From a virus (taxonomy: Duplodnaviria; Caudoviricetes): DNA of 64,000 bases. The notes below the pieces were generated by a model. It was not told the origin of the DNA. It worked only from the letters and a program-made list of their open reading frames with translations, and did not search any database. Below, piece by piece: positions 1-64,000 of the stretch; position 1 is the first letter of the stretch; each line of letters starts with the position of its first letter. The DNA is taken from positions 2,707 to 66,706 of IMG/VR virus record IMGVR_UViG_2854869019_000002; one strand, given 5' to 3'. The position numbers and the translations under genes were made by a program.

Positions 1-454
1 CCGCTTGATCGGCTTCATTGTCGGCGCTTTCCCATCCTTCAGACCAGTCTTTTGCCTTGGATGTATCTTCTGTGAATGGGTTGTCATCTTCATCTACCCC
101 AGCCTGTCTCGCTTCGAAGCCAGCTGCAAAAGGATCGTAACCGGGGTTTGTCAGATACCAAGGCTGTTCCGCTACAGGCTGAGACGAGAGAAGGCGGATA
201 TAGTGCTGCATGGATTGATGAACGGTCGAGCCGTAACAGCCACATTCGCGACCGTCACAGCACAATTGCCGGTCATACTCGCTGTGAGCGTCGATAACTC
301 CGCAAGCCGCTTCCAGACCTTCCCGAAAGCTTTCATCCAACGCCTGCGCACGCGGGGATGGGGCTAGTGTGGACATGAAAGGTAAAGCAGAGTCCTTCAA
401 TTCTATTGGAACAGGATGTTCTCTTCTGCCCTCGAAGTACGATGCAGCTGTCAT
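1..454 (-). CDS. Partial phage protein with C-terminal Rmf/CrpP-like motif (runs off window)
   Basis: Read manually: ATG at 454 overlaps upstream TGA (TGATG), SD GGAGGG, open to base 1; MTAASYFEG...AGFEARQAGVDEDDNPF...KDWSEGWESADNEADQA. Confidence 0.65.
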   Translation of the reverse strand, partial: MTAASYFEGRREHPVPIELKDSALPFMSTLAPSPRAQALDESFREGLEAACGVIDAHSEYDRQLCCDGRECGCYGSTVHQSMQHYIRLLSSQPVAEQPWYLTNPGYDPFAAGFEARQAGVDEDDNPFTEDTSKAKDWSEGWESADNEADQA

Positions 455-681
455 CACGCTGCCCTCCGCTTGAAAGGACGGCGATTGTCGTTGGCTGGCC
501 TAATACGACGCATACGGATCATCTCGCCCGTTTTGCGCGACACTTCATATGCAATGTCTTTGATCTTTGCTGCAGTCGCCGGGTCGCTCACGCGATACCA
601 ACGGGCGATTGAGAAAATCGCTGCGACCGTCGTACCCTGTGCGATGAACTCGGCGGCGGTAAGGATGTGTCTTACAGACAT
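454..681 (-). CDS. Hypothetical early protein ending PANDNRRPFKRRAA
   Basis: ORF preceded by ACACGAGGAG RBS at 690-699. Confidence 0.8.
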   Translation of the reverse strand: MSVRHILTAAEFIAQGTTVAAIFSIARWYRVSDPATAAKIKDIAYEVSRKTGEMIRMRRIRPANDNRRPFKRRAA

Positions 682-803
682 TATTAGTGCTCCTCGTGTG
701 GTGGTGGTGGTAAGCGTGACGACCCGTGGCGTGAAAACGCGCGGATCGTCGATGGTTGGGAATCTTGGGGCTCATCGGCCCCGTCGCTATCTCTTACGAT
801 AAA

Positions 804-1028
804 TCATGTGACGCCGAGGCCTACTGCGCCAACAGTCACGAAGAAACCGATGACCACAGTCATTTCAACGGCTTCTCGCGCTGCATATCGCACCCAAGGC
901 ATGGGTCGGGCGTGCTTCTTTGCGCGGTAGTCAGGTCGGCGCATTGGCTCGTCGCTGCAGGCACGATTCACTTCGGTCTGCGTGTCCGGCTCCATATCTG
1001 CGAGCAATTCCAGCAGGGCGCGGTTCAT
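804..1028 (-). CDS. Hypothetical protein with C-terminal TM helix
   Basis: TAATG-coupled to upstream gene; hydrophobic C-terminus. Confidence 0.7.
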   Translation of the reverse strand: MNRALLELLADMEPDTQTEVNRACSDEPMRRPDYRAKKHARPMPWVRYAAREAVEMTVVIGFFVTVGAVGLGVT

Positions 1029-1357
1029 TACGCAGCCTCCTTAACTTCGGAGACTTCGCTGGCGACATTCTCAACGCTGGCACCTGCCTCGCGGAGTTCA
1101 GCAAAGAGTAAGCCTTGATTGCTGGTAGCAATCGCGCCGCTTGTCTGGAAAACTTCGTATGTTTCTCCGGGGCAGAGCTTGGCGAGGCGTGTTGCCTCTG
1201 CCAGTGCTTGCTCGAACGAGCCGTGTTCATACGGTAGGGAAGTGGCAACGCTAACGCGGCCGGTCTGTTTACCGCGGCGGAATACAAAGAATCCGCCGCC
1301 GATAACTTCGTTCCTGCGAGGTGCTGGCGATCTTCTTCTTCTCGGGGTCTTGCTCAT
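1028..1357 (-). CDS. Hypothetical early protein
   Basis: ACACGAGGAG RBS at 1366-1375; first gene after leftward promoter. Confidence 0.8.
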   Translation of the reverse strand: MSKTPRRRRSPAPRRNEVIGGGFFVFRRGKQTGRVSVATSLPYEHGSFEQALAEATRLAKLCPGETYEVFQTSGAIATSNQGLLFAELREAGASVENVASEVSEVKEAA

Positions 1358-1429
1358 GATTTCTACTCCTCGTGTTTGGTGGATTCAGCAGATTAAGCTG
1401 GTGAGGCCGTCTTCGTGCTACTGCTAACA

Positions 1430-1506
1430 CATATACGATAAACGTATTTTAGTGTCAATTCAAAAATACGAAAATCGTATATGACACAGATATACGATTA
1501 TGCGAT
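1430..1506. promoter_or_regulatory. Left operator cluster (ATACG-N5-CGTAT at 1433-1447, 1466-1480, degenerate 1492-1506) and leftward sigma70 promoter
   Basis: Palindromes ATACGATAAACGTAT and ATACGAAAATCGTAT; minus-strand TTGACA(1458-1453)-N17-TATATG. Confidence 0.8.
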
Positions 1507-1515
1507 ATATCTGCT

Positions 1516-2103
1516 ATGGAAACGGATATAATAAAATGGTTCGCTGAAGCGCTTGATGCTTGTGGGTTGACGCAAGAGCAAGTTGCAAAAGAGCTCGGAT
1601 TAAACCGACAGCCTGCGATAAGTGAAATTCTAAAGGGCAAGCGTCAGCTCAAGGCCAATGAAATGGTCATAATGAGTAAGCTGAGCGGAATGCCACTCCC
1701 GGATCGCAGCACAAAGATACCTGTGCTTGGATATGTCGGCGCTGGCGCCGAAGTTTATCCAATCGACGATGGCGATCCGCTGTACGATGTAACCATCAGT
1801 AGCGCACTCCCGAAAGACACAGTCGGCGCTATTGTTCGCGGCGACAGCATGTATCCCATTTTTGAGGATGGGGATCTGGTGGCCTACTCAGGAATCGAGA
1901 TGCTACCCGAAGACGCGCTCGGCAAAACTTGCATGGTCGAACTGCAAGATGGTCGCGTCCTCATAAAAACCGTTCGTCGCGGTGTGGTTCCCGGCCTCTA
2001 CACTTTAACCAGCACAAATGCTCCGGATATAGAAGATGTAGAAATTGTGTGGGCTAGGAAGTTTGTAATGCGGATGCCAAGGGAATTTTGGCGCTCTCTA
2101 TAA
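1516..2103 (+). CDS. CI-like repressor (XRE HTH + S24 autopeptidase)
   Basis: HTH LTQEQVAKELGLNRQPAISEILKG; VGAG cleavage site, GDSM Ser motif, LIK Lys. Confidence 0.92.
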   Translation: METDIIKWFAEALDACGLTQEQVAKELGLNRQPAISEILKGKRQLKANEMVIMSKLSGMPLPDRSTKIPVLGYVGAGAEVYPIDDGDPLYDVTISSALPKDTVGAIVRGDSMYPIFEDGDLVAYSGIEMLPEDALGKTCMVELQDGRVLIKTVRRGVVPGLYTLTSTNAPDIEDVEIVWARKFVMRMPREFWRSL

Positions 2104-2219
2104 TACGATTATCGTCTGAATTCTAAAGGTCGCATTAGCGGCCTTTTTTCTTCCCTTTTTTTACAAATACGAAAAACGTATCAATATTCGTTGACAGAAA
2201 TACGAATCGCGTATATCTT
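2103..2219 (+). promoter_or_regulatory. Right operator cluster (2103-2117, 2167-2181, 2200-2214) and rightward early promoter
   Basis: Same 15-bp palindrome; TTGACA(2191-2196)-N17-TATCTT overlapped by the third operator. Confidence 0.8.
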
Positions 2220-2515
2220 CCAATCGTCAACCGACACTTAGAAGGTCGGGACACACAAAAGGAGAATGAATTGCATAAAGAGAAGCCGGAGCTTCCGCGA
2301 CCGGACAGATAGTAAGTCTGCCAAGTACCAAAGCCACCCAAGACGACCGACCAGGCACACGAGGAGAAGATCATGAACATTTCAGTCAGAGCGCTTTTCA
2401 CCGACAACAACAAATACCCACCGTAGACCAACAGGAGCGCTGGCCTCGCATATGAGGCTGGCGATGTTGCGCGTGGCAAGATGCCAAAACAGTAAGTTGA
2501 CGATGGAGCTTTGTC

Positions 2516-3010
2516 TTGGCCAATCATCTTATTTCTATTGATACGGTTGGCCGTGAAATCAAAGCCCGCATTGAGGCTGGTGATAAAGCATTAGATAAAG
2601 CCGAGCAGCATTATATTGCTGCCGGTATTCAGCTTGCTGCTGCAAAGCAACGGCTGTCAGAGACCCGTGAAATGCGATGGTCGGCATTCCTTTTCTCGCA
2701 TGCTCGCCTTAGCGACGAAACCGCCCGCAAGTACATGATGTTGGCAAATGGCGATACTACTCTGGAAGAGATTAGAGAAAAGAATGCCGCTGCCGTTAAG
2801 CGGCACAGAGAAAAGAAATCAGCCTCACAACAACAGCTTTCGGAAAAACCCAATTACGTAATTGGAAGTATTCAACAACAAAATCAACGCACTAGCAATT
2901 CACTAGGCAGAATTACAAGAATTGTCGAAGCCATTCAAGCAGCCGGTGACGACGTATTATCTCAAATTGAAGCGCTGCTTAACATCACAGAGGAGAATGT
3001 GAATGGCTAG
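2516..3010 (+). CDS. Hypothetical helical phage protein (DUF3102-like)
   Basis: GGAG RBS + TTG; AGIQLAAAK...W..FL...LSDETARKYM pattern. Confidence 0.6.
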   Translation: MANHLISIDTVGREIKARIEAGDKALDKAEQHYIAAGIQLAAAKQRLSETREMRWSAFLFSHARLSDETARKYMMLANGDTTLEEIREKNAAAVKRHREKKSASQQQLSEKPNYVIGSIQQQNQRTSNSLGRITRIVEAIQAAGDDVLSQIEALLNITEENVNG

Positions 3011-3365
3011 AGCATTAGTCAAGTCAGATCCCAAAAGCCTAGAAATAGCAATTTCTGACATTAAGGCTGGAAATCGTCCTGTCAGCATCCCGCTTACGGA
3101 TCGTCAACCTGAATATACTGATTATCAAGCGCTCGGATTTGTGCTGCTTGAAACGGTATTGCGTCAAATGACGCCGTGGGAAATCAGCTTCGCCGCAAGC
3201 ATGATAAGCACCAGTCATCCATCTGCCAAGCAGCGCGAGCGCGCAAAAATCATTCTTAAAATTTATCTCGGTCTAGATATTGATGCTGGAACAACGCCAT
3301 CTTCCGGCGTGGCTAACGATAATGCGCCTGCCACCGCATCCACGCGCCGTAAAAAATCAGCCTAA
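3003..3365 (+). CDS. Hypothetical protein ending VANDNAPATASTRRKKSA
   Basis: GAGGAG RBS, coupled ORF. Confidence 0.75.
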   Translation: MARALVKSDPKSLEIAISDIKAGNRPVSIPLTDRQPEYTDYQALGFVLLETVLRQMTPWEISFAASMISTSHPSAKQRERAKIILKIYLGLDIDAGTTPSSGVANDNAPATASTRRKKSA

Positions 3366-3635
3366 CACCCATTCTGCCTTACCAGCAGAACGTCATATCT
3401 GGATGACGACCAAACACGAACAAAAGCCCTACGCCAGATAGTATGGCGAAAACTAAAAAGGCGGAGTTTGTGAGCCGGCACCACCCGCTGCTCGCTCCGC
3501 CCCGTAATAACAGGGCACACGAGGAGGAGCTAAGCTCAACCAAACCCTGTTTTCCTTCGCAGGTACCACCCCGCGCAGGACCACAGATGGCTTCACCAAG
3601 GCTATTTGTCAACCGACACCAACCACGAGGAGAGC

Positions 3636-3929
3636 ATGAAAGATTATGAAACCATAGAAGAAGTGCATCGTATGCACGAGGCAGGAGCTAACCCGACCGA
3701 GATCGGAAATGCGCTTAGCCTACCCAGATCGACGGTAGCTTCAATTTTGCGTCGTCCTATTCCAAAATCTACAGCCGACCGCGTTGTCGTGCGGTGTGTT
3801 TCTAACGGTGGTTGGTCCACGGCCAATCACTGTGTGAGTTATATCGCAATGCCGCGCATTCGAGCGTTGGAAGCCGCGAACGATAACTACGAGCAAAACA
3901 CAAAACAGCCGGGCGAAATCGCAGCCTGA
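3636..3929 (+). CDS. HTH DNA-binding protein ending AANDNYEQNTKQPGEIAA
   Basis: GANPTEIGNALSLPRSTVASILR HTH; CCACGAGGAG RBS before ATG 3636. Confidence 0.8.
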   Translation: MKDYETIEEVHRMHEAGANPTEIGNALSLPRSTVASILRRPIPKSTADRVVVRCVSNGGWSTANHCVSYIAMPRIRALEAANDNYEQNTKQPGEIAA

Positions 3930-4000
3930 GCAAAGATGGCCTCTGCGCCGATACAGCGGAATGCAGGCCACAGATCAACCTCCTGACAGGAGGAATATCA

Positions 4001-4204
4001 ATGAAATCCCACAACTTGCATGAGCCACACAAGGCGCATCAAACAAAATTTACACGAACTGGCGAGCGGGACACAACAAACCGCAAGCCTTATCGAACAG
4101 CCGCTCAGAAGCTTCATGCCCGAGACACTGCTATCGTTAAAGACGGTCGTTACGTGTCAAACGCGCCTGTGTTGTTCAGCAGAACGCAACGGAGGTCAGC
4201 ATGA
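4001..4204 (+). CDS. Small basic hypothetical protein
   Basis: AGGAGG RBS; ATGA coupling to next gene. Confidence 0.7.
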   Translation: MKSHNLHEPHKAHQTKFTRTGERDTTNRKPYRTAAQKLHARDTAIVKDGRYVSNAPVLFSRTQRRSA

Positions 4205-4512
4205 CTTGTGATTGCGGCGATTGCTGGGATTTTCCCGGCTCAATTGTGACCCACAAACTGACCGGCTGGAAGGGCGTCATAATCGGCGACCGAGACGGTT
4301 GTACGTTCCTCACGGTGCGGTTCTGGATATCAGGCACAGGGCTTGGAACGATGGAAGCTTCGCGCTTCGAAGTTGAACCACCAGCCAATGATGGCGACGG
4401 CGGTGGCGGCTCTGAAGTCGGAACCGAAGAAGACAATGTCATTCCGGTTGACTTTACCAAGGGGGTGAAGCTGACCGCAAAAACAAAAACAAAGACGAGG
4501 GGAGTAGCGTGA
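4201..4512 (+). CDS. Hypothetical protein (SH3/KOW-like beta core)
   Basis: GGAGG RBS; FPGSIVTHKLTGWKGVII pattern. Confidence 0.7.
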   Translation: MTCDCGDCWDFPGSIVTHKLTGWKGVIIGDRDGCTFLTVRFWISGTGLGTMEASRFEVEPPANDGDGGGGSEVGTEEDNVIPVDFTKGVKLTAKTKTKTRGVA

Positions 4513-4661
4513 TGGCCCCATTCAAAGACTACGTCGTTGAAGACGACCGCATCTTGTCCAGCGAAACAGCGCTGGGCCTTGGCGATCGTTTCGTCATGGG
4601 GCTCGCAGTTGTCGCAGCCTTAGCAGTGGCCATCGGCTTTTACTCATGGGTGCTATTGTGA
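4512..4661 (+). CDS. Small membrane protein (49 aa)
   Basis: Manual translation MAPFKDY...GLAVVAALAVAIGFYSWVLL; TGATG coupling. Confidence 0.65.
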   Translation: MAPFKDYVVEDDRILSSETALGLGDRFVMGLAVVAALAVAIGFYSWVLL

Positions 4662-4816
4662 ACGTCGTAACGCCAGTCGGCAATGGCACCGGCAAGATAG
4701 CGCGTTCGCTTGCTCTGACGGGCTTTACGCTAGCGCTTTTGCTGGCCGTGGCAGGGCTCATCTTCTGGAATGCAGTGCTGCCATTCTACGGCGTGCTTTA
4801 TTTGTGGGGGAACTGA
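4658..4816 (+). CDS. Small membrane protein (52 aa)
   Basis: GTGA overlap; MNVVTPVG...LALLLAVAGLIFWNAVLPFYGVLYLWGN. Confidence 0.6.
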   Translation: MNVVTPVGNGTGKIARSLALTGFTLALLLAVAGLIFWNAVLPFYGVLYLWGN

Positions 4817-4956
4817 TGGAAACCTTCGACAGGATTCATGGCATCTTTCTTATGGTCGTCGGGTGCGGATTCCTCTGGTACGGGCGCACTGACTTAGCAA
4901 CGTTCATGACCGCTCTTGCTGGCGTGCATTTCGCCAGAATCGCGGCATTCAAATGA
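4816..4956 (+). CDS. Small membrane protein (46 aa)
   Basis: TGATG overlap; METFDRIHGIFLMVVGCGFLWYG... Confidence 0.6.
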   Translation: METFDRIHGIFLMVVGCGFLWYGRTDLATFMTALAGVHFARIAAFK

Positions 4957-5057
4957 CCTACCCACGCTTTCCCACAATGGCAACATCCGCGCCGGTCTGG
5001 CTGATTGGCTCACTTGTTTTGCTAGCCATGATGATCGCCATCCAACTTACCCACTGA
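4953..5057 (+). CDS. Small membrane peptide (34 aa)
   Basis: ATGA overlap; MTYPRFPTMATSAPVWLIGSLVLLAMMIAIQLTH. Confidence 0.5.
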   Translation: MTYPRFPTMATSAPVWLIGSLVLLAMMIAIQLTH

Positions 5058-5088
5058 CCACCGACCAAAACCACACGAGGAGTTATTT

Positions 5089-5877
5089 ATGGCTATCAGC
5101 CTATCAAGCCTCAAGTCTACGAAGAGAAACGACCCGCCAGTCATGCTTTTGTATGGCGTCGACGGCATCGGCAAGACCAGCCTTGCCGCTGAGTTTCCTG
5201 ATCCAATCTATCTTGCAACAGAAGGCGAGCGACCGCCGTCTGATGTTGAAATGGCAACGCCAGGCACGATTGAAAGCTTTGAAGATCTGCTGAATATCAT
5301 TGGCGAGCTGCTCACGGAAGAACATGATCGGCGCACCGTCATCCTCGATAGCGCCGACGGCTTAGAACCGCTTGTCTGGGCTGCGACCTGTGCCCGTCTT
5401 GGCATCACCAGCATTGAGGAAGCCGGGTTCGGTAAAGGCTACGTGGAGGCCGATACCGAATGGAATGAACTGATGTCGGCTTTATCCGCCGTGGCGCAGG
5501 CTGGCATTTATGTGGTCATCCTTGCGCACCCTGAAATCGTGCGCTTCGACAGCCCTACAACCGATCCATATTCACGATACCAGCCTAAGTTGCATAAGCG
5601 AGCAAATGCACTGGTTCGTGAAAAGTCTGACGTCGTCGCATTCATGAACTACCGCGTTTCCATCAAGGAAAAGGAAGTTGCGCGCCAGACAAAGGTCGCA
5701 CATGCTGAGGGCGGCAAAGAACGCCAGATCCATCTGAATGAAGGTGCAGGCTTCAATGCCAAGAACCGCTATTCAATGCCTGATGCTGTTCCATACCGCA
5801 AAGGGCAGGGTTTTACTGAACTGGCGAAGTACTGGCCGGTTGCGAATGACAATGCGGCGCAAAGGGACGCCGCATAA
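5089..5877 (+). CDS. Sak4-like AAA_24 ssDNA-annealing ATPase
   Basis: Walker A YGVDGIGKT, Walker B VILDS, C-terminal AKNR; next to DUF669 SSB. Confidence 0.88.
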   Translation: MAISLSSLKSTKRNDPPVMLLYGVDGIGKTSLAAEFPDPIYLATEGERPPSDVEMATPGTIESFEDLLNIIGELLTEEHDRRTVILDSADGLEPLVWAATCARLGITSIEEAGFGKGYVEADTEWNELMSALSAVAQAGIYVVILAHPEIVRFDSPTTDPYSRYQPKLHKRANALVREKSDVVAFMNYRVSIKEKEVARQTKVAHAEGGKERQIHLNEGAGFNAKNRYSMPDAVPYRKGQGFTELAKYWPVANDNAAQRDAA

Positions 5878-6119
5878 TGGAAAAAGCACTGGCAGGACTG
5901 GTTACCGTTGCCGCCATCCTTTTCTTTGCACCACTGATCGGCGTTCTCTTCGGCGCGTTCTCGGGATGGGTTGTCGGCTTCTTCTTCACTGAAACTGTGC
6001 AGTCATTCCTCACCGCTTTAGGCGTCAATGCCGGTCACTTGTCACTTTGGCAGATCGGCGCTGCGCTTGGCTTCATCGGTGGGTTCTTTCGACCAACCGT
6101 GTTCCGCGCAAAACCTTAA
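5877..6119 (+). CDS. Small membrane protein
   Basis: TAATG coupling; hydrophobic Gly-rich helices. Confidence 0.75.
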   Translation: MEKALAGLVTVAAILFFAPLIGVLFGAFSGWVVGFFFTETVQSFLTALGVNAGHLSLWQIGAALGFIGGFFRPTVFRAKP

Positions 6120-6176
6120 TCGGCGCATTCATTCTGCGCATTCAAATACCACACCACCAACACGAGGAACTAATAC

Positions 6177-6737
6177 ATGGCGAGACTTGGAACGGCGTTT
6201 GACGCCACCCAACACGACACGACGCAGTCGGATTATTCCGAACTGCCGAATGGCACATATAAGATGGAGATCGAAGCGGCTGATGTTACTCCGACATCGA
6301 CCGGCAGCGGCACCGTTTTGAAAACCACAATGAAGGTGCTTGAACCGGCAGATTATGCCGAGCGTAAGATGTTCAGTAACTACAACATTGAGAACAAGAA
6401 TCCGACCGCGCAGGAGATCGGCCAAAAGCAATTTGCCAGCCTTTGCCGCGCGATTGAAGTGTCGGCGGTCGAAGATACTGACGACCTGCTTTTCAAGTCG
6501 TTCACCGTTCGTGTGGCTCTCGGTAAGCCTTCAAAAGACGGCCAGTACCCCGCGCGCGCTGAGATCAAGAAATACTTCTTCCCAGACGAAAACAACGTGC
6601 CAGAAGCGTCAATTGACGTTCAGCAACCTACTTCGCGTCCGGTAGCTGCAAATGACAATAGGGCAGCGGCTGCAAACGATAACAAGCCAGCGCAGGCTGC
6701 AAAAGCTGCGGGCAGCCGTCCTTGGTCTAAGGGCTGA
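6177..6737 (+). CDS. DUF669 family ssDNA-binding protein
   Basis: YSELPNGTY...NYNIENKNPTAQEIG..QFASLCRAI; C-terminal PW. Confidence 0.85.
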   Translation: MARLGTAFDATQHDTTQSDYSELPNGTYKMEIEAADVTPTSTGSGTVLKTTMKVLEPADYAERKMFSNYNIENKNPTAQEIGQKQFASLCRAIEVSAVEDTDDLLFKSFTVRVALGKPSKDGQYPARAEIKKYFFPDENNVPEASIDVQQPTSRPVAANDNRAAAANDNKPAQAAKAAGSRPWSKG

Positions 6738-6801
6738 TCTATAACTGGCTACCGGTGCTTTCGCGCCGGTGGCCAACCGAACCGAACACGAGGAGTTTTG
6801 T

Positions 6802-7605
6802 ATGGCTTATGTATCCGAGCGCAGACAGATCGATGGTGCGCTTCCAATACGCTTTGACGGCGCCTTCGTTGCTGGCGGCGCAGTAACGAGCGTATTTACA
6901 GGCGCTGAAATCAATGACGTTGATCTCTATTTCAAATCTCGCCGCGCATTCGAGCGAGCTGTTTATGATGCATATGAGGAAGGCTTATGGTGCGTTGCAG
7001 CCAGTAAGCGCGCGGTGACGTTCACCGATCAGAGCAACAATATTGCTCAGCTGATGTATTTTGACTTCTTCCCAAGTGCCCAGTCTATTTTTGACGCCTT
7101 TGATTTTACCGTTTGCATGGGCGCGGTGGATCTGGACGCGGGCGCCAATAGCCCCGACTCCGGATTTGCCTTTCATCCTGACTTTCTGAAGCACAACAGC
7201 CAGCGCTTTCTGAAATTCAATGCTGGTACACGTTATCCACTCGCGTCAGCTACCCGCGTCCTGAAATACCAACAGCGCGGCTACACCATTGGGAAAGGCG
7301 ACATCATGAAAGTTGCCTTGGCCGTTCGCGGCGTGAAGATCGAAACTTGGGAAGACCTCAAGGACCAGATCGGCGGCGCTTACGGTGACAAGGTTGTACT
7401 TGGAAACGAGGACAAACCTTTCACCATTGAAGCGGCTATCGAGGCGCTGACTGTTGAGGATGCCGAAAGTGAACCATGGGTGCAACCGGTCAACGATAAT
7501 ATGCCGGGTAATGCCGAAGCGCTTCTGGAACACCTTGCCGATCTCAATGGCATCGAATTTGTTCCGCCTGAACTTGATGAAGACGGCTGGCCTCTAGCGG
7601 CCTAA
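6802..7605 (+). CDS. Nucleotidyltransferase-fold protein (poly(A) polymerase/CCA-head-like)
   Basis: FVAGGAV..., NDVDLYF (DxD), FDFTVC; ACACGAGGAG RBS before ATG 6802. Confidence 0.7.
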   Translation: MAYVSERRQIDGALPIRFDGAFVAGGAVTSVFTGAEINDVDLYFKSRRAFERAVYDAYEEGLWCVAASKRAVTFTDQSNNIAQLMYFDFFPSAQSIFDAFDFTVCMGAVDLDAGANSPDSGFAFHPDFLKHNSQRFLKFNAGTRYPLASATRVLKYQQRGYTIGKGDIMKVALAVRGVKIETWEDLKDQIGGAYGDKVVLGNEDKPFTIEAAIEALTVEDAESEPWVQPVNDNMPGNAEALLEHLADLNGIEFVPPELDEDGWPLAA

Positions 7606-7662
7606 ACCAACCACGGCGCGGTCACCAGCCGCGCCTAACACCACCAACACGAGGAGAAACCC

Positions 7663-8721
7663 ATGCGGGTAACGCTTGATCGAGCACAGCTTGCGCACGC
7701 CTTGTCGACCGTGACAAAGGCAGTTGAGGCCAGAACGACAATTCCAATTCTTGGCAACGTGCTTTTGTCCGCGGACAATGGACAGTTGAGCATCACCGGT
7801 ACAAATCTTGATCTGGAAATCAGCACCAGCTTGCCGGTTCTGGACAGCCAGGACGGCACTGTAACTGTTGCAGGCAAGCTGCTTCTGGATATTGCCAAGA
7901 AGGCAACGGGCGACGTTATGCTGGAAGCCGATGGCGATCATCTGGTCATCAAATCTGGAAAGAGCCGTTTCAAGCTGGATACGCTACCAGCGGCTGACTT
8001 CCCGTCCTTCAATCGCGGAAGCTTCGATACCACGATCGAGTTCGATCTGGCATCGCTCGTGCAGACTGTCCAGTTTGCAGTAAGCACCGACGAGACCCGC
8101 TTTTATTTGAACGGCGTCTTTCTGGAAGCAAAGGACGGCCATATCGTTGCCACGGCGACAGATGGTCATCGCCTAGCGTCGACACGTATCGAGCAGGAAG
8201 CATCGTTTGCGTCGGTCATTCTGCCCAACAAACTGCTGTCATTGCTACCGACCGGCGTTGTGTCGGTGTCGCTGTCGTCAAACAAGATCATGGTCGAAAG
8301 CGGTTCTACTGTAATCGTGTCGAAACTCGTCGACGGCACATATCCGGATTACGAGCGGGTTATTCCAAAGCCATCAGAGCGTGTCGCTACGCTGTCGGCT
8401 AAAGCACTGCGCGAAGCCGTCGGCCGCACATCAGTTATCGCCAATGAACGGGGCAGGGGCGTGCGCTTCTCGTTTGCATCTGATGCCCTGACGCTGAATG
8501 TGGCCAACCCAGATCGCGGTGATGCGACTGAGGAGATGGAAGTTTCATTTAGCGCAGAGCCGCTGACGATTGGATTCAACGGTCAGTATGTCAACGATCT
8601 CATGGCGGCATTTGGCGCTGATGAAGTCACGATGTCGATGGCCGACTCCGGTTCGCCAGCATTGGTAACATGCGCAAGCAGGCCGGGATATAGGTGCGTA
8701 ATTATGCCGATGCGGGTGTAG
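7663..8721 (+). CDS. dnaN: DNA polymerase III beta sliding clamp (phage copy)
   Basis: TIPILGNVLL, GTNLDLEI, DETRFYLNGV, ATDGHRL, C-terminal VIMPMRV. Confidence 0.95.
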   Translation: MRVTLDRAQLAHALSTVTKAVEARTTIPILGNVLLSADNGQLSITGTNLDLEISTSLPVLDSQDGTVTVAGKLLLDIAKKATGDVMLEADGDHLVIKSGKSRFKLDTLPAADFPSFNRGSFDTTIEFDLASLVQTVQFAVSTDETRFYLNGVFLEAKDGHIVATATDGHRLASTRIEQEASFASVILPNKLLSLLPTGVVSVSLSSNKIMVESGSTVIVSKLVDGTYPDYERVIPKPSERVATLSAKALREAVGRTSVIANERGRGVRFSFASDALTLNVANPDRGDATEEMEVSFSAEPLTIGFNGQYVNDLMAAFGADEVTMSMADSGSPALVTCASRPGYRCVIMPMRV

Positions 8722-8725
8722 GACC

Positions 8726-8902
8726 ATGAAAAGCGTCTTCGCGATATTCAAGCAGGTCTCACCCGAAACATATCGGCCATTTCGGATCATCGAAACCTAC
8801 GTGACCTCGGAGGGGATGCGTTCGCGCATCTGCTCTGGCGCGTTCTCCACGTTCGATGCCGCTCAAGGTTGGGTTTCTCAGCTGGAAACTGGTTCGGCTT
8901 AA
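8726..8902 (+). CDS. Small hypothetical protein (58 aa)
   Basis: Manual translation fills the gap; TAATG coupling to next gene. Confidence 0.55.
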   Translation: MKSVFAIFKQVSPETYRPFRIIETYVTSEGMRSRICSGAFSTFDAAQGWVSQLETGSA

Positions 8903-9828
8903 TGGCACCACTCCCCATACCACAATCAACAACTGTCGGCGCGATCTACGCTGCTTACGAAGCCCAGGCGAAATCCTGGGACTCGTGGGGCATCAGCGTG
9001 GGCGAGGCAGGCACGGAATGCGACAGGGCGCTTTGGTATGGCTTCCGCTGGGCATCTGCTCACGAAGTCCATAGTGGCCGGCAGCTGCGCTTGTTTGAAA
9101 CGGGTAACATCGAGGAAGACCGGCTCGTCGCTGACCTCGAGAGCATCGGGGTCGATGTATACGGGCAGCAAGACAAAATCCGGCTGGTGTCAGGCTTCGT
9201 GCGTGGCAAGTGCGATGGCAAGGCAATGAATGTGCCGGAGGCGTCGAAGACAGAGCACTTGCTGGAGTTTAAATCGAGCAACGCCAAGGGGTTCGCGCTG
9301 ATTGTTAAGGATGGCTGTCAGAAAGCAAAGCCACTTCATTATGCGCAGTGCCAGCTTGGAATGCATGCCTTCGGTTTGAGCCGGTGTCTATATCTCGTGT
9401 TGTGCAAGGACAGCGACAGTCTCTATTCAGAGCGCATCGAATACGATCTGGAATTCTGCTTACGGCTCGTTGCGCGGTGCGAACGCATCGTGTTTTCGGA
9501 TATGCCGCCGAGCAGAATTAGCGAAAACCCGGAGTTTTTTGGCTGCATGTTCTGCAAGCATAAGGCGGTTTGTCATCATGATGCGCAGCCGCGTGTGAAC
9601 TGCCGAACATGCCTCCATGCTCAGCCAGAAAGCGGCGGTGATTGCCATATCTCATGCGCACGATGGGCAAAGCCTTTGTCGATCGATGAACAACGCGACG
9701 GCTGCCCGGCGCATTTGTACCTACCAGGCATGGTGAATGGTGAGCAGATCGATGTCGACGAGGATGCAGAAACGATCACTTATCGAATGAAGAGCGGTGA
9801 GGTTTGGGTGGATGGCGCTAAGGGTTAG
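8902..9828 (+). CDS. Cas4-like PD-(D/E)xK exonuclease
   Basis: ECDRALWY, GKCDG, LLEFKS, HYAQCQ, C-terminal Cys clusters CMFC..C / CRTC. Confidence 0.85.
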   Translation: MAPLPIPQSTTVGAIYAAYEAQAKSWDSWGISVGEAGTECDRALWYGFRWASAHEVHSGRQLRLFETGNIEEDRLVADLESIGVDVYGQQDKIRLVSGFVRGKCDGKAMNVPEASKTEHLLEFKSSNAKGFALIVKDGCQKAKPLHYAQCQLGMHAFGLSRCLYLVLCKDSDSLYSERIEYDLEFCLRLVARCERIVFSDMPPSRISENPEFFGCMFCKHKAVCHHDAQPRVNCRTCLHAQPESGGDCHISCARWAKPLSIDEQRDGCPAHLYLPGMVNGEQIDVDEDAETITYRMKSGEVWVDGAKG

Positions 9829-10607
9829 GACCAGTATTGGGAGAGGCGAGATCGTTCTTCTTCTACCAACCGGGTCACTTTAAGCGCACCGTCAAGGCAT
9901 TTTAAGAACATGGCACGGGCGGAAAATAGACTTTCACGACACTCTTTTTCCAAAATTTCCACACTTTCATCAAGTTGCAGTACGGTTTTAAAGTAATGTC
10001 TATTAAGCAGAAAAGGGTTTCTACCATTAACAGACAACGGATCGGTTAATTTGAGTAATCTTATCTCCTTTATGGTTTGAATCTCTATTTTATTATCGAT
10101 GTGTTTCTTCATAAACTCCAGAGATCGTGATGATTGATGCTTAATGGCGGTCATTTCCAATGGCAGATCTGGATCAATTAGGGGAGAAGTATAAGAATTT
10201 ATTGTATCAATCCGCCGATCGATAAAATCACCAAATGCGCGCAAGTACCCAATGGAAATATTCTCATCTTCTACATATAGGTTTTGGATGGTTTCGGACA
10301 GTTTTTCATATGCTCGAAGTACATCTAACTCTTTTTGTACGCTTCGCTTGATAGTCGCCACATGCTGCCTGCGATTAGCATCCAATTGTTGCTTAGCAAC
10401 GACCACAGCAACCAGAACCGGGATGCCTGCAAGGATCGTTCCGTAGTCTGCCATCAGTTTTAGAAACGCATCGCCAAAACTCTGATGTCGAGTATAGAGC
10501 GCGCCAAAAACCATCGCGCAAACGCCGACATAAACAGCTGTCGCCACATACAAAATCGATGAAGAAAACTGCTCGTTTTCTTTTTCTACGTTCTCTTTAT
10601 CAGACAA
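9825..10607 (-). CDS. AT-rich inserted membrane-anchored protein (moron)
   Basis: 260 aa ORF, two N-terminal TM helices, antisense to the operon. Confidence 0.75.
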   Translation of the reverse strand: MSDKENVEKENEQFSSSILYVATAVYVGVCAMVFGALYTRHQSFGDAFLKLMADYGTILAGIPVLVAVVVAKQQLDANRRQHVATIKRSVQKELDVLRAYEKLSETIQNLYVEDENISIGYLRAFGDFIDRRIDTINSYTSPLIDPDLPLEMTAIKHQSSRSLEFMKKHIDNKIEIQTIKEIRLLKLTDPLSVNGRNPFLLNRHYFKTVLQLDESVEILEKECRESLFSARAMFLKCLDGALKVTRLVEEERSRLSQYWS

Positions 10608-10622
10608 GGTAACGCCCCCAAC

Positions 10623-12386
10623 ATGCTAACCTTACGAAACTACCAGTCAGAAGCAATAGACGCCGTTTTCGACTATTGGCAAGAGGAGGCAGGCAATCCG
10701 CTTGTTGATCTTGCGACAGGCACCGGCAAGTCGATGGTTATGGCGTCTCTTATCCAGCGCCTGGTTGAAGGCTGGCCAGATATGCGCGTGATGGTCATTA
10801 CTCATGTGGCGGAGCTGATTCAGCAGAATTATCTTGAGTTGCTCGGCATCTGGCCGTTTGCACCGGCAGGCATCTATTCTGCTGGCCTTGGTCGTCGAGA
10901 TGCGCGCAGTCAGATCGTGTTCGCGGGCATTCAAACGGTGCACAATAAGACCGCGCAGATAGGGCACATCGACGTCCTTATGGTCGATGAGTGCCATACA
11001 ATTCCCGTGAACAGCAACACGATGTATCGAAAGTTCATTGATGCGCTGCTTGAGATCAATCCAGATATGAAGATTCTCGGCTTGACCGCAACGCCTTATC
11101 GTCTGGATAGCGGTCGCCTTGATGAAGGTGAGGATCGGTTGTTTGACCGTGTCGTTCATACCTATGGCGTTGCTGATGGAATCCGCGACGGCTTCCTTGC
11201 TCCTCTCACGAGCAAGCCTACCGCCACGGAATATGACGTGAAAGGCGTGGGTCGTCTCGGCGGTGACTACAAGCAGGGTGCGCTTGAAGCGGCGATTAAT
11301 AAAGCCGACCTTAACGAGGCGGTCGTGTCTGAGATCGTTGCAAAAGGTGCAGATCGTCGTTCATGGCTTTGCTTCTGTGCCGGCGTCAAAGCCGCTCTGG
11401 ACGTGCGCGACGTGATAAGATCGCGGGGCATTACGTGCGAGGCAGTGACAGGCGATACGCCAAAAGAAGAACGCCGTCGCATTCTTGAGGACTTCAAAGC
11501 CTACCGTATCCAGTGCGTGACAAACAATTCAGTTCTTACTACAGGATTTAATCATAAGGGCGTTGATTTAATTGCATTTTGCCGACCAACTTTGTCCTTA
11601 AGCTTGTATGTACAAATGGCCGGTCGAGGCACTCGTCCACTCTATAAGGCCGGTGCGCCGCTGGATACGGTTGAGCAACGCTTAGATGCTATTGCTGCTG
11701 GACCGAAGCGGAATTGCCTTGTGCTGGACTTCGCCAAGCTTGTCGATCGGCATGGGCCAGTTGATATGGTTGAGCCTAAAGCCCCGAGCGCCGGCACTGG
11801 CGATCCGCCAATCAAGATCTGCCCTCAAGAGCCTGATGCTTTCGGGATTACAGGTTGCGGCGAGAAAGTGCATATCTCTCTGATGAAATGCCCATGCTGC
11901 GGCTATGACTTTCCTCCGAATGAGGAAGAGAAATTAACCCGACAGGCTGCGGACGTACCGATTGTCAGCACGGCAGAAGCCGAATGGCGCAAGGTGACAG
12001 GCAGGACGTTCCATTTCCACGAAGGCAAGGGCGACAAGCCCCCGTCTGTCAAATGCAGCTACATCGCAGGCTATACGCAGATTAATGAATGGCTGTGTCC
12101 GCAGCATACCGGATTTGCGCAAAGTAAGGCGCATCGATGGTGGACGCAACATGGAGGCCAGCGGCCGTTTCCAAAGACGGTTTTGGAATGGCTTGAACGC
12201 CAGCGTGAACTGCTCACTACTGACGAAATCAGCGTCGTGCCAAACGGTAAATATTGGAATGTGAAAGACGTGCGGGCAGGCCTGATGCTCGGAGCGGATG
12301 CCGACAACGACAATGTGCCGGAGCCTGTGAACGACAATGTTTCTATCGGACTTTCGGAGCTGCTCGACGACGAGATTCCGTTCTAA
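10623..12386 (+). CDS. SF2 DEAH-type helicase (RadD/YejH-like) with Zn finger
   Basis: LRNYQ, ATGTGKS, DECH, TAT, QMAGRGTR, CP..C..CPCCG. Confidence 0.92.
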   Translation: MLTLRNYQSEAIDAVFDYWQEEAGNPLVDLATGTGKSMVMASLIQRLVEGWPDMRVMVITHVAELIQQNYLELLGIWPFAPAGIYSAGLGRRDARSQIVFAGIQTVHNKTAQIGHIDVLMVDECHTIPVNSNTMYRKFIDALLEINPDMKILGLTATPYRLDSGRLDEGEDRLFDRVVHTYGVADGIRDGFLAPLTSKPTATEYDVKGVGRLGGDYKQGALEAAINKADLNEAVVSEIVAKGADRRSWLCFCAGVKAALDVRDVIRSRGITCEAVTGDTPKEERRRILEDFKAYRIQCVTNNSVLTTGFNHKGVDLIAFCRPTLSLSLYVQMAGRGTRPLYKAGAPLDTVEQRLDAIAAGPKRNCLVLDFAKLVDRHGPVDMVEPKAPSAGTGDPPIKICPQEPDAFGITGCGEKVHISLMKCPCCGYDFPPNEEEKLTRQAADVPIVSTAEAEWRKVTGRTFHFHEGKGDKPPSVKCSYIAGYTQINEWLCPQHTGFAQSKAHRWWTQHGGQRPFPKTVLEWLERQRELLTTDEISVVPNGKYWNVKDVRAGLMLGADADNDNVPEPVNDNVSIGLSELLDDEIPF

Positions 12387-12413
12387 AAAAAGAGCGGCCC
12401 GAAAGCCGCTCCT
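12385..12413. terminator. Intrinsic terminator between helicase and PRC-barrel gene
   Basis: A-run + GAGCGGC ccgaaa GCCGCTC hairpin. Confidence 0.6.
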
Positions 12414-12435
12414 CACTAACTCAGAAAGGGGCTGA

Positions 12436-12831
12436 TTACTTCGCCCAACGACCTTCATACTTGAACTCAGGAGCCTTTTCGAGCGCCTCCTTGGTCGTGT
12501 CCATCTTCGCTGACCACTTCTTATCGTTCTCTGAATAGAGAATTTCGACATTCTGCGGTGCGACAGTTACATACTTTTCACCGACGCCGAGGAAGCCACC
12601 GACTGAAACGATATAACCTGTAAGATTGCCTTCAGAGATCACGAGATCCTGAATTTTGCCGATGGTTTCATCTTTCGAGTTTACGATATCAAGATTGATG
12701 ATGTTGTTCGTAAGAACGTCAGTTGGCTTCGCTGTCACAAAGACTTCTGTTTCCGTTGTTGTAGCCGTTTGAGCGTTTGCAAAAGAAGCGAGTGCAACAG
12801 TAGCGACAGCAGCTAACAGAATACGACGCAT
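12436..12831 (-). CDS. Secreted PRC-barrel domain protein
   Basis: Signal peptide (ANA-Q); NSKDETIGKIQDLVI, VSVGGFLGVGEKYV. Confidence 0.9.
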   Translation of the reverse strand: MRRILLAAVATVALASFANAQTATTTETEVFVTAKPTDVLTNNIINLDIVNSKDETIGKIQDLVISEGNLTGYIVSVGGFLGVGEKYVTVAPQNVEILYSENDKKWSAKMDTTKEALEKAPEFKYEGRWAK

Positions 12832-12874
12832 TTAAATTCTCCTAATAAAATCTTGACATTAACGTCGGTGGAGA

Positions 12875-12900
12875 AATGCGAATGGGTGCATATTGGTTCC
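12875..12900 (-). promoter_or_regulatory. EcfG/RpoE2-type promoter of PRC-barrel gene
   Basis: GGAAC-N17-CATT. Confidence 0.6.
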
Positions 12901-13003
12901 AAAAATAAATTTGAATTTTTACGGATGAAGGCTTGCACCGAGTGGCGACGCCACCACAATGAGCATTACCGGCCTCACCAGCTAACCACACGAGGAGTAT
13001 GAA

Positions 13004-13759
13004 ATGACGGATGTTACCTTCGATCCATATACCATTGCTGCCGTGGCAGAGATGGGCCACAACAACCCGCCAACCTCTGCATATGAAGCGATCAGACAGG
13101 AAATCGAAGACCTGTTCGATGAATCTAAGAATTTCGCGGACGGCGAAGCGATTGACAGTGCTGCATTAGCCGAAGCCGTTACCGAACTGCACGACAAGCT
13201 GCATGACGCTGGCAAGCGTGCTGACGAGGTTCGCAAGGACGAAGCTAAGCCGCACGACGATGCCAAGGCTGAAATTCAGACGCGCTACAACAAGTTGATC
13301 GGAAACACTAAGACGTCAGGAAAAGGCAAAGTCGTGCTCGGCAAGGAAGTGCTCCAAGGGCTGCTGACCCCATGGCGCAATAAGGTTGCCGCCGAAAAGG
13401 AAGCTGCGGCACGTGCAGCGCGTGAGGAAGCCGACCGCGTAATCCGCGAGGCACAGGAAGCCATGCAGGCGAGCGCTGGCAATCTGGAAGCACGCGAACA
13501 GGCCGAGGAACTGGTCAAGGAGGCGAAACAAGCCGACCGTTGGGCCAAGCGCGAAGATAAAGCCGCTACTACTGGCACTGGTCTGCGTTCGGTCTGGCAC
13601 GCTGATATGATTGACGAAGGCATAGCTTTGGATTGGGCATATGGCAGAGCACCCGAGCGTTTCAAAGCTGTCGTGCAGGCAATGGCCGAGGAAACAGTGC
13701 GCGCTGGTATGCGTCAGGTGCCTGGTTTCAAGGTGCGTGAGGAAAGGGTGGCTAGGTGA
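13004..13759 (+). CDS. Coiled-coil phage protein of unknown function
   Basis: ACACGAGGAG RBS; N-terminal GHNNPP; C-terminal VPGF. Confidence 0.8.
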   Translation: MTDVTFDPYTIAAVAEMGHNNPPTSAYEAIRQEIEDLFDESKNFADGEAIDSAALAEAVTELHDKLHDAGKRADEVRKDEAKPHDDAKAEIQTRYNKLIGNTKTSGKGKVVLGKEVLQGLLTPWRNKVAAEKEAAARAAREEADRVIREAQEAMQASAGNLEAREQAEELVKEAKQADRWAKREDKAATTGTGLRSVWHADMIDEGIALDWAYGRAPERFKAVVQAMAEETVRAGMRQVPGFKVREERVAR

Positions 13760-13777
13760 TGGGTAAGGAAGCAAGGA

Positions 13778-14557
13778 TTAGCGTGAGGGTTGTATAGCCA
13801 ACGAGGTAATAGGAAAGAACTTATAGAAGTTTCCAAGATGTTTCTTCTGCAGATCGTGTTTCTCGCAGGCTCTCTCGACGGATTCTTGATCAAAGTTGAA
13901 TGAAGAAAGAACGAGTCGAGGTTTAAACTCAGGATTCCCGCCAGCTTCCTTTCCGATTTGGCTAAACATCTGAAACAAACAAGTAGCATATCCAATTTGA
14001 TACTGACGATTTAATCTGAAGTAATCGTTGTTGGTTGTGCAACGTCGATTGAAATTTTCTGTGTGCCATTTTACGCGCAGAAAATGCTGCGCAAGCTGCG
14101 GGCTTATATAATTTAAATCCCTCAACAACGATGGTTCTGGAGTAGGAATAGGAACAGGAGCCGCTCGTGCAGAATCCCTCGTTATTTGCCGACGATAGTC
14201 ACTGACCATCGTTCCGATCGTGTAGAATCCATCAAGTGCATTGTCTATACGCCCGCGCTCGCGAGTTTCTCTGAGATGTCTTATTTGTTCTCGTCCCGAA
14301 AAAATAACAAATGCACCGCCTGCGACTGCAGCCAATCCCGCGAGTAGTTGTTGGTAAGGGTTCACCCACTTCAACAGGATAATCCATCTCACCCACTCAA
14401 GGAATTCAGAGAAACAAGCGCCACTCAGAAACATTCCGCATGTGCTCTCATAGTGCCACGCAACAAATGCCAGCAGCGCCCACGTAGATGCAATGCCAAT
14501 CGCCCAAGATTTCCACTTTTCCATAGGGCCCCACGCCAAAGAAGAATCGATAAACAC
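13778..14557 (-). CDS. Inserted membrane-anchored protein (moron)
   Basis: 259 aa antisense ORF with N-terminal TM helices. Confidence 0.7.
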   Translation of the reverse strand: MFIDSSLAWGPMEKWKSWAIGIASTWALLAFVAWHYESTCGMFLSGACFSEFLEWVRWIILLKWVNPYQQLLAGLAAVAGGAFVIFSGREQIRHLRETRERGRIDNALDGFYTIGTMVSDYRRQITRDSARAAPVPIPTPEPSLLRDLNYISPQLAQHFLRVKWHTENFNRRCTTNNDYFRLNRQYQIGYATCLFQMFSQIGKEAGGNPEFKPRLVLSSFNFDQESVERACEKHDLQKKHLGNFYKFFPITSLAIQPSR

Positions 14558-14617
14558 TTATAGCAACCACCCCGCCATCCACCAACTGGCGGGTTGCCAC
14601 ACACGAGGAGAGAATGA

Positions 14618-15190
14618 ATGCAGGAAGAGCTACCCAGCGGGCCTTTTGGCTGCGTCCTTGCGGACCCGCCATGGTCTTTCAGAACGTACGGAAAAAAAGA
14701 CGTTGCGCCGGCACGAGGCCGTCAGCCTTACGGTGTAATGTCACTTGACGATATCAAAGCGCTGCGTGTCGAACAGGTATGCGCTCGCGACTGTTTGTTG
14801 TTTATGTGGACGGTTTCGCACCTGCAGGCCGCTGCAATCGATGTGGCTGCCGCGTGGGGATTCAAACCTGTCAGTGTTGCTTTTGTCTGGGACAAAGGCC
14901 GCATGGGCATGGGTTACTGGACACGGCAGGAAGTAGAAATCTGTCACTTGTTCAAGCGGGGCAAGCCTCGCCGTCTATCGAAGGGCGTGCGCTCCCTTAT
15001 CAAGGCTCCGCGCCGCGAGCATTCCCGCAAGCCCGATGAGCAATACGGACGCATCGAGAAGCTGGTCGACGGTCCTTATCTCGAGCTCTTCGCTCGTCAA
15101 GCGTGGCCGGGTTGGTCTTCATGGGGCAACGAGTCTGAGAAGTATGTGGCTGCCAATGATAACCAAGATTTGCTGGGGAGGGTGGCTTAA
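14618..15190 (+). CDS. MT-A70 family adenine methyltransferase
   Basis: ADPPW, LFMW, REHSRKP, LELFAR, WGNE. Confidence 0.93.
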   Translation: MQEELPSGPFGCVLADPPWSFRTYGKKDVAPARGRQPYGVMSLDDIKALRVEQVCARDCLLFMWTVSHLQAAAIDVAAAWGFKPVSVAFVWDKGRMGMGYWTRQEVEICHLFKRGKPRRLSKGVRSLIKAPRREHSRKPDEQYGRIEKLVDGPYLELFARQAWPGWSSWGNESEKYVAANDNQDLLGRVA

Positions 15191-16014
15191 TGGCGAAACT
15201 CACGAAGGCTCAAGCAAAGGCGCACTCTCAAGCAGTTGCCATCCTTCAGCAAGAACGGTTGTCGGAAGATGATAAGGAATTCGTATATCGCAACTGGAAC
15301 GAGGGCGCGAACCACGTAAACGGCGCAGCAGGTGCTTTCTTCACCCCATTCGATATGGCTTTTGATTTTGCGATAGATGCTGGCGGCGGTCGCATTATTG
15401 ACCTGTGTGCTGGGATTGGAATGCTATCTTACGCAATTTGGCAGCGTAGCAGTTTCAACGATAATAGGCCGCAAATTACCTGTGTAGAGCGTAATGCCGA
15501 GTATCTTGAGGTCGGGAAAAAGTTGCTGCCAGAAGCAGAATGGATTCACGCTGACGTATTTGACGTTCTCGATATGGGACTGAGGCACTTCGACACTGCG
15601 ATTAGCAACCCTCCGTTCGGAAACATCAAGCGGACCAGAAACTCTCCGAGATACAGCGGCAAGGATTTCGAATTCCACGTAATTGATATTGCGTCCCACC
15701 TAGCAGACTACGGCACGTTCATCGTCCCCCAAATGTCGGCAGGCTTCAATTATTCCGGACGGAATAGCTATGAACGTCAGACCAGTGGCAAAGCCGTTAA
15801 GTTCCAGGAGTTGACCGGTCTGCATTTCGATACAGGCTGCGGCGTCGATACTGCTTATTTCATCGATAAGTGGAAAGGCGTCTCTCCAATGTGCGAGATC
15901 GTTTGCGTTGAATTTACAGATGCGCCCGTCGTTGCCCAGAAAGTGCAACCGAACCCAGCAAACGACAATGTCCAAAAACCAGTGCAACACAGCCTTTTCG
16001 GTGACGCAGCATGA
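15190..16014 (+). CDS. N6-adenine (gamma-type) DNA methyltransferase
   Basis: GAFFTP, IDLCAGIG, ISNPPFG. Confidence 0.88.
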   Translation: MAKLTKAQAKAHSQAVAILQQERLSEDDKEFVYRNWNEGANHVNGAAGAFFTPFDMAFDFAIDAGGGRIIDLCAGIGMLSYAIWQRSSFNDNRPQITCVERNAEYLEVGKKLLPEAEWIHADVFDVLDMGLRHFDTAISNPPFGNIKRTRNSPRYSGKDFEFHVIDIASHLADYGTFIVPQMSAGFNYSGRNSYERQTSGKAVKFQELTGLHFDTGCGVDTAYFIDKWKGVSPMCEIVCVEFTDAPVVAQKVQPNPANDNVQKPVQHSLFGDAA

Positions 16015-16328
16015 CCCATCCGGACCAATGCCACGTCTGCCTCCGACATGCTGTCGGTCTCGGTGTGCAGGAGCACAAAGAACCGATCCGTTGGTTATGT
16101 AAGGAATGCGCAGACATTGCTGAGCACATCGTGCACCGCCGCCGCTTGGACCCTTACGAACTGCGCGCCCTTGATACGGGTGTTGAAGCTGTTGGGGCTT
16201 TCCTTGGCACTATAGGCAAAACCGACCTTGCTGAATGCGACGAACTCGAAGCGCGCATGCTGGTGAAGGCCGCGTGGGAAGGCTGCGGGCGAGGAATGCT
16301 GGAAGCTCTTAAAGCAGCTCCTTTTTAG
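16011..16328 (+). CDS. Conserved phage protein with Cys pairs (DUF6511-like)
   Basis: CHVC..CKEC, IGKTDLA, ends APF. Confidence 0.7.
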   Translation: MTHPDQCHVCLRHAVGLGVQEHKEPIRWLCKECADIAEHIVHRRRLDPYELRALDTGVEAVGAFLGTIGKTDLAECDELEARMLVKAAWEGCGRGMLEALKAAPF

Positions 16329-16344
16329 GAAAGGCGCCATTATA

Positions 16345-17772
16345 ATGAAAAACGAGAACGACAATAACGCACTGCGCTTTTTGTCCGTGTGTAGCGGGAT
16401 TGAAGCAGCTTCGGTTGCGTGGAATCCACTCGGATGGAAGGCAGTTGCTTTTAGCGAGATTGAGAAATTCCCTTCAGCTGTGCTGGCGCATCATTATCCG
16501 GATGTACCGAATCTTGGAGATTTCACCAAGATCGATACGTCCGCACTCGGACGCGTCGATATCCTCTGCGGTGGCACGCCATGTCAGGCGTTTTCCATCG
16601 CGGGAGCGCGCAGGTCGCTTGACGATGCACGCGGTAACTTAACCCTAGCCTTTGTGGAGCTTGCACATGAGCTTGCAGCAGGAAATGGACTTCGCAACGT
16701 CGTCTGGGAAAACGTTCCCGGCGTTCTCTCGACAAAAGACAACGCCTTCGGATGTTTCCTGGCAGGACTTGTCGGAGCAGATGATCCCTTGCAGTCGCCA
16801 GACGGGCCTAAATGGCCAAACTCAGGTATGGTTGCCGGGCCGCGGGCACGGGCCGCTTGGCGGATTCTCGACGCTCAATATTTCGGATTGGCCCAACGAC
16901 GCAAGCGTGTCGTCGTTATCGCAGATTTTGGAAACGGCGCAGATCCCGCAGCGGTTTTATTTGAGCGCAAGAGCTTGTCAGGGAATACTCCGCCGAGCCG
17001 AGAAACGGGGAAAGACATTGCCCCAACAATTAGCGCACGCCCTACAGGCGGTGGCGGACTTGGAACAGACTTCGATTTAGATGGTGGGTTGATTTCATCA
17101 ACAGGCAGTGTGGCACACTGCCTGAATGCTGGTGGCATGGGGCGACAGGACTATGAAACTGAGACGATGATTGCCTTCGCTCAGAATACTCGCGACGAAG
17201 TGCGCATCGTAAATGGTGATGGTTTAATAGCTGGTGCACTCGCGGCCGAACCGGGAATGAATCAGCAAACCTATCTAGCTTTCGACTGCAAGGCATCAGG
17301 GCGAAGTGGTTTCGGGGTTGGCGAAATTAGCCCAACGTTGAGGGCCATGAATAGTGTTGATGGCAATCAGAATGCGGGTGGTCAGGTGGCTGTTTGCGCA
17401 CCTGTCGCTTGGTCCAGCATGCCACAGAACAGCGGCAAGGATTACAAGGCGCTTCAGGTCGACGTCGCGCAGCCTTTGATGGCTGGTGGACCTGTAGGCG
17501 GCAATCAGGGTGGCGACTACATCCAGCAGCAATGGGCCGTCCGCCGTCTTACACCTACCGAGTGCGAGCGCCTGCAAGGTTTCCCTGACGAATACACCAA
17601 TATCCCTTGGCGCAACAAACCTAATAGCCCTGACGGTCCGCGCTACAAGGCTCTGGGTAATAGCTGGGCAGTGCCGAAGTTCCGTTGGATTGGCGAAAGG
17701 ATTGCTCGCCTGATGCCGATGTCACCAGCCAATGACAATCATTGCACAGAGCCAGAACGCCTCTGCGCATAA
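16345..17772 (+). CDS. DNA (cytosine-5)-methyltransferase
   Basis: SVCSGIEA, GGTPCQAFS, WENV, QRRKR, RRLTPTECERLQGFP, YKALGNS. Confidence 0.95.
   Translation: MKNENDNNALRFLSVCSGIEAASVAWNPLGWKAVAFSEIEKFPSAVLAHHYPDVPNLGDFTKIDTSALGRVDILCGGTPCQAFSIAGARRSLDDARGNLTLAFVELAHELAAGNGLRNVVWENVPGVLSTKDNAFGCFLAGLVGADDPLQSPDGPKWPNSGMVAGPRARAAWRILDAQYFGLAQRRKRVVVIADFGNGADPAAVLFERKSLSGNTPPSRETGKDIAPTISARPTGGGGLGTDFDLDGGLISSTGSVAHCLNAGGMGRQDYETETMIAFAQNTRDEVRIVNGDGLIAGALAAEPGMNQQTYLAFDCKASGRSGFGVGEISPTLRAMNSVDGNQNAGGQVAVCAPVAWSSMPQNSGKDYKALQVDVAQPLMAGGPVGGNQGGDYIQQQWAVRRLTPTECERLQGFPDEYTNIPWRNKPNSPDGPRYKALGNSWAVPKFRWIGERIARLMPMSPANDNHCTEPERLCA
16667..17080 (+). CDS. Overprinted (+1 frame) M.EcoHK31I beta-like polypeptide within the C5-MTase
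   Basis: GGAG at 16656-59 then ATG; SLSQILE..IPQRFYLS..ILRRAEKRGKTLP..L..AL resembles the EcoHK31I beta chain. Confidence 0.65.
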   Translation: MSLQQEMDFATSSGKTFPAFSRQKTTPSDVSWQDLSEQMIPCSRQTGLNGQTQVWLPGRGHGPLGGFSTLNISDWPNDASVSSLSQILETAQIPQRFYLSARACQGILRRAEKRGKTLPQQLAHALQAVADLEQTSI

Positions 17773-17927
17773 AGCCGGTTCAGTAAATCTATCATGTCAT
17801 CGGCCTCCTGAATATCGAGGTCAGTGACATAGGTGTCATTTACCATAGCCACAAGGCCAGTGAAAATATCAATCACAGACCAAGTGCCGTCTGGCATCTG
17901 CTTCATATCATAGCGGGTTTCAGCCAT
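17739..17927 (-). CDS. Small hypothetical protein, paralog 1 (DGTWSVI family)
   Basis: GGAG RBS; similar to adjacent ORF. Confidence 0.7.
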   Translation of the reverse strand: MAETRYDMKQMPDGTWSVIDIFTGLVAMVNDTYVTDLDIQEADDMIDLLNRLYAQRRSGSVQ

Positions 17928-17995
17928 GGACGCGCTCCAAGGATTATTCATGCAGAATAACATCATTCAGCGCGTTGCAGAAGATCAACCGCAGC

Positions 17996-18196
17996 TTAAG
18001 GCAATTGTCCGCTTCCACCTTCGTGCTGCCGTTCCATGAATGTCCGGGTAATTTGCACCAGGCATTCATTCGCCTCTGTCTCGGTGAGCCCTGTCTGAAG
18101 CTTACCTTTGAACTCGGCAGGTTCATTTTTGTATGACTCAATAACAGACCAAGTTCCGTCCTGTTCATGGCGAACCTTATAGCCATTCTCAATCAT
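17996..18196 (-). CDS. Small hypothetical protein, paralog 2 (DGTWSVI family)
   Basis: AAGGAGG RBS; similar to adjacent ORF. Confidence 0.7.
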   Translation of the reverse strand: MIENGYKVRHEQDGTWSVIESYKNEPAEFKGKLQTGLTETEANECLVQITRTFMERQHEGGSGQLP

Positions 18197-18219
18197 AGTT
18201 TCCTCCTTCAGGAGTTCAC

Positions 18220-20403
18220 ATGCAGAATATTTCCAGTCGGCAGTTCTCAGAAGACCCAATGCTCGACGTCGCGTTGTCCTATCAGGCACGCAACTGGCCG
18301 GTCTTTCCGTGCCGTTACCGCGATGAAGAAATCATTGACCAGCACACCGGCGAAATCGAAATCCTCGCTACTAAAACGCCGCTGACCAGCAACGGGTTCC
18401 GTGGCGCGACGCTGAATGAGCGCATCGTCCGTGAATACTGGCGCCGCAACCCTTCCGCAATGATTGGCGTGCCAACAGGTGCGCCTATAGGTGCATGGGT
18501 GTTGGACATTGATCCGAAACACGGCGGCGACGAAACGCTTGCCTTCCTTGAGCAGCAATACGACTCGCTCCCAACAACGCTAACAGCAGAAACGACGAGC
18601 GGCGGCCGTCACTATTTCTTTCGTCATCGTCAGGGCGTTCGCAATCGCGGCGCGCTTGGTTCCGGGGTCGATGTACGCGGTGACGGCGGTTATGTCATTG
18701 CGGCCGGGAGCGTGCCGGAAGTTGGCCTGCCTTATCGCTGGATATCGGAACAAGAGCCGGTCGACGCGCCAGACTGGTTGCTGGATCTCGTGCTGCCACG
18801 CTCGTACGAAAGCACATACACCGCAGCACCGTCTGTTAGCGGCACGATCAATGACTGCTATGTCGAGCGTGCAGTTCAGTCTGAGCTGGACGATCTTGCA
18901 CTTGAGCCGATGGGTAACCGCAACAATCGACTGAACGACGCCGCGTTTCGTTTGGGCACATTTGTCGGAGCTGGCGCTCTGGCTGAATCCGAAGCTCGTG
19001 CGCTGTTGCAGGACGTGGCCAGAGGCTGGGGCCGAGACTGGCCGCGCTGCGTTAAGACAATCGACAACGGCCTTGCTGCCGGCGCACGTAGTCCTCGAAC
19101 AGTGCCACAGAACGACAATGACAACACGCGACTGGTCGATATCAGCCGTATGATTGCCAATGGATTGGCTAAGGCAGAAGCGCGCTCCGAAAGCGAAGAA
19201 GTGCCCCAAGAGGCCGACCTCCATTCATCTATAATCAAACCAGTACAACTTATTGAAAAAGTGCGAGCAATCATTGCGACTCCGTTCGTCTGGAAAGACC
19301 CGTCTACGCTGCCAAGGCGCGAATTTGCGTTCGGTAAGCACTTCATTCGCAAGTACGTTTCAGTGACGGTCGCGCCAGGAGGTCTTGGTAAAACGGCCAA
19401 CAGCATCATCGAAGCACTGGCCATGGCATCAGGCAAAGCACTCAACGGCACAAAGCCGCCGAAGCGTCTGAAGGTGTGGCTGTTCAATGCCGAAGATCCG
19501 CGCGATGAGCTTGAGCGCCGCATCATGGCAGCGTGCATTCATTTCAATCTGAAGCCAGCTGACATTGATGGGCATCTGTTTCTCGACACCGGTCGCGAGC
19601 AGGAACTGGTCATTGCGATCGATGACAAGAAGGGCGTGCGTATTCAGGAGCCAGTCGTTGAAGCTGTTGTTGAAACGATCTCTGAGTTAGGCATAGACGT
19701 GATGATCGTGGATCCGTTCGTGTCGACGCACCAGGTCAATGAAAACGACAACGGCGCAATCGACAAGGTGGCCAAGCTCTGGGCTCAGGTAGCCGACCGT
19801 ACGAACTGCTCCATCGATATCGTGCATCATCTGCGCAAGGTAAGCGACCGCGAAGCAACCGTCGAAGACGCACGCGGTGCTGTGTCGCTGATAGGTGCGG
19901 CGCGTTCGGTGCGCGTGCTTAACCGCATGTCGGAAGCGCAGGCGAGTGAGGCCGGCCTGACACACGAAGCTCGGTTTGCGTATTTCTCTGTGACATACGG
20001 AAAAGCTAACCTCGCGCCTCTTTCGCATAAAGCTGACTGGCGAAAGCTTGAGAGTGTAGCGCTGGGGAACGGGCAGGGCCTTACCAAGCCTCAAGATCAT
20101 GCGCCAGTCGTAACGTCGTGGGCTTGGCCGACAAGTGAGGAAGTCGCCGAAACCCTGACTGATGACGAGCGCGAAGCAATCCGGGGCGTCGTGAATGGCG
20201 GTACATACAAGCCGGCACCACAGGCCAAGGACTGGGTAGGACGTGCCGTTGCTTATGCACTGCAGCTGGACGTTGATGAAGAAGCGGACAAGAAGCGCGT
20301 CAGCATGATCACCAAGGCGCTGTTTGCTGAGGGCTTTCTAATGAAAGTGGAAGATCGAGATCCCGTTCAGCGCAGGGCGATGACGTTCGTGAGAGCAATG
20401 TGA
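18220..20403 (+). CDS. Bifunctional primase-polymerase fused to RepA-like (AAA_25) helicase
   Basis: WPVFPC, VLDIDPKHGG, TTSGGRHYFF, DVRGDGGYV; APGGLGKT, IVDP, HHLRK, RGA. Confidence 0.92.
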   Translation: MQNISSRQFSEDPMLDVALSYQARNWPVFPCRYRDEEIIDQHTGEIEILATKTPLTSNGFRGATLNERIVREYWRRNPSAMIGVPTGAPIGAWVLDIDPKHGGDETLAFLEQQYDSLPTTLTAETTSGGRHYFFRHRQGVRNRGALGSGVDVRGDGGYVIAAGSVPEVGLPYRWISEQEPVDAPDWLLDLVLPRSYESTYTAAPSVSGTINDCYVERAVQSELDDLALEPMGNRNNRLNDAAFRLGTFVGAGALAESEARALLQDVARGWGRDWPRCVKTIDNGLAAGARSPRTVPQNDNDNTRLVDISRMIANGLAKAEARSESEEVPQEADLHSSIIKPVQLIEKVRAIIATPFVWKDPSTLPRREFAFGKHFIRKYVSVTVAPGGLGKTANSIIEALAMASGKALNGTKPPKRLKVWLFNAEDPRDELERRIMAACIHFNLKPADIDGHLFLDTGREQELVIAIDDKKGVRIQEPVVEAVVETISELGIDVMIVDPFVSTHQVNENDNGAIDKVAKLWAQVADRTNCSIDIVHHLRKVSDREATVEDARGAVSLIGAARSVRVLNRMSEAQASEAGLTHEARFAYFSVTYGKANLAPLSHKADWRKLESVALGNGQGLTKPQDHAPVVTSWAWPTSEEVAETLTDDEREAIRGVVNGGTYKPAPQAKDWVGRAVAYALQLDVDEEADKKRVSMITKALFAEGFLMKVEDRDPVQRRAMTFVRAM

Positions 20404-20423
20404 TTAGCAGAGTACTATGCAAT

Positions 20424-20439
20424 TTAGTTGTTTATTAAC
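20424..20439 (+). promoter_or_regulatory. Near-consensus CtrA box upstream of omp25-like gene
   Basis: TTAG-N7-TTAAC versus consensus TTAA-N7-TTAAC. Confidence 0.45.
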
Positions 20440-20573
20440 TGTATACTAGTGGACATTTCTATCGAGTTTCAATGTGCATCGGTGTTGCCATAATACTACA
20501 GACTTTTTGCATTGTTGATATATCTTTAGGCTCAGAAAATATTTTAGCGCTCCGCTGGAGATGGGAGAATAAA

Positions 20574-21267
20574 ATGAACATCAAGTCAATCTTGCTAGCC
20601 ACTACTTTCGTATTCACTGGATTTGCTGTAGCCAATGCTGCAGATGCAATTCAATACGAAGAACCAGCTCCAGTTGTTATGGCTCCGACCTTCACCTGGA
20701 ACGGCGCTTACCTCGGTGGCCAGATTGGTTACGGCTGGGGCAAGTCGCGTTCGCCTCGACGGTGGCGTCAACGTCAAGCCAGATGGCTTCCTCGGCGGTC
20801 TTTATGCAGGTTACAACTTCGATCTCGGCAACAGCGTTGTTCTGGGTATTGACGGTGACGTAACCTACAACAACCTCAAGGACAGCTACTCTGAAACTTT
20901 CCTTGACGGAACAGACAGCGTTGAAAGCAAGCTGCGTTGGTCGGGTGCCGTTCGTGCCCGTGCAGGTTACGCAGTTGATCGCTTCCTTCCATACATCGCT
21001 GGTGGTGTTGCTTTCGGAAGCGTAAAGAACACATTGTCGTCGACTGGTGCTGATGGTTCGTTCGAAGCCTCGCAGAGCAAGACCCTCACCGGCTGGACCG
21101 CTGGCGCAGGTATTGACTACGCAGCAACTGACAACGTCATCGTTCGCCTTGAATACCGTTATACCGATTACGGCAACAAGGATTACGACTTTGGCTTTGG
21201 CGACGGCTCGGTTCGCAACAAGTTCAAGACTAACGAAGTTCGTCTCGGCGTCGCATACAAGTTCTGA
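20574..21267 (+). pseudogene. Omp25/Omp31/RopB-family outer membrane protein, frameshifted near 20745-20760
   Basis: Signal peptide + ANAAD + FTWNGAYLGGQIGYGWG in one frame; GFLGG..AGYNF...RLEYRYTD...GVAYKF in another. Confidence 0.85.
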
Positions 21268-21293
21268 TTTTTCAGGACCTCACGCACAACTTT

Positions 21294-21324
21294 ACCGCTC
21301 AGAGAAATCTGGGCGGTTTTTTTT
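21294..21324 (+). terminator. Intrinsic terminator
   Basis: ACCGCTCAGA gaaa TCTGGGCGGT + T-run. Confidence 0.8.
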
Positions 21325-21472
21325 GTTTAAAAATAGGCTCAGAAGTCGGAAATATTTCGTCTGCGCCTGACTGCCGTATCTATCATTCCCTACGCACGTC
21401 TCTATATTATTCGTCGTATTAGCAGCAAATCATCTCCCTCCAATGCTGGCTAGTTTATGGTTAGGTGGTGAT

Positions 21473-22546
21473 ATGGAAGACAAGTTCTTCTTTCTGCACG
21501 CGACTGGTCAGTCAGTTGAAGAAATTCGATCAGTTGATTGGGCCAATAATGAGTTGGGTAATTCTGAAAGCTGGCCGTTGGCGCTTAAAATAGCTTTGCA
21601 GATGATGCTTGCATCGCATTTTCCTAAAGCGATCTGCTGGGGCTCCGAATATATTACTTTTTTCAATGATGCATTTCGCCCAATCTTAGGCAATAAGTCT
21701 GATTGTATGGGTAAGCCATTCAGCGATATTTGGGCTGAGGCATGGTCGGAAATCGCTCCAATCGCTCAAAAAGCATTTAAGGGTGAAGCGACATTCATTG
21801 AAGATTACCCGTTAGTAATCGATCGTTACGGCTATCCTGAACAATGCTATTTCACTTTCTGCTACAGCCCCATCAGAAATGATGATGGCTCTGTCGGAGG
21901 TTTCATTGATACCGTCGTAGAGAGCACAGGCAAAGTTGAAGCTGAAAAGAACGCTGAAGTCTTCAATGCCGAACTCGCGCATAGAATAAAGAATAATTTC
22001 AGCATAATAAACGCGATTGCCAGTCAGACATTTGCGGAATCAGACTACGAAAACCTGCGAGCATTTTCTGAACGTCTGCGAGCCCTAAGCAGCGCTCACG
22101 ATGTACTGCGGCTTGGCAAAGGTTCCAACGGTTCCATTAATCAGATCATGCAAGGCGTGTTAGCCGCCCTCGCTGTTGATCAACGCATAGCGATTGCGGG
22201 ACCAGATATACTGATAGGTCCCAAAGGCGGAACTGCAGTATCGCTTCTGATCCATGAACTTGCAACAAACGCGATCAAATACGGTGCACTCTCCAATGAC
22301 GTTGGTCGAGTGAACGTTGTTTTGCAAACCTCGATTGTGGATGGCTCCGAAATACTGACGATTCGTTGGGAAGAAGTTGACGGTCCCGAGGTAGCTCAAC
22401 CTGAGCGAGCTGGCTTCGGATCAAAGTTAATTCGTATGGGCTTGTTGGGGTCTGGTGGCGTCAAGACTGACTACTTGCCAAATGGGCTTAAAGCAGAAAT
22501 ATCGGCGCCTCTGCATTCTTTGATCGAAGACAAGCGGCATCTCTGA
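21473..22546 (+). CDS. PAS-domain HWE-family histidine kinase
   Basis: ELAHRIKN H-box, HELATNAIKYGALS, RWEE, GFGSKLI; N-terminal PAS. Confidence 0.92.
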   Translation: MEDKFFFLHATGQSVEEIRSVDWANNELGNSESWPLALKIALQMMLASHFPKAICWGSEYITFFNDAFRPILGNKSDCMGKPFSDIWAEAWSEIAPIAQKAFKGEATFIEDYPLVIDRYGYPEQCYFTFCYSPIRNDDGSVGGFIDTVVESTGKVEAEKNAEVFNAELAHRIKNNFSIINAIASQTFAESDYENLRAFSERLRALSSAHDVLRLGKGSNGSINQIMQGVLAALAVDQRIAIAGPDILIGPKGGTAVSLLIHELATNAIKYGALSNDVGRVNVVLQTSIVDGSEILTIRWEEVDGPEVAQPERAGFGSKLIRMGLLGSGGVKTDYLPNGLKAEISAPLHSLIEDKRHL

Positions 22547-22606
22547 GCTATTTACCACAAGCGATATACAGCCCACTGTCACAATCAAAATACAATCATA
22601 GGTAAC

Positions 22607-22747
22607 GCGTAAGTCATACTGCGTAAGTCTCAAAAAACCTGAAAAGACTTGCGCAAAAGCACGCTGCTTTTAGTGCGTAAGAGTTCTTATATAGAAACTT
22701 ACGCACAAAGCGCGCAGCGCGTAGTTCTATCCGTTTGAGAACTACGC
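22607..22747. repeat. Cluster of GCGTAAG/GCGTAG inverted repeats; candidate phage replication origin
   Basis: Inverted pairs at 22620-22655, 22673-22706, 22719-22747, followed by AT-rich DNA. Confidence 0.6.
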
Positions 22748-22911
22748 ACTTTTTAGAAAATTTCCTGATTGAAAAATACAACCTGATTTGAGGTTGGTTG
22801 AAATTATACCGGTTGACGCTTGACCGACGTGTCACTCCCACCATGATGTGAATTGTTCCGCTACCAACGGAAGCCCACCAAGCTGACACACCATGAACAC
22901 GAGGAGAGACA

Positions 22912-23496
22912 ATGACACGAAGACGTGCGCTGAACGGCGCGTCATCCGGCAAGCCAAAAACCACAACGCAAATTGTCCGGATCAATGGCGTCCGAACAAT
23001 CATCACGACACGCAACGGCAAGGTCACAACAAAAGCAGCCCTGCCTTTAGAATGGGAACTGCAAGCTGCACAAGTTCGCAGCCTGCGCAGATTGCCAGAG
23101 TACGTCCACACAGCGCGAGACGTTCGACCGGGAACATTCACACTAGCTGGAGATCAAAACGCAGCCAAGCGCGGCCCCAAGGCAAGAGCCGAGGCATTAG
23201 CGGCAGGTCTTACACCAGGCGAGGCCGACGTGAGGATTTACATCTACGGCGGTGTGCTGCGCCAGATTGAGAACAAGGTCGGCAAAGCCAAGCTTGAACC
23301 AAGCCAGATAACCCGCCATCCGTTGCTCGATGCTCTTGGCTTTCCAGTCGTGGTGGTCAGGGCAGTTACCGAGGATGATGCAGCAGCGCAGGCAGTGAGG
23401 CTGGTTAAAGGCTGGCTGCTGGAGGCTGCTGTGCCGGAAGCGGCGAATGAAAACCAACCAACACCACATGGGGAGAACATTAATGACGCAGATTAA
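22912..23496 (+). CDS. VRR-NUC-like nuclease
   Basis: EWELQ, GLTPGEAD, IENK, LEPSQ..H..L..LGF.V.VVR. Confidence 0.8.
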   Translation: MTRRRALNGASSGKPKTTTQIVRINGVRTIITTRNGKVTTKAALPLEWELQAAQVRSLRRLPEYVHTARDVRPGTFTLAGDQNAAKRGPKARAEALAAGLTPGEADVRIYIYGGVLRQIENKVGKAKLEPSQITRHPLLDALGFPVVVVRAVTEDDAAAQAVRLVKGWLLEAAVPEAANENQPTPHGENINDAD

Positions 23497-24265
23497 ACCA
23501 ACGATCGCGACGACAGCCATTCACGGTTGGCACATCCCTGAACGTACCCCAGACGAAAGGCAAGCCGCCAGAGAACGTATACGGCTTGAACGCGCCCGTG
23601 AGGTCAAGGCGCTAACAAAAATGCGCCGACGCATTGAAAAGCGCCAGTCTATCGGCGACGATTGGGATGGTCGCGCTGCGAATGACAACATCGCGTGGCC
23701 TCTGGCTACCGCGCTAATTAAGGAAGGCAACACTGACCTTCTGAAATACGCAATGATGTATCGTCGCATTCACACGGCAGCTAAAAGCAATGCGGTCCTT
23801 GGCGGGTCTTCAGTCATGCTAGGGGATGGGATGGCGATCGATCGGCATATTCATGTCCGACCGAATGGCAGCGTCGCTTACAAGCATGTCAGGCAATCTA
23901 CTGCCGCCAGCGTGGATATTCCATCTCGCAAGAAAAGTATCACCGACTCCGAAACGCAGCTTTCATCTGATAAATCCGAAAGCGGATACACCAGTGTACC
24001 GAAGCCGTGGAGGGGCGATGTGCCTGTCAATGAAATGATTGACGCGCAACATAAGCTTGGTCGGCTGCAATCCGCATTGGGCCATCTGTGTGAGCCGTTC
24101 GAACTAGCCTGCATCGACGGGAAGACATTAGCGGAGGTTGGAACAACAGTCGGAATTGCCAATCGAAGCGGAGCGCAAGGTGCAGGACGTGCGCTGGTCC
24201 ATACGGCATTAATAACGCTGCGAGATATTCTAGGAAATTTGCAGCGACAAGACATAGCCGCCTGA
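23483..24265 (+). CDS. Putative late transcription regulator (Q-like position, C-terminal HTH)
   Basis: Last early gene before the late region; ACIDGKTLAEVG helix motif. Confidence 0.6.
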   Translation: MTQIKPTIATTAIHGWHIPERTPDERQAARERIRLERAREVKALTKMRRRIEKRQSIGDDWDGRAANDNIAWPLATALIKEGNTDLLKYAMMYRRIHTAAKSNAVLGGSSVMLGDGMAIDRHIHVRPNGSVAYKHVRQSTAASVDIPSRKKSITDSETQLSSDKSESGYTSVPKPWRGDVPVNEMIDAQHKLGRLQSALGHLCEPFELACIDGKTLAEVGTTVGIANRSGAQGAGRALVHTALITLRDILGNLQRQDIAA

Positions 24266-24319
24266 CGCATGCGCTGATCCGCTCAAAGCTTGGTAATAGT
24301 GGGAAGACAATCTTCCACA

Positions 24320-24540
24320 CTATTCCAAGTTCTGTGCGCACAGGCTGATGCCAGCGACAGACGCTCGGTCAGAGATGAACCGGGCGTAACTATCCAACGA
24401 CAAGCCATCATCGTTCAGCATGCTTTGTGTGATCAACGACGCTTGTCTACAAATCCCCGGCGCCGTTTCTCCTCCGGCAGACGGGATACGGCGGGTTGAG
24501 TAATATATTGGTGCTGAACCAAGTTGCTCCCCGCCGATCA
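24320..24540 (+). ncRNA. Candidate structured late-leader/small RNA
   Basis: Consecutive hairpins, one with loop TTTCTCCTC (24466-24474); no credible ORF. Confidence 0.35.
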
Positions 24541-24543
24541 ATT

Positions 24544-25008
24544 CTACATGCCGGTTTTCCGGTTGTCTCCCATGTCAGGCTTATTGCCAGTAACGGATGC
24601 ATAAAGCATCTTGGCCGTTGCGGCGATCGTGCCGGGACCGTCCCAGAATTCAGCGTGATTTGGTGAAACTGTAATCAAGCGAATATCCGGGTCGTCTTCA
24701 GAATCCCAAAATGCTTTGGCGAAAGGCGTCCACAGCTCTTTGATTTTAGCTCGGTCGTTAGACACTTGCGCATTGCCCGCAACGAAAAGGTAATCATTGG
24801 CGGATTCGTTGGAGAACGTCAGCTGGACAACCGACTGTCCTTGGATATCAGTTACCTTCTCGCTGTCTACGTCTGCGAGGAAATAGATAGCGCCTTCGTC
24901 CTTACGAACGATAGGCGACATTGGCACCTGATTTCCATTCCATCCATAAAAGCAAACGCGGGAATCTTCTGCGATTTCCCAGGCTCGTTGCGGGTCTGAA
25001 TCGGTCAT
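24544..25008 (-). CDS. General stress protein 26 / pyridoxamine-5'-phosphate oxidase-like protein
   Basis: PMSP, IYFL, DRAKIKELW, DPDIRLI.V.P..AEFWD. Confidence 0.88.
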   Translation of the reverse strand: MTDSDPQRAWEIAEDSRVCFYGWNGNQVPMSPIVRKDEGAIYFLADVDSEKVTDIQGQSVVQLTFSNESANDYLFVAGNAQVSNDRAKIKELWTPFAKAFWDSEDDPDIRLITVSPNHAEFWDGPGTIAATAKMLYASVTGNKPDMGDNRKTGM

Positions 25009-25074
25009 GTTTGTTTCTCCTTGTTCAGGATGTGCAAAGGGAGTTCTGAGACGTATGTGTGCAATCAATGCACG

Positions 25075-25368
25075 TTAACGACGACAACGGCCCAGGATCA
25101 TGCCAGCAAGAACGCCGAAAATACCCACGGCTGCCAATGTAGCCGTTGCAGTGCCGGGATTTTCGCGGGCAGCCTGAAGAACGCGTTCACCTTGATGTCG
25201 AGCGTTGGAAGCCACATCCTCAATTACGGAAGATGCCGAAGAAAGTGCATTGTCAGCCTTGTCTGTGGCGGTACCCAGACGGTCGGCTAGTTGTGATGAA
25301 AGACTGCTCAGTTGGCTACGAAGTTCGCTGATCTGATTGGCGACGGTGTTTTCTGGTTCGTTGGCCAT
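25075..25368 (-). CDS. DUF883/ElaB-like tail-anchored stress protein
   Basis: Helical body + RENP + C-terminal TM + RR. Confidence 0.7.
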   Translation of the reverse strand: MANEPENTVANQISELRSQLSSLSSQLADRLGTATDKADNALSSASSVIEDVASNARHQGERVLQAARENPGTATATLAAVGIFGVLAGMILGRCRR

Positions 25369-25424
25369 TGAGGATATTCCTTCTGAAATGATTGGTCAGC
25401 AGCGACGGCCGCTTGCTCATTAGG

Positions 25425-25449
25425 AACGTGTACGAATACATTTGGTTTC
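25425..25449 (-). promoter_or_regulatory. EcfG-type promoter
   Basis: GAAAC-N16-CGTT. Confidence 0.6.
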
Positions 25450-25470
25450 AAAGTTTTCGAAAAGATTAGT

Positions 25471-25547
<77 letters not shown>

Positions 25548-25566
25548 GTTTCATGAAGAACAATCA

Positions 25567-25643
25567 TGCGGAGTGGAGAAGTGGTCATCTCGTCTGGCTC
25601 ATAACCAGAAGATCGTCGGTTCGAATCCGACCTGCCGCAACCA
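25567..25643 (+). tRNA. tRNA-Met(CAT), initiator-like, with one bulged base in the acceptor stem
   Basis: TGCGGAG...TCTGG CTCATAA CCAGA...GTTCGAATC...CTGCCGCA ACCA. Confidence 0.8.
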
Positions 25644-25683
25644 AATTAAAAAGAATGGCGGACCTTGACCCGCCAGTCATTTG

Positions 25684-25929
25684 TCATCGACAACGAGCAG
25701 TATATATCTGCCCCCTACTATTGCGATACTGACATTTGCCATTACGAAGATTGCGCACCAGCAACCCACCTACGGCACCAGCGCCTGCACCGATAAGTGC
25801 ACCTTTACCACCGCCAGCAATACCGCCGATGGCAGCGCCAGCGACAGTTCCGATGCTGAGGTCTTTTTCAGTTGACGTACAGCCAGAGATCGCCAGCAAG
25901 GCAATCAAGCAAAATCCAATCTTACGCAT
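25684..25929 (-). CDS. Glycine-zipper lipoprotein
   Basis: Lipobox ISGC; GAAIGG..GALIGAGAGAVGG. Confidence 0.85.
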   Translation of the reverse strand: MRKIGFCLIALLAISGCTSTEKDLSIGTVAGAAIGGIAGGGKGALIGAGAGAVGGLLVRNLRNGKCQYRNSRGQIYTARCR

Positions 25930-25986
25930 GTCCCGTCCCTTTTTCACCGATCAAGAATGATGATCTAGTTAAGGAGGGAATGGTAA

Positions 25987-26316
25987 GTGTCAATAAAATA
26001 CGCGCCAAGACATGCTGCTAATTCACGTGATGGCATAAGCCGCCCTTGGCTCCGCCTCTACAAGACTGCCCGCTGGAAGCGAATGCGCGAGCGACAAATG
26101 ACCGAGCAACCGCTTTGTATATTCTGCCTGCAGGTTGGTGACGTCGAGCCAGCGACGGTTTGCGATCATGTCATCCCACATAAGGGCGACGAGTTTCTAT
26201 TCTGGAATGCTGACAACCTGCAATCGCTTTGTAAATCATGCCATGACCGCACCAAGCAGCGCATGGAGCGAGGTCAGGACATCGTGACCTTCGGGGCCGA
26301 CGGGTGGCCGGTTTGA
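25987..26316 (+). CDS. HNH endonuclease (terminase-associated)
   Basis: PLC..C, DHVIPHKG, NLQSLCKSCH; start uncertain. Confidence 0.9.
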   Translation: MSIKYAPRHAANSRDGISRPWLRLYKTARWKRMRERQMTEQPLCIFCLQVGDVEPATVCDHVIPHKGDEFLFWNADNLQSLCKSCHDRTKQRMERGQDIVTFGADGWPV

Positions 26317-26424
26317 CCCCCGGGGCATCAAAAAGTCGACGAAGGTCGAAAACGCCGGAACGGCGAGGGTCCATCGCGCACGCATCCACAATTCAAAATA
26401 TGACCCCTTCAAAGGATTTATGCC
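26317..26424. other. Probable cos packaging region
   Basis: Position between HNH and terS as in HK97-like phages; CCCCGGGG palindrome. Confidence 0.45.
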
Positions 26425-26811
26425 ATGGCGAGGCCCAGAACGCCTCGCGCCAAGGCGGCTGTCGAGGCGAGTGATAAGAAAAACCCGCAGCGCTTCAAAA
26501 ACCGTACTGACGCCAAGGCCGACGACCCGCTCGGCAATCCTCCCGCATGGTTGAAGGATACCCCGGAGCTTAAAGCCAAGGCTGCTTGGAAGCTGTTTGA
26601 AAAAGAGCTGCCGTGGCTGAATCAGTCACACCGCACGCTGGTCGGTATGGCAGCAAATATTCAGGGTCGCATCATGGCTGGCCAGGAAGTTGGCGTGCAG
26701 GCAATGAACCTGTTGCGGCAGATGCTTGGCCAGATGGGCGCAACGCCTGCCGACGCATCGAAAGTTGCGACCGCCGACGACAGCGACGAGAAGGATGATT
26801 TGCTTGACTGA
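26425..26811 (+). CDS. Terminase small subunit (P27-like)
   Basis: MARPRTP, PPAWL, MGATPADASKV; upstream of terL. Confidence 0.8.
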   Translation: MARPRTPRAKAAVEASDKKNPQRFKNRTDAKADDPLGNPPAWLKDTPELKAKAAWKLFEKELPWLNQSHRTLVGMAANIQGRIMAGQEVGVQAMNLLRQMLGQMGATPADASKVATADDSDEKDDLLD

Positions 26812-28666
26812 TATGCCTGCGCTGGAGCGTGTGAGCGCTTACGCGCAAGCTGTCCTTGACGGTACTGAGATTGCAGGCCCGCACGTTCGAAACGCTTGCC
26901 AGCGTCATTTCGATGACTTGGCTACAGGGCATGAGCGCGGGCTTTGGTTTGACGATGATGAATCAGATCGTGTGTTCCGTTTCTTTGAAGAGCGCTTGAA
27001 GCTCTCCGAAGGCCAGTTTGAAGGCAAGCCGTTTGAGCTGCATGCATCACAAGCATTCAAGCTCGGATCGTTATTCGGTTGGAAACGTGAAGACGGTTCC
27101 CGCCGTTTTCGTCGCGCCTACATCGAAGAAGGCAAGGGCAACGGTAAGTCGCCTTTCGCTGGTGGCGTCGGGTTGTATGGCTTGATTGCTGACAAGGAAG
27201 CTGGCGCTCAGATTTACGCCGCTGCTGCCAAGAAAGAGCAGGCTGGAATTCTGTTCCAGGACGCTGTGAAAATGGCGCGCGCTGCACCAGCCTTGATGCA
27301 GCGTGTAAAGTTCAGTGGCGGTATGGGGCGTGAGTTTAATATCGCGCACCACAAATCGCAGTCTTTCTTCCGTCCGATCTCAAAGGATTCGGGAAAATCG
27401 GGTTCTGGTCCGCGTCCTCATTTCGCACTCTGCGATGAGGTGCATGAGCATCCAGATCGATCGACGATGGAAATGCTGGAGCGTGGCTTCAAGTTTCGTC
27501 GCCAGCCTTTGCTGCTGATGATCACGAACTCTGGCAGTGACAAGAACAGCATCTGCTGGGAAGAGCACGAGCACGCAGTTCGGGTTGCAGCCGGGACGCA
27601 GACGCCAGACGAGGGATTCAATTACGTCGGTGAAGTCATCGACGATACGACGTTTGCATGGGTTTGCGCGCTAGATAAGGGCGATGACCCTTTGAATGAT
27701 CCGACATGCTGGAAGAAAGCTAATCCACTTCTCGGTGTGATTCTTACGCATGAATATCTTGCAGGCGTTGTTTCTCAGGCCAAACAGATGCCGGGCAAGC
27801 TAAACGGCATTCTGCGCTTGCACTTTTGCTGCTGGACGGATGCCGATAAGGCTTGGATGCCGCGTGAGACTGTCGAAAGCGTCATGGACGACTTCGACCC
27901 CGAAGAGGAACACGCTGAGAAGCCGGTTTTCATGGGTGTCGATCTTTCGGGCAGCAAGGATATGACTGTTCTTGCCTGCGTGGTTCCTACGGGTTTCATG
28001 GAAATGGAACGCGAAGACGGAGCTATAGTCAGTCTGCCGACCTTTGGTGCGTGGGTTGAGGCCTGGACGCCACAGGAAACGCTGCAAGCCAGAGCACAGG
28101 CCGACAAAGCGCCATATGAGTTATGGGTGCAGCAAGGCTGGCTTAACGCCACGCCCGGTAAACGTGTCCGATACGACTTTGTTGCGGCACGCCTCCAGCA
28201 ACTTGATCAGCAGTTTGAAATCAAAGCCATCGCTTACGACCGCTACGCTTACGACAAGTTTCGCGAAGAGGTTGATGCGCTCGGCATTGAAGTCGACCAC
28301 GTTGCGCACCCACAGGGTGGCAAGGTTCGAGCAAAACCTGAACCCGCCAAAGTCGAGGCCGCAAAAGCCGCTGGCCTTCCTGCGCCGCAAGGCTTGTGGA
28401 TGCCGGGATCGGTCTTGGCGCTAGAAGACATGATCATCGACGGTCGGATTCGCATGAGGCGAAACCCTGTGCTGATGACTGCGCTGATGGGCGCCACGTT
28501 TGATCACGACCCGCAGGAAAACCGATGGTTTGTTAAAACCAAAGCCTCGGTACGCATCGATGCTGCCGTCGCTTTGGCAATGGCTATTGGCGCTGCGATG
28601 GACACTCCGATTGAACCGGAACAAAACCTCGATGACTTCATCAACAATATGGTGGTCATCGCTTAA
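26795..28666 (+). CDS. Terminase large subunit
   Basis: GKGNGKS, LCDEVH, KANP, GVDLS, RIDAAVAL. Confidence 0.95.
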   Translation: MICLTDMPALERVSAYAQAVLDGTEIAGPHVRNACQRHFDDLATGHERGLWFDDDESDRVFRFFEERLKLSEGQFEGKPFELHASQAFKLGSLFGWKREDGSRRFRRAYIEEGKGNGKSPFAGGVGLYGLIADKEAGAQIYAAAAKKEQAGILFQDAVKMARAAPALMQRVKFSGGMGREFNIAHHKSQSFFRPISKDSGKSGSGPRPHFALCDEVHEHPDRSTMEMLERGFKFRRQPLLLMITNSGSDKNSICWEEHEHAVRVAAGTQTPDEGFNYVGEVIDDTTFAWVCALDKGDDPLNDPTCWKKANPLLGVILTHEYLAGVVSQAKQMPGKLNGILRLHFCCWTDADKAWMPRETVESVMDDFDPEEEHAEKPVFMGVDLSGSKDMTVLACVVPTGFMEMEREDGAIVSLPTFGAWVEAWTPQETLQARAQADKAPYELWVQQGWLNATPGKRVRYDFVAARLQQLDQQFEIKAIAYDRYAYDKFREEVDALGIEVDHVAHPQGGKVRAKPEPAKVEAAKAAGLPAPQGLWMPGSVLALEDMIIDGRIRMRRNPVLMTALMGATFDHDPQENRWFVKTKASVRIDAAVALAMAIGAAMDTPIEPEQNLDDFINNMVVIA

Positions 28667-28683
28667 CTCACGACGGAGCAAAA

Positions 28684-29928
28684 ATGGGCTTCATTGATAG
28701 ATGGGTCGGAAAGCCCATCAAGCTCACCGACGGCGAGTTCTGGAGAGGTTTCTTTGGCCTTGAAACAACGTCCGGTGAAACAGTCACTTACGAAAAGGCC
28801 CTCGATCTCGATTCCGTATGGGCATGCGTAAATCTCGTAGCTAATTCGGTAAAGACGCTGCCATGCAACGTGTTCAAGGACGACGGCGTCACCATCGATC
28901 GTGAAAACGTTCTGTATGAACTGCTTCATGATATGCCCAATCTTGACGACACAGCGTCTGATTTTTGGGCCATGGTGGCCATGTGCCTTTGTCTTGATGG
29001 TAACTTTTTCGCCGAAAAGAAGGTGATCGGAGGCCGTCTTACAGCTTTGAACCCGTTTCATCCTCTTGCGGTTAAGGTTTGCCGCGACGACAGGAACAAC
29101 CGCTATTACGAAGTGACTGAAACCGCCAAAGGCAAGTCAGGCACGATCCGCCGTGTCAGTGAAGACAAGATGTTTCACGTTCGGGGAATGGTCATTCCTG
29201 GCTGTGATCGTGGTCTTTCTCCTATCGGAGTTGTCAGGAACACTGTCGGCAATGCGCTCGCGGGTGAAAAGACTGCCGGCAAGATGTTTGCCAACGGTAT
29301 GCAGGTTGCGGGCGTGCTTACATCTGATCAAGTATTAAAGGCCGAACAGCGAAAGCAGCTTGGCGAGACGCTAGGTCAGTTTGCCGGGTCTGATAAGGCC
29401 GGAAAGATTGCCGTTCTTGAAGCTGGTCTGCAATACAAGCAACTGACGATCAATCCCCAAGATGCACAGATGCTGGAAACGCGTCAATTCAGTGTTGAGC
29501 AGATCTGTCGCATCTTCGGCGTTCCGCCTGTCATGATTGGCCATGCTTCAAATGGAACGACGACGTGGGGGAGCGGTATCGAGCAGCTAATCCTGCAGTT
29601 TACCAAGACCTGCCTTACACCGTTGCTGCGTAGTATTGAATCAGCGGTCTATCGCGACTTGCTTGATGCCAAAACGCGCAAAACGACTGTCGTTAAGTTT
29701 AACATGGAAGGCCTCTTGCGAGGCGATAGCCAAGCGCGTGCCGAATTCCTTCAAAGGATGGTTCAGAACGGCATTTATACGCCGAATGAAGCGCGATCCT
29801 ATGAAAACAAGGCAGAAATGCCTGGCGGTAACGAGCTCATCGTCAACGGGACAATGCAACCGTTGCACGGCATCGGCCATAACGGCGGGCCATCGCTTGA
29901 TGGCGCGACCGAAACGCGCGCTGCTTAA
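28684..29928 (+). CDS. Portal protein, HK97 family
   Basis: VWACV, GLSPI, DAQMLETRQF, ICRIFGVPP, TPNEAR. Confidence 0.95.
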   Translation: MGFIDRWVGKPIKLTDGEFWRGFFGLETTSGETVTYEKALDLDSVWACVNLVANSVKTLPCNVFKDDGVTIDRENVLYELLHDMPNLDDTASDFWAMVAMCLCLDGNFFAEKKVIGGRLTALNPFHPLAVKVCRDDRNNRYYEVTETAKGKSGTIRRVSEDKMFHVRGMVIPGCDRGLSPIGVVRNTVGNALAGEKTAGKMFANGMQVAGVLTSDQVLKAEQRKQLGETLGQFAGSDKAGKIAVLEAGLQYKQLTINPQDAQMLETRQFSVEQICRIFGVPPVMIGHASNGTTTWGSGIEQLILQFTKTCLTPLLRSIESAVYRDLLDAKTRKTTVVKFNMEGLLRGDSQARAEFLQRMVQNGIYTPNEARSYENKAEMPGGNELIVNGTMQPLHGIGHNGGPSLDGATETRAA

Positions 29929-29937
29929 GGGAATTAA

Positions 29938-31053
29938 ATGAAATATCAGAACATTCTCTCGGCATTCGCTGCCGAGCCGTGGGCAATTGCGCCTGAAAAA
30001 CTGGAGGCGATGACCGCGTTCCTTCTGTTTAAGGCAGAAGGAGGCAGCTTTTCTCCTGATGAAGTAGCTGCGCGCATCAGCAATAAGCGTGCGAATGAAT
30101 TAGCTAAGACGGAAGGCTCCACTGCCGTAATTCCCGTTTATGGCGTTTTGGCACAGCGCATGGACCTGATGTCTGAGATAAGCGGTGGTGTCTCATACCA
30201 GTCGCTGAAACGCAGTATTCATGAGGCTCTTGCAAACGACGACGTGAAGGCTGTTATTCTGGACATCGACAGTCCAGGCGGAGCCGTACCGGGCACTGAC
30301 GAGCTTGCCGCGGAAATCCGATCCCTTCGTGGAGGGGATAAGCCTATCATCGCGCAGGTCAACAGCCTTGCCGCCAGTGCTGCTTATTGGATTGCTTCTG
30401 CTGCTGACGAGATCGTCGTCACCCCATCCGGTCGTGCAGGTTCGATCGGCGTTTACACATCGCACGATGATGTATCGGCTTATCTCGAAAAAAATGGCGT
30501 GAAGCGCACGTACATTTCTGCTGGTAAATACAAGGTCGAAGGCAACGAAGTTGAGCCTTTAGGCGAAGATGCTCGCCAGTTTATTCAGGATCGTGTTGAT
30601 TATTCTTATCGCCGTTTTGTTGAGGCGGTGGCTGAAGGTCGCGGCGTCACGAAGTCCAAAGTAGAGGATGGATTCGGGAATGGTCGCGTATTCTTCGCTC
30701 AAGAACTTATTGACCGTGGAATGGCTGACCGGATCGCCACGCTAGACGAAACACTGGCTCGATATGGCTCCGACACCACGCCCCAACCTATCCGCCGCAT
30801 CAAAGCTGCGAACACCGCGCGTGCGCAGGATGCCGACACGCTGATCGCAAAGATTCGCGACGGTGCAGATATTTCTAAACGTGAGTTCGAGAACGGCCTC
30901 AAGGGTCTTGTTGGCTGTTCGAATTCAGAGGCAGAGCGGGCCGCTCGGCTCTACCTCAAGTCTGATCAGGGGGAACCTGATGTCGATGCGGATGCTGCTG
31001 TTTCGGCGGTGCTAGATCAGCTTATCGCTGAAACAAAATCGTTCAAAATTTAA
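29938..31053 (+). CDS. S49 (SppA/ClpP-like) prohead protease
   Basis: LDIDSPGG, AASAAYWIAS, GSIGV. Confidence 0.93.
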   Translation: MKYQNILSAFAAEPWAIAPEKLEAMTAFLLFKAEGGSFSPDEVAARISNKRANELAKTEGSTAVIPVYGVLAQRMDLMSEISGGVSYQSLKRSIHEALANDDVKAVILDIDSPGGAVPGTDELAAEIRSLRGGDKPIIAQVNSLAASAAYWIASAADEIVVTPSGRAGSIGVYTSHDDVSAYLEKNGVKRTYISAGKYKVEGNEVEPLGEDARQFIQDRVDYSYRRFVEAVAEGRGVTKSKVEDGFGNGRVFFAQELIDRGMADRIATLDETLARYGSDTTPQPIRRIKAANTARAQDADTLIAKIRDGADISKREFENGLKGLVGCSNSEAERAARLYLKSDQGEPDVDADAAVSAVLDQLIAETKSFKI

Positions 31054-31067
31054 CATCAGGAGGACTT

Positions 31068-32273
31068 ATGTCCGAAATTAATCTAGCCGATAAGATCGGC
31101 GAGCTTGGCCAGTCGATTGCTTCCATCAAAGAACAGGTTGGCAATCTTGGTGCTGAGTACACTGCAAAGCTTGAACAGGCTGGCACCGTCTCAACAGAAC
31201 TGAAAGACAGGACCGACAAGGCGCTTTGCGAGCTTGGCGATGTAACTACCCGCATTGGCGAACTTGAAAAGCGCGCAGCTCGCGAGAAGGAAGTAGAACA
31301 CGCTGGCTTCAAGGGCCTCGGTGACTATCTTGTAGAGTCCGAGAAGTTTCTTGCTATGGATAAGGGCGGTCGTGGTTCCGTTCGTGTGAAAGCTGAGCGC
31401 GCTGATATTACTTCGGCAAACACGACTGTAGGTGCTGGCCGATCTGCAAGCACTAGCCTTATTGCCGGTCATCGCGTCCCAGGAATCATCGCGCCACCAA
31501 ACCGTACCTTTACAATCCGCGATCTGCTGGCTCAGGGAGAAACCTCCAGCAACAGTATCGAGTATGTGAAGGAAACGGGCTTTACCAACAATGCCGCACC
31601 AGTGGTGGAAGCCCCAACCACGCCAAAGCCGAAGTCGGACATCACGTTCAACCTCGAAACCACGCCAGTTCGCACAATCGCTCATATCTTCAAGGCTTCC
31701 CGCCAGATCATGGATGATGCGCCAGCGCTTGCTTCGTACATCAATGCACGCGGTACATATGGCCTGAAGTTCGTCGAAGAAGCTCAGCTTCTCAACGGTG
31801 ATGGTACAGGTCAGAACCTGAACGGACTTCTGCCTCAGGCGACCGCCTTTGCTCCAGCGTTTACGCCAGCATCCGCAAACGGCATTGATCGCCTGCGCCT
31901 TGCCGTGTTGCAGGTCATTCTCGCTGAATATCCAGCAACAGGCTTCGTTCTCAATCCAACCGATTGGGCTAAGCTGGAACTGACCAAAGACGGCGAAGGT
32001 CGTTACATCATTGGCAATGCTCAGGGCGCTACTGCTCCGACCCTCTGGAACCTTCCAGTTGTTCAGACGCAGGCGATGGCAGTCAATGAGTTCCTGACCG
32101 GTGCATTTAATCTTGCCGCTCAGATTTTTGACCGTCAGGACGTTGAAGTTCTGCTTTCCAGTGAGAACGAAGACGACTTCGTCAAAAACATGCTGACGAT
32201 CCGCGTGGAAGAGCGCCTTGCTCTTGCCGTATATCGTCCTGAAGCATTCGTTAAGGGCGACGTCGAGGAATAA
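31068..32273 (+). CDS. Major capsid protein, HK97 fold
   Basis: VRTIAH, QIMDDAP, LLNGDG, RVEERLAL.VYRPEAF. Confidence 0.95.
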   Translation: MSEINLADKIGELGQSIASIKEQVGNLGAEYTAKLEQAGTVSTELKDRTDKALCELGDVTTRIGELEKRAAREKEVEHAGFKGLGDYLVESEKFLAMDKGGRGSVRVKAERADITSANTTVGAGRSASTSLIAGHRVPGIIAPPNRTFTIRDLLAQGETSSNSIEYVKETGFTNNAAPVVEAPTTPKPKSDITFNLETTPVRTIAHIFKASRQIMDDAPALASYINARGTYGLKFVEEAQLLNGDGTGQNLNGLLPQATAFAPAFTPASANGIDRLRLAVLQVILAEYPATGFVLNPTDWAKLELTKDGEGRYIIGNAQGATAPTLWNLPVVQTQAMAVNEFLTGAFNLAAQIFDRQDVEVLLSSENEDDFVKNMLTIRVEERLALAVYRPEAFVKGDVEE

Positions 32274-32281
32274 TAGCGGCT

Positions 32282-32306
32282 GGGAGGCTTCGGCCTCCCT
32301 CCCTTT
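32282..32306 (+). terminator. Terminator after capsid gene
   Basis: GGGAGGC TTCG GCCTCCC. Confidence 0.75.
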
Positions 32307-32318
32307 TGGGAGGGTTTA

Positions 32319-32651
32319 ATGGCGCTATTAGAGCTTGAAACAGTCAAACGCTACTTGCGTGTTTTTCATGATGACGAAGACAGCCAAATAGAAATCTATG
32401 CGGCTGCAGCGGAATCAATCGTTACAGAATATCTCGATCGAGAAGTTGTCGCGACCGGCGAATCGCCCGCTTTGCCGGACGGCATCGCTGTTGGTCCCGC
32501 CATTGTTGCGGCAATTTTACTGGTTGCGGCCGATCTGTACGAAAATAGAGAGCCTGACATGGCTACACAGGGAGAGGTTGTTTTACCTCGACACGTGCGC
32601 GCACTTCTCGCTCCATGGCGCGTTTGGCGTTCTATCACTGAAGAGGATTAA
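32319..32651 (+). CDS. Head-tail connector (gp6-like)
   Basis: KRYLRV..DED, AILL..ADLYENRE. Confidence 0.9.
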   Translation: MALLELETVKRYLRVFHDDEDSQIEIYAAAAESIVTEYLDREVVATGESPALPDGIAVGPAIVAAILLVAADLYENREPDMATQGEVVLPRHVRALLAPWRVWRSITEED

Positions 32652-32654
32652 AGA

Positions 32655-33080
32655 ATGCAACCAAAGAATTACAAAACCGACGGCGGCGATACGCTTGTGG
32701 TCGGCGGCAAACTCGTGATCGAGGATGGCGCAACGGTTGAAGGCCTTGAAGGCGGCGGTGCCGGTGCTACTGCTTGGGCCGATATTACGGGCAAGCCGGC
32801 AGTAATTGCCGCTGGCGCTGATCAGGCCGCTGCGCGAACTGCTATTGGAGCGGGTACGTCGAGTTTGGCCGTAGCAACCACAGCTCCTGCAGCTTTGGCA
32901 ATCGCCGCCGCTGTCGGTACTGGCACCACAGCTGCCCGTGCAGATCATGTTCACGCACTCCCTGTCGCTACTGCGCTCCAAGTTGTTGCAGGCACTGGTG
33001 GTCTCGCCGCTGGTAATCTGCAGGTCACACTACAGGCGCTTGCAACTCGTATCGCAGCTCTTGAGGCCGCCGCAGCTTAA
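32655..33080 (+). CDS. Ala-rich head fibre/decoration-like protein
   Basis: WADITGKP, AARADHVH; position in head cluster. Confidence 0.6.
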   Translation: MQPKNYKTDGGDTLVVGGKLVIEDGATVEGLEGGGAGATAWADITGKPAVIAAGADQAAARTAIGAGTSSLAVATTAPAALAIAAAVGTGTTAARADHVHALPVATALQVVAGTGGLAAGNLQVTLQALATRIAALEAAAA

Positions 33081-33304
33081 TGCCCCACGTCCGCTTCTCC
33101 AAAGACTTCGACTGGAAGCCGCTTCCGCAAGCCACCATCGCTTATAAGGCTGGCTGGTCTGGCCTTGTGACCACTCCTTGCGCAGCCGCTGCAATCGAAC
33201 GCAGTAAAGCTGTGCGGCTAAAAACTCCGAGAAAAGGTGAGAAGGATGGCGACACGCAAAGGAGCCAGTGCGCTCAACAACATCGTGGTCTTCCAACAGC
33301 GTGA
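33080..33304 (+). CDS. Small hypothetical virion-module protein
   Basis: TAATG coupling. Confidence 0.6.
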   Translation: MPHVRFSKDFDWKPLPQATIAYKAGWSGLVTTPCAAAAIERSKAVRLKTPRKGEKDGDTQRSQCAQQHRGLPTA

Positions 33305-33596
33305 AGCGGTGAGGGACGAGGGTGGCGGCACGAGCCAGGATTGGGTCGATAAGTTCGAAACTGCTGCTCGTTTGCAGCCGCGCCTTGGTTCTGAAACCGA
33401 CATTGCGGCACGCACGCAAGGTATCCAGCCCTATACGCTTGTTGTCCGCAGCGAACCGCGAACAAGAGGCGTTACTCCTTCATGGCGTGCTCGGAATAAG
33501 CGAACGGGTGTCTTCTATGAGATCCAGTCTTGCGCCAATCCCGACGAGGTCAATCAGTACATTGAAATGCGCGTTGTATTGCAGGGTGGTGGTTGA
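33246..33596 (+). CDS. Head closure / head-tail adaptor
   Basis: D.GGG...W motif; synteny. Confidence 0.8.
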   Translation: MATRKGASALNNIVVFQQREAVRDEGGGTSQDWVDKFETAARLQPRLGSETDIAARTQGIQPYTLVVRSEPRTRGVTPSWRARNKRTGVFYEIQSCANPDEVNQYIEMRVVLQGGG

Positions 33597-34069
33597 TGGC
33601 GGTTTTTGCACGGATTATCGGGCTAGCAAAGCTTGAACAGAAGTTCAAACGCCTGCCAAAAGTCGCTCGCGACTTGGTGCGAGCTGCAATGGAGCAAGGC
33701 GCAGACGATATCGTCGATATGATGAAACGTCGTGTTGCAGAGGACGACGGCGCCCTTCGCAATAGTATCGGCTGGACTTGGGGCAAAGCTCCAAAGGGCA
33801 GCATGGTTATCGCGACAGTCGAAGCCAGCCTCGGAGTTGATTGGACGATCACGATCTATGCTGGCAACAAAGAAGCTTACTACGCTCGATGGATCGAGTT
33901 TGGTACGCAGGGTTTTGCCAATAAAGGCATGTTCCCCGGCACTAAAAATCCCGGACAAGGCAAACAGCCCTTCTTCTACGTCACATGGCGAGCAAAGGAG
34001 AAGGAAGTGAAGCGCCGTATTCGTCGGGCCGTCACCAAAGCCGCAAAAACTGTAGCCGCAGGAGGCTGA
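33596..34069 (+). CDS. HK97 gp10-like tail completion protein
   Basis: DGALRNSI, YARWIEFGT, QPFF. Confidence 0.88.
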   Translation: MAVFARIIGLAKLEQKFKRLPKVARDLVRAAMEQGADDIVDMMKRRVAEDDGALRNSIGWTWGKAPKGSMVIATVEASLGVDWTITIYAGNKEAYYARWIEFGTQGFANKGMFPGTKNPGQGKQPFFYVTWRAKEKEVKRRIRRAVTKAAKTVAAGG

Positions 34070-34072
34070 CGG

Positions 34073-34492
34073 ATGGACCCGGTATGGGAACTGCAAACCG
34101 CGATATATGCGCGGTTATCGCAGAATGCTGCACTGACAACGCTCATCGGCTCTGACAAGGTTTACGACAACCCTCCCGCCGATCCGAGTGGGAATGTACC
34201 GGCCGCAACCTATCCGTATGTTTCGTTTGGCAGCGCTTCAGCATCTGACGACAGTGCGGACTGCATTGATGCGGTAGACGTGACTTTCCAGATCAATTGT
34301 TGGTCGTCTATGCCGAGCCAGAAACAAGTTCGGCAAATAGCTGACACTGTCACCAAGGCGCTTAGGCGATGGGAGCCTCCGCTCGCGGTGAACGCTCTCG
34401 TCACGTTCGATTATTGGCGCGCCGACTATATACGAGCGCCCGGCATCAATCAGGCTTCTATCCAGTACACGGCAGTCATCGAGACGCCGTAG
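34073..34492 (+). CDS. DUF3168 tail terminator
   Basis: LQTAIYARL, VYDNPP, YPYVSFG. Confidence 0.85.
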   Translation: MDPVWELQTAIYARLSQNAALTTLIGSDKVYDNPPADPSGNVPAATYPYVSFGSASASDDSADCIDAVDVTFQINCWSSMPSQKQVRQIADTVTKALRRWEPPLAVNALVTFDYWRADYIRAPGINQASIQYTAVIETP

Positions 34493-34536
34493 CCGCATCA
34501 GCCGGAATTTACCACCACCAAAACACGAGGACCAAT

Positions 34537-34986
34537 ATGGCCCAAGCTACCACGATTAAATCGGGTAAAATCCGCGTATTGCTCGGCAATGACGCAACCC
34601 CGACAGTTTATGAAAATCCCTGCGGTTTCACGCAGCGCTCAATCACCATCACGAAGGGCCTTGAAGAGGTCAATATTCCAGATTGTACGAATCCCGACCT
34701 CGTTGATTGGGTGGGTCGAGATGCAACCAGTCTTTCGATGAGCGTGAGTGGCGAAGGTGTGCTGGCTGCGGAAAGTGTTGACGCATGGCTTGAAGCCGTG
34801 GACAGCATTGACTCCGTGCCCGTGAAAATCGAATGGGAATTCCCTTTGAAGACGATCGTGTGGACCGGCTTCATGCATGTTGAAAGCATGGAAGTTGGTG
34901 CTACCAACGGCCAGCGTGCCACGAACAACGTCAGCCTTCAGTCTGATGGCGTCATGGTTCGTACGTCTACACCGGCTGGTGGCTAA
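34537..34986 (+). CDS. Major tail tube protein
   Basis: PCGFT, SVSGEGV, LQSDG; ACACGAGGAC RBS. Confidence 0.85.
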   Translation: MAQATTIKSGKIRVLLGNDATPTVYENPCGFTQRSITITKGLEEVNIPDCTNPDLVDWVGRDATSLSMSVSGEGVLAAESVDAWLEAVDSIDSVPVKIEWEFPLKTIVWTGFMHVESMEVGATNGQRATNNVSLQSDGVMVRTSTPAGG

Positions 34987-35396
34987 TGCGCGACGCATCG
35001 ATTGAACTAACCTGGGCGGATGGTGATTACACCTTCCGCCTTGGATGGGGCGAGCTGGAAGCGATACAGGAGGCTTGCAGCGCAGGCCCATGGGTAATTC
35101 TTGAGCGCCTAGTATCCAAGCAATGCCACGTTGGCGATATTTCGCATGTTATCAGGCAGGGCCTGATAGGTGGCGACATGAAACCTACTGACGCGACGAA
35201 GCTCGTACAGCGTTATGTCGAAAATCGTCCGCCTGCTGAAAATCTTTTGTTCGCCATCGCAATCCTGCAGGCGGGAATTCAAGGCGTACCGGAGGAGCCT
35301 GTGGGGGAGCAGGGAGCGGCAAGTCAGACCCAATCGACAGTCTCCCAAACGGGAAAATCAGATTTGCCGCCATCTACGGAAACGGAGCCGTCATAG
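34986..35396 (+). CDS. Tail assembly chaperone (G; GTA-gp10-like)
   Basis: WADGDYTFRLG.GEL, IRQGLIGG; follows tail tube. Confidence 0.85.
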   Translation: MRDASIELTWADGDYTFRLGWGELEAIQEACSAGPWVILERLVSKQCHVGDISHVIRQGLIGGDMKPTDATKLVQRYVENRPPAENLLFAIAILQAGIQGVPEEPVGEQGAASQTQSTVSQTGKSDLPPSTETEPS

Positions 35397-35545
35397 GCTA
35401 TACGCCGCAAGACGTTCGCAAAATGTCGATGTGGCAGTATATGGCAGCTTTGGACGGTTATATCAAAGCCAATTCACCCGATGAACCGGGTAAGCTGTCC
35501 GAGTCCGAAAAGGACGAGCTTTGGGATTGGGTTAAGGCTGGGTGA
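35351..35545 (+). CDS. -1 frameshift extension of the tail chaperone (GT)
   Basis: In-frame slippery G GGA AAA at 35351-35357 (alternative G GGG GAG near 35303); -1 frame reads IRFAAIYG..TPQDVRKMSMWQY..DELWDWVKAG. Confidence 0.75.
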   Translation, partial: GKIRFAAIYGNGAVIGYTPQDVRKMSMWQYMAALDGYIKANSPDEPGKLSESEKDELWDWVKAG

Positions 35546-35610
35546 TTAAAACCTGCTTGCCTAGTAGTGTTGACTTAGAATAGCATCCCACTTGTTGCGG
35601 TGGGGTGCTT

Positions 35611-36615
35611 ATGAATTATTTTGTAATTGATGTTGAAACAGCCAATGCCGATTATGCATCTATTTGTCAGATTGGTTTGGTTGAAGTCAAAAATGGAGAA
35701 GTCGTTGGTCGAGAATCACACCTGATTAATCCAGATGACTATTTCGACTCTTTTAACGTATCAATCCACGGAATTTCCGAAGATAATGTGCGCGACTCTC
35801 CGCCATTCTCAGACATTTACGCGTCAGTATTGCCTAAGTTGCGTGATGCAATTGTAGTGCATCACGGGCCGTTTGATAGGGTTGCATTTAACAGATCTTA
35901 CGAAAAATATGGACTAGATCCCTTGGATGTACAATGGTTGGACAACCAGAGAGTGGTTCGCCGTACGTGGGAAGAGTTTGCAAGCAGTGGATATGCACTT
36001 AAGAATCTTGCGCGCCATTTTAAGATAAATTTCAATCATCATGATGCACTTGAAGACGCTCTCACTACTCAGAAAATATTCAACCTTGCGCTGGAAAAGT
36101 CTGGAGTTTCAGCTGCTGATTGGATCACATTAGCGAACCACCGTAACAATTTCTTTGATCAAGGTCGCGCTTTAGGGCAGGGCAATCAATCTGGGCCCTT
36201 CTTTGGAGAGACCATAGTATTTACAGGAAGCTTGCGTGTGGGGCGCGTTGAAGCATCTGAAATTGCTAAACGCCTTGGTTTTAATGTCGAAGCAGGTGTG
36301 ACTAAGCGAACGACCGTGTTGTGTGCCGGAGTTCATGACAGAACCCGTACCGGCGGATACGACAAGAGCAGTAAGCATAGGAAATCCGAAGAACTGAAAC
36401 TGAAAGGTCAGGACATACGAATTTTGTCCGAAGATGATTTCTGGGCGATAGTCCCGGCGCAGATCCGTCCTAATCTGTTGCCCGTGAGATCAAATGTGAC
36501 CCGCGAAACTCAAAGTGCATCGAGTGATTTGTCTTTCGAAATATCTTTGGATTCATTCTTCACCGAAGAAGAACTATCGGAATTGTTGGCAGAATTAGAG
36601 AACTATCCACATTGA
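35611..36615 (+). CDS. DEDDh 3'-5' exonuclease (DnaQ-like) with BRCT domain; AT-rich moron
   Basis: IDVETAN, HHGPFD, HDALEDA; IVFTG..GVTKRTTVL..SSK..ILSEDDF. Confidence 0.88.
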   Translation: MNYFVIDVETANADYASICQIGLVEVKNGEVVGRESHLINPDDYFDSFNVSIHGISEDNVRDSPPFSDIYASVLPKLRDAIVVHHGPFDRVAFNRSYEKYGLDPLDVQWLDNQRVVRRTWEEFASSGYALKNLARHFKINFNHHDALEDALTTQKIFNLALEKSGVSAADWITLANHRNNFFDQGRALGQGNQSGPFFGETIVFTGSLRVGRVEASEIAKRLGFNVEAGVTKRTTVLCAGVHDRTRTGGYDKSSKHRKSEELKLKGQDIRILSEDDFWAIVPAQIRPNLLPVRSNVTRETQSASSDLSFEISLDSFFTEEELSELLAELENYPH

Positions 36616-36653
36616 AATGCTGATAAATGGGCGATCCTCACCAAAGAGACGAC

Positions 36654-36947
36654 CTATTTATCTTCACTCTGACGTGCGATAGGTAGCTTATCAAAGTGAG
36701 ACCGCACTGCTTTATCCAGCGTACGCAGTCCACTTGCCAATTCTGGCTCGTCTTTGATTGCATACGAGTTAGCATAGCTTGTCACCGCCGAAGCGAGTGT
36801 CGGGATCATAAGGCCTGCGTCTATCAATATCCTGATAGCCTCGCCTCGCGACCTTATCCTGTGCGCGAAAGACCAGTCATCAACAGCCTCCAACTCTGAA
36901 GGCGTGAGCATAACTGCAATTCGCTGATCTTTAAGCTCTTTTGTCAT
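36654..36947 (-). CDS. Ribbon-helix-helix-type repressor
   Basis: RIAVMLT.SEL.AVDDW...RIRSRGEAIRILI. Confidence 0.75.
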   Translation of the reverse strand: MTKELKDQRIAVMLTPSELEAVDDWSFAHRIRSRGEAIRILIDAGLMIPTLASAVTSYANSYAIKDEPELASGLRTLDKAVRSHFDKLPIARQSEDK

Positions 36948-36960
36948 ACCGATTAAATAA

Positions 36961-37045
36961 CCCAAGTTTGCAACTTGGGCAAGTTTGTTGACATGTTCAT
37001 TTGTTCATGGCAACTTGTGCAAGTGTGAATGTTGCACAAGTTGCG
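36961..37045. promoter_or_regulatory. Operator repeats between RHH gene and antirepressor
   Basis: CAACTTGGGCAAGT, CAACTTGTGCAAGT and inverted GCACAAGTTGC around TTGACA. Confidence 0.6.
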
Positions 37046-37095
37046 GTGAGGCTGTTCGCAGCAGTCCTCACCGCTGGCCCCAGAAGGATTGAAAC

Positions 37096-38010
37096 ATGAC
37101 CAGAGCCGAAACGATTGATACCAGAAGATTGATCTCTGTCGCAGACCTAAATACCGAAATTGACAAAGAACCGCGCGTTGTTGACGTGCGTCTCGGTGCC
37201 GCTCTAGGCTTCGCTAGACCTCGGAAAATAAGAGAGATAATCGAAAGAAACCTTGAAGAAATAGAGGTTTATGGTTCTAGCGCCCCACGGCGGGGCTCTT
37301 ATCGCGGCAATGCTTTTACAGAGTACTATTTGAATGAACCGCAGGCCCTGCTTATTTGCATGTTTGCAAAGACGGTTGCGGCCGCCGCTGTTCGGAAAGC
37401 TCTGATCGACGTATTCATGGAATACCGTCTCGGTCGAACCGAAAAGCCCGTCAAAGTGCAGGCGCACAATCGCCGCACATCAACGAAGATTGATGATGCG
37501 CTTCGTCTTAAGCAAAATGTCGACAGACTCGAAAAGGTCGCAGCCTCGTTACAGCAGCCGGAACTGAAATCTCAAAATGTGTGCGCTATGATTATCGACG
37601 GCGAACCAGTTTGGGTTGATGTGAATAAATATGATGGCGATGGACGTGCGGTTGTTATTGAACATGACGGGCGCATGCGCATTCAGAATGTTGAGCGAGA
37701 ACAGATTCGCTTACGTCCGTTTGGAGCGCGAACCGCACTTGGCGAACGCTTTCGCTCACCGCACGGTGGCGTGTGTCGCAATTCGGTTGCGGTTGTTGGA
37801 ATGCTCATAGACCAAAGCCGTCCAATGGCGGCCTTACCAGATATGGGTGCCACCATTGATCATGAGGCGATGCCGAAAACACGAGCGCCATATAAGGAAG
37901 ACATTCTTCGACTACTGCCTACTGGAATGACCATGACCGCAATCGCGCGAAAGGTTGGATGTTCAACCGAGGCCGTAAAATATTGGCGCCGGAATACAGC
38001 AGTGGGTTAA
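37096..38010 (+). CDS. Antirepressor-like DNA-binding protein with C-terminal HTH
   Basis: LGFARPRKIREIIERN, EYYLNEPQALLICM; MTAIARKVGCS..AVKYW. Confidence 0.7.
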   Translation: MTRAETIDTRRLISVADLNTEIDKEPRVVDVRLGAALGFARPRKIREIIERNLEEIEVYGSSAPRRGSYRGNAFTEYYLNEPQALLICMFAKTVAAAAVRKALIDVFMEYRLGRTEKPVKVQAHNRRTSTKIDDALRLKQNVDRLEKVAASLQQPELKSQNVCAMIIDGEPVWVDVNKYDGDGRAVVIEHDGRMRIQNVEREQIRLRPFGARTALGERFRSPHGGVCRNSVAVVGMLIDQSRPMAALPDMGATIDHEAMPKTRAPYKEDILRLLPTGMTMTAIARKVGCSTEAVKYWRRNTAVG

Positions 38011-38222
38011 GGCATTTTGCCGGTTTTGAGAAAATCAACGCAATCTTGAATTCTCTTTGACGCTAGGCGCTTGTCGCTTGGCGTCTCATCTGGTGGGCCG
38101 TTCTGCGCAATTGAATGACAATTGGCAGCGAACTGCTGTCGTTCATTTTTTTGCTCATTCCAAAAATAGTAGCCGACGAACGCGATAATCGCGATGCAGG
38201 CTGCACCAATCAATAATTTCAT
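38007..38222 (-). CDS. Small membrane-anchored protein
   Basis: MKLLIGAACIAIIAFVGYYFW; periplasmic Cys pair. Confidence 0.6.
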   Translation of the reverse strand: MKLLIGAACIAIIAFVGYYFWNEQKNERQQFAANCHSIAQNGPPDETPSDKRLASKRIQDCVDFLKTGKMP

Positions 38223-38279
38223 CAGCTTCCCCAAGCTCGCATTCGTGCGAGCTTTTTTCTTATCAGGACATCGTTGACC

Positions 38280-41027
38280 ATGGCAAGAACTGACCTTGAA
38301 AGTCTGGTTGTTCAGCTTTCCACTGACTTCAAACAGCTTGAAAAAGGCCTTGCCCGCGCTCAGGGCGTCACCAATAAGCAATTTGGAGCCATCGAGCGTC
38401 GCGCGCGTCAGATGAACAAGAATCTGGACGGCATTTTTACACGTTCGTTTAGTGGTCTTGCCGCGCCATTGGCTGGCATTGGAGCCGCCCTTGGTGTCGA
38501 TCAGTTGCGACAGATGACTGATACGTGGACGGATATGACGTCCCGCGTCAATCTGGCCGCTGGATCGATCGATAAAGGCACGGAAGTTATGGGCCGTCTG
38601 GGCGAAATGGCCCGCCGTACCTATTCCGACCTCACTCAGACTGCCGAAAGCTATCTTTCAAATGCCACTGCTTTGAAAGAGCTTGGCTATAATACTGATG
38701 AATCCCTCAACTATACAGAATCACTGAATAACGCGCTTGTTGTGTCCGGCGCCAAAGGCGATCGAGCAGCGCGAGTAATCGATGCTCTCGCTAAGGCAAT
38801 GGCCCTTGGAAAGTTGCAGGGCGACAACCTCAATACGGTGATTGACTCAGGCGGACGCGCTGCAGAAGCTCTCGCCGCAGGCCTTGGAACAACCGTTGGC
38901 GGACTGCGCAAGCTTGGCGCAGAAGGTAAGATTACCGGCAACGATATTGTGCGTGGTCTATCGAGCCAGATGGAGAAATTGCGGCAGGAAGCGGCTGATA
39001 TGCCTGCAACCATTGGCGATGGCTTTACCCTTCTGAATAATGCATTGCTTCAGTATGTCGGCAATGCTGATAGCGCTGCTGGCGTGTCTGCGAAGATTTC
39101 CGAAGCACTCGTAATAATTGCTGACAACTTCGATAAGGTTGCAGATGCTGGATTGCAAGTTGCCGCGGTCATCGCTGGTGCTCTCGTAGGGCGTTCGCTC
39201 GCTGGCATGATCCGTACATTAGGATTGGCTGGTACTGCGCTCACCAGTTTCACTAAGGCGTTGGCCGCTGCACGCACTATGGGCGGGCTAGCAACTGCTT
39301 TTGGTGGCCTTGGAGCCGCTGCCGGACCTGTTGGGATGATCATCGGCGGGGCAGTTGTTGGCTCGCTGATCCTCTACAATAACACCGTCGGCAAGGCCAG
39401 CGAGTCTTCAGAAGTTTATGCCGCAGCTCTAAAAGAGGTTCAGGACGCGGCAAAAGACACAGGCGACGCAGTCGAAGAGGCTGGTGGGAAGATTGCCCGT
39501 GGCCTTCCGGATAAACTTGAGGGTGGCATAGCTGTTTCACTTGAGGAAATTGCGCAGGCTACTCAAACAGTTACGGATCAGTTCGATAACCTTCGAAATG
39601 TTAGTTTTGAAGGCGTGCCACAAGATGAAATCGATAAGGTAAGATCACTTGGCGAACAGTTCCGCTCCGGTGCAATTACTGCGCAAAAGTTAGCATCAGA
39701 GCTTGATGGCATTACACGCGCAAATCCTGCGTGGGAATCGTTTACGAGTTCCGTTGAACTATTCGTTGGCAAGCTGGTGGAAGCGGAGCAAGCTGCCCGT
39801 CTGTTGCAGGCAAGGCTAGCAGACACGCGTGCCGACATGGGCCGATCAGCAAAAGATGATGTTATCCGAGTTGATTTGAATGCAATCGCGGCGAACAACT
39901 ACGAAAAAGAAGCGCTGCGCAAAGCGTCTTTGAACAAGAAAGAGCACGCTCTGGAAATGGAGCGTATTCGTGTTCGTAACGATGCAATCAAAGATGGCAC
40001 TAAACTAACGGAAGAAGCTATCGACCGCATCGCGAAAGCCAATCTCGCTGCTCAGGAAAGCCGAACTGCCGAAGGCAAGAAGCCGAAGAAAGAAAAAAAG
40101 ACTCCGGCTGAAAAATTCGACACGACAGTTCAGGACGCCAACGACCGAACAGCGGCATTGGTCGCCGAGACTGAGGCGCTTCGTCAGATCAACCCGCTGA
40201 TCGACGATTATGGCTTTGCAGCTGAAAAGGCACGCACGGAGCAGGAACTACTCAACGCGGCTCAAAAGGCCGGCATTGCAATCACGCCTGAACTGCGATC
40301 GCAGATTGCTCAAACTGCCGATCAGTGGGCACTCGCAACCGCGGAAGCCAACAAGCTTAACCAAGCTCAAGGTGAACTAAGACAGAAGTCATCGGAATGG
40401 CGCAGCACCGAGTTTGATGCGTTTAAAGGACTGGTGACTGATCTTTCTTCTGGGAAGAATGCGGTCGAGGCGCTTACCGATGCACTGCAAAAAATGATCG
40501 ATAAGCTGCTCGACATGACGCTGAACAACCTTTTCGACGGCTTGTTCGGCAAGTCGGGAAGTCTGTTCGGCGGGTTCATGGGGTTCAAAGACGGCGGACT
40601 GCCTAAGTTTGCTAATGGAACGCCATCGCAGCCAGGTCCCGGCCTTATTCGCGGACCCGGCACAGGTCGCAGTGACAGCATTATCGCGCGAGTGTCGAAT
40701 AGAGAGTTCATCACAAACGCTCGCTCGACAGCCAAACATCGCGGATTATTGGAAGCTATCAATGAGGACAGGATACCTGCTTTCGCGACCGGAACACCAA
40801 GCCTGCGAGCGCCCTCGATGCCGACTTTGCAAGCACCTCAACGTCAGAGCGCAGTGCAAGCCGCACCACAGATCAATATCAACATCGCGAGCGCAAGTGG
40901 TGACGATTACATCCGATCCGTGGTCAGTGATGGTGTCAGCCAAGGTCTGAAGCAATACGACAAATCAGGCCCGATGCGCTTTGCTCGAGACAGTAAACAG
41001 GCTTCAAGGCGGGGGTTGGTGCGATGA
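38280..41027 (+). CDS. Tape measure protein
   Basis: Long Ala/Gly helical protein, MALGKLQGDNL, GPGTGRSDSI..RVSNREF. Confidence 0.93.
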   Translation: MARTDLESLVVQLSTDFKQLEKGLARAQGVTNKQFGAIERRARQMNKNLDGIFTRSFSGLAAPLAGIGAALGVDQLRQMTDTWTDMTSRVNLAAGSIDKGTEVMGRLGEMARRTYSDLTQTAESYLSNATALKELGYNTDESLNYTESLNNALVVSGAKGDRAARVIDALAKAMALGKLQGDNLNTVIDSGGRAAEALAAGLGTTVGGLRKLGAEGKITGNDIVRGLSSQMEKLRQEAADMPATIGDGFTLLNNALLQYVGNADSAAGVSAKISEALVIIADNFDKVADAGLQVAAVIAGALVGRSLAGMIRTLGLAGTALTSFTKALAAARTMGGLATAFGGLGAAAGPVGMIIGGAVVGSLILYNNTVGKASESSEVYAAALKEVQDAAKDTGDAVEEAGGKIARGLPDKLEGGIAVSLEEIAQATQTVTDQFDNLRNVSFEGVPQDEIDKVRSLGEQFRSGAITAQKLASELDGITRANPAWESFTSSVELFVGKLVEAEQAARLLQARLADTRADMGRSAKDDVIRVDLNAIAANNYEKEALRKASLNKKEHALEMERIRVRNDAIKDGTKLTEEAIDRIAKANLAAQESRTAEGKKPKKEKKTPAEKFDTTVQDANDRTAALVAETEALRQINPLIDDYGFAAEKARTEQELLNAAQKAGIAITPELRSQIAQTADQWALATAEANKLNQAQGELRQKSSEWRSTEFDAFKGLVTDLSSGKNAVEALTDALQKMIDKLLDMTLNNLFDGLFGKSGSLFGGFMGFKDGGLPKFANGTPSQPGPGLIRGPGTGRSDSIIARVSNREFITNARSTAKHRGLLEAINEDRIPAFATGTPSLRAPSMPTLQAPQRQSAVQAAPQININIASASGDDYIRSVVSDGVSQGLKQYDKSGPMRFARDSKQASRRGLVR

Positions 41028-41641
41028 TCGATCTTATTTCCACCGTCCGGTTTGTGCCGTCCTACCCGATGCTGAACAACCCGACCAGCCAGACGAAATT
41101 CGGCGGTCGGCTTATATCGACGGTCGAGTTTGTTGATCCGTATCGAACCGTTGACATGGAAACGCTGCCGATGAAGGCCAGTGAGGCGGTTCAGCTTCAA
41201 GCCTTCATTGCGGCTGCTAAGGGCGGCATGGAAACGATTGTTTATCGTCCGAAGCATATCTGCATTCCGCGCGCCTATTGGGGCGACCCGAATAACACGC
41301 ACATTACTGGCACAGCATCACGCGGGACTGTGACAGGCGGCTATTCGGTCCAATTGACGGGCGTTGTCCCCGGGCTTCAATTGATGGACGGCGACATGTT
41401 CTCGCTAAAGAGTGGCGACTATAGGCAGTTCTTACAGGTCGCTTATGGTGGTGGCGCAACGGCTGTCAGCACCACGATAACCGTCAAAGTCGATCAACCA
41501 ATTGCCTCTTATATCGCAGCGGGTGCTACGGCTCGGTTCAAGCAGCCAGAAATGAACGCCCGGCTTGTCAAAGACAGCTTCCAGATGACGAAGGGGCCGC
41601 GGCCGACAGGGACATTCCAGTTGATTGAGGTGCCGAAGTGA
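41024..41641 (+). CDS. Distal tail protein
   Basis: Directly after TMP, ATGA coupled. Confidence 0.65.
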   Translation: MIDLISTVRFVPSYPMLNNPTSQTKFGGRLISTVEFVDPYRTVDMETLPMKASEAVQLQAFIAAAKGGMETIVYRPKHICIPRAYWGDPNNTHITGTASRGTVTGGYSVQLTGVVPGLQLMDGDMFSLKSGDYRQFLQVAYGGGATAVSTTITVKVDQPIASYIAAGATARFKQPEMNARLVKDSFQMTKGPRPTGTFQLIEVPK

Positions 41642-41662
41642 AGGACGACTTTTAGAGCCGTA

Positions 41663-41836
41663 TCAACGATGAGATTTGCTGATTGACCCGGCGACTGTCT
41701 GGTCTATCGCAACGGTCACGCGGCTATCAGAGCCATAAGCCGAATAAACGGCAAGCATTGCCAGCACCAATGGTGCGGCAAGTATGGCGCTTCTTATTGC
41801 GGTTTCTGCGATTGGCGAGCGGGATCGTCTTCTCAT
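41663..41836 (-). CDS. Small TM protein (57 aa) inserted in tail operon
   Basis: Manual translation MRRRSRSP...LVLAMLAVY...IDQTVAGSISK. Confidence 0.45.
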   Translation of the reverse strand: MRRRSRSPIAETAIRSAILAAPLVLAMLAVYSAYGSDSRVTVAIDQTVAGSISKSHR

Positions 41837-41941
41837 GATCTTTTAATGGCGTATTTAGCTTAAAGCTCCGTAAAACGGTGTGGTTAATCATCCGTATTCT
41901 TCAGTGAAGCCAGCCCACAATCATCATCAGTAGGAGGCTTC

Positions 41942-42511
41942 ATGGCTTTCCCAACTCGTTTACAGCAATTGCTGGAGGAGGGGCGCATTGTTGTGCGCTC
42001 TCTCGGAGAATTTCAGTTTGGCACTGGCTTTTGGTATATGTGGAACGGCTCATCCGAGTTAACTTGGAACGGCAATACTTACATCCCGAACCAGCTGATT
42101 GCGATTGAAGAGCCGCCGTATCAGATGGGTGCTGAAGCACTTCCGATCACGATCACCATGCCGACAGCAGCGGATTATGGCGTGACGCCTGATAAGCTCG
42201 CTCAGATAGAAAGCGTGGATTACAAGGGCCGTACGGTCATCTTGTCCGACGCTTATTTCGATCCGGATACCCGCGAACTGCTGCATGTCGAGCCGATGTA
42301 TCGTGGCTACATCGACACGATTGATCACGTCATTGACGACGGCGAGATGGTTCTAAAAGCCAACGTGGAAACGTCAGCGCTGGAAAACCATCGTGATGGC
42401 TATCGCACCGCTTCGCATGAAGATCAGCAGCTTTTATCACCGGGTGACAAGTTCTTTGAATATGCCTCGACCGTGAAGCGCGAGAACTTCTACATCACGC
42501 CGTACCAATAA
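41942..42511 (+). CDS. Minor tail protein (DUF2163-like)
   Basis: WNGNTY, YRGYID, EDQQ...PGDKFFEY. Confidence 0.75.
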   Translation: MAFPTRLQQLLEEGRIVVRSLGEFQFGTGFWYMWNGSSELTWNGNTYIPNQLIAIEEPPYQMGAEALPITITMPTAADYGVTPDKLAQIESVDYKGRTVILSDAYFDPDTRELLHVEPMYRGYIDTIDHVIDDGEMVLKANVETSALENHRDGYRTASHEDQQLLSPGDKFFEYASTVKRENFYITPYQ

Positions 42512-42535
42512 ACACTCCTGACAGTTAGGACTGCC

Positions 42536-42925
42536 ATGCATCCGCAATGGGAAAAACGCCTCGTGGCTGTCACGGAGGCGCACATAAAAACGCCTCTGGT
42601 CTGGGGTAAATCGGACTGTCTCTTGACCACCTGTGACGCGATTGAAGCTATAACCGGCACCGATCCGGCTGCTGATATTCGCGGCAAGTACAAGAGCAAG
42701 GCCGGTGCTTATCGCCTGATCAAACAGCGTGGCTATGACAATCTCGGAGCCGTCCTTGCTGATCGCTTTGCAGAAACTCCGGTCGCAATGGCTGGTCGCG
42801 GCGATGTTGGTATTTACCAGAACACGGTCGGCTACTTCTGCGAATACGGCTTCGCGGTGAAAGGCGAAGACGGTTTGCGTTTCCTGCCGCGCACAATGGC
42901 CGAGAGGGCCTTCAAGGTTTCCTGA
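42536..42925 (+). CDS. NlpC/P60-like tail assembly protein (DUF6950-like)
   Basis: WGKSDC, TGTDP, RGDV. Confidence 0.8.
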   Translation: MHPQWEKRLVAVTEAHIKTPLVWGKSDCLLTTCDAIEAITGTDPAADIRGKYKSKAGAYRLIKQRGYDNLGAVLADRFAETPVAMAGRGDVGIYQNTVGYFCEYGFAVKGEDGLRFLPRTMAERAFKVS

Positions 42926-45555
42926 TGTTTTACATTTTGGCGATTTTATTCGCGCTGCTGGCATCGCCCGCGGCGGCGGACCCTGTTTCACTCGTTACAG
43001 GCATTGTCGGCCTTGGCTCTTGGCTGTTTGGTGGTACGGTTCTTGCGAATATTGTGCTTGGCGGACTTCTAGTTGCTGCCAAGTATGCGCTGACATCGAT
43101 CTTTCAGCAGACGCCTAAATCGTCAGCCTCGGCAACAGAAACCAAATACGGCGAAAACCTCGTGCGCGAAGTTGGCCTCGGTGTCTTTGGCACAATGGGC
43201 CACCACATCTATCGAAACGCGTTCGACAAGGGCAACCACATTGTTCAGGACGTGTTCAAGCTGTCTGACTTCCGTTGCCTTGAACTTCTGCGGGTTCAGA
43301 TGGATGGCGAATGGAAGTCGCTTTCTCCTGATCAGCAGGGCGACGAGGGCCGCATATATGGTCAGCGCATCCTTGGTGTGAAGGACGGTGGACAATGTTT
43401 CGTTCGCTTCTATCAGGGAGCGTTTGACCAGACAGCCGACCCGGCACTGATCGCTTATGCAAACCCTGCCGGTCGCTGGACAACAGCACACCGCGGCGCT
43501 GGCCTTTGCTATGCGATTGTCACTACAATGACGGACGTGGACAATCTTACGGCTGTTCCAAGCCTTATGTTTGAGGTTCGCGGCGCACCACTCTATGACC
43601 CTCGTAAAGATAGCTCTGTCGGCGGCTTTGGTACACATCGCTGGAATGACCAGAGTACGTGGGAGTTCAGCAACAATAACGCTGTGATGATGTTTAACCT
43701 CGAACGAGGCCTATACATCGGTACTGAGAAGCTTGTCGGTCGCGGTGTGGCTGCAAGCCGCCTGCCTTTGTCTGAATGGTTCACCGCAATGAATATCTGC
43801 GATGAGGTCATGTCAGACGGCAGCAAGCGCTATAGTGCAGCCCTGATTGCTTCCTCTGGCGACGGCGTTACCCACGAAACAAATATGACGCCTTTGCGAG
43901 AAGGTTGCGCAGGCTCCTGGATCGAAGCCGTTACAGGTGAATATCCTATCGTTGGTGCAAATCAGGCGGTTGTCGCGACAATCAGTGATGATGACATTGC
44001 TTGGGAAAAGCCTTTCCAGCTGTCACTCACGCGCACGAGAACTGAACTGGTCAACACGGTCGCCGCGTCATATGTGAGCCCAGACTTATTCTACGAAACC
44101 ACTTCACTGACGACGCGTATAGATGCACTTGCTTTGGCGCAAGATCGTGAGCGACTGGCTTCAAAGGTCGATTACACGGCGGTTACCGATCATCGCGTTG
44201 GCGACCGGTTGGCAGACATCGCAATCCGCGCCTCGCGCTATCAAGCGAACGGCAGCTTTACGGTTCATCCAAAGTTTCTAGCGCTTCAGGTAGGCCAGTG
44301 GGTGCAATGGCAGTCTGATCGTTACAACCGTACGATCAAGCTGCAAATCCATTCCAAGTCTCTTGGTGCAATGGGTAGTGACAGCGTTCGCGATGTTTCG
44401 ATCTCTTGGCAGGAGGTGGGCGACGGCATCTTCGATCCAACTGCGTATGCGACCAACCCTCCTATACCAATCCCGAACGGTCAACCTGATTATCTTGGAG
44501 AGGTTCAGAACTTCAATGCAATTCCGAACAAGGTAGTAAGCGAAGCTGGTCAGGAATACCCCGGCATCCGTCTGTTCTGGGATACGATTGAGGATGGAAC
44601 GGTTGAAGGCGTAGATATTCTGTATTGGCCTGATAATGATCCATCGCAGCTTTTCAGCAACTATGTCACTCGTGATGTGACTGTGTTTCAGATTGTCAAC
44701 GGCCTGACCAGCCTATCTGACTGGTGGGTCCGCACCAGATTGCGAGTTGCAGCGGGAACACGGCCAGTCGCTTGGGCGGTTGCCGAGAAGGTAAGAACTC
44801 TTGACGCTTCTGGTGATGATAGTCTGGTTGATTACGAGCGGCTTGATGGTGACGTTAAGGGCCTAGTTAATTGGATGACGGATGACCGGCGTGAACTGGT
44901 GCGACAAGCGCAAGAGAACGCCACTTCATCTGCTGATGGGCTTCTCAGCGCCTATTCCAATATTCAGCGACTTAGTCGTCAACTTACCAGTACGTTTGGT
45001 ACGGCTCAGGCATCTTGGAAAGAAGATATTTTTGTCGCCACAGGGCCGACAAGTGCCATTGGTCAACAATTGACACAGATCAATGTAAGCCTCGGCGATA
45101 AAGCCGATGCAAGCACTGTCGTGTTGTTACAAAGCCGTGTTGATGGCGTTGAAGGCAATATGACGGCTGTCTCAAATGCGCTGACTGAAGTCAATGCGTC
45201 GGTAGATGGCACTGTGTCAAATGCGGCTTGGCGCATGACAGCTATTGCGGGCAGTGGCGGTTCTTCAGTGAGGATTTCAGCTTTTGCCCGCATTAGTTCA
45301 GGCGATAGCTGGAAACAAGCCGGTTGGTTTGTGAATGTCACTCCAACCACCAGTCAGTTCATTGTGATCGCGAACCAATTTGCCATTGCTGATCCCGATA
45401 ATCAGGGCAACTTTAGCTATCCGTTTGTTGTCCAGTCAGGTGTCACAGTTCTTAACGTCGCGAATATTGGTCAGTTCACAGCAGGCATTGGAACTTCGCC
45501 AGATGGTCGCTTCCGATTAGACTTCCGTGCCGGCTCAATCGAGTGGTTTGATTAA
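42925..45555 (+). CDS. Tail tip / central fibre protein (J-like)
   Basis: VRG.PLYDPRKDSS.GG.G.HR, C-terminal SQFIVIANQFAI..PFVV. Confidence 0.88.
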   Translation: MFYILAILFALLASPAAADPVSLVTGIVGLGSWLFGGTVLANIVLGGLLVAAKYALTSIFQQTPKSSASATETKYGENLVREVGLGVFGTMGHHIYRNAFDKGNHIVQDVFKLSDFRCLELLRVQMDGEWKSLSPDQQGDEGRIYGQRILGVKDGGQCFVRFYQGAFDQTADPALIAYANPAGRWTTAHRGAGLCYAIVTTMTDVDNLTAVPSLMFEVRGAPLYDPRKDSSVGGFGTHRWNDQSTWEFSNNNAVMMFNLERGLYIGTEKLVGRGVAASRLPLSEWFTAMNICDEVMSDGSKRYSAALIASSGDGVTHETNMTPLREGCAGSWIEAVTGEYPIVGANQAVVATISDDDIAWEKPFQLSLTRTRTELVNTVAASYVSPDLFYETTSLTTRIDALALAQDRERLASKVDYTAVTDHRVGDRLADIAIRASRYQANGSFTVHPKFLALQVGQWVQWQSDRYNRTIKLQIHSKSLGAMGSDSVRDVSISWQEVGDGIFDPTAYATNPPIPIPNGQPDYLGEVQNFNAIPNKVVSEAGQEYPGIRLFWDTIEDGTVEGVDILYWPDNDPSQLFSNYVTRDVTVFQIVNGLTSLSDWWVRTRLRVAAGTRPVAWAVAEKVRTLDASGDDSLVDYERLDGDVKGLVNWMTDDRRELVRQAQENATSSADGLLSAYSNIQRLSRQLTSTFGTAQASWKEDIFVATGPTSAIGQQLTQINVSLGDKADASTVVLLQSRVDGVEGNMTAVSNALTEVNASVDGTVSNAAWRMTAIAGSGGSSVRISAFARISSGDSWKQAGWFVNVTPTTSQFIVIANQFAIADPDNQGNFSYPFVVQSGVTVLNVANIGQFTAGIGTSPDGRFRLDFRAGSIEWFD

Positions 45556-45945
45556 ATGTCGAGAGGTTTCCTAAAGGATGTAGGAGGTGTTAAGCGCCTT
45601 CGCATCGTCAAAGCTGGCTATGATGCCAATAATCTAAACCTGCCTTACAACGCTGTGGTGTTCGACAGCATATTCCCCACCAATCTGACGCCTTGGGCAA
45701 CGGGAGTTGCAAGGGTGGCTACGGCTGGAACAAATCTGAAAATAGTTTCATGGCCAAGCCCCGGGTATATTCCGATGACAATCGTCAATGTCAAAGCTGC
45801 GAACGGCGAGATTTATTACAATGTCGTTCCTTGGACTTCGAACAATCCGCGTATGTTTGCTTCTGCAGACGGTATTTATCTCAGTGCCGGTTCACTGAAC
45901 TTGCCGTTTGATGTTTCATACATGGCTTTCCGGGTGGCTTCCTGA
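45556..45945 (+). CDS. Minor tail protein
   Basis: LRIVKAGYDA..VFDS motif; synteny. Confidence 0.7.
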   Translation: MSRGFLKDVGGVKRLRIVKAGYDANNLNLPYNAVVFDSIFPTNLTPWATGVARVATAGTNLKIVSWPSPGYIPMTIVNVKAANGEIYYNVVPWTSNNPRMFASADGIYLSAGSLNLPFDVSYMAFRVAS

Positions 45946-46343
45946 TGGTTCAACGTGGATGGATTGATCTGGCAAGCAGCGTGTTCCGAGTTTCTATGCC
46001 GGGAGTAAATGTTAGGACCGCCACACAAAGTCAGCTCATTGTTGATGAGCGCGTCATTTACCCGCAAATTCTACAGGTGATATTCGTACCATTTGTTTCG
46101 GGTAGTCCTGTTTCTGTGGTGCCGATTATCGACTACGGATTTGTACCGAGGGTGTGGGCTTATGGACGATACTCTGGCGAGGACAATCGCTCGTTCCCCG
46201 CCCGAGCTAGTTACTCATCAGGTGGGAGCAATCAGCTTCAAAACCACTTCTTCTTTGCTGCAACTCGCAATCAAATTGTCGTTGAGTTTCCAACTCCAAC
46301 CTTTTTACGCGGGGCACAATTGATCACCATGAGGCCGTCATGA
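45945..46343 (+). CDS. Minor tail protein
   Basis: FRVSMPGVNV..LIVD motif; coupled. Confidence 0.7.
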   Translation: MVQRGWIDLASSVFRVSMPGVNVRTATQSQLIVDERVIYPQILQVIFVPFVSGSPVSVVPIIDYGFVPRVWAYGRYSGEDNRSFPARASYSSGGSNQLQNHFFFAATRNQIVVEFPTPTFLRGAQLITMRPS

Positions 46344-46765
46344 CGAGCGCGCGTATTAGCAAAGATGGTGTTTTTATCGCGAAGCCTGGAAGGCAAATTG
46401 AAGAAGGTGAAGCTGCATTATCCTTCTCGCCTATCGGCTCGCAACAACAGATATTAATGGCAGGGAGTGCGGCCTTTGCAGCTTACAATCCGGGGGGCGA
46501 TATGGGCGGCACCTACAATAGGGCAGTTGTACCATTTGGCACGACTTTCGTTGAGCCTCCAGTGGCTTACTGCATGGCAAACGACGCTGGAGGTACCAGA
46601 GAGATAGCTCTCACCATGTACTTGAGCCTCGTCGGGTCAGTGGTTCGACGTGAGCCGCAAATCTGGTGGGAGACTACTGTTTCGGAATTGCGCGTCTATT
46701 CATATTGGGCGCTGTCATCCACACCTAGCGCAAGCTTCGTAATTTGCAGAAATGAGGCATCGTAA
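46340..46765 (+). CDS. Minor tail protein
   Basis: VFIAKPG motif; coupled. Confidence 0.7.
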   Translation: MTSARISKDGVFIAKPGRQIEEGEAALSFSPIGSQQQILMAGSAAFAAYNPGGDMGGTYNRAVVPFGTTFVEPPVAYCMANDAGGTREIALTMYLSLVGSVVRREPQIWWETTVSELRVYSYWALSSTPSASFVICRNEAS

Positions 46766-47157
46766 TGCTCATTGTTCACGACGTGGATGGACGCATCCTG
46801 TTTATATCAACTTATCACGCTGCTGATGATTACGAGGATGCACTGACAGAGCAATGCCTCGGTTTCATTCGCTACGACCAACCGTGCGATGCTTCTAAAG
46901 TCGTCGCAACTCACTTTGTCGAAGATGGATCATTGAAGGAACGGCCATCGATCAGCATTGCCAAAACGACTGTGAAAGTCGGCGAGCTGATCGAAGTCAG
47001 TGGATTGCGTGGGAAAGCGACAATCCAGATCGATGATGAGGAATATTCGATTGAAGATGAAACTCTCAACTTCGAAGCGGAATATCCCGGCGAGTATGTG
47101 ATCAAGGTCGATGCATGGCCATGCCTGCCATTTGAAGCACAGGTGAATGTCGAATGA
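46765..47157 (+). CDS. Tail-associated hypothetical protein
   Basis: Coupled ORF, PGEY.I...WP. Confidence 0.65.
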   Translation: MLIVHDVDGRILFISTYHAADDYEDALTEQCLGFIRYDQPCDASKVVATHFVEDGSLKERPSISIAKTTVKVGELIEVSGLRGKATIQIDDEEYSIEDETLNFEAEYPGEYVIKVDAWPCLPFEAQVNVE

Positions 47158-47477
47158 AGCTCTCACTCAAAAAAGACATGACTTGGGAACGGTCAAAGGC
47201 ACGGCTTCGACTGGATGCACAATTTCAGTCACGGATAATCGAAGCGATAGGTGACAAAGCCGCGCTCTATGCTGTGAAATATGCATCGGCTTTGGCCTAC
47301 ATGAACGGAATGCCTTCACCTCTGATTGAAAGTGCGGAAGAGGCTCAAGCCATCATAGCCAAGAATACCGAAATGCAATCTCGCCTAGCTGTCATCGAGA
47401 CGGAGCGTCAGGCGTTGCAAACGCAGATCGATAAGGCGGGAACAATGCACGATCTTGCTAGATTTTTAAGCTTTTAG
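47154..47477 (+). CDS. Tail-associated helical protein
   Basis: Coupled ORF. Confidence 0.65.
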   Translation: MKLSLKKDMTWERSKARLRLDAQFQSRIIEAIGDKAALYAVKYASALAYMNGMPSPLIESAEEAQAIIAKNTEMQSRLAVIETERQALQTQIDKAGTMHDLARFLSF

Positions 47478-47492
47478 TCATCGGAGAATACA

Positions 47493-48593
47493 ATGGCTGT
47501 TTTGTCAGATTACACCTCTGGCACGATAACGCTTGCCAATGGTTCAACGGCTGTGACCGGCACCGGCACACTGTTTAATGTGGCGAAGTTTCGTGAAGGT
47601 GACACGCTTCAAATCCAGAACCTGACGGCTGTTATTGCCAGTGTGAACAGCAATATATCGCTGACACTGACCGTGCCTTGGACGGGCACCTCGCTAACGG
47701 ATGCGCCGTATAGAGCGAGATATTTGCCTGACGGCGCGCGGGTAACAGCACAAACTACAACACTGATCGAACTTCTCGGAAACGGTGTCTTGTCCAACAT
47801 TGCTGAACTTGGCGTTGAGGATGGCAAGGCGCCTGTCGGCAATGCGGCGGGTGAGTATGAGTTAAAGTCTGTGCCGACAGATCCGAACGGCAGTCTCGGT
47901 AAGTTGGCAGATCTAACTCTTGCTAACCGACAGGTTTTGCAAACGGACGGTTCAGGCAATCTCACGGCAATAACTCTTTCTTCCAAGCAAATTCTACAGA
48001 CAGACGCTAACGGCTCTCTCACCCCGTTGTCATTAGTCGCTAACAAGATGCTTGTAACGAACAGTTCTTCGCAAGTGGCGCTTGTTGACGATAAGTCCGT
48101 ACGCAACCTTTCAACTACAAATGTCGCGTCTTCAGTTGCTTATGTCGATGTAACTATACCATCCGGCTTTGATGTATTTGAGCTTTACCTAAAAGAACTG
48201 ATCCCAGTTAATAATGCAGTGGCCCTTCAGATCCAGTTCAGTACCGATGGAGGATCGAGCTTCTACACAGGCGCAGATTATAGAACCAGTGCAATATCTG
48301 TAACGGGCACAGCATCAGGTGGTTTTGCTGGTGGCACGATCACAAACAATGTTCAAATCGGAAATGACATCTCCAATGTCCACGGATTTTCAACGAGAAT
48401 TTCTGTTTATCCTGGTAGCCCTATAGGTCGTCCAGCAGTGTCATCGGTCACAGGTCTGCAATCGTCTTTCGGCTATAAACTACAGATAGCGGCGGGTTTG
48501 TTGATCACAGTAATGCAGCGGATCACAACCATCAGAGTATTTTTTAATTCTGGCAACGCTGCCAGCGGGAAACTTATCTTGACGGGAGCGTGA
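47493..48593 (+). CDS. Tail fibre / receptor-binding protein
   Basis: YTSGTI..NGSTAVTGTGT N-terminus; three ~17-aa repeats (QVLQTDGSG/QILQTDANG/KMLVTNSSS). Confidence 0.8.
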   Translation: MAVLSDYTSGTITLANGSTAVTGTGTLFNVAKFREGDTLQIQNLTAVIASVNSNISLTLTVPWTGTSLTDAPYRARYLPDGARVTAQTTTLIELLGNGVLSNIAELGVEDGKAPVGNAAGEYELKSVPTDPNGSLGKLADLTLANRQVLQTDGSGNLTAITLSSKQILQTDANGSLTPLSLVANKMLVTNSSSQVALVDDKSVRNLSTTNVASSVAYVDVTIPSGFDVFELYLKELIPVNNAVALQIQFSTDGGSSFYTGADYRTSAISVTGTASGGFAGGTITNNVQIGNDISNVHGFSTRISVYPGSPIGRPAVSSVTGLQSSFGYKLQIAAGLLITVMQRITTIRVFFNSGNAASGKLILTGA

Positions 48594-48594
48594 T

Positions 48595-48921
48595 ATGGCA
48601 GAAGCTATGAAAGACGGCGAATATGTAGAAGTCGATGCGGCTTGGTTGCATGCCCGAGACAGCGGTGAATTTATTGCTCCTACGCCGACACCGCAGGTGG
48701 TTTCGAGATTTCAGGCTAGAGCGGCATTATTTGCGGCAGGACTATTGCCCCAAGTTGAAAATGCCATTTCCGAGGCTGAGCCTCTTGTGCAAATGGCATG
48801 GAGCGATGCTCAGGAGTTTCGGCGTGATAGCCCTACAATCTTAGCCTTAGCTAATGTGATTGGCTTGACAGAAAATCAGGTGGATCAACTCTTTACCGAA
48901 GCGTTTCAGATCGTTGCGTAA
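48595..48921 (+). CDS. Tail fibre assembly-like protein
   Basis: VSRFQARAAL..GLL, AW..A.EFRR, QVDQLF. Confidence 0.7.
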   Translation: MAEAMKDGEYVEVDAAWLHARDSGEFIAPTPTPQVVSRFQARAALFAAGLLPQVENAISEAEPLVQMAWSDAQEFRRDSPTILALANVIGLTENQVDQLFTEAFQIVA

Positions 48922-48951
48922 TTAACCTATCCCCACAATCGGACCGACCAC

Positions 48952-48986
48952 ACCGCCCTTGAAGCGGTTTTCCGTGCCGTAAGGAA
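48952..48986 (+). repeat. Terminator-containing direct repeat, copy 1
   Basis: ACCGCCCTTGAAGCGGTTTTCCGTGCCGTAAGGAA. Confidence 0.7.
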
Positions 48987-49012
48987 GTACTAAGAATCCA
49001 GCGGAATGAGCT

Positions 49013-50491
49013 TCATGAAAGCGGCTGAGGTGAAAGCAGATTCATATCACCGCTCATCGGTCGAGTTTTATCAAAAATGCGTTCAATGCTATCCGCTACC
49101 GCTACAAAAAAAGTCAAGTATCCAGAGATGTACATGGGAAGAAGATAACGCCATTCCAGTCCTGTCTCCGACAATAGATAGGGAATGGTGTATAGCAGGC
49201 CAAACACATAGACTGCACAAGGTAAAGCATTTCTGTTTTTTAGACAGAAAACAAAACCAATGACCCCCAGCAAAATTGACGGCCAATGCTTGAATAGTAA
49301 TGATGTTTTAAGTGATATAAGTGTTTCCACTGTCCACCGGTACCCCGGAATTATCGGGGAGGAAGTCACGTTGAGAATATTCGGATCCACATAAGGGTGC
49401 ATCGGAAAGTATTCTGCTGAATGTGCAATTTGGCCTCTTATGTACGCGAATTTGTGACGGATGAACCCTGTGGGCGATTCCCATATGAGCATGGGTAGGC
49501 GGTCAATAATAAATTGACCGTTCTTCAAGATTCGATCGAATCCGATAAGCGCGTCTTTTGGCCAAAACATAAGCCCATTTCCACTGTATAAATACAATGG
49601 AATTGAAGCTTCCAGCGCGCCATCGCCAAAAGCGGCGTCATAATACGGTTTCTCTTGCGCTATCAGCTTCTCTTGCAACTCAGAGTTTGAGTTGACAATT
49701 GTTCCGAGATATTGATTGAACAGTGCAAACCTTAACATTGAGCCTTGCTGTTCTACTCCAGGCATCAATACGGATGCCTTTGTACCCAAAGCAAGAATGA
49801 CGCAGATGGCTGCTGCAACAGCCACTCGCGCAAGACCATTAATGTTGTGTCGCTTCCCGATGTAGATAAACCAAACTACTGCGACTAACGGCAAAGATGA
49901 TATCGCGTTATATCGGATGCTTATAGAAATAAAGAATAACAGTGTTCCGATTATCAGCCATTTGGTGTGTGTGAAACCGCTCTTATAAAAAGTGTTGAAA
50001 GCGAGCAGTCCGAACACAGCGAAAGCAAACACCCAAACGTCTGTCCAGTGGACATTGGTATGCACCCATAGCGGCAATAGACAGAGCATTAGCGCAGAAC
50101 ATACTGCTAGTGAAAACCATGATCGAATTGACACCGCAATAACAACAAAGATTGCGGACCATAACAAGGCACCCTGGACGAACGAAAAGGATGCAATTGC
50201 TGCCTCTCCGGTTGACGTTGAAAGAAAAAACGCTCTCTGGATTATCGCCATTAGCGGCGGCTTAATCGTATCATAGTTTTGTGTAACTGCTTGCTGCCAA
50301 CTGTTAGCGCTATCTCGCGATAGAAAACCTGGATAAAACATAAGTAAAAACAAAGTGCTTATTAAAAGCGCGGTAAAAACCGCAGCGCAAATGCGCGCCC
50401 TTACATTGTTGGCATTCTCATGGTGCATAGTGTGAGGCGACCTATTATCCAAAACCATCGTCACAGATAACGATTCATCCGACATACCCAA
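49013..50491 (-). CDS. Polytopic membrane protein, probable GT-C glycosyltransferase (surface/serotype conversion)
   Basis: Many TM helices; YPG.LS.DS, PPLM, WTD, RYN, EWRYL; AT-rich. Confidence 0.7.
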   Translation of the reverse strand: MGMSDESLSVTMVLDNRSPHTMHHENANNVRARICAAVFTALLISTLFLLMFYPGFLSRDSANSWQQAVTQNYDTIKPPLMAIIQRAFFLSTSTGEAAIASFSFVQGALLWSAIFVVIAVSIRSWFSLAVCSALMLCLLPLWVHTNVHWTDVWVFAFAVFGLLAFNTFYKSGFTHTKWLIIGTLLFFISISIRYNAISSLPLVAVVWFIYIGKRHNINGLARVAVAAAICVILALGTKASVLMPGVEQQGSMLRFALFNQYLGTIVNSNSELQEKLIAQEKPYYDAAFGDGALEASIPLYLYSGNGLMFWPKDALIGFDRILKNGQFIIDRLPMLIWESPTGFIRHKFAYIRGQIAHSAEYFPMHPYVDPNILNVTSSPIIPGYRWTVETLISLKTSLLFKHWPSILLGVIGFVFCLKNRNALPCAVYVFGLLYTIPYLLSETGLEWRYLLPMYISGYLTFFVAVADSIERIFDKTRPMSGDMNLLSPQPLS

Positions 50492-50516
50492 TCGTAAACG
50501 ATATCACAAACAGCAA

Positions 50517-50552
50517 ACCGCCCTTGAGGCGGTTTTTTCATGCCGAAAGGAA
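50517..50552 (+). repeat. Terminator-containing direct repeat, copy 2
   Basis: ACCGCCCTTGAGGCGGTTTTTTCATGCCGAAAGGAA. Confidence 0.7.
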
Positions 50553-50634
50553 ACCCCGGCTCGGAAGTGTGCCGAGCCGGGGCAATGCGAGCCTTCCAGT
50601 CGCGTCGTTAAGGTTGGCCCGCATTTTCTTTTAA

Positions 50635-50739
50635 TCATTGTGGCAACCACCACAGTAGAATGCATGCCAAAGCCGTTGCCAGTACGGCACCAGCAAAGAG
50701 CAAGGTCTGATCTGAAAAGGTGAAATTGAAAATTGTCAT
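50635..50739 (-). CDS. Small TM peptide (34 aa)
   Basis: MTIFNFTFSDQTLLFAGAVLATALACILLWWLPQ; ATGA coupled. Confidence 0.5.
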   Translation of the reverse strand: MTIFNFTFSDQTLLFAGAVLATALACILLWWLPQ

Positions 50740-50819
50740 CTGCGATTATGCTCCGACCAGATCATAAAGCCGATCAGGGCGAGCAACGCAGTCGTCATAA
50801 ACCCAATGAACCAACCCAT
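50736..50819 (-). CDS. Small TM peptide (27 aa)
   Basis: GGAGGA RBS; MGWFIGFMTTALLALIGFMIWSEHNRR. Confidence 0.55.
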   Translation of the reverse strand: MGWFIGFMTTALLALIGFMIWSEHNRR

Positions 50820-50839
50820 AACAATTCCTCCGCTCAGTA

Positions 50840-50865
50840 AACGCCTTTAGCGGGAAAAAAGTTCA
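50840..50865 (-). promoter_or_regulatory. EcfG-type promoter
   Basis: TGAAC-N17-CGTT. Confidence 0.5.
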
Positions 50866-51030
50866 ATCACTCTTTAAAATAGAAAGCCCCGACAGGCGGG
50901 CCTAGCCGGGGCTGAGCGTTCTTGAAGCGGGGGCTTCAACCGCTCCCGATCATCACCCCACAAAGTAAGGAAAACACAATGGTCAGAACCATTGAATCAA
51001 ACCCGCTTCTCTTGATGCTGGGCATCAACG

Positions 51031-51357
51031 TTACCTTACTTCGAGAACTTCACCGGTGCTTCGGTCAATAACGACACGCATATCATTGTCGCGGCGGTCT
51101 ATTCCTCGAATGACATAAGAGTTCCTGCGTCGTGAGACACTTTCGACTTCATCCATTCCTTCATCCCGCGCAATTCTCGCGGCTCGACGCTCGCTTATTT
51201 CTCCGCGATCTGGTCGGCGATCCCGATCCATCCTACGGTTTCCATCTGGAACTATTTGAATTCCATTCGGACCGACCTCGATGCTTTGTGCTTGTGCTGG
51301 AGCGGAAAAAGCGACAGCCGACATGATTAACACTGCGATTGCTGTAAGCTTGTACAT
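51031..51357 (-). CDS. Secreted PepSY-like protein
   Basis: Signal peptide AQA-Q; ISERRAARIAR..G, VVIDRSTGEVL. Confidence 0.8.
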   Translation of the reverse strand: MYKLTAIAVLIMSAVAFSAPAQAQSIEVGPNGIQIVPDGNRRMDRDRRPDRGEISERRAARIARDEGMDEVESVSRRRNSYVIRGIDRRDNDMRVVIDRSTGEVLEVR

Positions 51358-51398
51358 GGCAACTATCCGTTCAAGGTTGTGCGCCCACCGTTCAATTG

Positions 51399-51423
51399 AA
51401 CGAGCTCAGTTCCCCTTAGTTCC
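51399..51423 (-). promoter_or_regulatory. EcfG-type promoter
   Basis: Perfect GGAAC-N16-CGTT. Confidence 0.7.
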
Positions 51424-51509
51424 TGTGGCTACTGTCAACTCTCCTAACACTCTGAATATCCTGTGATCGCTGCAGCGCTTTCTCTCGTTTGAATTCCTAG
51501 GACAATCCA

Positions 51510-52373
51510 ATGAACAAAACAACGTTCTTCGCGTATGCGAGGCGCGCGCCTTTTGGCGGCCGTCTCTCGCAGGCGCAGGTTGATGGCACATCTGCTATAT
51601 TGACCGAAGCCCTCAAGCGTAATCTACCCGATGAGCAGATCGCGTATATCCTAGCGACTGTCTTTCACGAGACAGGCGGCAAGATGCAGCCGGTCGTCGA
51701 GAACCTAAACTACAACACTGCATCGCAGATCAAGAAGACATGGCCGACGCGATTTCCAACCGTCGCAAGCGCAGAGCTTTATGTCCGCCAGCCTCAAAAA
51801 CTTGCCAATAAGGTCTACGGCGGACGCATGGGCAACGATAATGCTAACGATGGTTGGCTTTTTCGCGGGCGAGGCCTGCCTCAGATTACAGGCGAGGACA
51901 ACTACAAGAAGTTCGGCATTGCTGATGCACCTGAGAAGGCGCTAGAGCTACCCACAGCAATCCGCATTCTCTTTGAAGGCATGGTGCTGGGTAAGTTCAC
52001 GGGACGGAAGCTGGGCGACTTTTTCGGCAAGGGTAAAGCCGATGCTGAAGGCGCGCGGGCTATCGTCAACGGCACCGATAAGGCCACGTTGATTGCTGGC
52101 TATTACCGCAATTTCCTCGACAGCCTCGTCGCTGCGCGCGAAATGAAAGCGGTGGCTGTTGAAGATGCCAAGCCTGACGACGTGCCCCTCCTCAAGGATA
52201 AGGCGGTGCAGACCATCGTCGCAGCTGGTGGCGGCACGTTCGTGACCGGCCTTATTGGTGCGGTTTCCAATCCATGGGCATTCCTGACCGTTGCCTTGAT
52301 CGTGGTTGCCTTAGGTGGTGGCTTCTGGCTTTGGCATACAGGCAGGCTGGAACTGAAGAGGATGGCGGTGTGA
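51510..52373 (+). CDS. Endolysin, glycoside hydrolase family 19, with C-terminal TM segments
   Basis: LATVFHET, ENLNY, DGW.FRGRGLPQITG..NY, RAIVNG. Confidence 0.9.
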   Translation: MNKTTFFAYARRAPFGGRLSQAQVDGTSAILTEALKRNLPDEQIAYILATVFHETGGKMQPVVENLNYNTASQIKKTWPTRFPTVASAELYVRQPQKLANKVYGGRMGNDNANDGWLFRGRGLPQITGEDNYKKFGIADAPEKALELPTAIRILFEGMVLGKFTGRKLGDFFGKGKADAEGARAIVNGTDKATLIAGYYRNFLDSLVAAREMKAVAVEDAKPDDVPLLKDKAVQTIVAAGGGTFVTGLIGAVSNPWAFLTVALIVVALGGGFWLWHTGRLELKRMAV

Positions 52374-52606
52374 CGTGGCTTTTAACATTGCGCTCCAAGA
52401 TTACAGACTACGCCGTGGCAATCGCTGCGGCTCTGGCCGTCCTTGTCGGCGCATATCTCAAAGGCCGGTCTGACAGCAAAACAGCGCAGACCGCGCGCGA
52501 CGCACAATCGGCAACCAAAGCACGGAAGATAGAAAATGAAGTCAGCCGTCTTGATGACAGCGCTGTTGACGCTCGGCTTGCTAAGTGGATGCGCGACAAG
52601 CGGTAA
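52370..52606 (+). CDS. Inner-membrane spanin-like protein
   Basis: N-terminal TM + YLKGR + helix; overlaps lipoprotein gene. Confidence 0.7.
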   Translation: MTWLLTLRSKITDYAVAIAAALAVLVGAYLKGRSDSKTAQTARDAQSATKARKIENEVSRLDDSAVDARLAKWMRDKR

Positions 52607-52721
52607 CTATTGCAATATGGCGCGGGCGATCTACGCCAGCCATTACGACACATCAGAAACCAAGCGCCAAATCCTGGCAGAGAATGAGAAAATGGAAAAG
52701 CTATGCGGGGTGCGGCCGTGA
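52536..52721 (+). CDS. Outer-membrane spanin lipoprotein
   Basis: Lipobox LSGC; overlapping frame. Confidence 0.75.
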   Translation: MKSAVLMTALLTLGLLSGCATSGNYCNMARAIYASHYDTSETKRQILAENEKMEKLCGVRP

Positions 52722-52746
52722 TGAACGAATTGATGGATATTGAAAA

Positions 52747-53082
52747 ATGACCGGCACTGAAATCATGGGGGCTGTCGGCTTTATCGTGATGCTGTTCGGC
52801 TTCCTGTTTGGCCTTTGGAAATATATCGAAGGCCACATCAGGACGGTGAGATCAGAATGCGGAGTTAAAGCTGACGCAGCTACCGCACTTGCCGCGCTGA
52901 CGAGGCAGGAGCTTTCAGACTATAAGCTGCGTGCGGCTGAAACATTTGCAACAAAGGCCGGGATGCAGGAGCAGACCTCGCAGATCATGCGTGCCATCGA
53001 AAGCGTTGCAAACCGCATTGACGGGCTTACCGAGCGCATGGATCGTGTGTTTGAGCAGAAGACGACGCGGGCGCGATCCTGA
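52747..53082 (+). CDS. Single-TM coiled-coil lysis-module protein (holin-like)
   Basis: N-terminal TM; position after spanins. Confidence 0.55.
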   Translation: MTGTEIMGAVGFIVMLFGFLFGLWKYIEGHIRTVRSECGVKADAATALAALTRQELSDYKLRAAETFATKAGMQEQTSQIMRAIESVANRIDGLTERMDRVFEQKTTRARS

Positions 53083-53122
53083 TGTAGTAAAAAAGCGGTC
53101 TTTGGGCCGTTTTTAAGCACGT

Positions 53123-53404
53123 TTAAGCCCCGGTTAGAGCATTAACGCTATGAGATGGTGATCTATTAGTCCCCGAGAACGGCTTTCTCTTAGGCTTAGG
53201 CAGTAATCCTTCACGTTGTGCTTTTTTCTTCGCTTCTTTTCGGGCCCTGCCTATGGCAGCTTCCTTTTCGCGAATTCGTTTTTCTGAAGGCTTTTCAAAT
53301 GCACGGCGGGCCTTCATCTCACGGAAAACACCCTCACGCTGTAATTTCTTTTTCAAAACACGTAAGGCTTGATCAATGTTATTGTCTCGGACAAGAACTT
53401 GCAT
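53123..53404 (-). CDS. rpsU: 30S ribosomal protein bS21
   Basis: [37 protein letters not shown]. Confidence 0.96.
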
Positions 53405-53412
53405 AACGGCTC

Positions 53413-53601
53413 CTAACGTCTAGCTTCCAAAGATGAATCACGGGCTATTCTTGCTGCCCTCAACCGATCAGTCTTAGCGGAGGTCGCGGATTTTTCTTCA
53501 TTGAGAATAGACTTAGCTGTGTGATCAATTCGCGACTTGAGCACCTCGGGGTGCTTATTAAGTCGCTTGAAAAGAGTATCTTTTGTGTATTCGGTTATCA
53601 T
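53413..53601 (-). CDS. Small protein of the rhizobial cspA-orf-rpsU operon
   Basis: AKSILNEE....[14 protein letters not shown]; between cspA and rpsU. Confidence 0.75.
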
Positions 53602-53961
53602 GGCGATGTTCTCCAAATATAAAATAAAGCCTATGACTAACGGGCTCGGCTTTTTGAACAACCGCCAGCAGTTCGTCTCAGAACGTTTGAAAGTTTTGAC
53701 CAGTCGCGCGGCGAAGTAATGCGCTTTGAGATGTTTCCCATCAAGCGGGACTGATCCAAAGGCGAAATATCAATCTTACTGGATTGATTTGTGAGGTTTC
53801 GTGAATGGTCTCGTTGGTTTTCCATAAGAGCCTCTCTGTTAAATTTATTAATTCAATGAGCACGCAAATAAAAAGGGCCGAGCGTGCACTCGACCCTTTA
53901 AAAGTAAACTTCTTTCAACAGTGCCAGTACATCCGTGGTCAAAGGAAAGGAGAAAACCTAT

Positions 53962-54171
53962 TTATGCAGCCTGAAGGTTGCAGGCCGACATCTTGCCGGA
54001 CTTCATGTCTCGTTCCATATCGTAGCCAATCTTCTGTCCTTCGACGATTTCGCGCATTCCGGCGCGCTCGACGGCAGAGATATGAACGAAGGCATCTGCA
54101 CCACCGTTATCAGGCTGAATGAAGCCGAAGCCTTTTGTGGAGTTGAACCATTTGACTGTGCCAGTGGTCAT
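53962..54171 (-). CDS. cspA: Cold-shock protein
   Basis: GTVKWFN..KGFGFI, AFVHISA. Confidence 0.96.
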   Translation of the reverse strand: MTTGTVKWFNSTKGFGFIQPDNGGADAFVHISAVERAGMREIVEGQKIGYDMERDMKSGKMSACNLQAA

Positions 54172-54597
54172 AATAAACCCTTTCATAGAAGTATAGAGGG
54201 CAACACGCAGTTGCGTGAAGTAAAGTGATAACGATTATTAAAAAGGGGTTCGTTCAGGACGCGGTGCTAAACGCGTAATAAAGCAAAACTCATCAAGAAA
54301 ATATCGATAATTAATACTTAATGCGTGAGCTTGAATTTGTCAAATTATATTTATTTTTATTCTTGAAAATGGAATTATATATAATGTTTGTACGGATATT
54401 TGTTCGGGAATTATTTCAAAAACTTACAACAGGCGAATGTTCAAAAAAAGGTCGGGTGATCCAGATATTTGTCAGACGCTGAGCGAGGTAATTTCTGGAG
54501 CTATTTCGGCGCGCTGCTGTTGACGCCCCTTTCACTTCCACCACAATGAAAAATTGCTGGCCGCCAACCCGCTAACCAACCAACACGAGGAGACTGT

Positions 54598-55893
54598 ATG
54601 TCCAATGACAGACAGCGGGCGAACACGCGCCTCTCACAAGAAGAGCTATTGCGCCGTGTTGCTGCATATCAGCAGCACGGTACACTTACGAAGGCTGCGC
54701 TCGCATGTGGCGTTAAGAAGTCCACCTTTCACGACAGCATCAAGCGTGCGGCTGAGCTTGGCTTGATGGGCCCAAAAGCAACGCTGCCGGGCTACGCGAT
54801 TAAAAGCCTGACAGAGACGCCAAACGGCACATATATGCGCCAGACGAAAGAAGCTGGCCCGGTCTATGAGGCCACGGCCGGTTTGGCGGTCAAAGGCAAG
54901 ACGACGCTTGTTAACAGCGAAGGCCGCATAGTCACCCAGCACATCATGGAACGTGAGGACGCCGACCAACAGCGCGCCACTATCACGGCTATGGTTGCCG
55001 CCCTTAAAGAAGAGTTGCCTCGCGTATCGATCATGCCGGCTCCGAAGGGCCGTCGCGAGGACCTGTTGAATCAGTTCACGATCACCGACAACCATTTCGG
55101 CATGATGTCGTGGCGCGAAGAGACCGGCAGCGATTACGATCTGCGGATTGCTGAGCAGTTGTTGCTCGATTGGTTCTCAGCAGCGGTAGCGCAAGCGCCC
55201 GACGCTCACACGGCCATTCTGGCGCAGCTCGGCGACCTGATGCATCACGATGCGCTTGAAAGCGTCACGCCTGCACACAAGCACGTTCTGGACGCTGATA
55301 GCCGACTGCAGAAAGTCATTCGCATTGTGATTCGTACGATCCGTCGCATAATCGATATGCTGTTGCAGAAGCACGAGCGGGTTCATGTCGTGATGGCGTC
55401 GGGCAATCACGACCCTGCCTCATCTGCATGGCTGCGTGAAATGCTGGCCGTTATGTACGAAGACGAGCCGCGCATCACCGTCGATAATTCACCATCACTC
55501 TATTACGCGTTCGAGTGGGGCAGCACGATGCTAGCCTATCACCATGGCCATAAGCGAGGTGTTGCGAATATCGAAGGCACGATTGCTGGCATGTTCCGCG
55601 GAATGTTTGGCCGGTCGCTACAAGCCTATGTCCATATTGGACACAGACATAGCGACGAGGCTAGAAAGGGCACGCTGATGTATGTCGAACAGCACGAAAC
55701 GCTTGCGGCTCCTGATGCGTATGCGGCTGGAGGTGGTTGGCTGTCGGGCAGATCAGCCAAGCGGATAACTTATAGCAAAGAGTTCGGTGAGGTCGGTCGC
55801 GATATTCTCCGGCCTGAAATGGTGCAGGGTGCTTCGCGCGTGCCAGTGGCTGCGAATGATAATGTGGCAAGTGAGATGAGGGCAGCAGCATGA
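54598..55893 (+). CDS. HTH + calcineurin-like metallophosphoesterase
   Basis: DNHFG, GDLMH, GNHD, HHGH, GHRH. Confidence 0.85.
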   Translation: MSNDRQRANTRLSQEELLRRVAAYQQHGTLTKAALACGVKKSTFHDSIKRAAELGLMGPKATLPGYAIKSLTETPNGTYMRQTKEAGPVYEATAGLAVKGKTTLVNSEGRIVTQHIMEREDADQQRATITAMVAALKEELPRVSIMPAPKGRREDLLNQFTITDNHFGMMSWREETGSDYDLRIAEQLLLDWFSAAVAQAPDAHTAILAQLGDLMHHDALESVTPAHKHVLDADSRLQKVIRIVIRTIRRIIDMLLQKHERVHVVMASGNHDPASSAWLREMLAVMYEDEPRITVDNSPSLYYAFEWGSTMLAYHHGHKRGVANIEGTIAGMFRGMFGRSLQAYVHIGHRHSDEARKGTLMYVEQHETLAAPDAYAAGGGWLSGRSAKRITYSKEFGEVGRDILRPEMVQGASRVPVAANDNVASEMRAAA

Positions 55894-56117
55894 AACTAAC
55901 CGTCTACACAAAGCCCGGCTGCCAGCAGTGCATTGCGACAAAGAAAACGCTTGAGCGTGCCGGGCATGAGGTTGCGTTCGTGGATATCACGCAGGATGCA
56001 GATGCAGCGGCGACGGTTCGTGGTCTTGGCTATCAGTCGTTGCCTGTTGTCGTTGTGAGCCGAACGAAACATTGGGCAGGGTTTCGGCCGGACCTGATTA
56101 AGGAATTAGCACCATGA
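55890..56117 (+). CDS. NrdH-like glutaredoxin
   Basis: VYTKPGCQQC, PVVV, WAGFRPD. Confidence 0.9.
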   Translation: MKLTVYTKPGCQQCIATKKTLERAGHEVAFVDITQDADAAATVRGLGYQSLPVVVVSRTKHWAGFRPDLIKELAP

Positions 56118-56446
56118 ACCAATTCCACATCGGCCAGCAAGTGGTCTGCATTGATTCTGTGGTCGGCTTTGAGCAATATCTCGAGATCAAGGAAGGCGAG
56201 GTCTATACAATCGAGTGGATAGGGCCGTTTGAGCATTACATTCACTGCTCTTATATCGGCGTGCGTCTGGCCGGTATCAATCGCGGGACCTGTCCGCAGT
56301 TCGGTTACGAAAACCCGCCTTTTTCAGCGAGCCGATTTCGTCCGCTTGTTACTGATCGCTTGTCAGCCCTACGCGGGTTGCTCGCTGGCGGTCCCGTTAC
56401 AGAGAAGATCGAAGAGCCGAAGCGTAAGGTGAGGGAGTGTGTATAA
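56114..56446 (+). CDS. Hypothetical phage protein
   Basis: F.IGQQVVCID...RFRPL; near-identical copy at 63006. Confidence 0.8.
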   Translation: MNQFHIGQQVVCIDSVVGFEQYLEIKEGEVYTIEWIGPFEHYIHCSYIGVRLAGINRGTCPQFGYENPPFSASRFRPLVTDRLSALRGLLAGGPVTEKIEEPKRKVRECV

Positions 56447-56727
56447 TGGCCCACAAAGGGCAAACCACCTATTTAGGCGACATTACCATTCACGGTCTGT
56501 CCGCTATTAAATCCGACGGCGGATCGACCAGCTATTACGAGTTGCCAGAAGGTGCGAGCGAACTGAACGACCTTATCGAGCACAAAGGTATGTCCTTTGC
56601 GCTCGGCAACATCTTTAAAGCTTGCTATCGCTTTGGCGAAAAGGACGCTGCCAGCCGCCTGTATGATCTGAACAAGATCATATTCTTTGCGGAAAGGCTC
56701 AAAGCGTTGGAACAGCGCGCAGCTTAA
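56446..56727 (+). CDS. DUF3310-like phage protein
   Basis: DGGSTSYY, FALGNIFKACYR.G.K, YDLNK. Confidence 0.75.
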   Translation: MAHKGQTTYLGDITIHGLSAIKSDGGSTSYYELPEGASELNDLIEHKGMSFALGNIFKACYRFGEKDAASRLYDLNKIIFFAERLKALEQRAA

Positions 56728-56829
56728 ATAAACCTCCCATCGGACGGGAATCTCATCGTCAATTATTGCAAATCAAAAGGACTTCGGATTTCTCCGAAGC
56801 CCTTTTTTAAGATCGTTATCTCTGGTTTG

Positions 56830-57924
56830 TTATTTGCGGTAAGCCAAGCCACCCCAAATTCTGCCTTCTTCGCGATGACGACCACCGTGAACGGCTCCGA
56901 TGTAAGCGGCAACTGCGGCAACAAGTGCAGATGCTGCGAGAAGGAATGCCGTGAGGATGCCCGTTATTCTCGCTTTTTCAGCCGCGTCGGCTGCTTTCGA
57001 TTTTACTTCTTCTGCAGTTTTTTCAGCTTGCGCCTGTATGTCAGCAATCGTCTTTTGAGCTTCTTCAACCTTTTTTTGAGCGTCAGTACGCAAAGCCTGA
57101 ACGCGTTCAACCGTCTGGTTTACACGAGTTTGAGCATCATTTTGACTTAGGCCGGTTCGAGTAGCGACCTGATTAGTGAGCCATTCGCGATCCGCGTCGG
57201 AGATTTCACCCGTAGTAAGTAGGTTTCCAAGAATACCGCTTATCTGACGCTGAAAACCCGCCAAATTCTGCGCTTCCTGACCCACTTCAGAGTTACCCTG
57301 ACCGTCTGTACGTAGGAGGCTATCAGTGAGGTAGTCTAACGGGTTTGTTTTCAATCCTTGTGGCAACATCTGTTCAACAGATGGAGCGGCCGCTTGTCCG
57401 GCGCCTTGCGCCAAGCCTGATACAGCTTGCCCAGCACCTGAAACAATCCCTCCAGCCAACTGACCAACACCCTGAGCGGTGCCGCCAACGACCGTGGCTG
57501 TGGTTTGCACAGCTGTTTCAGCAGCACTTCCAACCGCTTTAGCGCCGCCTGAAACGACGCTGACGAGGAGCATGGCCGATACGATAGTACCAAGTCCCCA
57601 AACCACCAGTCCATTCAGGCCGTCCCGAATAGTGGATTCATCGCGAGTTGACGTTCCAGTAGGTCGACGCATTCTGCCGGTGATATATCCACCAAGCATA
57701 TAAGATGCCACCATCGATATGATGATAAAGAGTGCAGTTAAGACAAGCCATACAGCACTAATGTCTCCACCTCCATCGACGGAGAATGAACTTAGGCCAA
57801 GACCACCAGCGAATGTCGTCAGAACAATCATCACACCCGAAGCGACTGTAACGCCAGCAAAAATAGCCGCCCAATCGACATAGCTGCGATCAGGCGTATT
57901 TTCTACAACAGTTGAATCTACCAT
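56830..57924 (-). CDS. Membrane protein, stress-regulon type
   Basis: SYVDWAAIFAG, GGYITGRMR, RDGLNGLVVW, GGRHR. Confidence 0.85.
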   Translation of the reverse strand: MVDSTVVENTPDRSYVDWAAIFAGVTVASGVMIVLTTFAGGLGLSSFSVDGGGDISAVWLVLTALFIIISMVASYMLGGYITGRMRRPTGTSTRDESTIRDGLNGLVVWGLGTIVSAMLLVSVVSGGAKAVGSAAETAVQTTATVVGGTAQGVGQLAGGIVSGAGQAVSGLAQGAGQAAAPSVEQMLPQGLKTNPLDYLTDSLLRTDGQGNSEVGQEAQNLAGFQRQISGILGNLLTTGEISDADREWLTNQVATRTGLSQNDAQTRVNQTVERVQALRTDAQKKVEEAQKTIADIQAQAEKTAEEVKSKAADAAEKARITGILTAFLLAASALVAAVAAYIGAVHGGRHREEGRIWGGLAYRK

Positions 57925-57998
57925 CAACGTAATCCCAGAAAAGAGAGGATGAACAACACAATAACAACTAGTCCTACTAAATAGATGATGGAATTCAT
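57924..57998 (-). CDS. 24-aa hydrophobic peptide coupled to downstream gene
   Basis: GAAGGAG RBS; MNSIIYLVGLVVIVLFILSFLGLR; TGATG overlap. Confidence 0.7.
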   Translation of the reverse strand: MNSIIYLVGLVVIVLFILSFLGLR

Positions 57999-58077
57999 GT
58001 TGGTTATCTCCTTCAAATAAGTAACAATTCCCGATTATCGGGTGTATTAATATCGGGCTTTACGCTCTTGTTGAGAA

Positions 58078-58102
58078 AACTCATGAGCCGGTAAAAAGTT
58101 TC
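58078..58102 (-). promoter_or_regulatory. Possible EcfG-type promoter
   Basis: GAAAC-N16-AGTT. Confidence 0.4.
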
Positions 58103-58501
58103 ATTGAAGATGAAATTTAATTAATTTATTAATACTTAGACTAGTCCGGATATGGCGATTTCGTTTTTTTGGATTATCCGGTGAATTTATTTACTTGTGT
58201 GAAGGCTTTCGTTTTGGTCTTTTGGACCAAAGGGCTTTATTTTTCTGAAGCTGAAAGATCTTGCGGATTGAGGCAAATAAAAAAACCGGAACATCTGCTA
58301 ACATCACGGGGCACGGAAACGTTCACGACCCAGCTTCCACCGAGCTGCGCGTCAAATACTTTATCAAAATATGACCGTTCGCCACTTCGACTTCTTGCCA
58401 ACCTGCTGCCTTGGCATCTGCAATCAAGTCGGGGACGCCGGGTATAAGCCCGCCTGTTTTTGTCCTAGTATGTCGCTCCACCCTTTTTGGGCTTTGTTCA
58501 G

Positions 58502-58684
58502 TTAATTCTTTGACCGATCGGGATATGGTTCATCAGGCAGCTTCTTCTTAGGATTGCCCGGAGCGTTTGATTGTTCATGAGTAGGTTTTTCGTGCTGGTC
58601 CTGGGGTTCAACCGGAGAAGGATCGACTGTTGTATGTTCTCTATGAAGGTCAGGGTCTGACCAGGGGCTTTTCTTTTTTTCCAT
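58502..58684 (-). CDS. Small disordered protein
   Basis: GGAGG RBS, 60 aa. Confidence 0.6.
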   Translation of the reverse strand: MEKKKSPWSDPDLHREHTTVDPSPVEPQDQHEKPTHEQSNAPGNPKKKLPDEPYPDRSKN

Positions 58685-58732
58685 TTAATCCTCCCGAAAT
58701 TAGAGAACCCCGCCTAAGCGGGGTTCAAGGAA

Positions 58733-59230
58733 CTAGGCAGCCTTCAAGTTAATTTTAGTTTCGGCTAATTTGGTCAAGTCGTGATCAGTTTGACCCTCTT
58801 CTTGCAGTGTTGCGTCAAGAAGCTTTGCTACATCCTTGTGACCAAGTTCAGTGGCCCATCGTTTAAGCGTGCCATATCTTGTAATTTCGTAATGTTCGAC
58901 TGCCTGTGCGGACGATATCAAACCGGCGTCAAGCGCCTTTGTACCCTTGAATTCGTCGATAATTTCCTCACCCTCAGCGATAATACCTTCAATAGCATCG
59001 CAGGTTTTACCCTGAGCGCGCTTTCCGAGGAGTTCGAACACCTGCTGAAGCCGTTCGATGTGCTCCTGAGTTTGTTCCTTATGCTTTTCGAATGCTGCTT
59101 TGAGTTCAGGCGCGACAGCCGCTCTTGCCATCTTTGGCAGTGCCTTGACGATCTTTCGCTCGGCATAATAAATGTCCTTGAGCGTGTCGTAGAACAAATC
59201 GTCGAGCGTCTTTTCCTTGGAATTCGGCAT
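58733..59230 (-). CDS. YciE/YciF (DUF892) ferritin-like stress protein
   Basis: LKDIYYAE, HIERL, AQAVEHYEI.RYGTL. Confidence 0.93.
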   Translation of the reverse strand: MPNSKEKTLDDLFYDTLKDIYYAERKIVKALPKMARAAVAPELKAAFEKHKEQTQEHIERLQQVFELLGKRAQGKTCDAIEGIIAEGEEIIDEFKGTKALDAGLISSAQAVEHYEITRYGTLKRWATELGHKDVAKLLDATLQEEGQTDHDLTKLAETKINLKAA

Positions 59231-59270
59231 TTTTCTCTCCATTAGAGTTTATGCCCCTGCATGGAGAGTC

Positions 59271-59295
59271 AACGTTCATGGATGCTCTTGGTTCC
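59271..59295 (-). promoter_or_regulatory. EcfG-type promoter
   Basis: Perfect GGAAC-N16-CGTT. Confidence 0.75.
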
Positions 59296-59364
59296 TCGGC
59301 CGAAGCCTAAGATTTTGTTTTGCCGAAGTTCAGATAAACTGCTCATTCTAGAAAAAATAAACTC

Positions 59365-60039
59365 CTAAATCAGTGAAGTCTGTTCCTCGTTATCGTTGCT
59401 TGGCGTCAGATCGATCAAATCTGCATCGGGCAAAGGCTTCTGCATATCCTTGGCTTCATCCCAAGGAGCGCGAAGCCACGTGTCGATTTCTTCTGTTGTG
59501 CGCAGAATGACCGGCATTGCCTTTGGGTGAACAGGCTTGACCACGGCATTCGGTTCAGTTGTCAGGAAGCCGAAGATATCGACCTCGACCGGTCCCTCTT
59601 TTTTCTTCCGCACACCTTTCCATGTGGTCCAGATGCCTGCGAACGCAAAGAGCGGCCTTTCCTCGTTGAGGGCGAACCAATGCAAAGGCTTTCGCTTCGT
59701 CTTCGAGTCAAGCTCTTGCCCGTATTCTGAAAAAGAAGTTGCTGGAACAACGCAGCGGCTCTCGACGCCTTGCCAGCGTCGCCAATGCGGGGAGGTGAGA
59801 TTGCGAATGTTCGTCACACCGCTATCAGCTTCGCCCTTCACGTAAATAGGCGGGGTAGGCATGCCCCAACGAAGGTGTGCAAGCTCATGCTCGCCGTCAG
59901 GAAGATTGCGCAGAACCGGCGCCGGATAATCGGGATACACGTCGAGCTGCGGATCAAAACGGTTGGTCACATCACCGAATTTTGGGAACAGACGGCGCAT
60001 GGCCTCATGATTGGTCGTGATGTTATAAAGATTACACAT
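59365..60039 (-). CDS. SOS response-associated peptidase (SRAP/YedK family)
   Basis: MCNLY start, RWG, RCVVPA..F.E, FAFAGIW, HPKAMPVIL. Confidence 0.93.
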   Translation of the reverse strand: MCNLYNITTNHEAMRRLFPKFGDVTNRFDPQLDVYPDYPAPVLRNLPDGEHELAHLRWGMPTPPIYVKGEADSGVTNIRNLTSPHWRRWQGVESRCVVPATSFSEYGQELDSKTKRKPLHWFALNEERPLFAFAGIWTTWKGVRKKKEGPVEVDIFGFLTTEPNAVVKPVHPKAMPVILRTTEEIDTWLRAPWDEAKDMQKPLPDADLIDLTPSNDNEEQTSLI

Positions 60040-60074
60040 GCGCTCCTCCTGACAGGAAGAGAATAGGGCGCAGT

Positions 60075-60257
60075 TTATCTTCGTCCAGCAAGCAAATCTT
60101 CGCCTTGCTGTTTGTGCGCGCGACAGAACCAAAATTGTTCCCGGCTGGTCTTATATCCGAATGTACCCCAAGCCTTGCAGTCGACATCATCGCACCAATG
60201 CTCGAATAGTTTGCCTGGTTGTGAGACGTGGGCTTTATCGTTGTTGTATCCGGGCAT
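60075..60257 (-). CDS. Small Cys/His protein
   Basis: HWC...C.AWG.FG......WFC..H. Confidence 0.7.
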   Translation of the reverse strand: MPGYNNDKAHVSQPGKLFEHWCDDVDCKAWGTFGYKTSREQFWFCRAHKQQGEDLLAGRR

Positions 60258-60258
60258 T

Positions 60259-60501
60259 CTACCTCGGCGCTCGATAAACTACGAATTCGCTCTGCCCCTT
60301 CATGGTGCAGGCCTCACAGCGAAGTTTCCATTGATGCTGTCGCAACGGCTCGTTCCTGTCGATTTTGCGTGCAACTTCTTTTGTATTCAGATCGTTTATG
60401 TATCCGCATCGTGTGCACAGTCCGCATAGAATCGCCCACGGCTCCAGATCAGCAATGCGGGTGAACGCGTCAATTTTCTCGTGTGAAGGTGGCCTTGGCA
60501 T
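60259..60501 (-). CDS. Small Zn-ribbon protein
   Basis: CTRCG...LRCEAC. Confidence 0.65.
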   Translation of the reverse strand: MPRPPSHEKIDAFTRIADLEPWAILCGLCTRCGYINDLNTKEVARKIDRNEPLRQHQWKLRCEACTMKGQSEFVVYRAPR

Positions 60502-60506
60502 GCGGT

Positions 60507-60743
60507 TTATCGAACGAAAATTCGTTCCCATTTGCCATGGCCAAAAGGCTTGCCGCCATGACGACGCATGAAAGCGCTCATGCGCCTTTCAGAGGGGAAG
60601 CTAAACACGCAAAAATCGATCCCAGATTTGCGCGCCATGCGATGAGGCAAGTTAGCACCAAGACGGCCTGCGTCCCGGTGCACTTCATGTCGCGCGCATT
60701 TCAATGCGTAGGATTCAGGAAGGGCGACTTGAAACGTATTCAT
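60507..60743 (-). CDS. Hypothetical protein
   Basis: TAATG coupled in SOS operon. Confidence 0.65.
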   Translation of the reverse strand: MNTFQVALPESYALKCARHEVHRDAGRLGANLPHRMARKSGIDFCVFSFPSERRMSAFMRRHGGKPFGHGKWERIFVR

Positions 60744-60928
60744 TACGCTGCCCTCTTAAAAAGTGGAGCACGTTGGCCATGGGTGAGCGCAAGATGTGAG
60801 AGTTCTATTTCACGTGCAAGAAAGTCTCGGTCTTTAAGTAGTGCTTCTATAGCCGCGTGCACATCGCCTCCATGGTAGGCGAGAACCATCTCAATTTCGG
60901 CTTCATAATTCTGCGCAAGGGTATTCAT
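60743..60928 (-). CDS. Small rhizobial SOS-operon protein
   Basis: AGGAG RBS; LAYHGGD..AAI.ALL.D..FL. Confidence 0.75.
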   Translation of the reverse strand: MNTLAQNYEAEIEMVLAYHGGDVHAAIEALLKDRDFLAREIELSHLALTHGQRAPLFKRAA

Positions 60929-60951
60929 GGATTTCTCCTGAATTAACGAAT

Positions 60952-60966
60952 GTTCCTATTTTGTTC
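60952..60966. promoter_or_regulatory. Alphaproteobacterial LexA box
   Basis: GTTC-CTATTTT-GTTC (GTTC-N7-GTTC) just upstream of the SRAP operon. Confidence 0.8.
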
Positions 60967-61055
60967 TATTTTGAAGTAGGAGTCAATAATTCTGTTAAGA
61001 TTGCAGATACGTGTGCCGTGAGGTATCATGTGCCAACAATATCAGGAGATCATTC

Positions 61056-62201
61056 TTGGCGAAAATAAAAAAGCGCTCGTGGGAGAACGCGAGCGGAAAA
61101 CATGAAGCTTGGCAGTTGGATTTCACTGACAGGCATGGGAAACGCCATCGGGAACAATATGCAAAAAAGAGGGAAGCAGAAGCACGACTATCTGAGATCA
61201 TAACTGAGACAGGGACATCGACGTATAAAGAGGCGGCTCAAACGACAACTGTCGTTGACGTATGTGATGATTTTTATAAGGCAATGGAAACGCGCAATAA
61301 GCGCGGCGAAAGCGTTGTTCAATCATATCTGCGCACGACTAAGCAGCACATCGACAATTGGATAGACCCAAAAGAAGAAAGCGCTGTCGGGTTCACGAAG
61401 GGCATTGGACAAAAGACGCTGTCTGAATTGACCACATCAGACGTAATCAAACTTAGGAACGACATGCGCGATGCATCAGCCGGCGTGGTTACAACCCGCC
61501 GTGTGCTCGGCACCTTAAGCCGCATACTGAAGCACGGCGTGGAGACGGATAAAGTGGGGATAAACGTCGCTAAGGGCGTCCGAGTTATCGGAACACGCGC
61601 TGAAGCTACTGAAAAGGTCACGCCACCATCAAAGTTAACGCTGGCTAGCATCCTAAAAAAATCCGATGAGCAACTGGCACTTCGCATAAGGTTCGCAGCT
61701 TCGTCGGGTCTCCGAGCCTCAGAACAATGGGCATTGCGCTGGGCGCATTTGGACTTGAATAACGGTTACGTCTCCGTTGAAACTCGCGTTGATGCTTATG
61801 GTGAGTTCGATACAACCAAGTCGTCTGCAGGAAGGCGAACCGTTCCAATCGGCAAGGCGATGCTTGATCAATTAAAGGTATGGAAAAGTGTAACAAAGCA
61901 TGGTGATTCGGAAGACTTTGTCTTCACCGATAGCAAAGGCGGGTTCGTACGCCATACAAACTTTATGAAGCGAGATTGGAAGCCGATAAGCAAGAAGGCC
62001 GGCGTAGCGGATATGGGTTGGCACGCCCTGCGTCATTATGCAGTTTCAACATGGATCGAGGCAGGGCTATCTCCGAAGGCGGTTCAGACTCTGGCCGGTC
62101 ATTCAAGCTACGCGATCACGATGAATCGATATGGCCACCTTTTCCCATCGGATGATCATAAGGCCGCATTCGACAAGATTGCTGAAACGCTGGCAGGATG
62201 A
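61056..62201 (+). CDS. int: Tyrosine integrase
   Basis: GLRASE, TKS, HALRH, LAGH, YGH; AGGAG + TTG start. Confidence 0.95.
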   Translation: MAKIKKRSWENASGKHEAWQLDFTDRHGKRHREQYAKKREAEARLSEIITETGTSTYKEAAQTTTVVDVCDDFYKAMETRNKRGESVVQSYLRTTKQHIDNWIDPKEESAVGFTKGIGQKTLSELTTSDVIKLRNDMRDASAGVVTTRRVLGTLSRILKHGVETDKVGINVAKGVRVIGTRAEATEKVTPPSKLTLASILKKSDEQLALRIRFAASSGLRASEQWALRWAHLDLNNGYVSVETRVDAYGEFDTTKSSAGRRTVPIGKAMLDQLKVWKSVTKHGDSEDFVFTDSKGGFVRHTNFMKRDWKPISKKAGVADMGWHALRHYAVSTWIEAGLSPKAVQTLAGHSSYAITMNRYGHLFPSDDHKAAFDKIAETLAG

Positions 62202-62205
62202 TTGA

Positions 62206-62228
62206 TTGGCACATGAATGACACATGAA
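62206..62228 (+). repeat. Candidate integrase arm sites
   Basis: TGGCACATGAA/TGACACATGAA tandem; inverted copy TCATGTGCCAA at 61026-61036. Confidence 0.6.
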
Positions 62229-62262
62229 GTCAGTAACATATTGAAATATAAAAACATATACA

Positions 62263-62311
62263 TTGACTTTTAATCAGTAGGTCCAGGGTTCGAATCCCTG
62301 CGCGCTCACCA
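62263..62311 (+). other. att core: 3' half of tRNA-Lys(TTT)
   Basis: TGACTTTTAATCA anticodon arm, GGTTCGAATCC T arm, CCA end; 5' half absent. Confidence 0.88.
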
Positions 62312-62601
62312 ATTTCAAAGACTTAGCCCTATCTAAAGACATTGGTTTTACAGGACGCCATATACTTAACAGTTGGGCTTCTATGTCGTGCCCTTTCTCA
62401 TCGCATCAATCACGTTGCGACCTGTAAGGTAATTCTTGATGAGGATGCTTTCCCATTCAGATTTTGAATGCCCCGCGTTTATTGAGCGAAGGATAAAATC
62501 CATCCGGTTCACTCATTTGGATCGGCTGGACGGCCGTTGCGGAATGCGGTGAAAAGAATGCGGTTGATTGATATGCTCAATAGAACACAAAGGAACGACT
62601 C

Positions 62602-63009
62602 ATGAGCAATTTAGAAACAGCAATTGCGGTAGCTGCGGCGGCTCACATGGATCACAAGAGCGATTCCGGCGATCCCTACATTCTGCATCCGCTGCGTGTT
62701 ATGATGGCCCAGAAGACGCTTGAAACGCAGATTCTGGCGATTATGCATGACATGATCGAGCACACCAATACATCATTGAATGATGTCTACTCGTTCGGCT
62801 TTGACGACGACATCGTTTTGGCTTTGAATGCGATTACCCGGCGTGATGACGAAGACTATTTCGTCTACGTGAAGCGAGCCTGTTCAAATCCCATCGCGCG
62901 ACCAGTCAAGATCGCTGATCTGCGCGATAACTTGCTCAGCTACGGCGATGACGAAGAAAGCAGAGTGCGTTACACGACCGCTCTGGAGATGCTCGGGGAG
63001 ACGCCTTGA
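62602..63009 (+). CDS. HD-domain hydrolase (small alarmone hydrolase/Mesh1-like)
   Basis: G.PYILHP, HDMIE, VKIADL.DN. Confidence 0.8.
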   Translation: MSNLETAIAVAAAAHMDHKSDSGDPYILHPLRVMMAQKTLETQILAIMHDMIEHTNTSLNDVYSFGFDDDIVLALNAITRRDDEDYFVYVKRACSNPIARPVKIADLRDNLLSYGDDEESRVRYTTALEMLGETP

Positions 63010-63338
63010 ACCAATTTTACGTAGGTCAGCAGGTCGCCTGCATCGATTCTGCTGTCGGCTTCGAGCAATATCTGGAGATCAAGGAAGGCGAGGTCTATAC
63101 AATCGAGTGGATAGGACCTTTTGAGCATTACATTCACGGCTCTTATATCGGCGTGCGACTTAAGAATGTCGATCGCGGCACATGTCCACAGTTCGGATAT
63201 GAAAACCCGCCTTTTGCTGCCCGACGATTCCGCCCACTTGTTAAAGACCGCTTGTCGTCACTGCGAGGCTTGCTCGCAGACCGGCTTGTAACTGAGCAGT
63301 TTGAAGAGCCTAAGCGTAAGGTGAGGGACGTTGTGTGA
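63006..63338 (+). CDS. Close homolog of 56114-56446 in a prophage remnant
   Basis: Long identical stretches, e.g. GFEQYLEIKEGEVYTIEWIGPFEHYIH. Confidence 0.8.
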   Translation: MNQFYVGQQVACIDSAVGFEQYLEIKEGEVYTIEWIGPFEHYIHGSYIGVRLKNVDRGTCPQFGYENPPFAARRFRPLVKDRLSSLRGLLADRLVTEQFEEPKRKVRDVV

Positions 63339-63429
63339 TGGGTGGGATAAATCCCACGATCGATGATGTCGCAAAAGCCTTTTCATCGCCATCCATCAGA
63401 AGGCTGTGCAGGCGGGAAGAATATCCCTG

Positions 63430-63735
63430 ATCGAATCTGACGGTGTGGGTCGACCAGCCATCACGAGTTGCCATGGTTGCTTACAGCTGAACGAACTAAA
63501 CAAAAACATGTCGTTTGCACTCGGAAACATCTTCAACGCCTAGAGCATTTCTGGATTAAGTTAAATCATTAGAAATGCTCGATCTTTTTGTTTTTACGCA
63601 CATCTTGCCCGAAAGCCGATACCTACTTTTCGGGATATGCTCTAGTCCGCTCCGGTCAAAAGGGCGCTGCCAGCCGTCTATTGATCTGAACGAGAATTAT
63701 CTTTTTAGCTGAGCGCGTCAAAGTACTGGAACATA
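63430..63735 (+). pseudogene. Decayed copy of 56446-56727 interrupted by a palindromic element
   Basis: DNA similarity (CTCGGAAACATCTT ... GCTGCCAGCCG ... GATCTGAAC) with indels. Confidence 0.7.
63540..63645. repeat. Bru-RS/RIME-like ~106-bp palindromic element
   Basis: Terminal inverted repeat CTAGAGCAT...ATGCTCTAG with two internal hairpins. Confidence 0.75.
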
Positions 63736-63760
63736 AAAAGACCGCCCATTGGGCGGCTTA

Positions 63761-64000
63761 TTATTCCATATCGGGGATTTCACCATACTGGTAAATAATG
63801 GCTGGAGGTCCATATTCACCAATGTCTGGATCAGCTTCTCTGCTCCAAGCGACTATTCCGGTATGTTTTCCCTCCAGTGATCGAGCTGTACGCAACGCCC
63901 GTCCCTCGGTATCAAAGGCCACTGGATCAAAAGCGGAAACCAATTCACCATCATCATTTCTGTCAAATGCCGCAACCACGATAAGACGAGCCGCCGTCAT
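63761..64000 (-). CDS. Conserved rhizobial hypothetical protein
   Basis: 79 aa ORF; LIVVAAFD, AWSR.ADP.IGEYG. Confidence 0.7.
   Translation of the reverse strand: MTAARLIVVAAFDRNDDGELVSAFDPVAFDTEGRALRTARSLEGKHTGIVAWSREADPDIGEYGPPAIIYQYGEIPDME

Follow-up and report, generated by a model that had tools for sequence, protein, structure and literature searches.

The locus raises the question of why unrelated proteins of one phage should end in a peptide that resembles the tag its host adds to stalled translation products. The window, the whole stretch of 64,000 nucleotides analysed here, lies within the 4.9-Mb genome of a soil-type alphaproteobacterium and holds an integrated, temperate phage. 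Two features help to delimit it:

61011..62201, plus strand: prophage integrase (phrog_1 integrase match, E=5e-58)
62264..62312, plus strand: attR, a 49-bp exact repeat of the tRNA-Lys(TTT) 3' end

Because the partner site, attL, lies 2.85-2.9 kb beyond the left edge of the window, the prophage is about 65 kb long and occupies window positions 1-62312.

The tag encoded by the host tmRNA is ANDNKAQGYALAA. During trans-translation, the charged tmRNA carries Ala and adds this residue ahead of the encoded tag, so the appended host peptide begins AANDN. NDN is the contact of the SspB-alpha adaptor, whose determinants were reportedly defined by Lessner and by Chien in 2007. The initial annotation of the window proposed that phage enzymes are routed through host SspB and ClpXP, and the host indeed has genes for both SspB-alpha and ClpX. 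Host SspB-alpha (Pfam PF04386, E=2.7e-47) is similar to the solved SspB structures of Agrobacterium (2NYS, 2.5e-56) and Caulobacter (2QAS, 2QAZ). The genome has no second SspB-like gene, and none lies in the window. [quoted passage not shown]

Tag-like tails in the window

The initial annotation listed 14 tails, and a six-frame scan with re-translation of the coordinates recovered all 14 in frame at the genes named:

454..495, minus strand: tail ANDNRRPFKRRAA of a putative 75-aa early-left ORF at 454-681 (six-frame scan, re-translation)
3312..3365, plus strand: tail ANDNAPATASTRRKKSA of a 120-aa early protein at 3003-3365 (scan, re-translation)
3873..3929, plus strand: tail AANDNYEQNTKQPGEIAA of a 107-aa protein at 3606-3929 (scan, re-translation)
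5842..5877, plus strand: tail ANDNAAQRDAA of a Sak4-like AAA_24 ATPase at 5089-5877 (Pfam AAA_24 at residues 17-228 of 262)
6645..6737, plus strand: tail with two AANDN copies of a DUF669 SSB at 6177-6737, ending PWSKG without terminal Ala
7489..7605, plus strand: tail VNDN-x32-LAA (ending WPLAA) of a nucleotidyltransferase-like protein at 6769-7605 (scan, PHROG, re-translation)
12303..12386, plus strand: tail with DNDN, VNDN and a final DDEIPF of an SF2 helicase at 10623-12386 (scan, Pfam)
15149..15190, plus strand: tail AANDNQDLLGRVA of an MT-A70 methyltransferase at 14618-15190 (Pfam MT-A70 match stops at residue 172 of 190)
15958..16014, plus strand: tail ANDNVQKPVQHSLFGDAA (ANDN..SLFGDAA) of an N6 methyltransferase at 15190-16014 (scan, Pfam)
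17728..17772, plus strand: tail ANDNHCTEPERLCA of a C5 cytosine methyltransferase at 16345-17772 (scan, Pfam, re-translation)
23440..23496, plus strand: variant AANEN tail of a VRR-NUC-like protein at 22912-23496, without terminal Ala
23675..23689, plus strand: internal AANDN (residues 77-81 of 272) of a 16-3 p107-like regulator at 23447-24265, whose end is DIAA
55849..55893, plus strand: tail AANDNVASEMRAAA of a DNA-repair exonuclease/metallophosphoesterase at 54598-55893 (phrog_704 match stops at residue 409 of 431)
59365..59403, minus strand: end PSNDNEEQTSLI (PSNDN...SLI) of an SRAP protein at 59365-60132, a doubtful member

Three of 12 window tails lack Ala at the end. The minus-strand ORF at 454-681 is only a putative gene with an uncertain call because it overlaps a plus-strand ORF and has no Pfam or PHROG match. 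The early protein at 3003-3365 likewise has no Pfam or PHROG family match, and the 107-aa protein gives a weak, sub-threshold Pfam match to an HTH. The VRR-NUC name comes from a blastp match to a gene of phage RHph_TM3_3_14B (TM3) annotated VRR-NUC; the window protein itself matched phrog_824 (function unknown) alone. The SRAP tail lacks both the preceding and the terminal Ala and may be a chance occurrence. Three further short sequences were noted in these proteins: the C5 methyltransferase has the N-terminus MKNENDNNA, the helicase end DDEIPF is identical to the tip of host SSB, and the N6 methyltransferase tail also contains a clamp-binding-like QHSLF.

Enrichment and protein-level signal

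The enrichment over the host proteome that the initial annotation had predicted was found in a greedy non-overlapping ORF set, a choice that dropped the minus-strand ORF at 454-681 and left it uncounted. Within the last 40 residues, [AVPS]NDN occurs in 11 of 90 window ORFs versus 3 of 4,987 ORFs from the remaining genome (Fisher odds ratio 231, p=1e-17). The most over-represented 4-mer of the window proteome in an unbiased scan was ANDN (9 proteins versus 0.16 expected). It is also the top 4-mer in the classical rhizobial model phage 16-3 (Rhizobium phage), TM3, and AP-16-3, with 9-13 proteins versus 0.06-0.16 expected across the four phages. Proteins ending in AA number 10/90 in the window versus 139/4,987 in the remaining genome. 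The ANDN tail pattern is thus confirmed as genuine and far above chance.

The signal lies at the protein level, as had been claimed, because codons vary synonymously and the motif is always in frame. At 68 NDN sites in the four phages, Ala is encoded by GCC (23), GCA (14), GCG (11), and GCT (1), Asn by AAC (55) and AAT (13), and Asp by GAC (51) and GAT (17), giving synonymous variation at all four wobble positions. Every ANDN falls in the coding frame of a long ORF, and none occurs in the other frames of long ORFs.

Match to tmRNA tags and selection on the tail

For reference, 29 tmRNA tags were read from 30 loci of different families in the same order as the host. All 29 start with ANDN and end with AA, with a length of 12-13 residues and a variable middle. 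The phage tails follow the same plan: (A)ANDN comes first, then 5-7 variable residues, and AA or xA closes the chain. The resemblance to the host tag put forward in the initial annotation extends to the invariants and length of tags across the order.

The exonuclease family provides the deepest view of one tail. NDN lies within the last 26 residues in 118 of 120 homologues, and the tail reads AANDN in 114. Counted from the first Asn, the C-terminus lies at a distance of 10-12 in 114/120 homologues and 11-12 in native tags. The final two residues are VA in 63 homologues and AA in 48, while the middle is free to vary. The tail is retained in 118/120 homologues (65-93% identity) while its middle drifts freely, which indicates that purifying selection acts on the peptide.

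Exonuclease orthologues of E. coli phage K1ind1 and Rhodobacter phage RcSalem end ...PEM(L/V)(G/S), without a tail, and the window protein adds 22 residues just past the point where they stop. Residues 410-431 have pLDDT <50, and Pfam and PHROG profile matches finish ahead of the tails. The tails are thus predicted to be disordered add-on extensions, absent from orthologues of other hosts. They also appear to be gained and lost between orthologues with the fold unchanged. Cas4 has ANDN in 16-3 and AP-16-3 but lacks it in the window, and Sak4 has it in the window alone; the Sak4 orthologues of 16-3, TM3, and AP-16-3 lack ANDN, yet end in VA or AA. Taken at the sequence level, the tails are probably hard-coded copies of the bipartite ssrA degron, combining an SspB-alpha docking site with a ClpX C-terminal signal.

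Could the tails instead have no function of their own? They might be by-products of nucleotide signals at gene ends (ribosome-binding sites, stop/start overlaps, phage sigma-factor promoters) or low-complexity linkers spread by recombination. Indeed, 4 of 11 tails run into the start of the following gene (ATGA or TAATG), and in relatives the motif lies near gene boundaries, at C- and N-termini alike. However, the overlap is missing in the other 7, and terminal AA is not a by-product of it: host genes with overlapping stops show no excess of AA ends (25/936, versus 112/4,047 without overlap), and the prophage figures are 4/27 with and 8/67 without. Synonymous variation, confinement to the coding frame, and the conserved exonuclease tail with its free middle all speak against a nucleotide-level origin. 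Additionally, the pattern AANDN-x6-AA-stop matches at least 120 IMG/VR contigs, whereas the reversed DNA pattern matches 0. This explanation is largely refuted, and we consider it extremely improbable.

Distribution among phages

The initial annotation treated the trait as one of this prophage. It is instead clade-wide, including 16-3. Among 80 IMG/VR loci drawn from the at least 120 matching contigs, 62 carry protein tails, on 101 ORFs in about 40 clusters (protein families) that include several methylase families, helicases, HNH nucleases, and two portal families. Nor is the trait general to alphaproteobacterial phages: the motif is absent from three unrelated ones, Brucella phage Tb and Dinoroseobacter phage R4C (both whole) and Rhodobacter phage RcSalem (50,000 of 67,718 bases covered), whose hosts presumably have the same tag pathway. 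Hard-coded copies of the E. coli-type tag are almost absent. No earlier account of hard-coded ssrA-like tails in phage was found in the literature searched.

Position and gene class are less uniform in relatives than the initial annotation had described. NDN is absent from window ORFs at 24.3-51.5 kb (head and tail genes), so its statement that structural proteins lack the motif stands for the window; it fails in relatives, where portal proteins carry ANDN, with a full tail in 16-3 and IMG/VR contigs. Similarly, the motif is C-terminal in the window tails but also occurs at N-termini and in linkers in relatives, as in 16-3 Xis (MRVAANDN). Each phage has 10 to 14 ANDN sites, and about half of those in relatives lie more than 20 residues from the C-terminus (16-3, 8/14; TM3, 8/11; AP-16-3, 7/14). 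Several tails are nevertheless shared. The SSB ANDN is kept in all three relatives (16-3, TM3, AP-16-3), as are both helicase motif copies with the DDE[IV]PF end. The regulator motif WDG[RT]AANDNIAWPL is kept in 16-3, and the N6 methyltransferase ends ..NLFGDAA in 16-3 and ANDNSPQLSLFGDAA in TM3.

Since three other alphaproteobacterial phages lack the motif, it is a habit of one lineage, which a phage-encoded partner would also explain. AANDN might then be read by the phage's own protein, such as its SSB or its beta sliding clamp, gathering DNA enzymes at the phage replisome, with the likeness to the host tag convergent or secondary.

7663..8721, plus strand: phage-encoded beta sliding clamp (Pfam DNA_pol3_beta, 3/3 domains), the candidate rival hub

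Each of the four phages with the motif has a clamp gene of its own, most of the proteins carrying the motif work on DNA, and clamps are usually bound through C-terminal peptides. However, ANDN is not the clamp signal, because a distinct, canonical clamp motif follows it in the N6 methyltransferase tail (QLSLF in TM3, QHSLF in the window). Docking on a phage hub also leaves the conserved terminal AA/VA and the tag-like spacing unexplained, and the carriers include portals of two unrelated families, a protease, MazG, Xis, and Cro-like proteins. The trypsin-like protease of 16-3 has no homologue in the window, and the absence of a second SspB-like gene from the genome also counts against a phage-encoded reader. 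We regard such a hub as improbable.

Proposed recognition by host SspB and ClpXP

If the tails are ssrA degron copies, (A)ANDN would dock the phage protein onto the substrate-binding domain of host SspB-alpha, whose C-terminal peptide would tether the adaptor to the ClpX N-domain. The ClpX pore would then engage the free C-terminal AA, VA, CA, or SA, 5-7 residues (sometimes up to about 15) past ANDN, and ClpXP would unfold and degrade the protein. Methyltransferases, nucleases, and recombination and replication proteins of this 16-3-like temperate phage would thereby have intrinsically short lifetimes. Early enzymes that leak through or are left over would be removed in lysogens and once the lysogeny decision is made. 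On full induction, tagged enzymes would build up only if synthesis exceeds SspB/ClpXP capacity. We infer SspB binding, ClpXP degradation, and a timer or noise-filter role from the tail features, which suggests that the phage controls enzyme lifetime through host disposal machinery. The interpretation offered in the initial annotation is thus partly supported, with all of its sequence-level predictions borne out.

The ANDN sites more than 20 residues from the C-terminus in relatives, together with the SSB and helicase tails without Ala, do not fit a simple C-terminal degron. Such sites may provide an SspB tether without a strong ClpX signal, leading to slower turnover or adaptor occupancy. As a counterpoint to the degron, a portal protein with a full tail must stay stable in virions; assembled or bound proteins, such as portal rings, could be shielded with the tail buried.

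Adaptor occupancy could also be the selected role. The motif would bind SspB and AA would bind ClpX to saturate adaptor and protease, with abundant tagged phage proteins out-competing ssrA-tagged products and, via ClpXP load, cell-cycle regulators. In lytic growth, the physiology of the host would be reprogrammed, and turnover of phage proteins would be a side effect. The 10 to 14 sites in each phage, many of them N-terminal or in linkers, are consistent with a decoy. So are SSB and helicase, likely abundant, which in four phages keep one or two ANDN copies but no ClpX-type end. The two binding sites of the SspB dimer would suit two-copy tails (PMC9963277). However, jamming could be had more cheaply from one dedicated inhibitor than by tagging about 40 protein families, and the exonuclease spacing and terminal xA are as tightly conserved as ANDN, which points to productive delivery to ClpX. 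The tails also favour enzymes harmful to a lysogen if they linger (methylases, nucleases). Jamming as the main role is therefore unlikely, though less so than a phage hub.

Comparison with known systems

As ssrA degron copies, the tails resemble alphaproteobacterial tmRNA/SspB-alpha/ClpXP tagging in their AANDN front, variable spacer, AA C-terminus, and total of 12-14 residues; the Caulobacter tag is AANDNFAEEFAVAA (PMC9393093). However, the natural tag is added co-translationally to stalled products, whereas the tails are encoded in about a dozen native ORFs before ordinary stops, and their middle differs in each protein.

Lambda O, MuA, Mu repressor variants, and P1 Phd are the classical phage substrates of ClpXP. 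None of them is known to mimic the half of the ssrA tag that binds the adaptor. As proposed for the tails, host ClpXP sets the lifetime of these phage proteins via terminal signals, and MuA is named as a native substrate in one report (PMC5415555). They are single proteins with idiosyncratic signals, whereas the window phage clade reuses one portable two-part tag across many unrelated proteins.

RseA(1-108) has both an SspB-docking site and an Ala-Ala-type ClpX signal at its C-terminus, and its docking site need not lie within the tag. Unlike the phage carriers, it belongs to the host, its degron becomes accessible only once the protein has been cleaved, and its SspB site is unlike the ssrA tag. 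Its separate docking site parallels the N-terminal and linker ANDN sites in phages. One source presents it as the natural SspB-delivered ClpXP substrate in E. coli and also describes gp18 of Pseudomonas phage pf16 as a phage-encoded SspB homologue (PMC5587285). Phage pf16 thus acts on the same adaptor pathway, but it supplies its own adaptor, whereas window-type phages would supply the adaptor's ligand.

Engineered ssrA-tag variants destabilise reporters and deplete proteins (reviews PMC8138137, PMC9382460), and ssrA fusions have been used in Caulobacter (PMC9393093). In such constructs, a tag added to arbitrary proteins confers ClpXP/SspB dependence, and its middle and end tune the rate. These tags are man-made, whereas the phage version appears to have evolved naturally.

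SSB ends in an acidic-IPF tip, and the beta-clamp-binding motif is QL[SD]LF. Both host C-terminal motifs are also copied by these phages, in the helicase (DDEIPF) and the N6 methyltransferase (QHSLF/QLSLF), but they are other motifs with other partners. The copies show that the lineage uses mimicry of host short motifs generally, with ANDN as a separate signal.

Prophage organization and relatives

Nearly the whole window is a single prophage of ~65 kb, located on contig C17 of a 4.9-Mb bacterial genome. The prophage ends are marked by a 49-bp exact direct repeat, the positions of which place the left end outside the window. The main features are the following.

2.85-2.9 kb left of the window start, and 62264-62312: the two copies of the 49-bp repeat, identical to the 3′ end of tRNA-Lys(TTT)
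~3 to 24 kb, rightward: early and DNA-metabolism genes, comprising
a first group with a Sak4-like ATPase, a DUF669 single-stranded DNA-binding protein (SSB), a nucleotidyltransferase-like protein, and the phage's own beta sliding clamp (three-domain, 7663-8721)
a second group with a Cas4-type exonuclease, an SF2 helicase, and a further exonuclease
a third group with MT-A70, N6, and C5 methyltransferases
a fourth group with a PrimPol-helicase, a VRR-NUC protein, and a sigma-like late regulator
26.7 to ~52 kb: head, tail, and lysis genes
54.6 kb: accessory arm with a metallophosphoesterase-type exonuclease (gene 54598-55893)
61011-62201: tyrosine integrase, adjoining the repeat copy at 62264-62312

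The nearest characterized relative is Rhizobium phage 16-3, with identities of 82% for Sak4 (by tblastn), 71% for Cas4, 67% for the exonuclease, 46% for the clamp, and 44% for the helicase. Early gene order is the same in the window and 16-3, and the gene set is that of a 16-3-like temperate siphophage. The integrase arm and head genes are more distant from 16-3 than the early genes are.

An outer-membrane beta-barrel protein and an HWE/PAS histidine kinase (20635-22546) lie within the early region, between PrimPol and VRR-NUC, and are likely morons. A tRNA-Met (CAT) gene (25567-25643) is located within the prophage at the boundary of early and late genes. Directly right of attR, an HD-domain ORF and a second copy of a 16-3 p050-like gene (62602-63338; the first copy, in the prophage, is at 56114-56446) are probably the leftover of another related element that used the same tRNA site.

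ANDN tails of the prophage proteins

The initial annotation listed a series of prophage proteins with C-terminal ANDN-type tails and proposed that these mimic the host tmRNA (ssrA) tag. A six-frame scan and re-translation of the ranges recovered every listed tail in frame at the end of its gene. Most read [A/V/P]-A-N-D-N, followed by 5-12 variable residues and by AA, VA, CA, or SA at the free end; a single spacer, of 32 residues, falls outside this range. The start element is [AVP]ANDN in eight proteins, VNDN or DNDN in two, AANEN in one, and SNDN in one. Twelve window proteins carry xNDN in the last 40 residues, of which six end in AA, three in SA, VA, or CA, and three without Ala (SSB in KG, the helicase in PF, and SRAP in LI). 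The SRAP tail (PSNDN...SLI) has neither the preceding nor the terminal Ala and is a weak member of the set. The ORF at 454-681 is another weak member, as it is only a putative gene. Besides its C-terminal ANDN tail, the C5 methyltransferase has NDN at residues 5-7, in the start MKNENDNNA (16345-16371).

The predicted enrichment over the host proteome is strong. When ORFs were chosen by a simple greedy method, 11/90 in the window vs 3/4,987 in the remainder of the 4.9-Mb genome had [AVPS]NDN within their last 40 residues (odds ratio 231, p=1e-17), and none of the three outside matches looks tag-like. An unbiased scan ranks ANDN first among all 4-mers of the window proteome (nine proteins vs 0.16 expected). 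Ala-Ala protein ends are enriched as well, at 10/90 in the window vs 139/4,987 elsewhere; the genome background for C-terminal ends is 2.7% for AA and 12.9% for A.

That conservation acts at the protein level was likewise borne out. Codons vary at every synonymous position, and wherever ANDN occurs it is in frame with a long ORF; thus, the conserved entity is the peptide and not the DNA. The possibility that the tails are a nucleotide-level by-product is excluded by this synonymous variation and frame specificity, together with a reversed-pattern control. Overlap of stop and start codons was also rejected as the cause of the AA ends, which are found in 25/936 host genes with such an overlap vs 112/4,047 others and so show no excess. 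Addition of the tag by trans-translation was rejected too, as the tails lie in frame within phage ORFs before ordinary stops and their middles differ from the tmRNA template.

The host tag and its degradation machinery

Comparison with the host tag agreed with the proposed mimicry. A two-piece tmRNA on contig C21, called by ARAGORN and confirmed by the Rfam alpha_tmRNA model, encodes the tag ANDNKAQGYALAA, and the ANDN element of the tails is identical to the invariant start of the tag. tmRNA tags were also read in 29 further families belonging to the order of the host: 29/29 start with ANDN and 29/29 end in AA; the tags are 12 or 13 residues long, with an NDN-to-AA interval of 6-7 residues of variable sequence. 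ARAGORN also called a second, 619-nt "permuted tmRNA" (contig C27, 537978-538596; tag GPTDSNIGKALRVEA), which is probably false since the Rfam model finds the C21 gene only.

The host encodes both an adaptor and a protease that could act on such a tag:

C21:144490-145017: SspB (Pfam PF04386, E=2.7e-47), matching the solved SspB structures of Agrobacterium (2NYS) and Caulobacter (2QAS, 2QAZ)
C18:543066-544256: ClpX, of the ClpXP protease

The C-terminus of the host SspB is a conserved VVSLDxFRKK peptide, and a Pfam PF04386 search of the genome returned no further SspB-like gene. Judged by the names attached to its SspB homologues, the host belongs close to the Ochrobactrum group, whose members are now classified under Brucella. 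The tmRNA gene and sspB are within 3.5 kb of each other (G000:C21:141474-145017, ~3 kb apart), with a TetR-like gene in between.

Tail conservation in the exonuclease family

The metallophosphoesterase-type exonuclease (54598-55893) offers the deepest comparison. Its best 120 homologues in the protein collection share 65-93% identity and carry names from Ochrobactrum/Brucella, Agrobacterium, Pseudaminobacter, and a Sinorhizobium phage. In these best 120, NDN lies within the last 26 residues in 118, Ala-Ala precedes it (AANDN) in 114, and the span between the first Asn and the C-terminus measures 10-12 residues in 114, compared to 11-12 for native tags. The sequence closes with VA in 63 and with AA in 48, and the residues between NDN and the end change freely. 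A fixed AANDN, length, and terminal Ala around a free middle are the signature of purifying selection on those three features, which are also those that the bacteria keep in tmRNA tags.

The tail is, in the structure model, an add-on to the fold. An AlphaFold model of this one protein, built on 32 sequences, ends the fold near residue 408 and gives pLDDT <50 for residues 410-431. In E. coli phage K1ind1 and Rhodobacter phage RcSalem, the orthologue terminates with ...PEM(L/V)(G/S), to which the window exonuclease adds 22 residues. In other carriers, Pfam and PHROG profile matches stop short of the tails. The unstructured extension expected of a degron is therefore seen in the model of one protein, in shorter orthologues, and in profile ends, and the start element, xA end, and spacing of an ssrA-like bipartite degron are all present at the sequence level.

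Distribution of the tails in related phages and viral genomes

The trait is not private to this prophage, as ANDN is also found in 13 proteins of 16-3 (vs 0.12 expected) and in 10 and 11 proteins from the sequenced parts of RHph_TM3_3_14B (TM3) and AP-16-3, respectively, making it a habit of the clade. Between orthologues, tails are gained and lost while the enzymes persist. Across the four phages, ANDN is kept throughout by SSB, the helicase, and the exonuclease, and Sak4 has ANDN in the window alone. Cas4 ends in AANDNEPGST[KN]A in 16-3 and AP-16-3; the window Cas4 stops short.

Two further expectations had to be revised. A restriction to non-structural proteins holds for this prophage, whose head and tail genes lack NDN, but not for relatives, in which portals carry tails; the portal of 16-3 ends in ANDNQEDEAEAA. 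A strictly C-terminal position does not hold either, as relatives also have N-terminal and linker ANDN. In 16-3, Xis starts with MRVAANDN and p057 with MTHSPANDN. Related M-x-x-[AES]-NDN starts are seen in the 16-3 HNH protein p084 (MNPSNDN) and in two proteins of AP-16-3 (MDAANDN and MDAENDN).

In several genomes of the same genus, the AANDN DNA pattern clusters in prophage-sized stretches (nine in 51 kb in genome G028 and five in 52 kb in G004). A pattern for AANDN-x6-AA-stop matches at least 120 IMG/VR contigs, and the same pattern read backward matches none. Eighty of these loci were analyzed. In 18/80, the seed frames are <70 codons, and ARAGORN calls a tmRNA in nine of the 18; thus, the pattern cannot separate a phage tail from a real tag, and the 18 tmRNA-type or short-frame loci were taken out of the counts. 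The remaining 62 loci hold 101 tail-bearing ORFs, with at least two tails in 25 loci. These ORFs form about 40 sequence clusters, which include:

N6/N4 and C5 methylases, Toprim-DnaB primase-helicase, SNF2 helicase, and HNH nucleases
portals of HK97-like and lambda families

The 18 removed loci, low-GC matches rejected as protein tails, fall within L045-L122 (e.g., L048, L067, and L104), have a GC content of 34-46%, and contain two-piece tmRNA genes, with tags like (V)AANDNNVDLALAA, or short frames of that kind. The tmRNA-bearing contigs are presumably prophages excised together with an ssrA attachment site.

The trait is not general to alphaproteobacterial phages, as no ANDN was found in ORFs of at least 50 residues in Brucella phage Tb, Dinoroseobacter phage R4C, or 50,000 of the 67,718 bases of Rhodobacter phage RcSalem. 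Nor does it extend generally to the E. coli-type tag. An AANDENYA-coding pattern matches IMG/VR only four times: two matches come from an identical 37-codon frame, a third lies inside a 712-residue ORF, and the fourth ends in AANDENYALAA before a stop at a contig end. The last lies at 13733-13755 of L040, the extreme end of a 13.8-kb viral contig, where the frame ends in ..VKAANDENYALAA, a perfect E. coli-type tag with an extra Ala before it; it may be either a protein tail or a tmRNA gene. In G055, a bacterial genome from another family, two AANDN-coding sites lie 27 nt apart (C4:312515-312556), resembling the double tails of SSB and the helicase, 6 kb from the genome's own tmRNA gene (318815-319174).

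Other host motifs copied by the lineage

The helicase (10623-12386) ends in LDDEIPF (12369-12386 with the stop), and its last six residues are those of the host SSB tip (..RDLDDEIPF; G000:C18:534484-535098). No ORF of the genome other than these two has an acidic-IPF end, and the DUF669 SSB encoded by the phage terminates in PWSKG. A DDE[IV]PF end is conserved in the helicases of 16-3, TM3, and AP-16-3. A second case concerns the beta-clamp-binding consensus, which is QL[SD]LF or a related hydrophobic pentapeptide. In the tail of the N6 methyltransferase (15958-16014), a clamp-binding-like pentapeptide lies between ANDN and GDAA, reading QHSLF in the window and QLSLF in TM3, with NLF in 16-3, which suggests that the methyltransferase is tethered to the clamp. 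Together, the SSB-type tip and the clamp motif show that the borrowing of host C-terminal motifs is routine in this lineage, and an ssrA-type reading of the ANDN tails becomes more natural in that light.

The clamp also enters into a different explanation, namely that ANDN is read by a phage-encoded partner, most obviously the phage's own clamp. Such a partner would account for the restriction of the habit to one lineage and for the predominance of DNA-acting proteins among its carriers. However, the polar ANDN element does not resemble the clamp-binding consensus, the N6 methyltransferase tails have a separate canonical clamp motif after it, and the tag-like length and end are left without explanation. 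The genome has no second SspB-like gene, and the trypsin-like protease of 16-3, rejected as the reader, is without a homologue in the window.

Proposed role of the tails

The tails are fairly likely to be hard-coded degrons that would give short-lived phage proteins, with binding and degradation inferred. Caulobacter SspB-alpha studies reportedly identify AANDN as the adaptor-docking element. The carriers are mainly the three methyltransferases, several nucleases, the helicase, and the recombination ATPase, and their lingering activity would hurt a lysogen, which argues that the tails shorten protein life. [quoted passage not shown] By analogy, SspB-alpha would hold the phage protein by its AANDN element and the ClpX pore would take in the terminal xA, which would make the carriers short-lived. 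Early proteins that are leaky or left over would be erased, and accumulation would occur only when induction outruns the protease. Portals, once assembled into rings, would escape because their C-terminus would then be buried.

The same contacts could instead jam SspB/ClpXP rather than time phage proteins. SSB and the helicase, each with two conserved ANDN copies in a tail that lacks terminal Ala, fit such a decoy, as do the many N-terminal and linker ANDN sites. In the exonuclease family, however, spacing and terminal Ala are tightly conserved, which points to productive delivery.

A broader proposal, which we consider improbable, combines both roles in a portable "lifetime code" evolved by an entire clade of temperate alphaproteobacterial phages. 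Both halves of the tag would be copied; N-termini, linkers, and two-copy tails would carry just the docking half. Around 40 protein families would thus enter the SspB-ClpXP queue, even portals among them, besides methylases, nucleases, helicases, and recombination proteins. The queue would set a threshold for the lysis-lysogeny switch, with leaky expression erased and full induction overrunning the protease, and in lytic growth it would also jam host trans-translation clean-up and ClpXP-dependent cell-cycle proteolysis.

Relation to known systems

That single phage proteins are controlled by ClpXP, and that ssrA-like signals occur at C-termini, is textbook knowledge, and engineered ssrA tags are routinely used as tools. 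In the literature searched, which was main text and for the most part from outside subscription journals, no description was found of a phage with both halves of the host tag encoded in a large number of its genes, and a term search of the AP-16-3 genome paper returned no mention of such tails. A phage-encoded SspB homologue is reported for one phage (PMC5587285). Other papers in which SspB and phages occur together concern unrelated subjects, namely SSPB, a phylogenetic method, and the SspBCDE phosphorothioate defense system.

If the tails work as degrons, they would represent a natural, genome-wide viral use of the ssrA/SspB/ClpXP pathway, in which phages set the lifetimes of many proteins at once via a copied host quality-control tag. 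This would add a new layer of lysis-lysogeny control to 16-3, a long-studied model phage. It would also make clear why phage DNA methylases and nucleases are tolerated by lysogens in bacteria with a cell cycle dependent on methylation state and ClpXP. For synthetic biology, the tails would provide a natural library of graded alphaproteobacterial degradation tags. Since the SSB tip and the clamp-binding motif are copied as well, the lineage is a good system for studying the mimicry of short host motifs by phages.

Follow-up and report, generated by a model that had tools for sequence, protein, structure and literature searches.

A start-associated 10-mer in a temperate siphophage family and a candidate antisense RNA complementary to it

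Introduction

Why should a phage place the same ten nucleotides a few bases ahead of its early genes, on both strands, and extend a Shine-Dalgarno (SD) core with bases for which the ribosome offers no partner? The question is raised by the window, the whole stretch of 64,000 nucleotides analysed here, which is an HK97-like temperate prophage. We counted the motif in the window, in the rest of the genome and in related prophages, and asked which molecule could be reading it.

Results

A recount of the window returned 11 exact copies of ACACGAGGAG, with all coordinates and strands as in the original prediction, against 0.06 expected (mean of 100 dinucleotide-preserving shuffles; maximum 1). The one-mismatch copies were also correctly located: CCACGAGGAG, ACACGAGGAA and ACACGAGGAC (Table 1). 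The 10-mer is specific to the prophage: of 13 exact copies genome-wide, 11 are inside the window, and neither of the two in the other 4.84 Mb is at a start. Equal frequency at host ribosome-binding sites, named in the original prediction as an observation that would count against it, was not found, as ACAC precedes none of 200 host "GAGGAG N4-9 ATG" sites and 10 of 11 in the window. Similarly, CACGAGGAG followed by N3-9 and ATG occurs 11 times in the window and never in the host. The seven related prophages hold 9-14 exact copies each. Every exact copy goes with a small early gene or with a gene for replication, recombination or a methylase, and one variant is at the major tail gene.

Table 1. 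Copies of the 10-mer, the candidate small RNA and associated features, in window coordinates
Feature	Position	Strand	Context
10-mer	690-699	-	8 nt before ATG of ORF 454-681 (75 aa); kept in orthologues
10-mer	1366-1375	-	8 nt before ATG of ORF 1028-1357 (109 aa, phrog_17352)
PR-like promoter	2191-2219		TTGACA-17-TATCTT, upstream of the 2357 copy
10-mer	2357-2366	+	Leader downstream of PR-like promoter; then only a 17-aa ORF, 2373-2426
Candidate sRNA, ~125 nt	3453-3578	-	Antisense, between two early genes; MFE fold, covariation, covariance model matches
sRNA U-run	3453-3457	-	After the terminator-like hairpin
sRNA two-tier terminator-like hairpin	3458-3503	-	Loop GUGGUG
sRNA P2 stem	3544-3551 with 3509-3516	-
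"Orphan" 10-mer	3517-3526	+	No start codon; complement of the candidate sRNA's unpaired segment
sRNA unpaired segment CUCCUCGUGU	3517-3526	-	Complement of the startless 10-mer
sRNA P2a hairpin	3527-3537	-
sRNA AAGGAA	3552-3557	-
sRNA P1 hairpin	3558-3575	-	Loop GUGGUA
Promoter-like boxes	3584-3612	-	TTGACA 3612-3607, 17-nt spacer with dyad, CATCTG 3589-3584
Variant CCACGAGGAG	3623-3632	+	3 nt before ATG of ORF 3636-3929 (97 aa, weak HTH match)
10-mer	5073-5082	+	Before Sak4-like annealing protein gene 5089-5877
Variant ACACGAGGAA	6160-6169	+	Before DUF669/SSB-like gene 6177-6737; identical variant in 7 of 8 prophages
10-mer	6786-6795	+	Before ORF 6802-7605 (phrog_18122)
10-mer	7647-7656	+	Before sliding-clamp gene 7663-8721; GC-rich hairpin upstream of motif
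10-mer	12988-12997	+	Before exonuclease gene 13004-13759
10-mer	14601-14610	+	Before MT-A70 methyltransferase gene 14618-15190, head of translationally coupled cluster
10-mer	22897-22906	+	Before ORF 22912-23496 (phrog_824)
Variant ACACGAGGAC	34523-34532	+	Before major tail protein gene 34537-34986; sole late-region copy; shared with relative G021 only
10-mer	54583-54592	+	Before exonuclease gene 54598-55893, head of coupled cluster

The claim that the motif sits just 5' of starts is borne out. For nine of the 11 exact copies, the ATG of an ORF of 75-431 aa follows after 5-8 nt, and all three variants precede ORFs of 97-186 aa. The exceptions are the copy at 2357, which leads only to a 17-aa ORF, and the copy at 3517, which has no start codon within 15 nt. 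In all, an ORF of at least 40 aa begins 2-9 nt downstream (mode 5-6) of 83 of 93 copies, with ATG at 78 of these and TTG at the other 5. Motif genes are the first genes of early translational units and head translationally coupled clusters. The C/A-rich tract upstream is real as well: in 87 distinct contexts from eight related prophages, positions -10 to -1 are poor in G and T, and position -1 is A in 70%. Of 74 motif sites, 63 have ACCA within the preceding 15 nt, compared with 28 of 326 control starts. Throughout the 87 contexts this tract is loosely C/A-rich and not fixed in sequence. An unsystematic look also showed GC-rich hairpins upstream of several sites (e.g. 6786, 7647 and 14601).

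Read directly against the 3' tail of the host 16S rRNA (...GGATCACCTCCTTTCT), the ACAC part has no partner, and the GAGGAG part pairs over 6 bp, one of them G.U; SD pairing alone is insufficient to explain the conserved ACAC. A highly improbable explanation is that the motif is read by ribosomes containing a prophage paralogue of S21, a protein located near the anti-SD. The window does encode S21 (53123-53404, minus strand; 73.5% identical over 68 residues to the host copy), and the gene adjoins a cold-shock gene, but S21 is present in only two of the eight motif-bearing prophages, a distribution that comes close to refuting the idea. The statement that morons use ordinary SDs stands in one half: the motif is missing from the porin, histidine-kinase and cold-shock genes, but so is a clear SD. 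The "ANDN tag" reported for many motif genes exists, with 11 occurrences of ANDN in the six-frame translation, several of them 8-13 residues ahead of a stop.

Across related prophages the 10-mer is 98.6% identical, compared with 61.5% for the 20 flanking nucleotides. In a comparison of 63 orthologue pairs, 41 have the motif in exact form and 10 with one mismatch; substitutions hardly ever affect C2, A3, C4 and G5, whereas the spacer and tract diverge. Judging from these alignments, selection acts on the motif as a single unit. Conservation of the startless copy extends to 28 distinct sequences and falls off right outside the 10-mer. Three start-associated copies are also found in a viral contig of 69% GC without protein similarity to the window; the startless copy was not found in this contig (46.5 kb, from a record estimated to be 40% complete), which counts against the reading proposed below.

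Could the 10-mer act on DNA, either as a short homology guiding module exchange or as a stoperator-like protein site? Within 25 nt of motif sites, homology blocks end 4.8 times as often as a uniform expectation predicts (80 against 16.7), several orthologous genes have unrelated upstream neighbours with the junction at the motif, and the prophage has genes of its own for an annealing protein, SSB and exonucleases. However, the enrichment is gone against proper controls: breakpoints fall within 25 nt at 35 of 74 motif sites (47%), 75 of 181 abutting starts (41%) and 87 of 355 gapped starts (25%). The cassette shuffling suggested in the original prediction thus gains no specific support, and recombination needs neither a fixed distance of 5-8 nt to the ATG nor an SD core. 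As for a protein site, the window's repressor has a counterpart of 98% identity in one of seven relatives and of 43% over partial length in one more, and the 10-mer is identical in eight prophages, among them prophages with unrelated repressors. Because heteroimmune prophages share it, the motif is ruled out as a repressor operator; a stoperator-like repressor site was rejected likewise, its specificity not following the repressor. Overall, we find action at the DNA level quite improbable.

What is new here concerns the copy at 3517, which complements a conserved unpaired stretch of a structured RNA on the minus strand (Table 1). The element has four covarying helices, in which 92.6% of cells are paired, compared with 75.0% in shuffles (none of 500 as high) and 34-54% in a control with slid partners. 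Compensatory changes occur in 18 of 31 pairs, and the P2 stem exists in at least seven sequence versions. The structured RNA reads from the minus strand: canonical cells number 598 of 646 on that strand (43 of them G.U) and 567 read on the plus strand, by direct reading, 24 of 28 sequences have a GNRA or UUCG P2a loop when read as minus strand and 0 of 28 when read as plus strand, a U-run follows the hairpin in the minus-strand sense, and the fold is more stable for the minus strand (MFE -53 kcal/mol) than for the plus (-43). No other unpaired stretch of this RNA is as conserved as CUCCUCGUGU, which 28 of 28 sequences share unchanged; it is left unpaired by the MFE fold and complements the 11 exact sites in the window.

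Of the promoter-like boxes, TTGACAA is the same in 28 of 28 aligned sequences, and CATCTGT varies at one position only (90% or more conserved there). A consensus promoter scan did not call TTGACA-N17-CATCTG, in which CATCTG is a weak -10. We infer that the small RNA (sRNA) is transcribed, although the weak -10 box counts against this. The seed persists in diverged homologues scoring 60-84 bits, against ~150. Rfam returned nothing relevant for 3380-3700 at E values up to 10, the C4 family included, and at the gathering threshold the whole window gave only tRNA matches and no alphaproteobacterial sRNA family. Within the genus, all 19 genomes with at least 10 motif copies have the sRNA, and 23 genomes without the sRNA/prophage family have 0-5 copies. 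This co-occurrence may be simple linkage, as the sRNA and the motif share one mobile element.

Discussion

The reading towards which we lean is that the motif is an SD site extended as the shared target of a phage sRNA that would repress early genes together. The 10-mer would be the core of a composite translation-initiation signal at the first cistron of each early translational unit in this temperate siphophage family, its three parts being a C/A-rich, G-poor tract, the GAGGAG SD and the 5' extension (A)CAC, which the ribosome cannot pair. The ~125-nt prophage RNA, displaying CUCCUCGUGU unpaired, would target the whole 9-10 nt, and it is as part of this common target that the (A)CAC extension would exist. 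Pairing in trans would cover the SD and so block 30S binding. Some two dozen early genes would be shut off together, because downstream genes are translationally coupled, and host mRNAs would be spared, because none carries the 9-mer at a start. The sRNA could act in the lysogen, in the exclusion of related phages, or at the early-to-late switch. Of the three mechanisms in the original prediction, the evidence favours a regulator site, with a prophage-encoded RNA as the candidate in place of a protein.

The 10-bp duplex of sRNA and motif has an energy of -16.6 kcal/mol, compared with -7.5 for the motif with the 16S tail; for full-length duplexes the medians are -38.2 kcal/mol for motif genes and -31.3 for others, with overlapping ranges and no separation. 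No covariation between seed and target was found, nor any lineage with a changed core. In three relatives (G007, L043 and L129) the seed ends in ...GUGG, and all 12, 5 and 4 of their start-associated copies keep A1; pairing therefore explains at most motif positions 2-10. Homologues of the sRNA also occur in elements without start-associated copies (four group B genomes and the two group C elements examined), and the RNA must therefore have some regulon-free role, perhaps on the adjacent gene only.

Both the fixed position 1 and the homologues without a motif regulon speak for an alternative that we judge unlikely: the motif is no more than a strong ribosome site that has been optimised, with a strong SD behind an unstructured C/A-rich tract for standby or S1 binding, and it spread among the early genes by descent and recombination; the antisense RNA regulates its neighbour gene only, having the motif merely by overlapping that gene's leader. 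The distance to the ATG is SD-like (5-6 nt in 51 of 83 cases), the upstream tract is loose in sequence, and C/A-rich leaders enhance bacterial translation. However, a generic enhancer should tolerate change, whereas C2, A3, C4 and G5 are almost fixed, and the host never uses the form with ACAC. Nor is the startless copy the leader SD of the neighbour, which has its own copy 106 nt downstream.

A rather improbable alternative is that the 10-mer is read by an RNA-acting protein: a translational repressor or activator from the phage or the host, or a sequence-specific endoribonuclease cutting early SDs. Early-gene shut-off through ribosome sites follows the same logic in T4, where RegA is a translational repressor and RegB an endoribonuclease that cuts GGAG in early SDs; the T4 effectors are proteins. 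The restriction of the motif to early genes, its fixed orientation and its strict conservation would suit such a protein, and on the plus-strand leader the startless copy could serve as a decoy or for autoregulation. Yet among the 97 ORFs there is no Pfam or PHROG match to a family-conserved RNA-binding regulator, and no RegA or RegB homologue was noticed among these matches. The S21 gene is present in two of eight prophages and the cold-shock gene in four of eight, and the structure around the startless copy fits the minus strand better.

How would an sRNA with such a regulon compare with known systems? Small structured antisense RNAs of early or immunity regions include P1/P7 c4, P4 CI RNA, P22 sar and lambda OOP, which act through short stretches complementary to phage transcripts, some of them at a ribosome site, each RNA on just one or two sites within a single operon. 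The candidate is likewise small, structured and located in the early region, but here a dozen dispersed genes carry an identical target. The alphaproteobacterial sRNAs AbcR1/2 and NfeR1 have a Rho-independent terminator and a similar C/U-rich unpaired seed, which pairs with numerous mRNAs at their ribosome sites. In contrast, they are chromosomal and directed at host transporter mRNAs, with seeds that accept varied targets, whereas here regulator and regulon are phage-borne and the target is letter-perfect.

The motif had also been likened to the start-associated sequences (SAS) of Cluster K mycobacteriophages, described by Pope et al., 2011 (PMC3203893), whose function was still called unknown in 2024 (PMC11373665) and 2025 (PMC12699233). 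Against the excerpts of the 2011 paper available to us, the resemblance holds feature by feature (PMC3203893). Both are short asymmetric repeats of 11-19 copies that share one orientation and sit a few nucleotides before the mostly ATG starts of non-structural genes; in both, conserved bases without 16S pairing flank an SD core; and both are virtually absent from the host genome, accompany genes of differing families and have one lone copy away from gene starts. The sequences are unrelated (ACACGAGGAG here, the consensus GGGATAGGAGCCC in Cluster K), as are host phylum and phage lineage. About half of the Cluster K sites have an upstream ESAS, a 17-bp imperfect inverted repeat (PMC3203893), whereas here there is a C/A-rich tract and, at some sites, GC hairpins, an unsystematic look at which showed no shared 17-bp repeat. 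A further difference is the candidate trans-acting antisense sRNA, none being described for Cluster K in the excerpts of PMC3203893, PMC11373665 and PMC12699233. Because the sequence differs, homology is rejected, and the motif is a functional analogue of the SAS as these excerpts portray them. The stoperators of Cluster A are also many short asymmetric sites in one orientation near gene boundaries, bound by the phage's own repressor and varying with immunity, according to the same excerpts (PMC3203893); the motif resembles them in form but keeps SD spacing.

If the proposal is true, one small RNA could switch about a dozen motif-led early genes off together.

A start-associated 10-mer at the early genes

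Eleven exact copies of the 10-mer ACACGAGGAG lie in the window, as against a mean of 0.06 and a maximum of one in 100 dinucleotide-preserving shuffles, and the positions and strands originally predicted for all eleven are correct. Allowing one mismatch gives 14 copies, the extra three being those already predicted. At nine of the 11 exact copies an ATG 5-8 nt downstream opens an ORF of 75-431 aa. Of the other two, the one at 2357 is followed by a 17-aa ORF and the one at 3517 by no start. The whole genome (4.9 Mb, GC 53%) has 13 copies, and the two outside the window have neither a start codon downstream nor a C/A-rich tract upstream. At host sites of the form GAGGAG-N4-9-ATG, ACAC preceded the GAGGAG in 0 of 200 cases, compared with 10 of 11 in the window, and the 9-mer CACGAGGAG with an ATG 3-9 nt further on was found 11 times in the window and never in the host. 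The motif is thus clearly not equally frequent at host ribosome sites, and the observation is real and highly non-random.

Judged by Pfam and PHROG scans of its 97 ORFs, the window is an HK97-like temperate siphophage (see table). The motif marks the first gene in early translational units, and the genes behind these first genes mostly follow with overlaps of 1-4 nt and are thus translationally coupled. Only one copy, a variant, is found among the late genes, where it precedes the major tail gene. Around the early promoter, the inverted repeats are likely operators, and the second of two tiny overlapping ORFs there (36 aa and 17 aa) is motif-led. The C-terminal part of the ORF running off the window start matches ribosome modulation factor (Pfam RMF).

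Features of the window and of related loci (window positions unless stated otherwise; strand in brackets)
Feature	Position	Remarks
ORF running off window start	2-457 (-)	C-terminal Pfam RMF match, E 1.2e-6, just above cut-off
CI-like repressor	1516-2103	Pfam/PHROG
Early promoter region	2150-2426	ATACG...CGTAT-type inverted repeats around the PR-like promoter
PR-like promoter TTGACA-17-TATCTT	2191-2219	Sequence scan
Candidate sRNA	3453-3578 (-)	Contains the startless copy 3517-3526
Rightward early genes, part 1		Sak4-like annealing protein, DUF669/SSB-like protein, sliding clamp, Cas4-type exonuclease
Rightward early genes, part 2		Helicase, second exonuclease, three methyltransferases, primase-polymerase
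Methyltransferase upstream hairpin	14566-14590	
Morons		Porin, HWE kinase; after early genes
Partial tRNA-like match	25479-25536 (+)	Rfam 38 bits; just upstream of tRNA-Met, between early and late regions
tRNA-Met (CAT)	25567-25643 (+)	After morons, between early and late regions
Terminase-through-tail genes, then lysis genes		
Cold-shock/S21 moron cassette	53123-54186 (-)	After lysis genes; cold-shock gene, small ORF, ribosomal protein S21 gene
Further exonuclease cluster and integrase	61011-62201 (integrase)	
ANDN in ORF translations	495 (-); 3312, 3876, 5842, 6648, 6672, 15152, 15958, 17728, 23678, 55852 (+)	
Three 10-mer copies, IMG/VR contig L047	3824-7516 (locus positions)	
Extra startless copy, locus L026	G019:C28:49484-49493	Structural-gene region
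Diverged sRNA, group B	L183 2537-2669	Equivalents in G001, G006, G026
Anaya gap region	L214 44700-45020 = record 59699-60019	Conserved, mostly unannotated

Many of the motif genes were also predicted to carry an ANDN tag, and the tag exists: several of the 11 occurrences lie 8-13 residues before the stop, in tails that close with A or AA (such as ...VANDNAAQRDAA, ...AANDNVASEMRAAA and ...PANDNRRPFKRRAA, each directly followed by the stop). Since the host tmRNA tag predicted by ARAGORN is ANDNKAQGYALAA, the early proteins appear to have tmRNA-tag-like tails built in and would thereby be short-lived.

Pairing of the motif with the ribosome

The host 16S rRNA ends in ...GGATCACCTCCTTTCT. GAGGAG can form 6 bp with CUCCUU, including one G.U pair, at -7.5 kcal/mol, and by direct reading the ACAC bases fall opposite U, C, U and beyond, where no pairing is possible. 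Shine-Dalgarno (SD) function therefore accounts for positions 5-10 only and, as had been proposed, is insufficient for the motif as a whole; that the motif is just an optimised ribosome site is unlikely. ACACGAG may conceivably match an internal 16S segment, a possibility on which the argument does not rely. The phage-encoded S21 (73.5% identical to the host copy over 68 residues) raises the alternative of modified ribosomes reading the motif. We rejected this very improbable reader, as S21 is found in only 2/8 prophages (the window and its seven relatives) and the cold-shock gene of the same cassette in 4/8. Host contig C27 has a similar cold-shock/small-ORF pair.

Conservation and spread of the motif

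In a protein search of 61 genomes, relatives of a single motif gene turned up in seven other genomes of the same genus. By pattern counts, seven relatives each have 9-14 exact copies clustered within ~55 kb, one of them without the motif gene used in the search. Of 93 copies in the eight prophages, 83 precede an ORF of at least 40 aa at a distance of 2-9 nt (mode 5-6), with ATG as the start in 78. Upstream of the motif only a loose C/A-rich, G/T-poor tract is conserved; ACCA occurs upstream of 63/74 motif sites compared with 28/326 control starts. For 11 window motif genes (the major-tail variant was left out), orthologues were sought by tblastn regardless of whether the relatives carry the motif. 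Among the 63 orthologues, the best match upstream of the gene was exact in 41, one base off in 10 (six of these being the same G10-to-A variant of one gene) and absent in 12. The 10-mer is 98.6% identical to that of the window and the 20 flanking nucleotides are 61.5% identical, so that across related phages the word has been kept while its flanks diverged. That this word is read by a protein or cut by an RNase appears improbable. A close homologue of the window repressor is present in only one of the seven relatives, and the motif is thus not tied to immunity specificity.

A link of the motif to mosaic breakpoints had also been suggested, which would give it a role at the level of DNA. Within 25 nt of motif centres there are 80 ends of homology blocks, where a uniform distribution would give 16.7 (a raw excess of 4.8-fold). 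However, a block end lies near 35/74 motif sites (47%) and near 75/181 abutting starts (41%), with 87/355 for gapped starts, in a control built on crude gene calls. Motif sites do not rise above ordinary abutting gene starts and behave like other gene boundaries; the proposed link did not hold, and a DNA-level role is quite improbable.

Scanning IMG/VR with a 15-mer returned at least 119 loci, and among the matches listed at least 39 loci have 3-8 copies of the 10-mer within 15 kb or less. Each of the three copies on one IMG/VR contig, L047 (69% GC), reads ACCAC(A/G)A-ACACGAGGAG-CAAGCC-ATG, with the spacer CAAGCC fixed and a GC hairpin upstream. The proteins of L047 have no detectable similarity to those of the window, so that the motif extends beyond a single phage lineage. 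A 19-mer from this contig matched 13 species genomes, as a single copy in each and with no cluster. In the window, the hairpin upstream of the methyltransferase gene differs from that of genome G009 by a loop inversion at an inverted repeat: the loop is reverse-complemented (AGCCACCAACT vs. AGTTGGTGGCT) and the stems are identical. Among the isolated phages in INPHARED, the window had short, unrelated matches only. A term search of a paper on temperate Ochrobactrum phages (PMC5492332) found no mention of a motif, a Shine-Dalgarno sequence or a small RNA.

A structured RNA at the startless copy

Seven of the eight prophages and additional IMG/VR loci keep the copy at 3517 in place. Their sequences make up 28 distinct 200-nt versions, in which conservation drops immediately outside the ten bases. 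Four helices are formed by the 125 nt around it. Over 21 distinct sequences, 92.6% of cells are paired versus 75.0% in column shuffles, with compensatory changes in 18 of 31 pairs; none of 500 shuffles came as high, and sliding the 3' partners left 34-54% paired. P2, the stem enclosing the 10-mer, exists in at least seven sequence versions.

Several features place the RNA on the minus strand. Canonical cells number 598/646 (43 of them G.U) on this strand versus 567 on the plus strand. By direct reading, the loop of a small hairpin immediately 5' of the 10-mer complement is GAAA, GCAA or UUCG in 24 of the 28 minus-strand sequences, and on the plus strand the same hairpin has no GNRA or UNCG loop in any of the 28. 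A U-run follows the long two-tier hairpin on the minus strand only. The minimum free energy is -53 kcal/mol (z -1.6) for minus and -43 (z -1.8) for plus, neither far from its own shuffles. The fold leaves CUCCUCGUGU, which is exactly complementary to the motif, unpaired; it lies between the tetraloop hairpin and the 3' arm of P2. Upstream on the minus strand is the promoter-like TTGACA-N17-CATCTG, of which TTGACAA is invariant in 28/28 sequences and CATCTGT is invariant save for one position, kept in at least 90%. As a -10, CATCTG is poor; a consensus promoter scan did not call this element. Its spacer has a dyad that differs between lineages and lies just upstream of a neighbouring HTH-like gene with its own motif copy; a mutual-repression switch between the sRNA and this gene is conceivable.

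The sRNA region matched no Rfam family and, by blastn, no isolated phage in INPHARED; among the papers listed on prophage sRNAs with anti-SD seeds there was nothing equivalent. An extra startless copy in genome G019 lies in the loop of a 10-bp GC stem, which presents the anti-motif CUCCUCGUGU on the sense strand of the late genes and could be a second way of presenting the anti-sequence.

Distribution of the RNA and its match to the motif

A covariance model built from the 21 sequences gave 28 matches in 21 of 44 genus genomes and 26 matches in 100 searched IMG/VR loci, out of the at least 119; in 150 other genomes across the order, with strict filters and 21 candidates scored per genome, it gave none. 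The sRNA is present in 19/19 genus genomes with at least ten motif copies, and the 23 genus genomes without it have 0-5 copies, as does a reversed-pattern control. Since sRNA and motif are linked on a single element, in genomes that are themselves related, their co-occurrence is a necessary condition for pairing and not independent proof.

Diverged homologues (60-84 bits, compared with about 150) have an almost unchanged seed (the unpaired motif complement) and differ in much else. Four genomes share near-identical sRNA copies with the seed CUCCUCGUGG (group B), and no start-associated copies were found in the 60 kb around them, nor in two elements examined of a second diverged group, C. The RNA is thus able to exist without the regulon. 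At these diverged loci the gene downstream of the RNA is again of the same kind, and its ribosome site is degenerate. The CUCCUCGUGG-seed copies may be cryptic remnants, and in principle they might act on phages of the family that enter the cell. In three elements (G007, L043 and L129) the seed ends in G, and all start-associated copies (12, 5 and 4) keep A1, so pairing can explain no more than positions 2-10; position 1 may be part of the C/A tract. Among the diverged homologues we found no lineage with a changed motif core, and seed/target covariation there was uninformative, or negative for position 1. Full-length sRNA/mRNA duplex energies, in which internal structure is ignored, did not discriminate.

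A candidate antisense RNA for the early genes

Our favoured reading, slightly more probable than not, is that the motif is a strong SD which its 5' extension turns into a specific target of the phage sRNA, through a duplex of 9-10 bp (-16.6 kcal/mol computed for the 10-mer). Such pairing would mask the first cistron's SD and, by way of translational coupling, silence each early cluster; host messages would be spared. ACCAC-type words abound in the tracts and in hairpin loops that precede the motif; the sRNA loops GUGGUA and GUGGUG, both invariant, are complementary to them and might make the first contacts. A bolder and less probable reading is that this temperate phage family hard-wires its early genes as one translational regulon, with an identical extended SD at each unit and a single phage sRNA that carries the perfect anti-sequence.

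The resemblance to the start-associated sequences (SAS) of Cluster K mycobacteriophages, noted in the original prediction, is apt. All positional and distributional properties that define the SAS in Pope et al. (2011, PMC3203893) are shared by the window motif. In contrast, the SAS sequence is unrelated and its host belongs to another phylum, making the window motif an analogue. The SAS have been known since 2011 without a mechanism, and papers from 2024 and 2025 still give their role as unknown. Mycobacterium phage Anaya has 16 forward SAS copies and one reverse near-copy (12/13 bases), located near the right genome end in a 385-nt gap between genes 96 and 97. The reverse copy lies in the loop of a GCGCGG/CCGCGC hairpin downstream of a promoter-like TTGGCG-N17-TAGACT. 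The region is conserved across 178 Mycobacterium phage records, in which it is mostly unannotated. It has a covarying hairpin, and the loop of a second hairpin (CCUCCUAUCCCC) is a near-complement of the SAS; this C/U-rich loop word is kept in 4/9 aligned phage records and altered or missing in 5/9. The Anaya hairpin fits the same sRNA logic and proves nothing yet.

The window motif shows an independent origin of the start-associated phenomenon, in prophages of a Gram-negative alphaproteobacterial genus. What is added here is a candidate partner whose expression and action as an RNA are putative: a concrete, cheaply testable, covariation-supported antisense sRNA with an exposed segment mirroring the motif. 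It suggests a search rule for other phages, namely a start motif that recurs, together with a single copy that is startless or reversed and lies within a structured RNA. Should the pairing be real, motif and sRNA would form a natural orthogonal translational switch and a compact design for coordinated early-gene shut-off. Were the regulon as a whole to exist, start-associated sequences in general would be sRNA targets, the 15-year-old Cluster K puzzle included, and the early proteins would be cleared in parallel through their tmRNA-tag-like tails. Resident or cryptic sRNA copies would then confer RNA-based immunity against the whole phage family, whatever the repressor specificity, and real pairing would make cross-immunity between heteroimmune phages possible.
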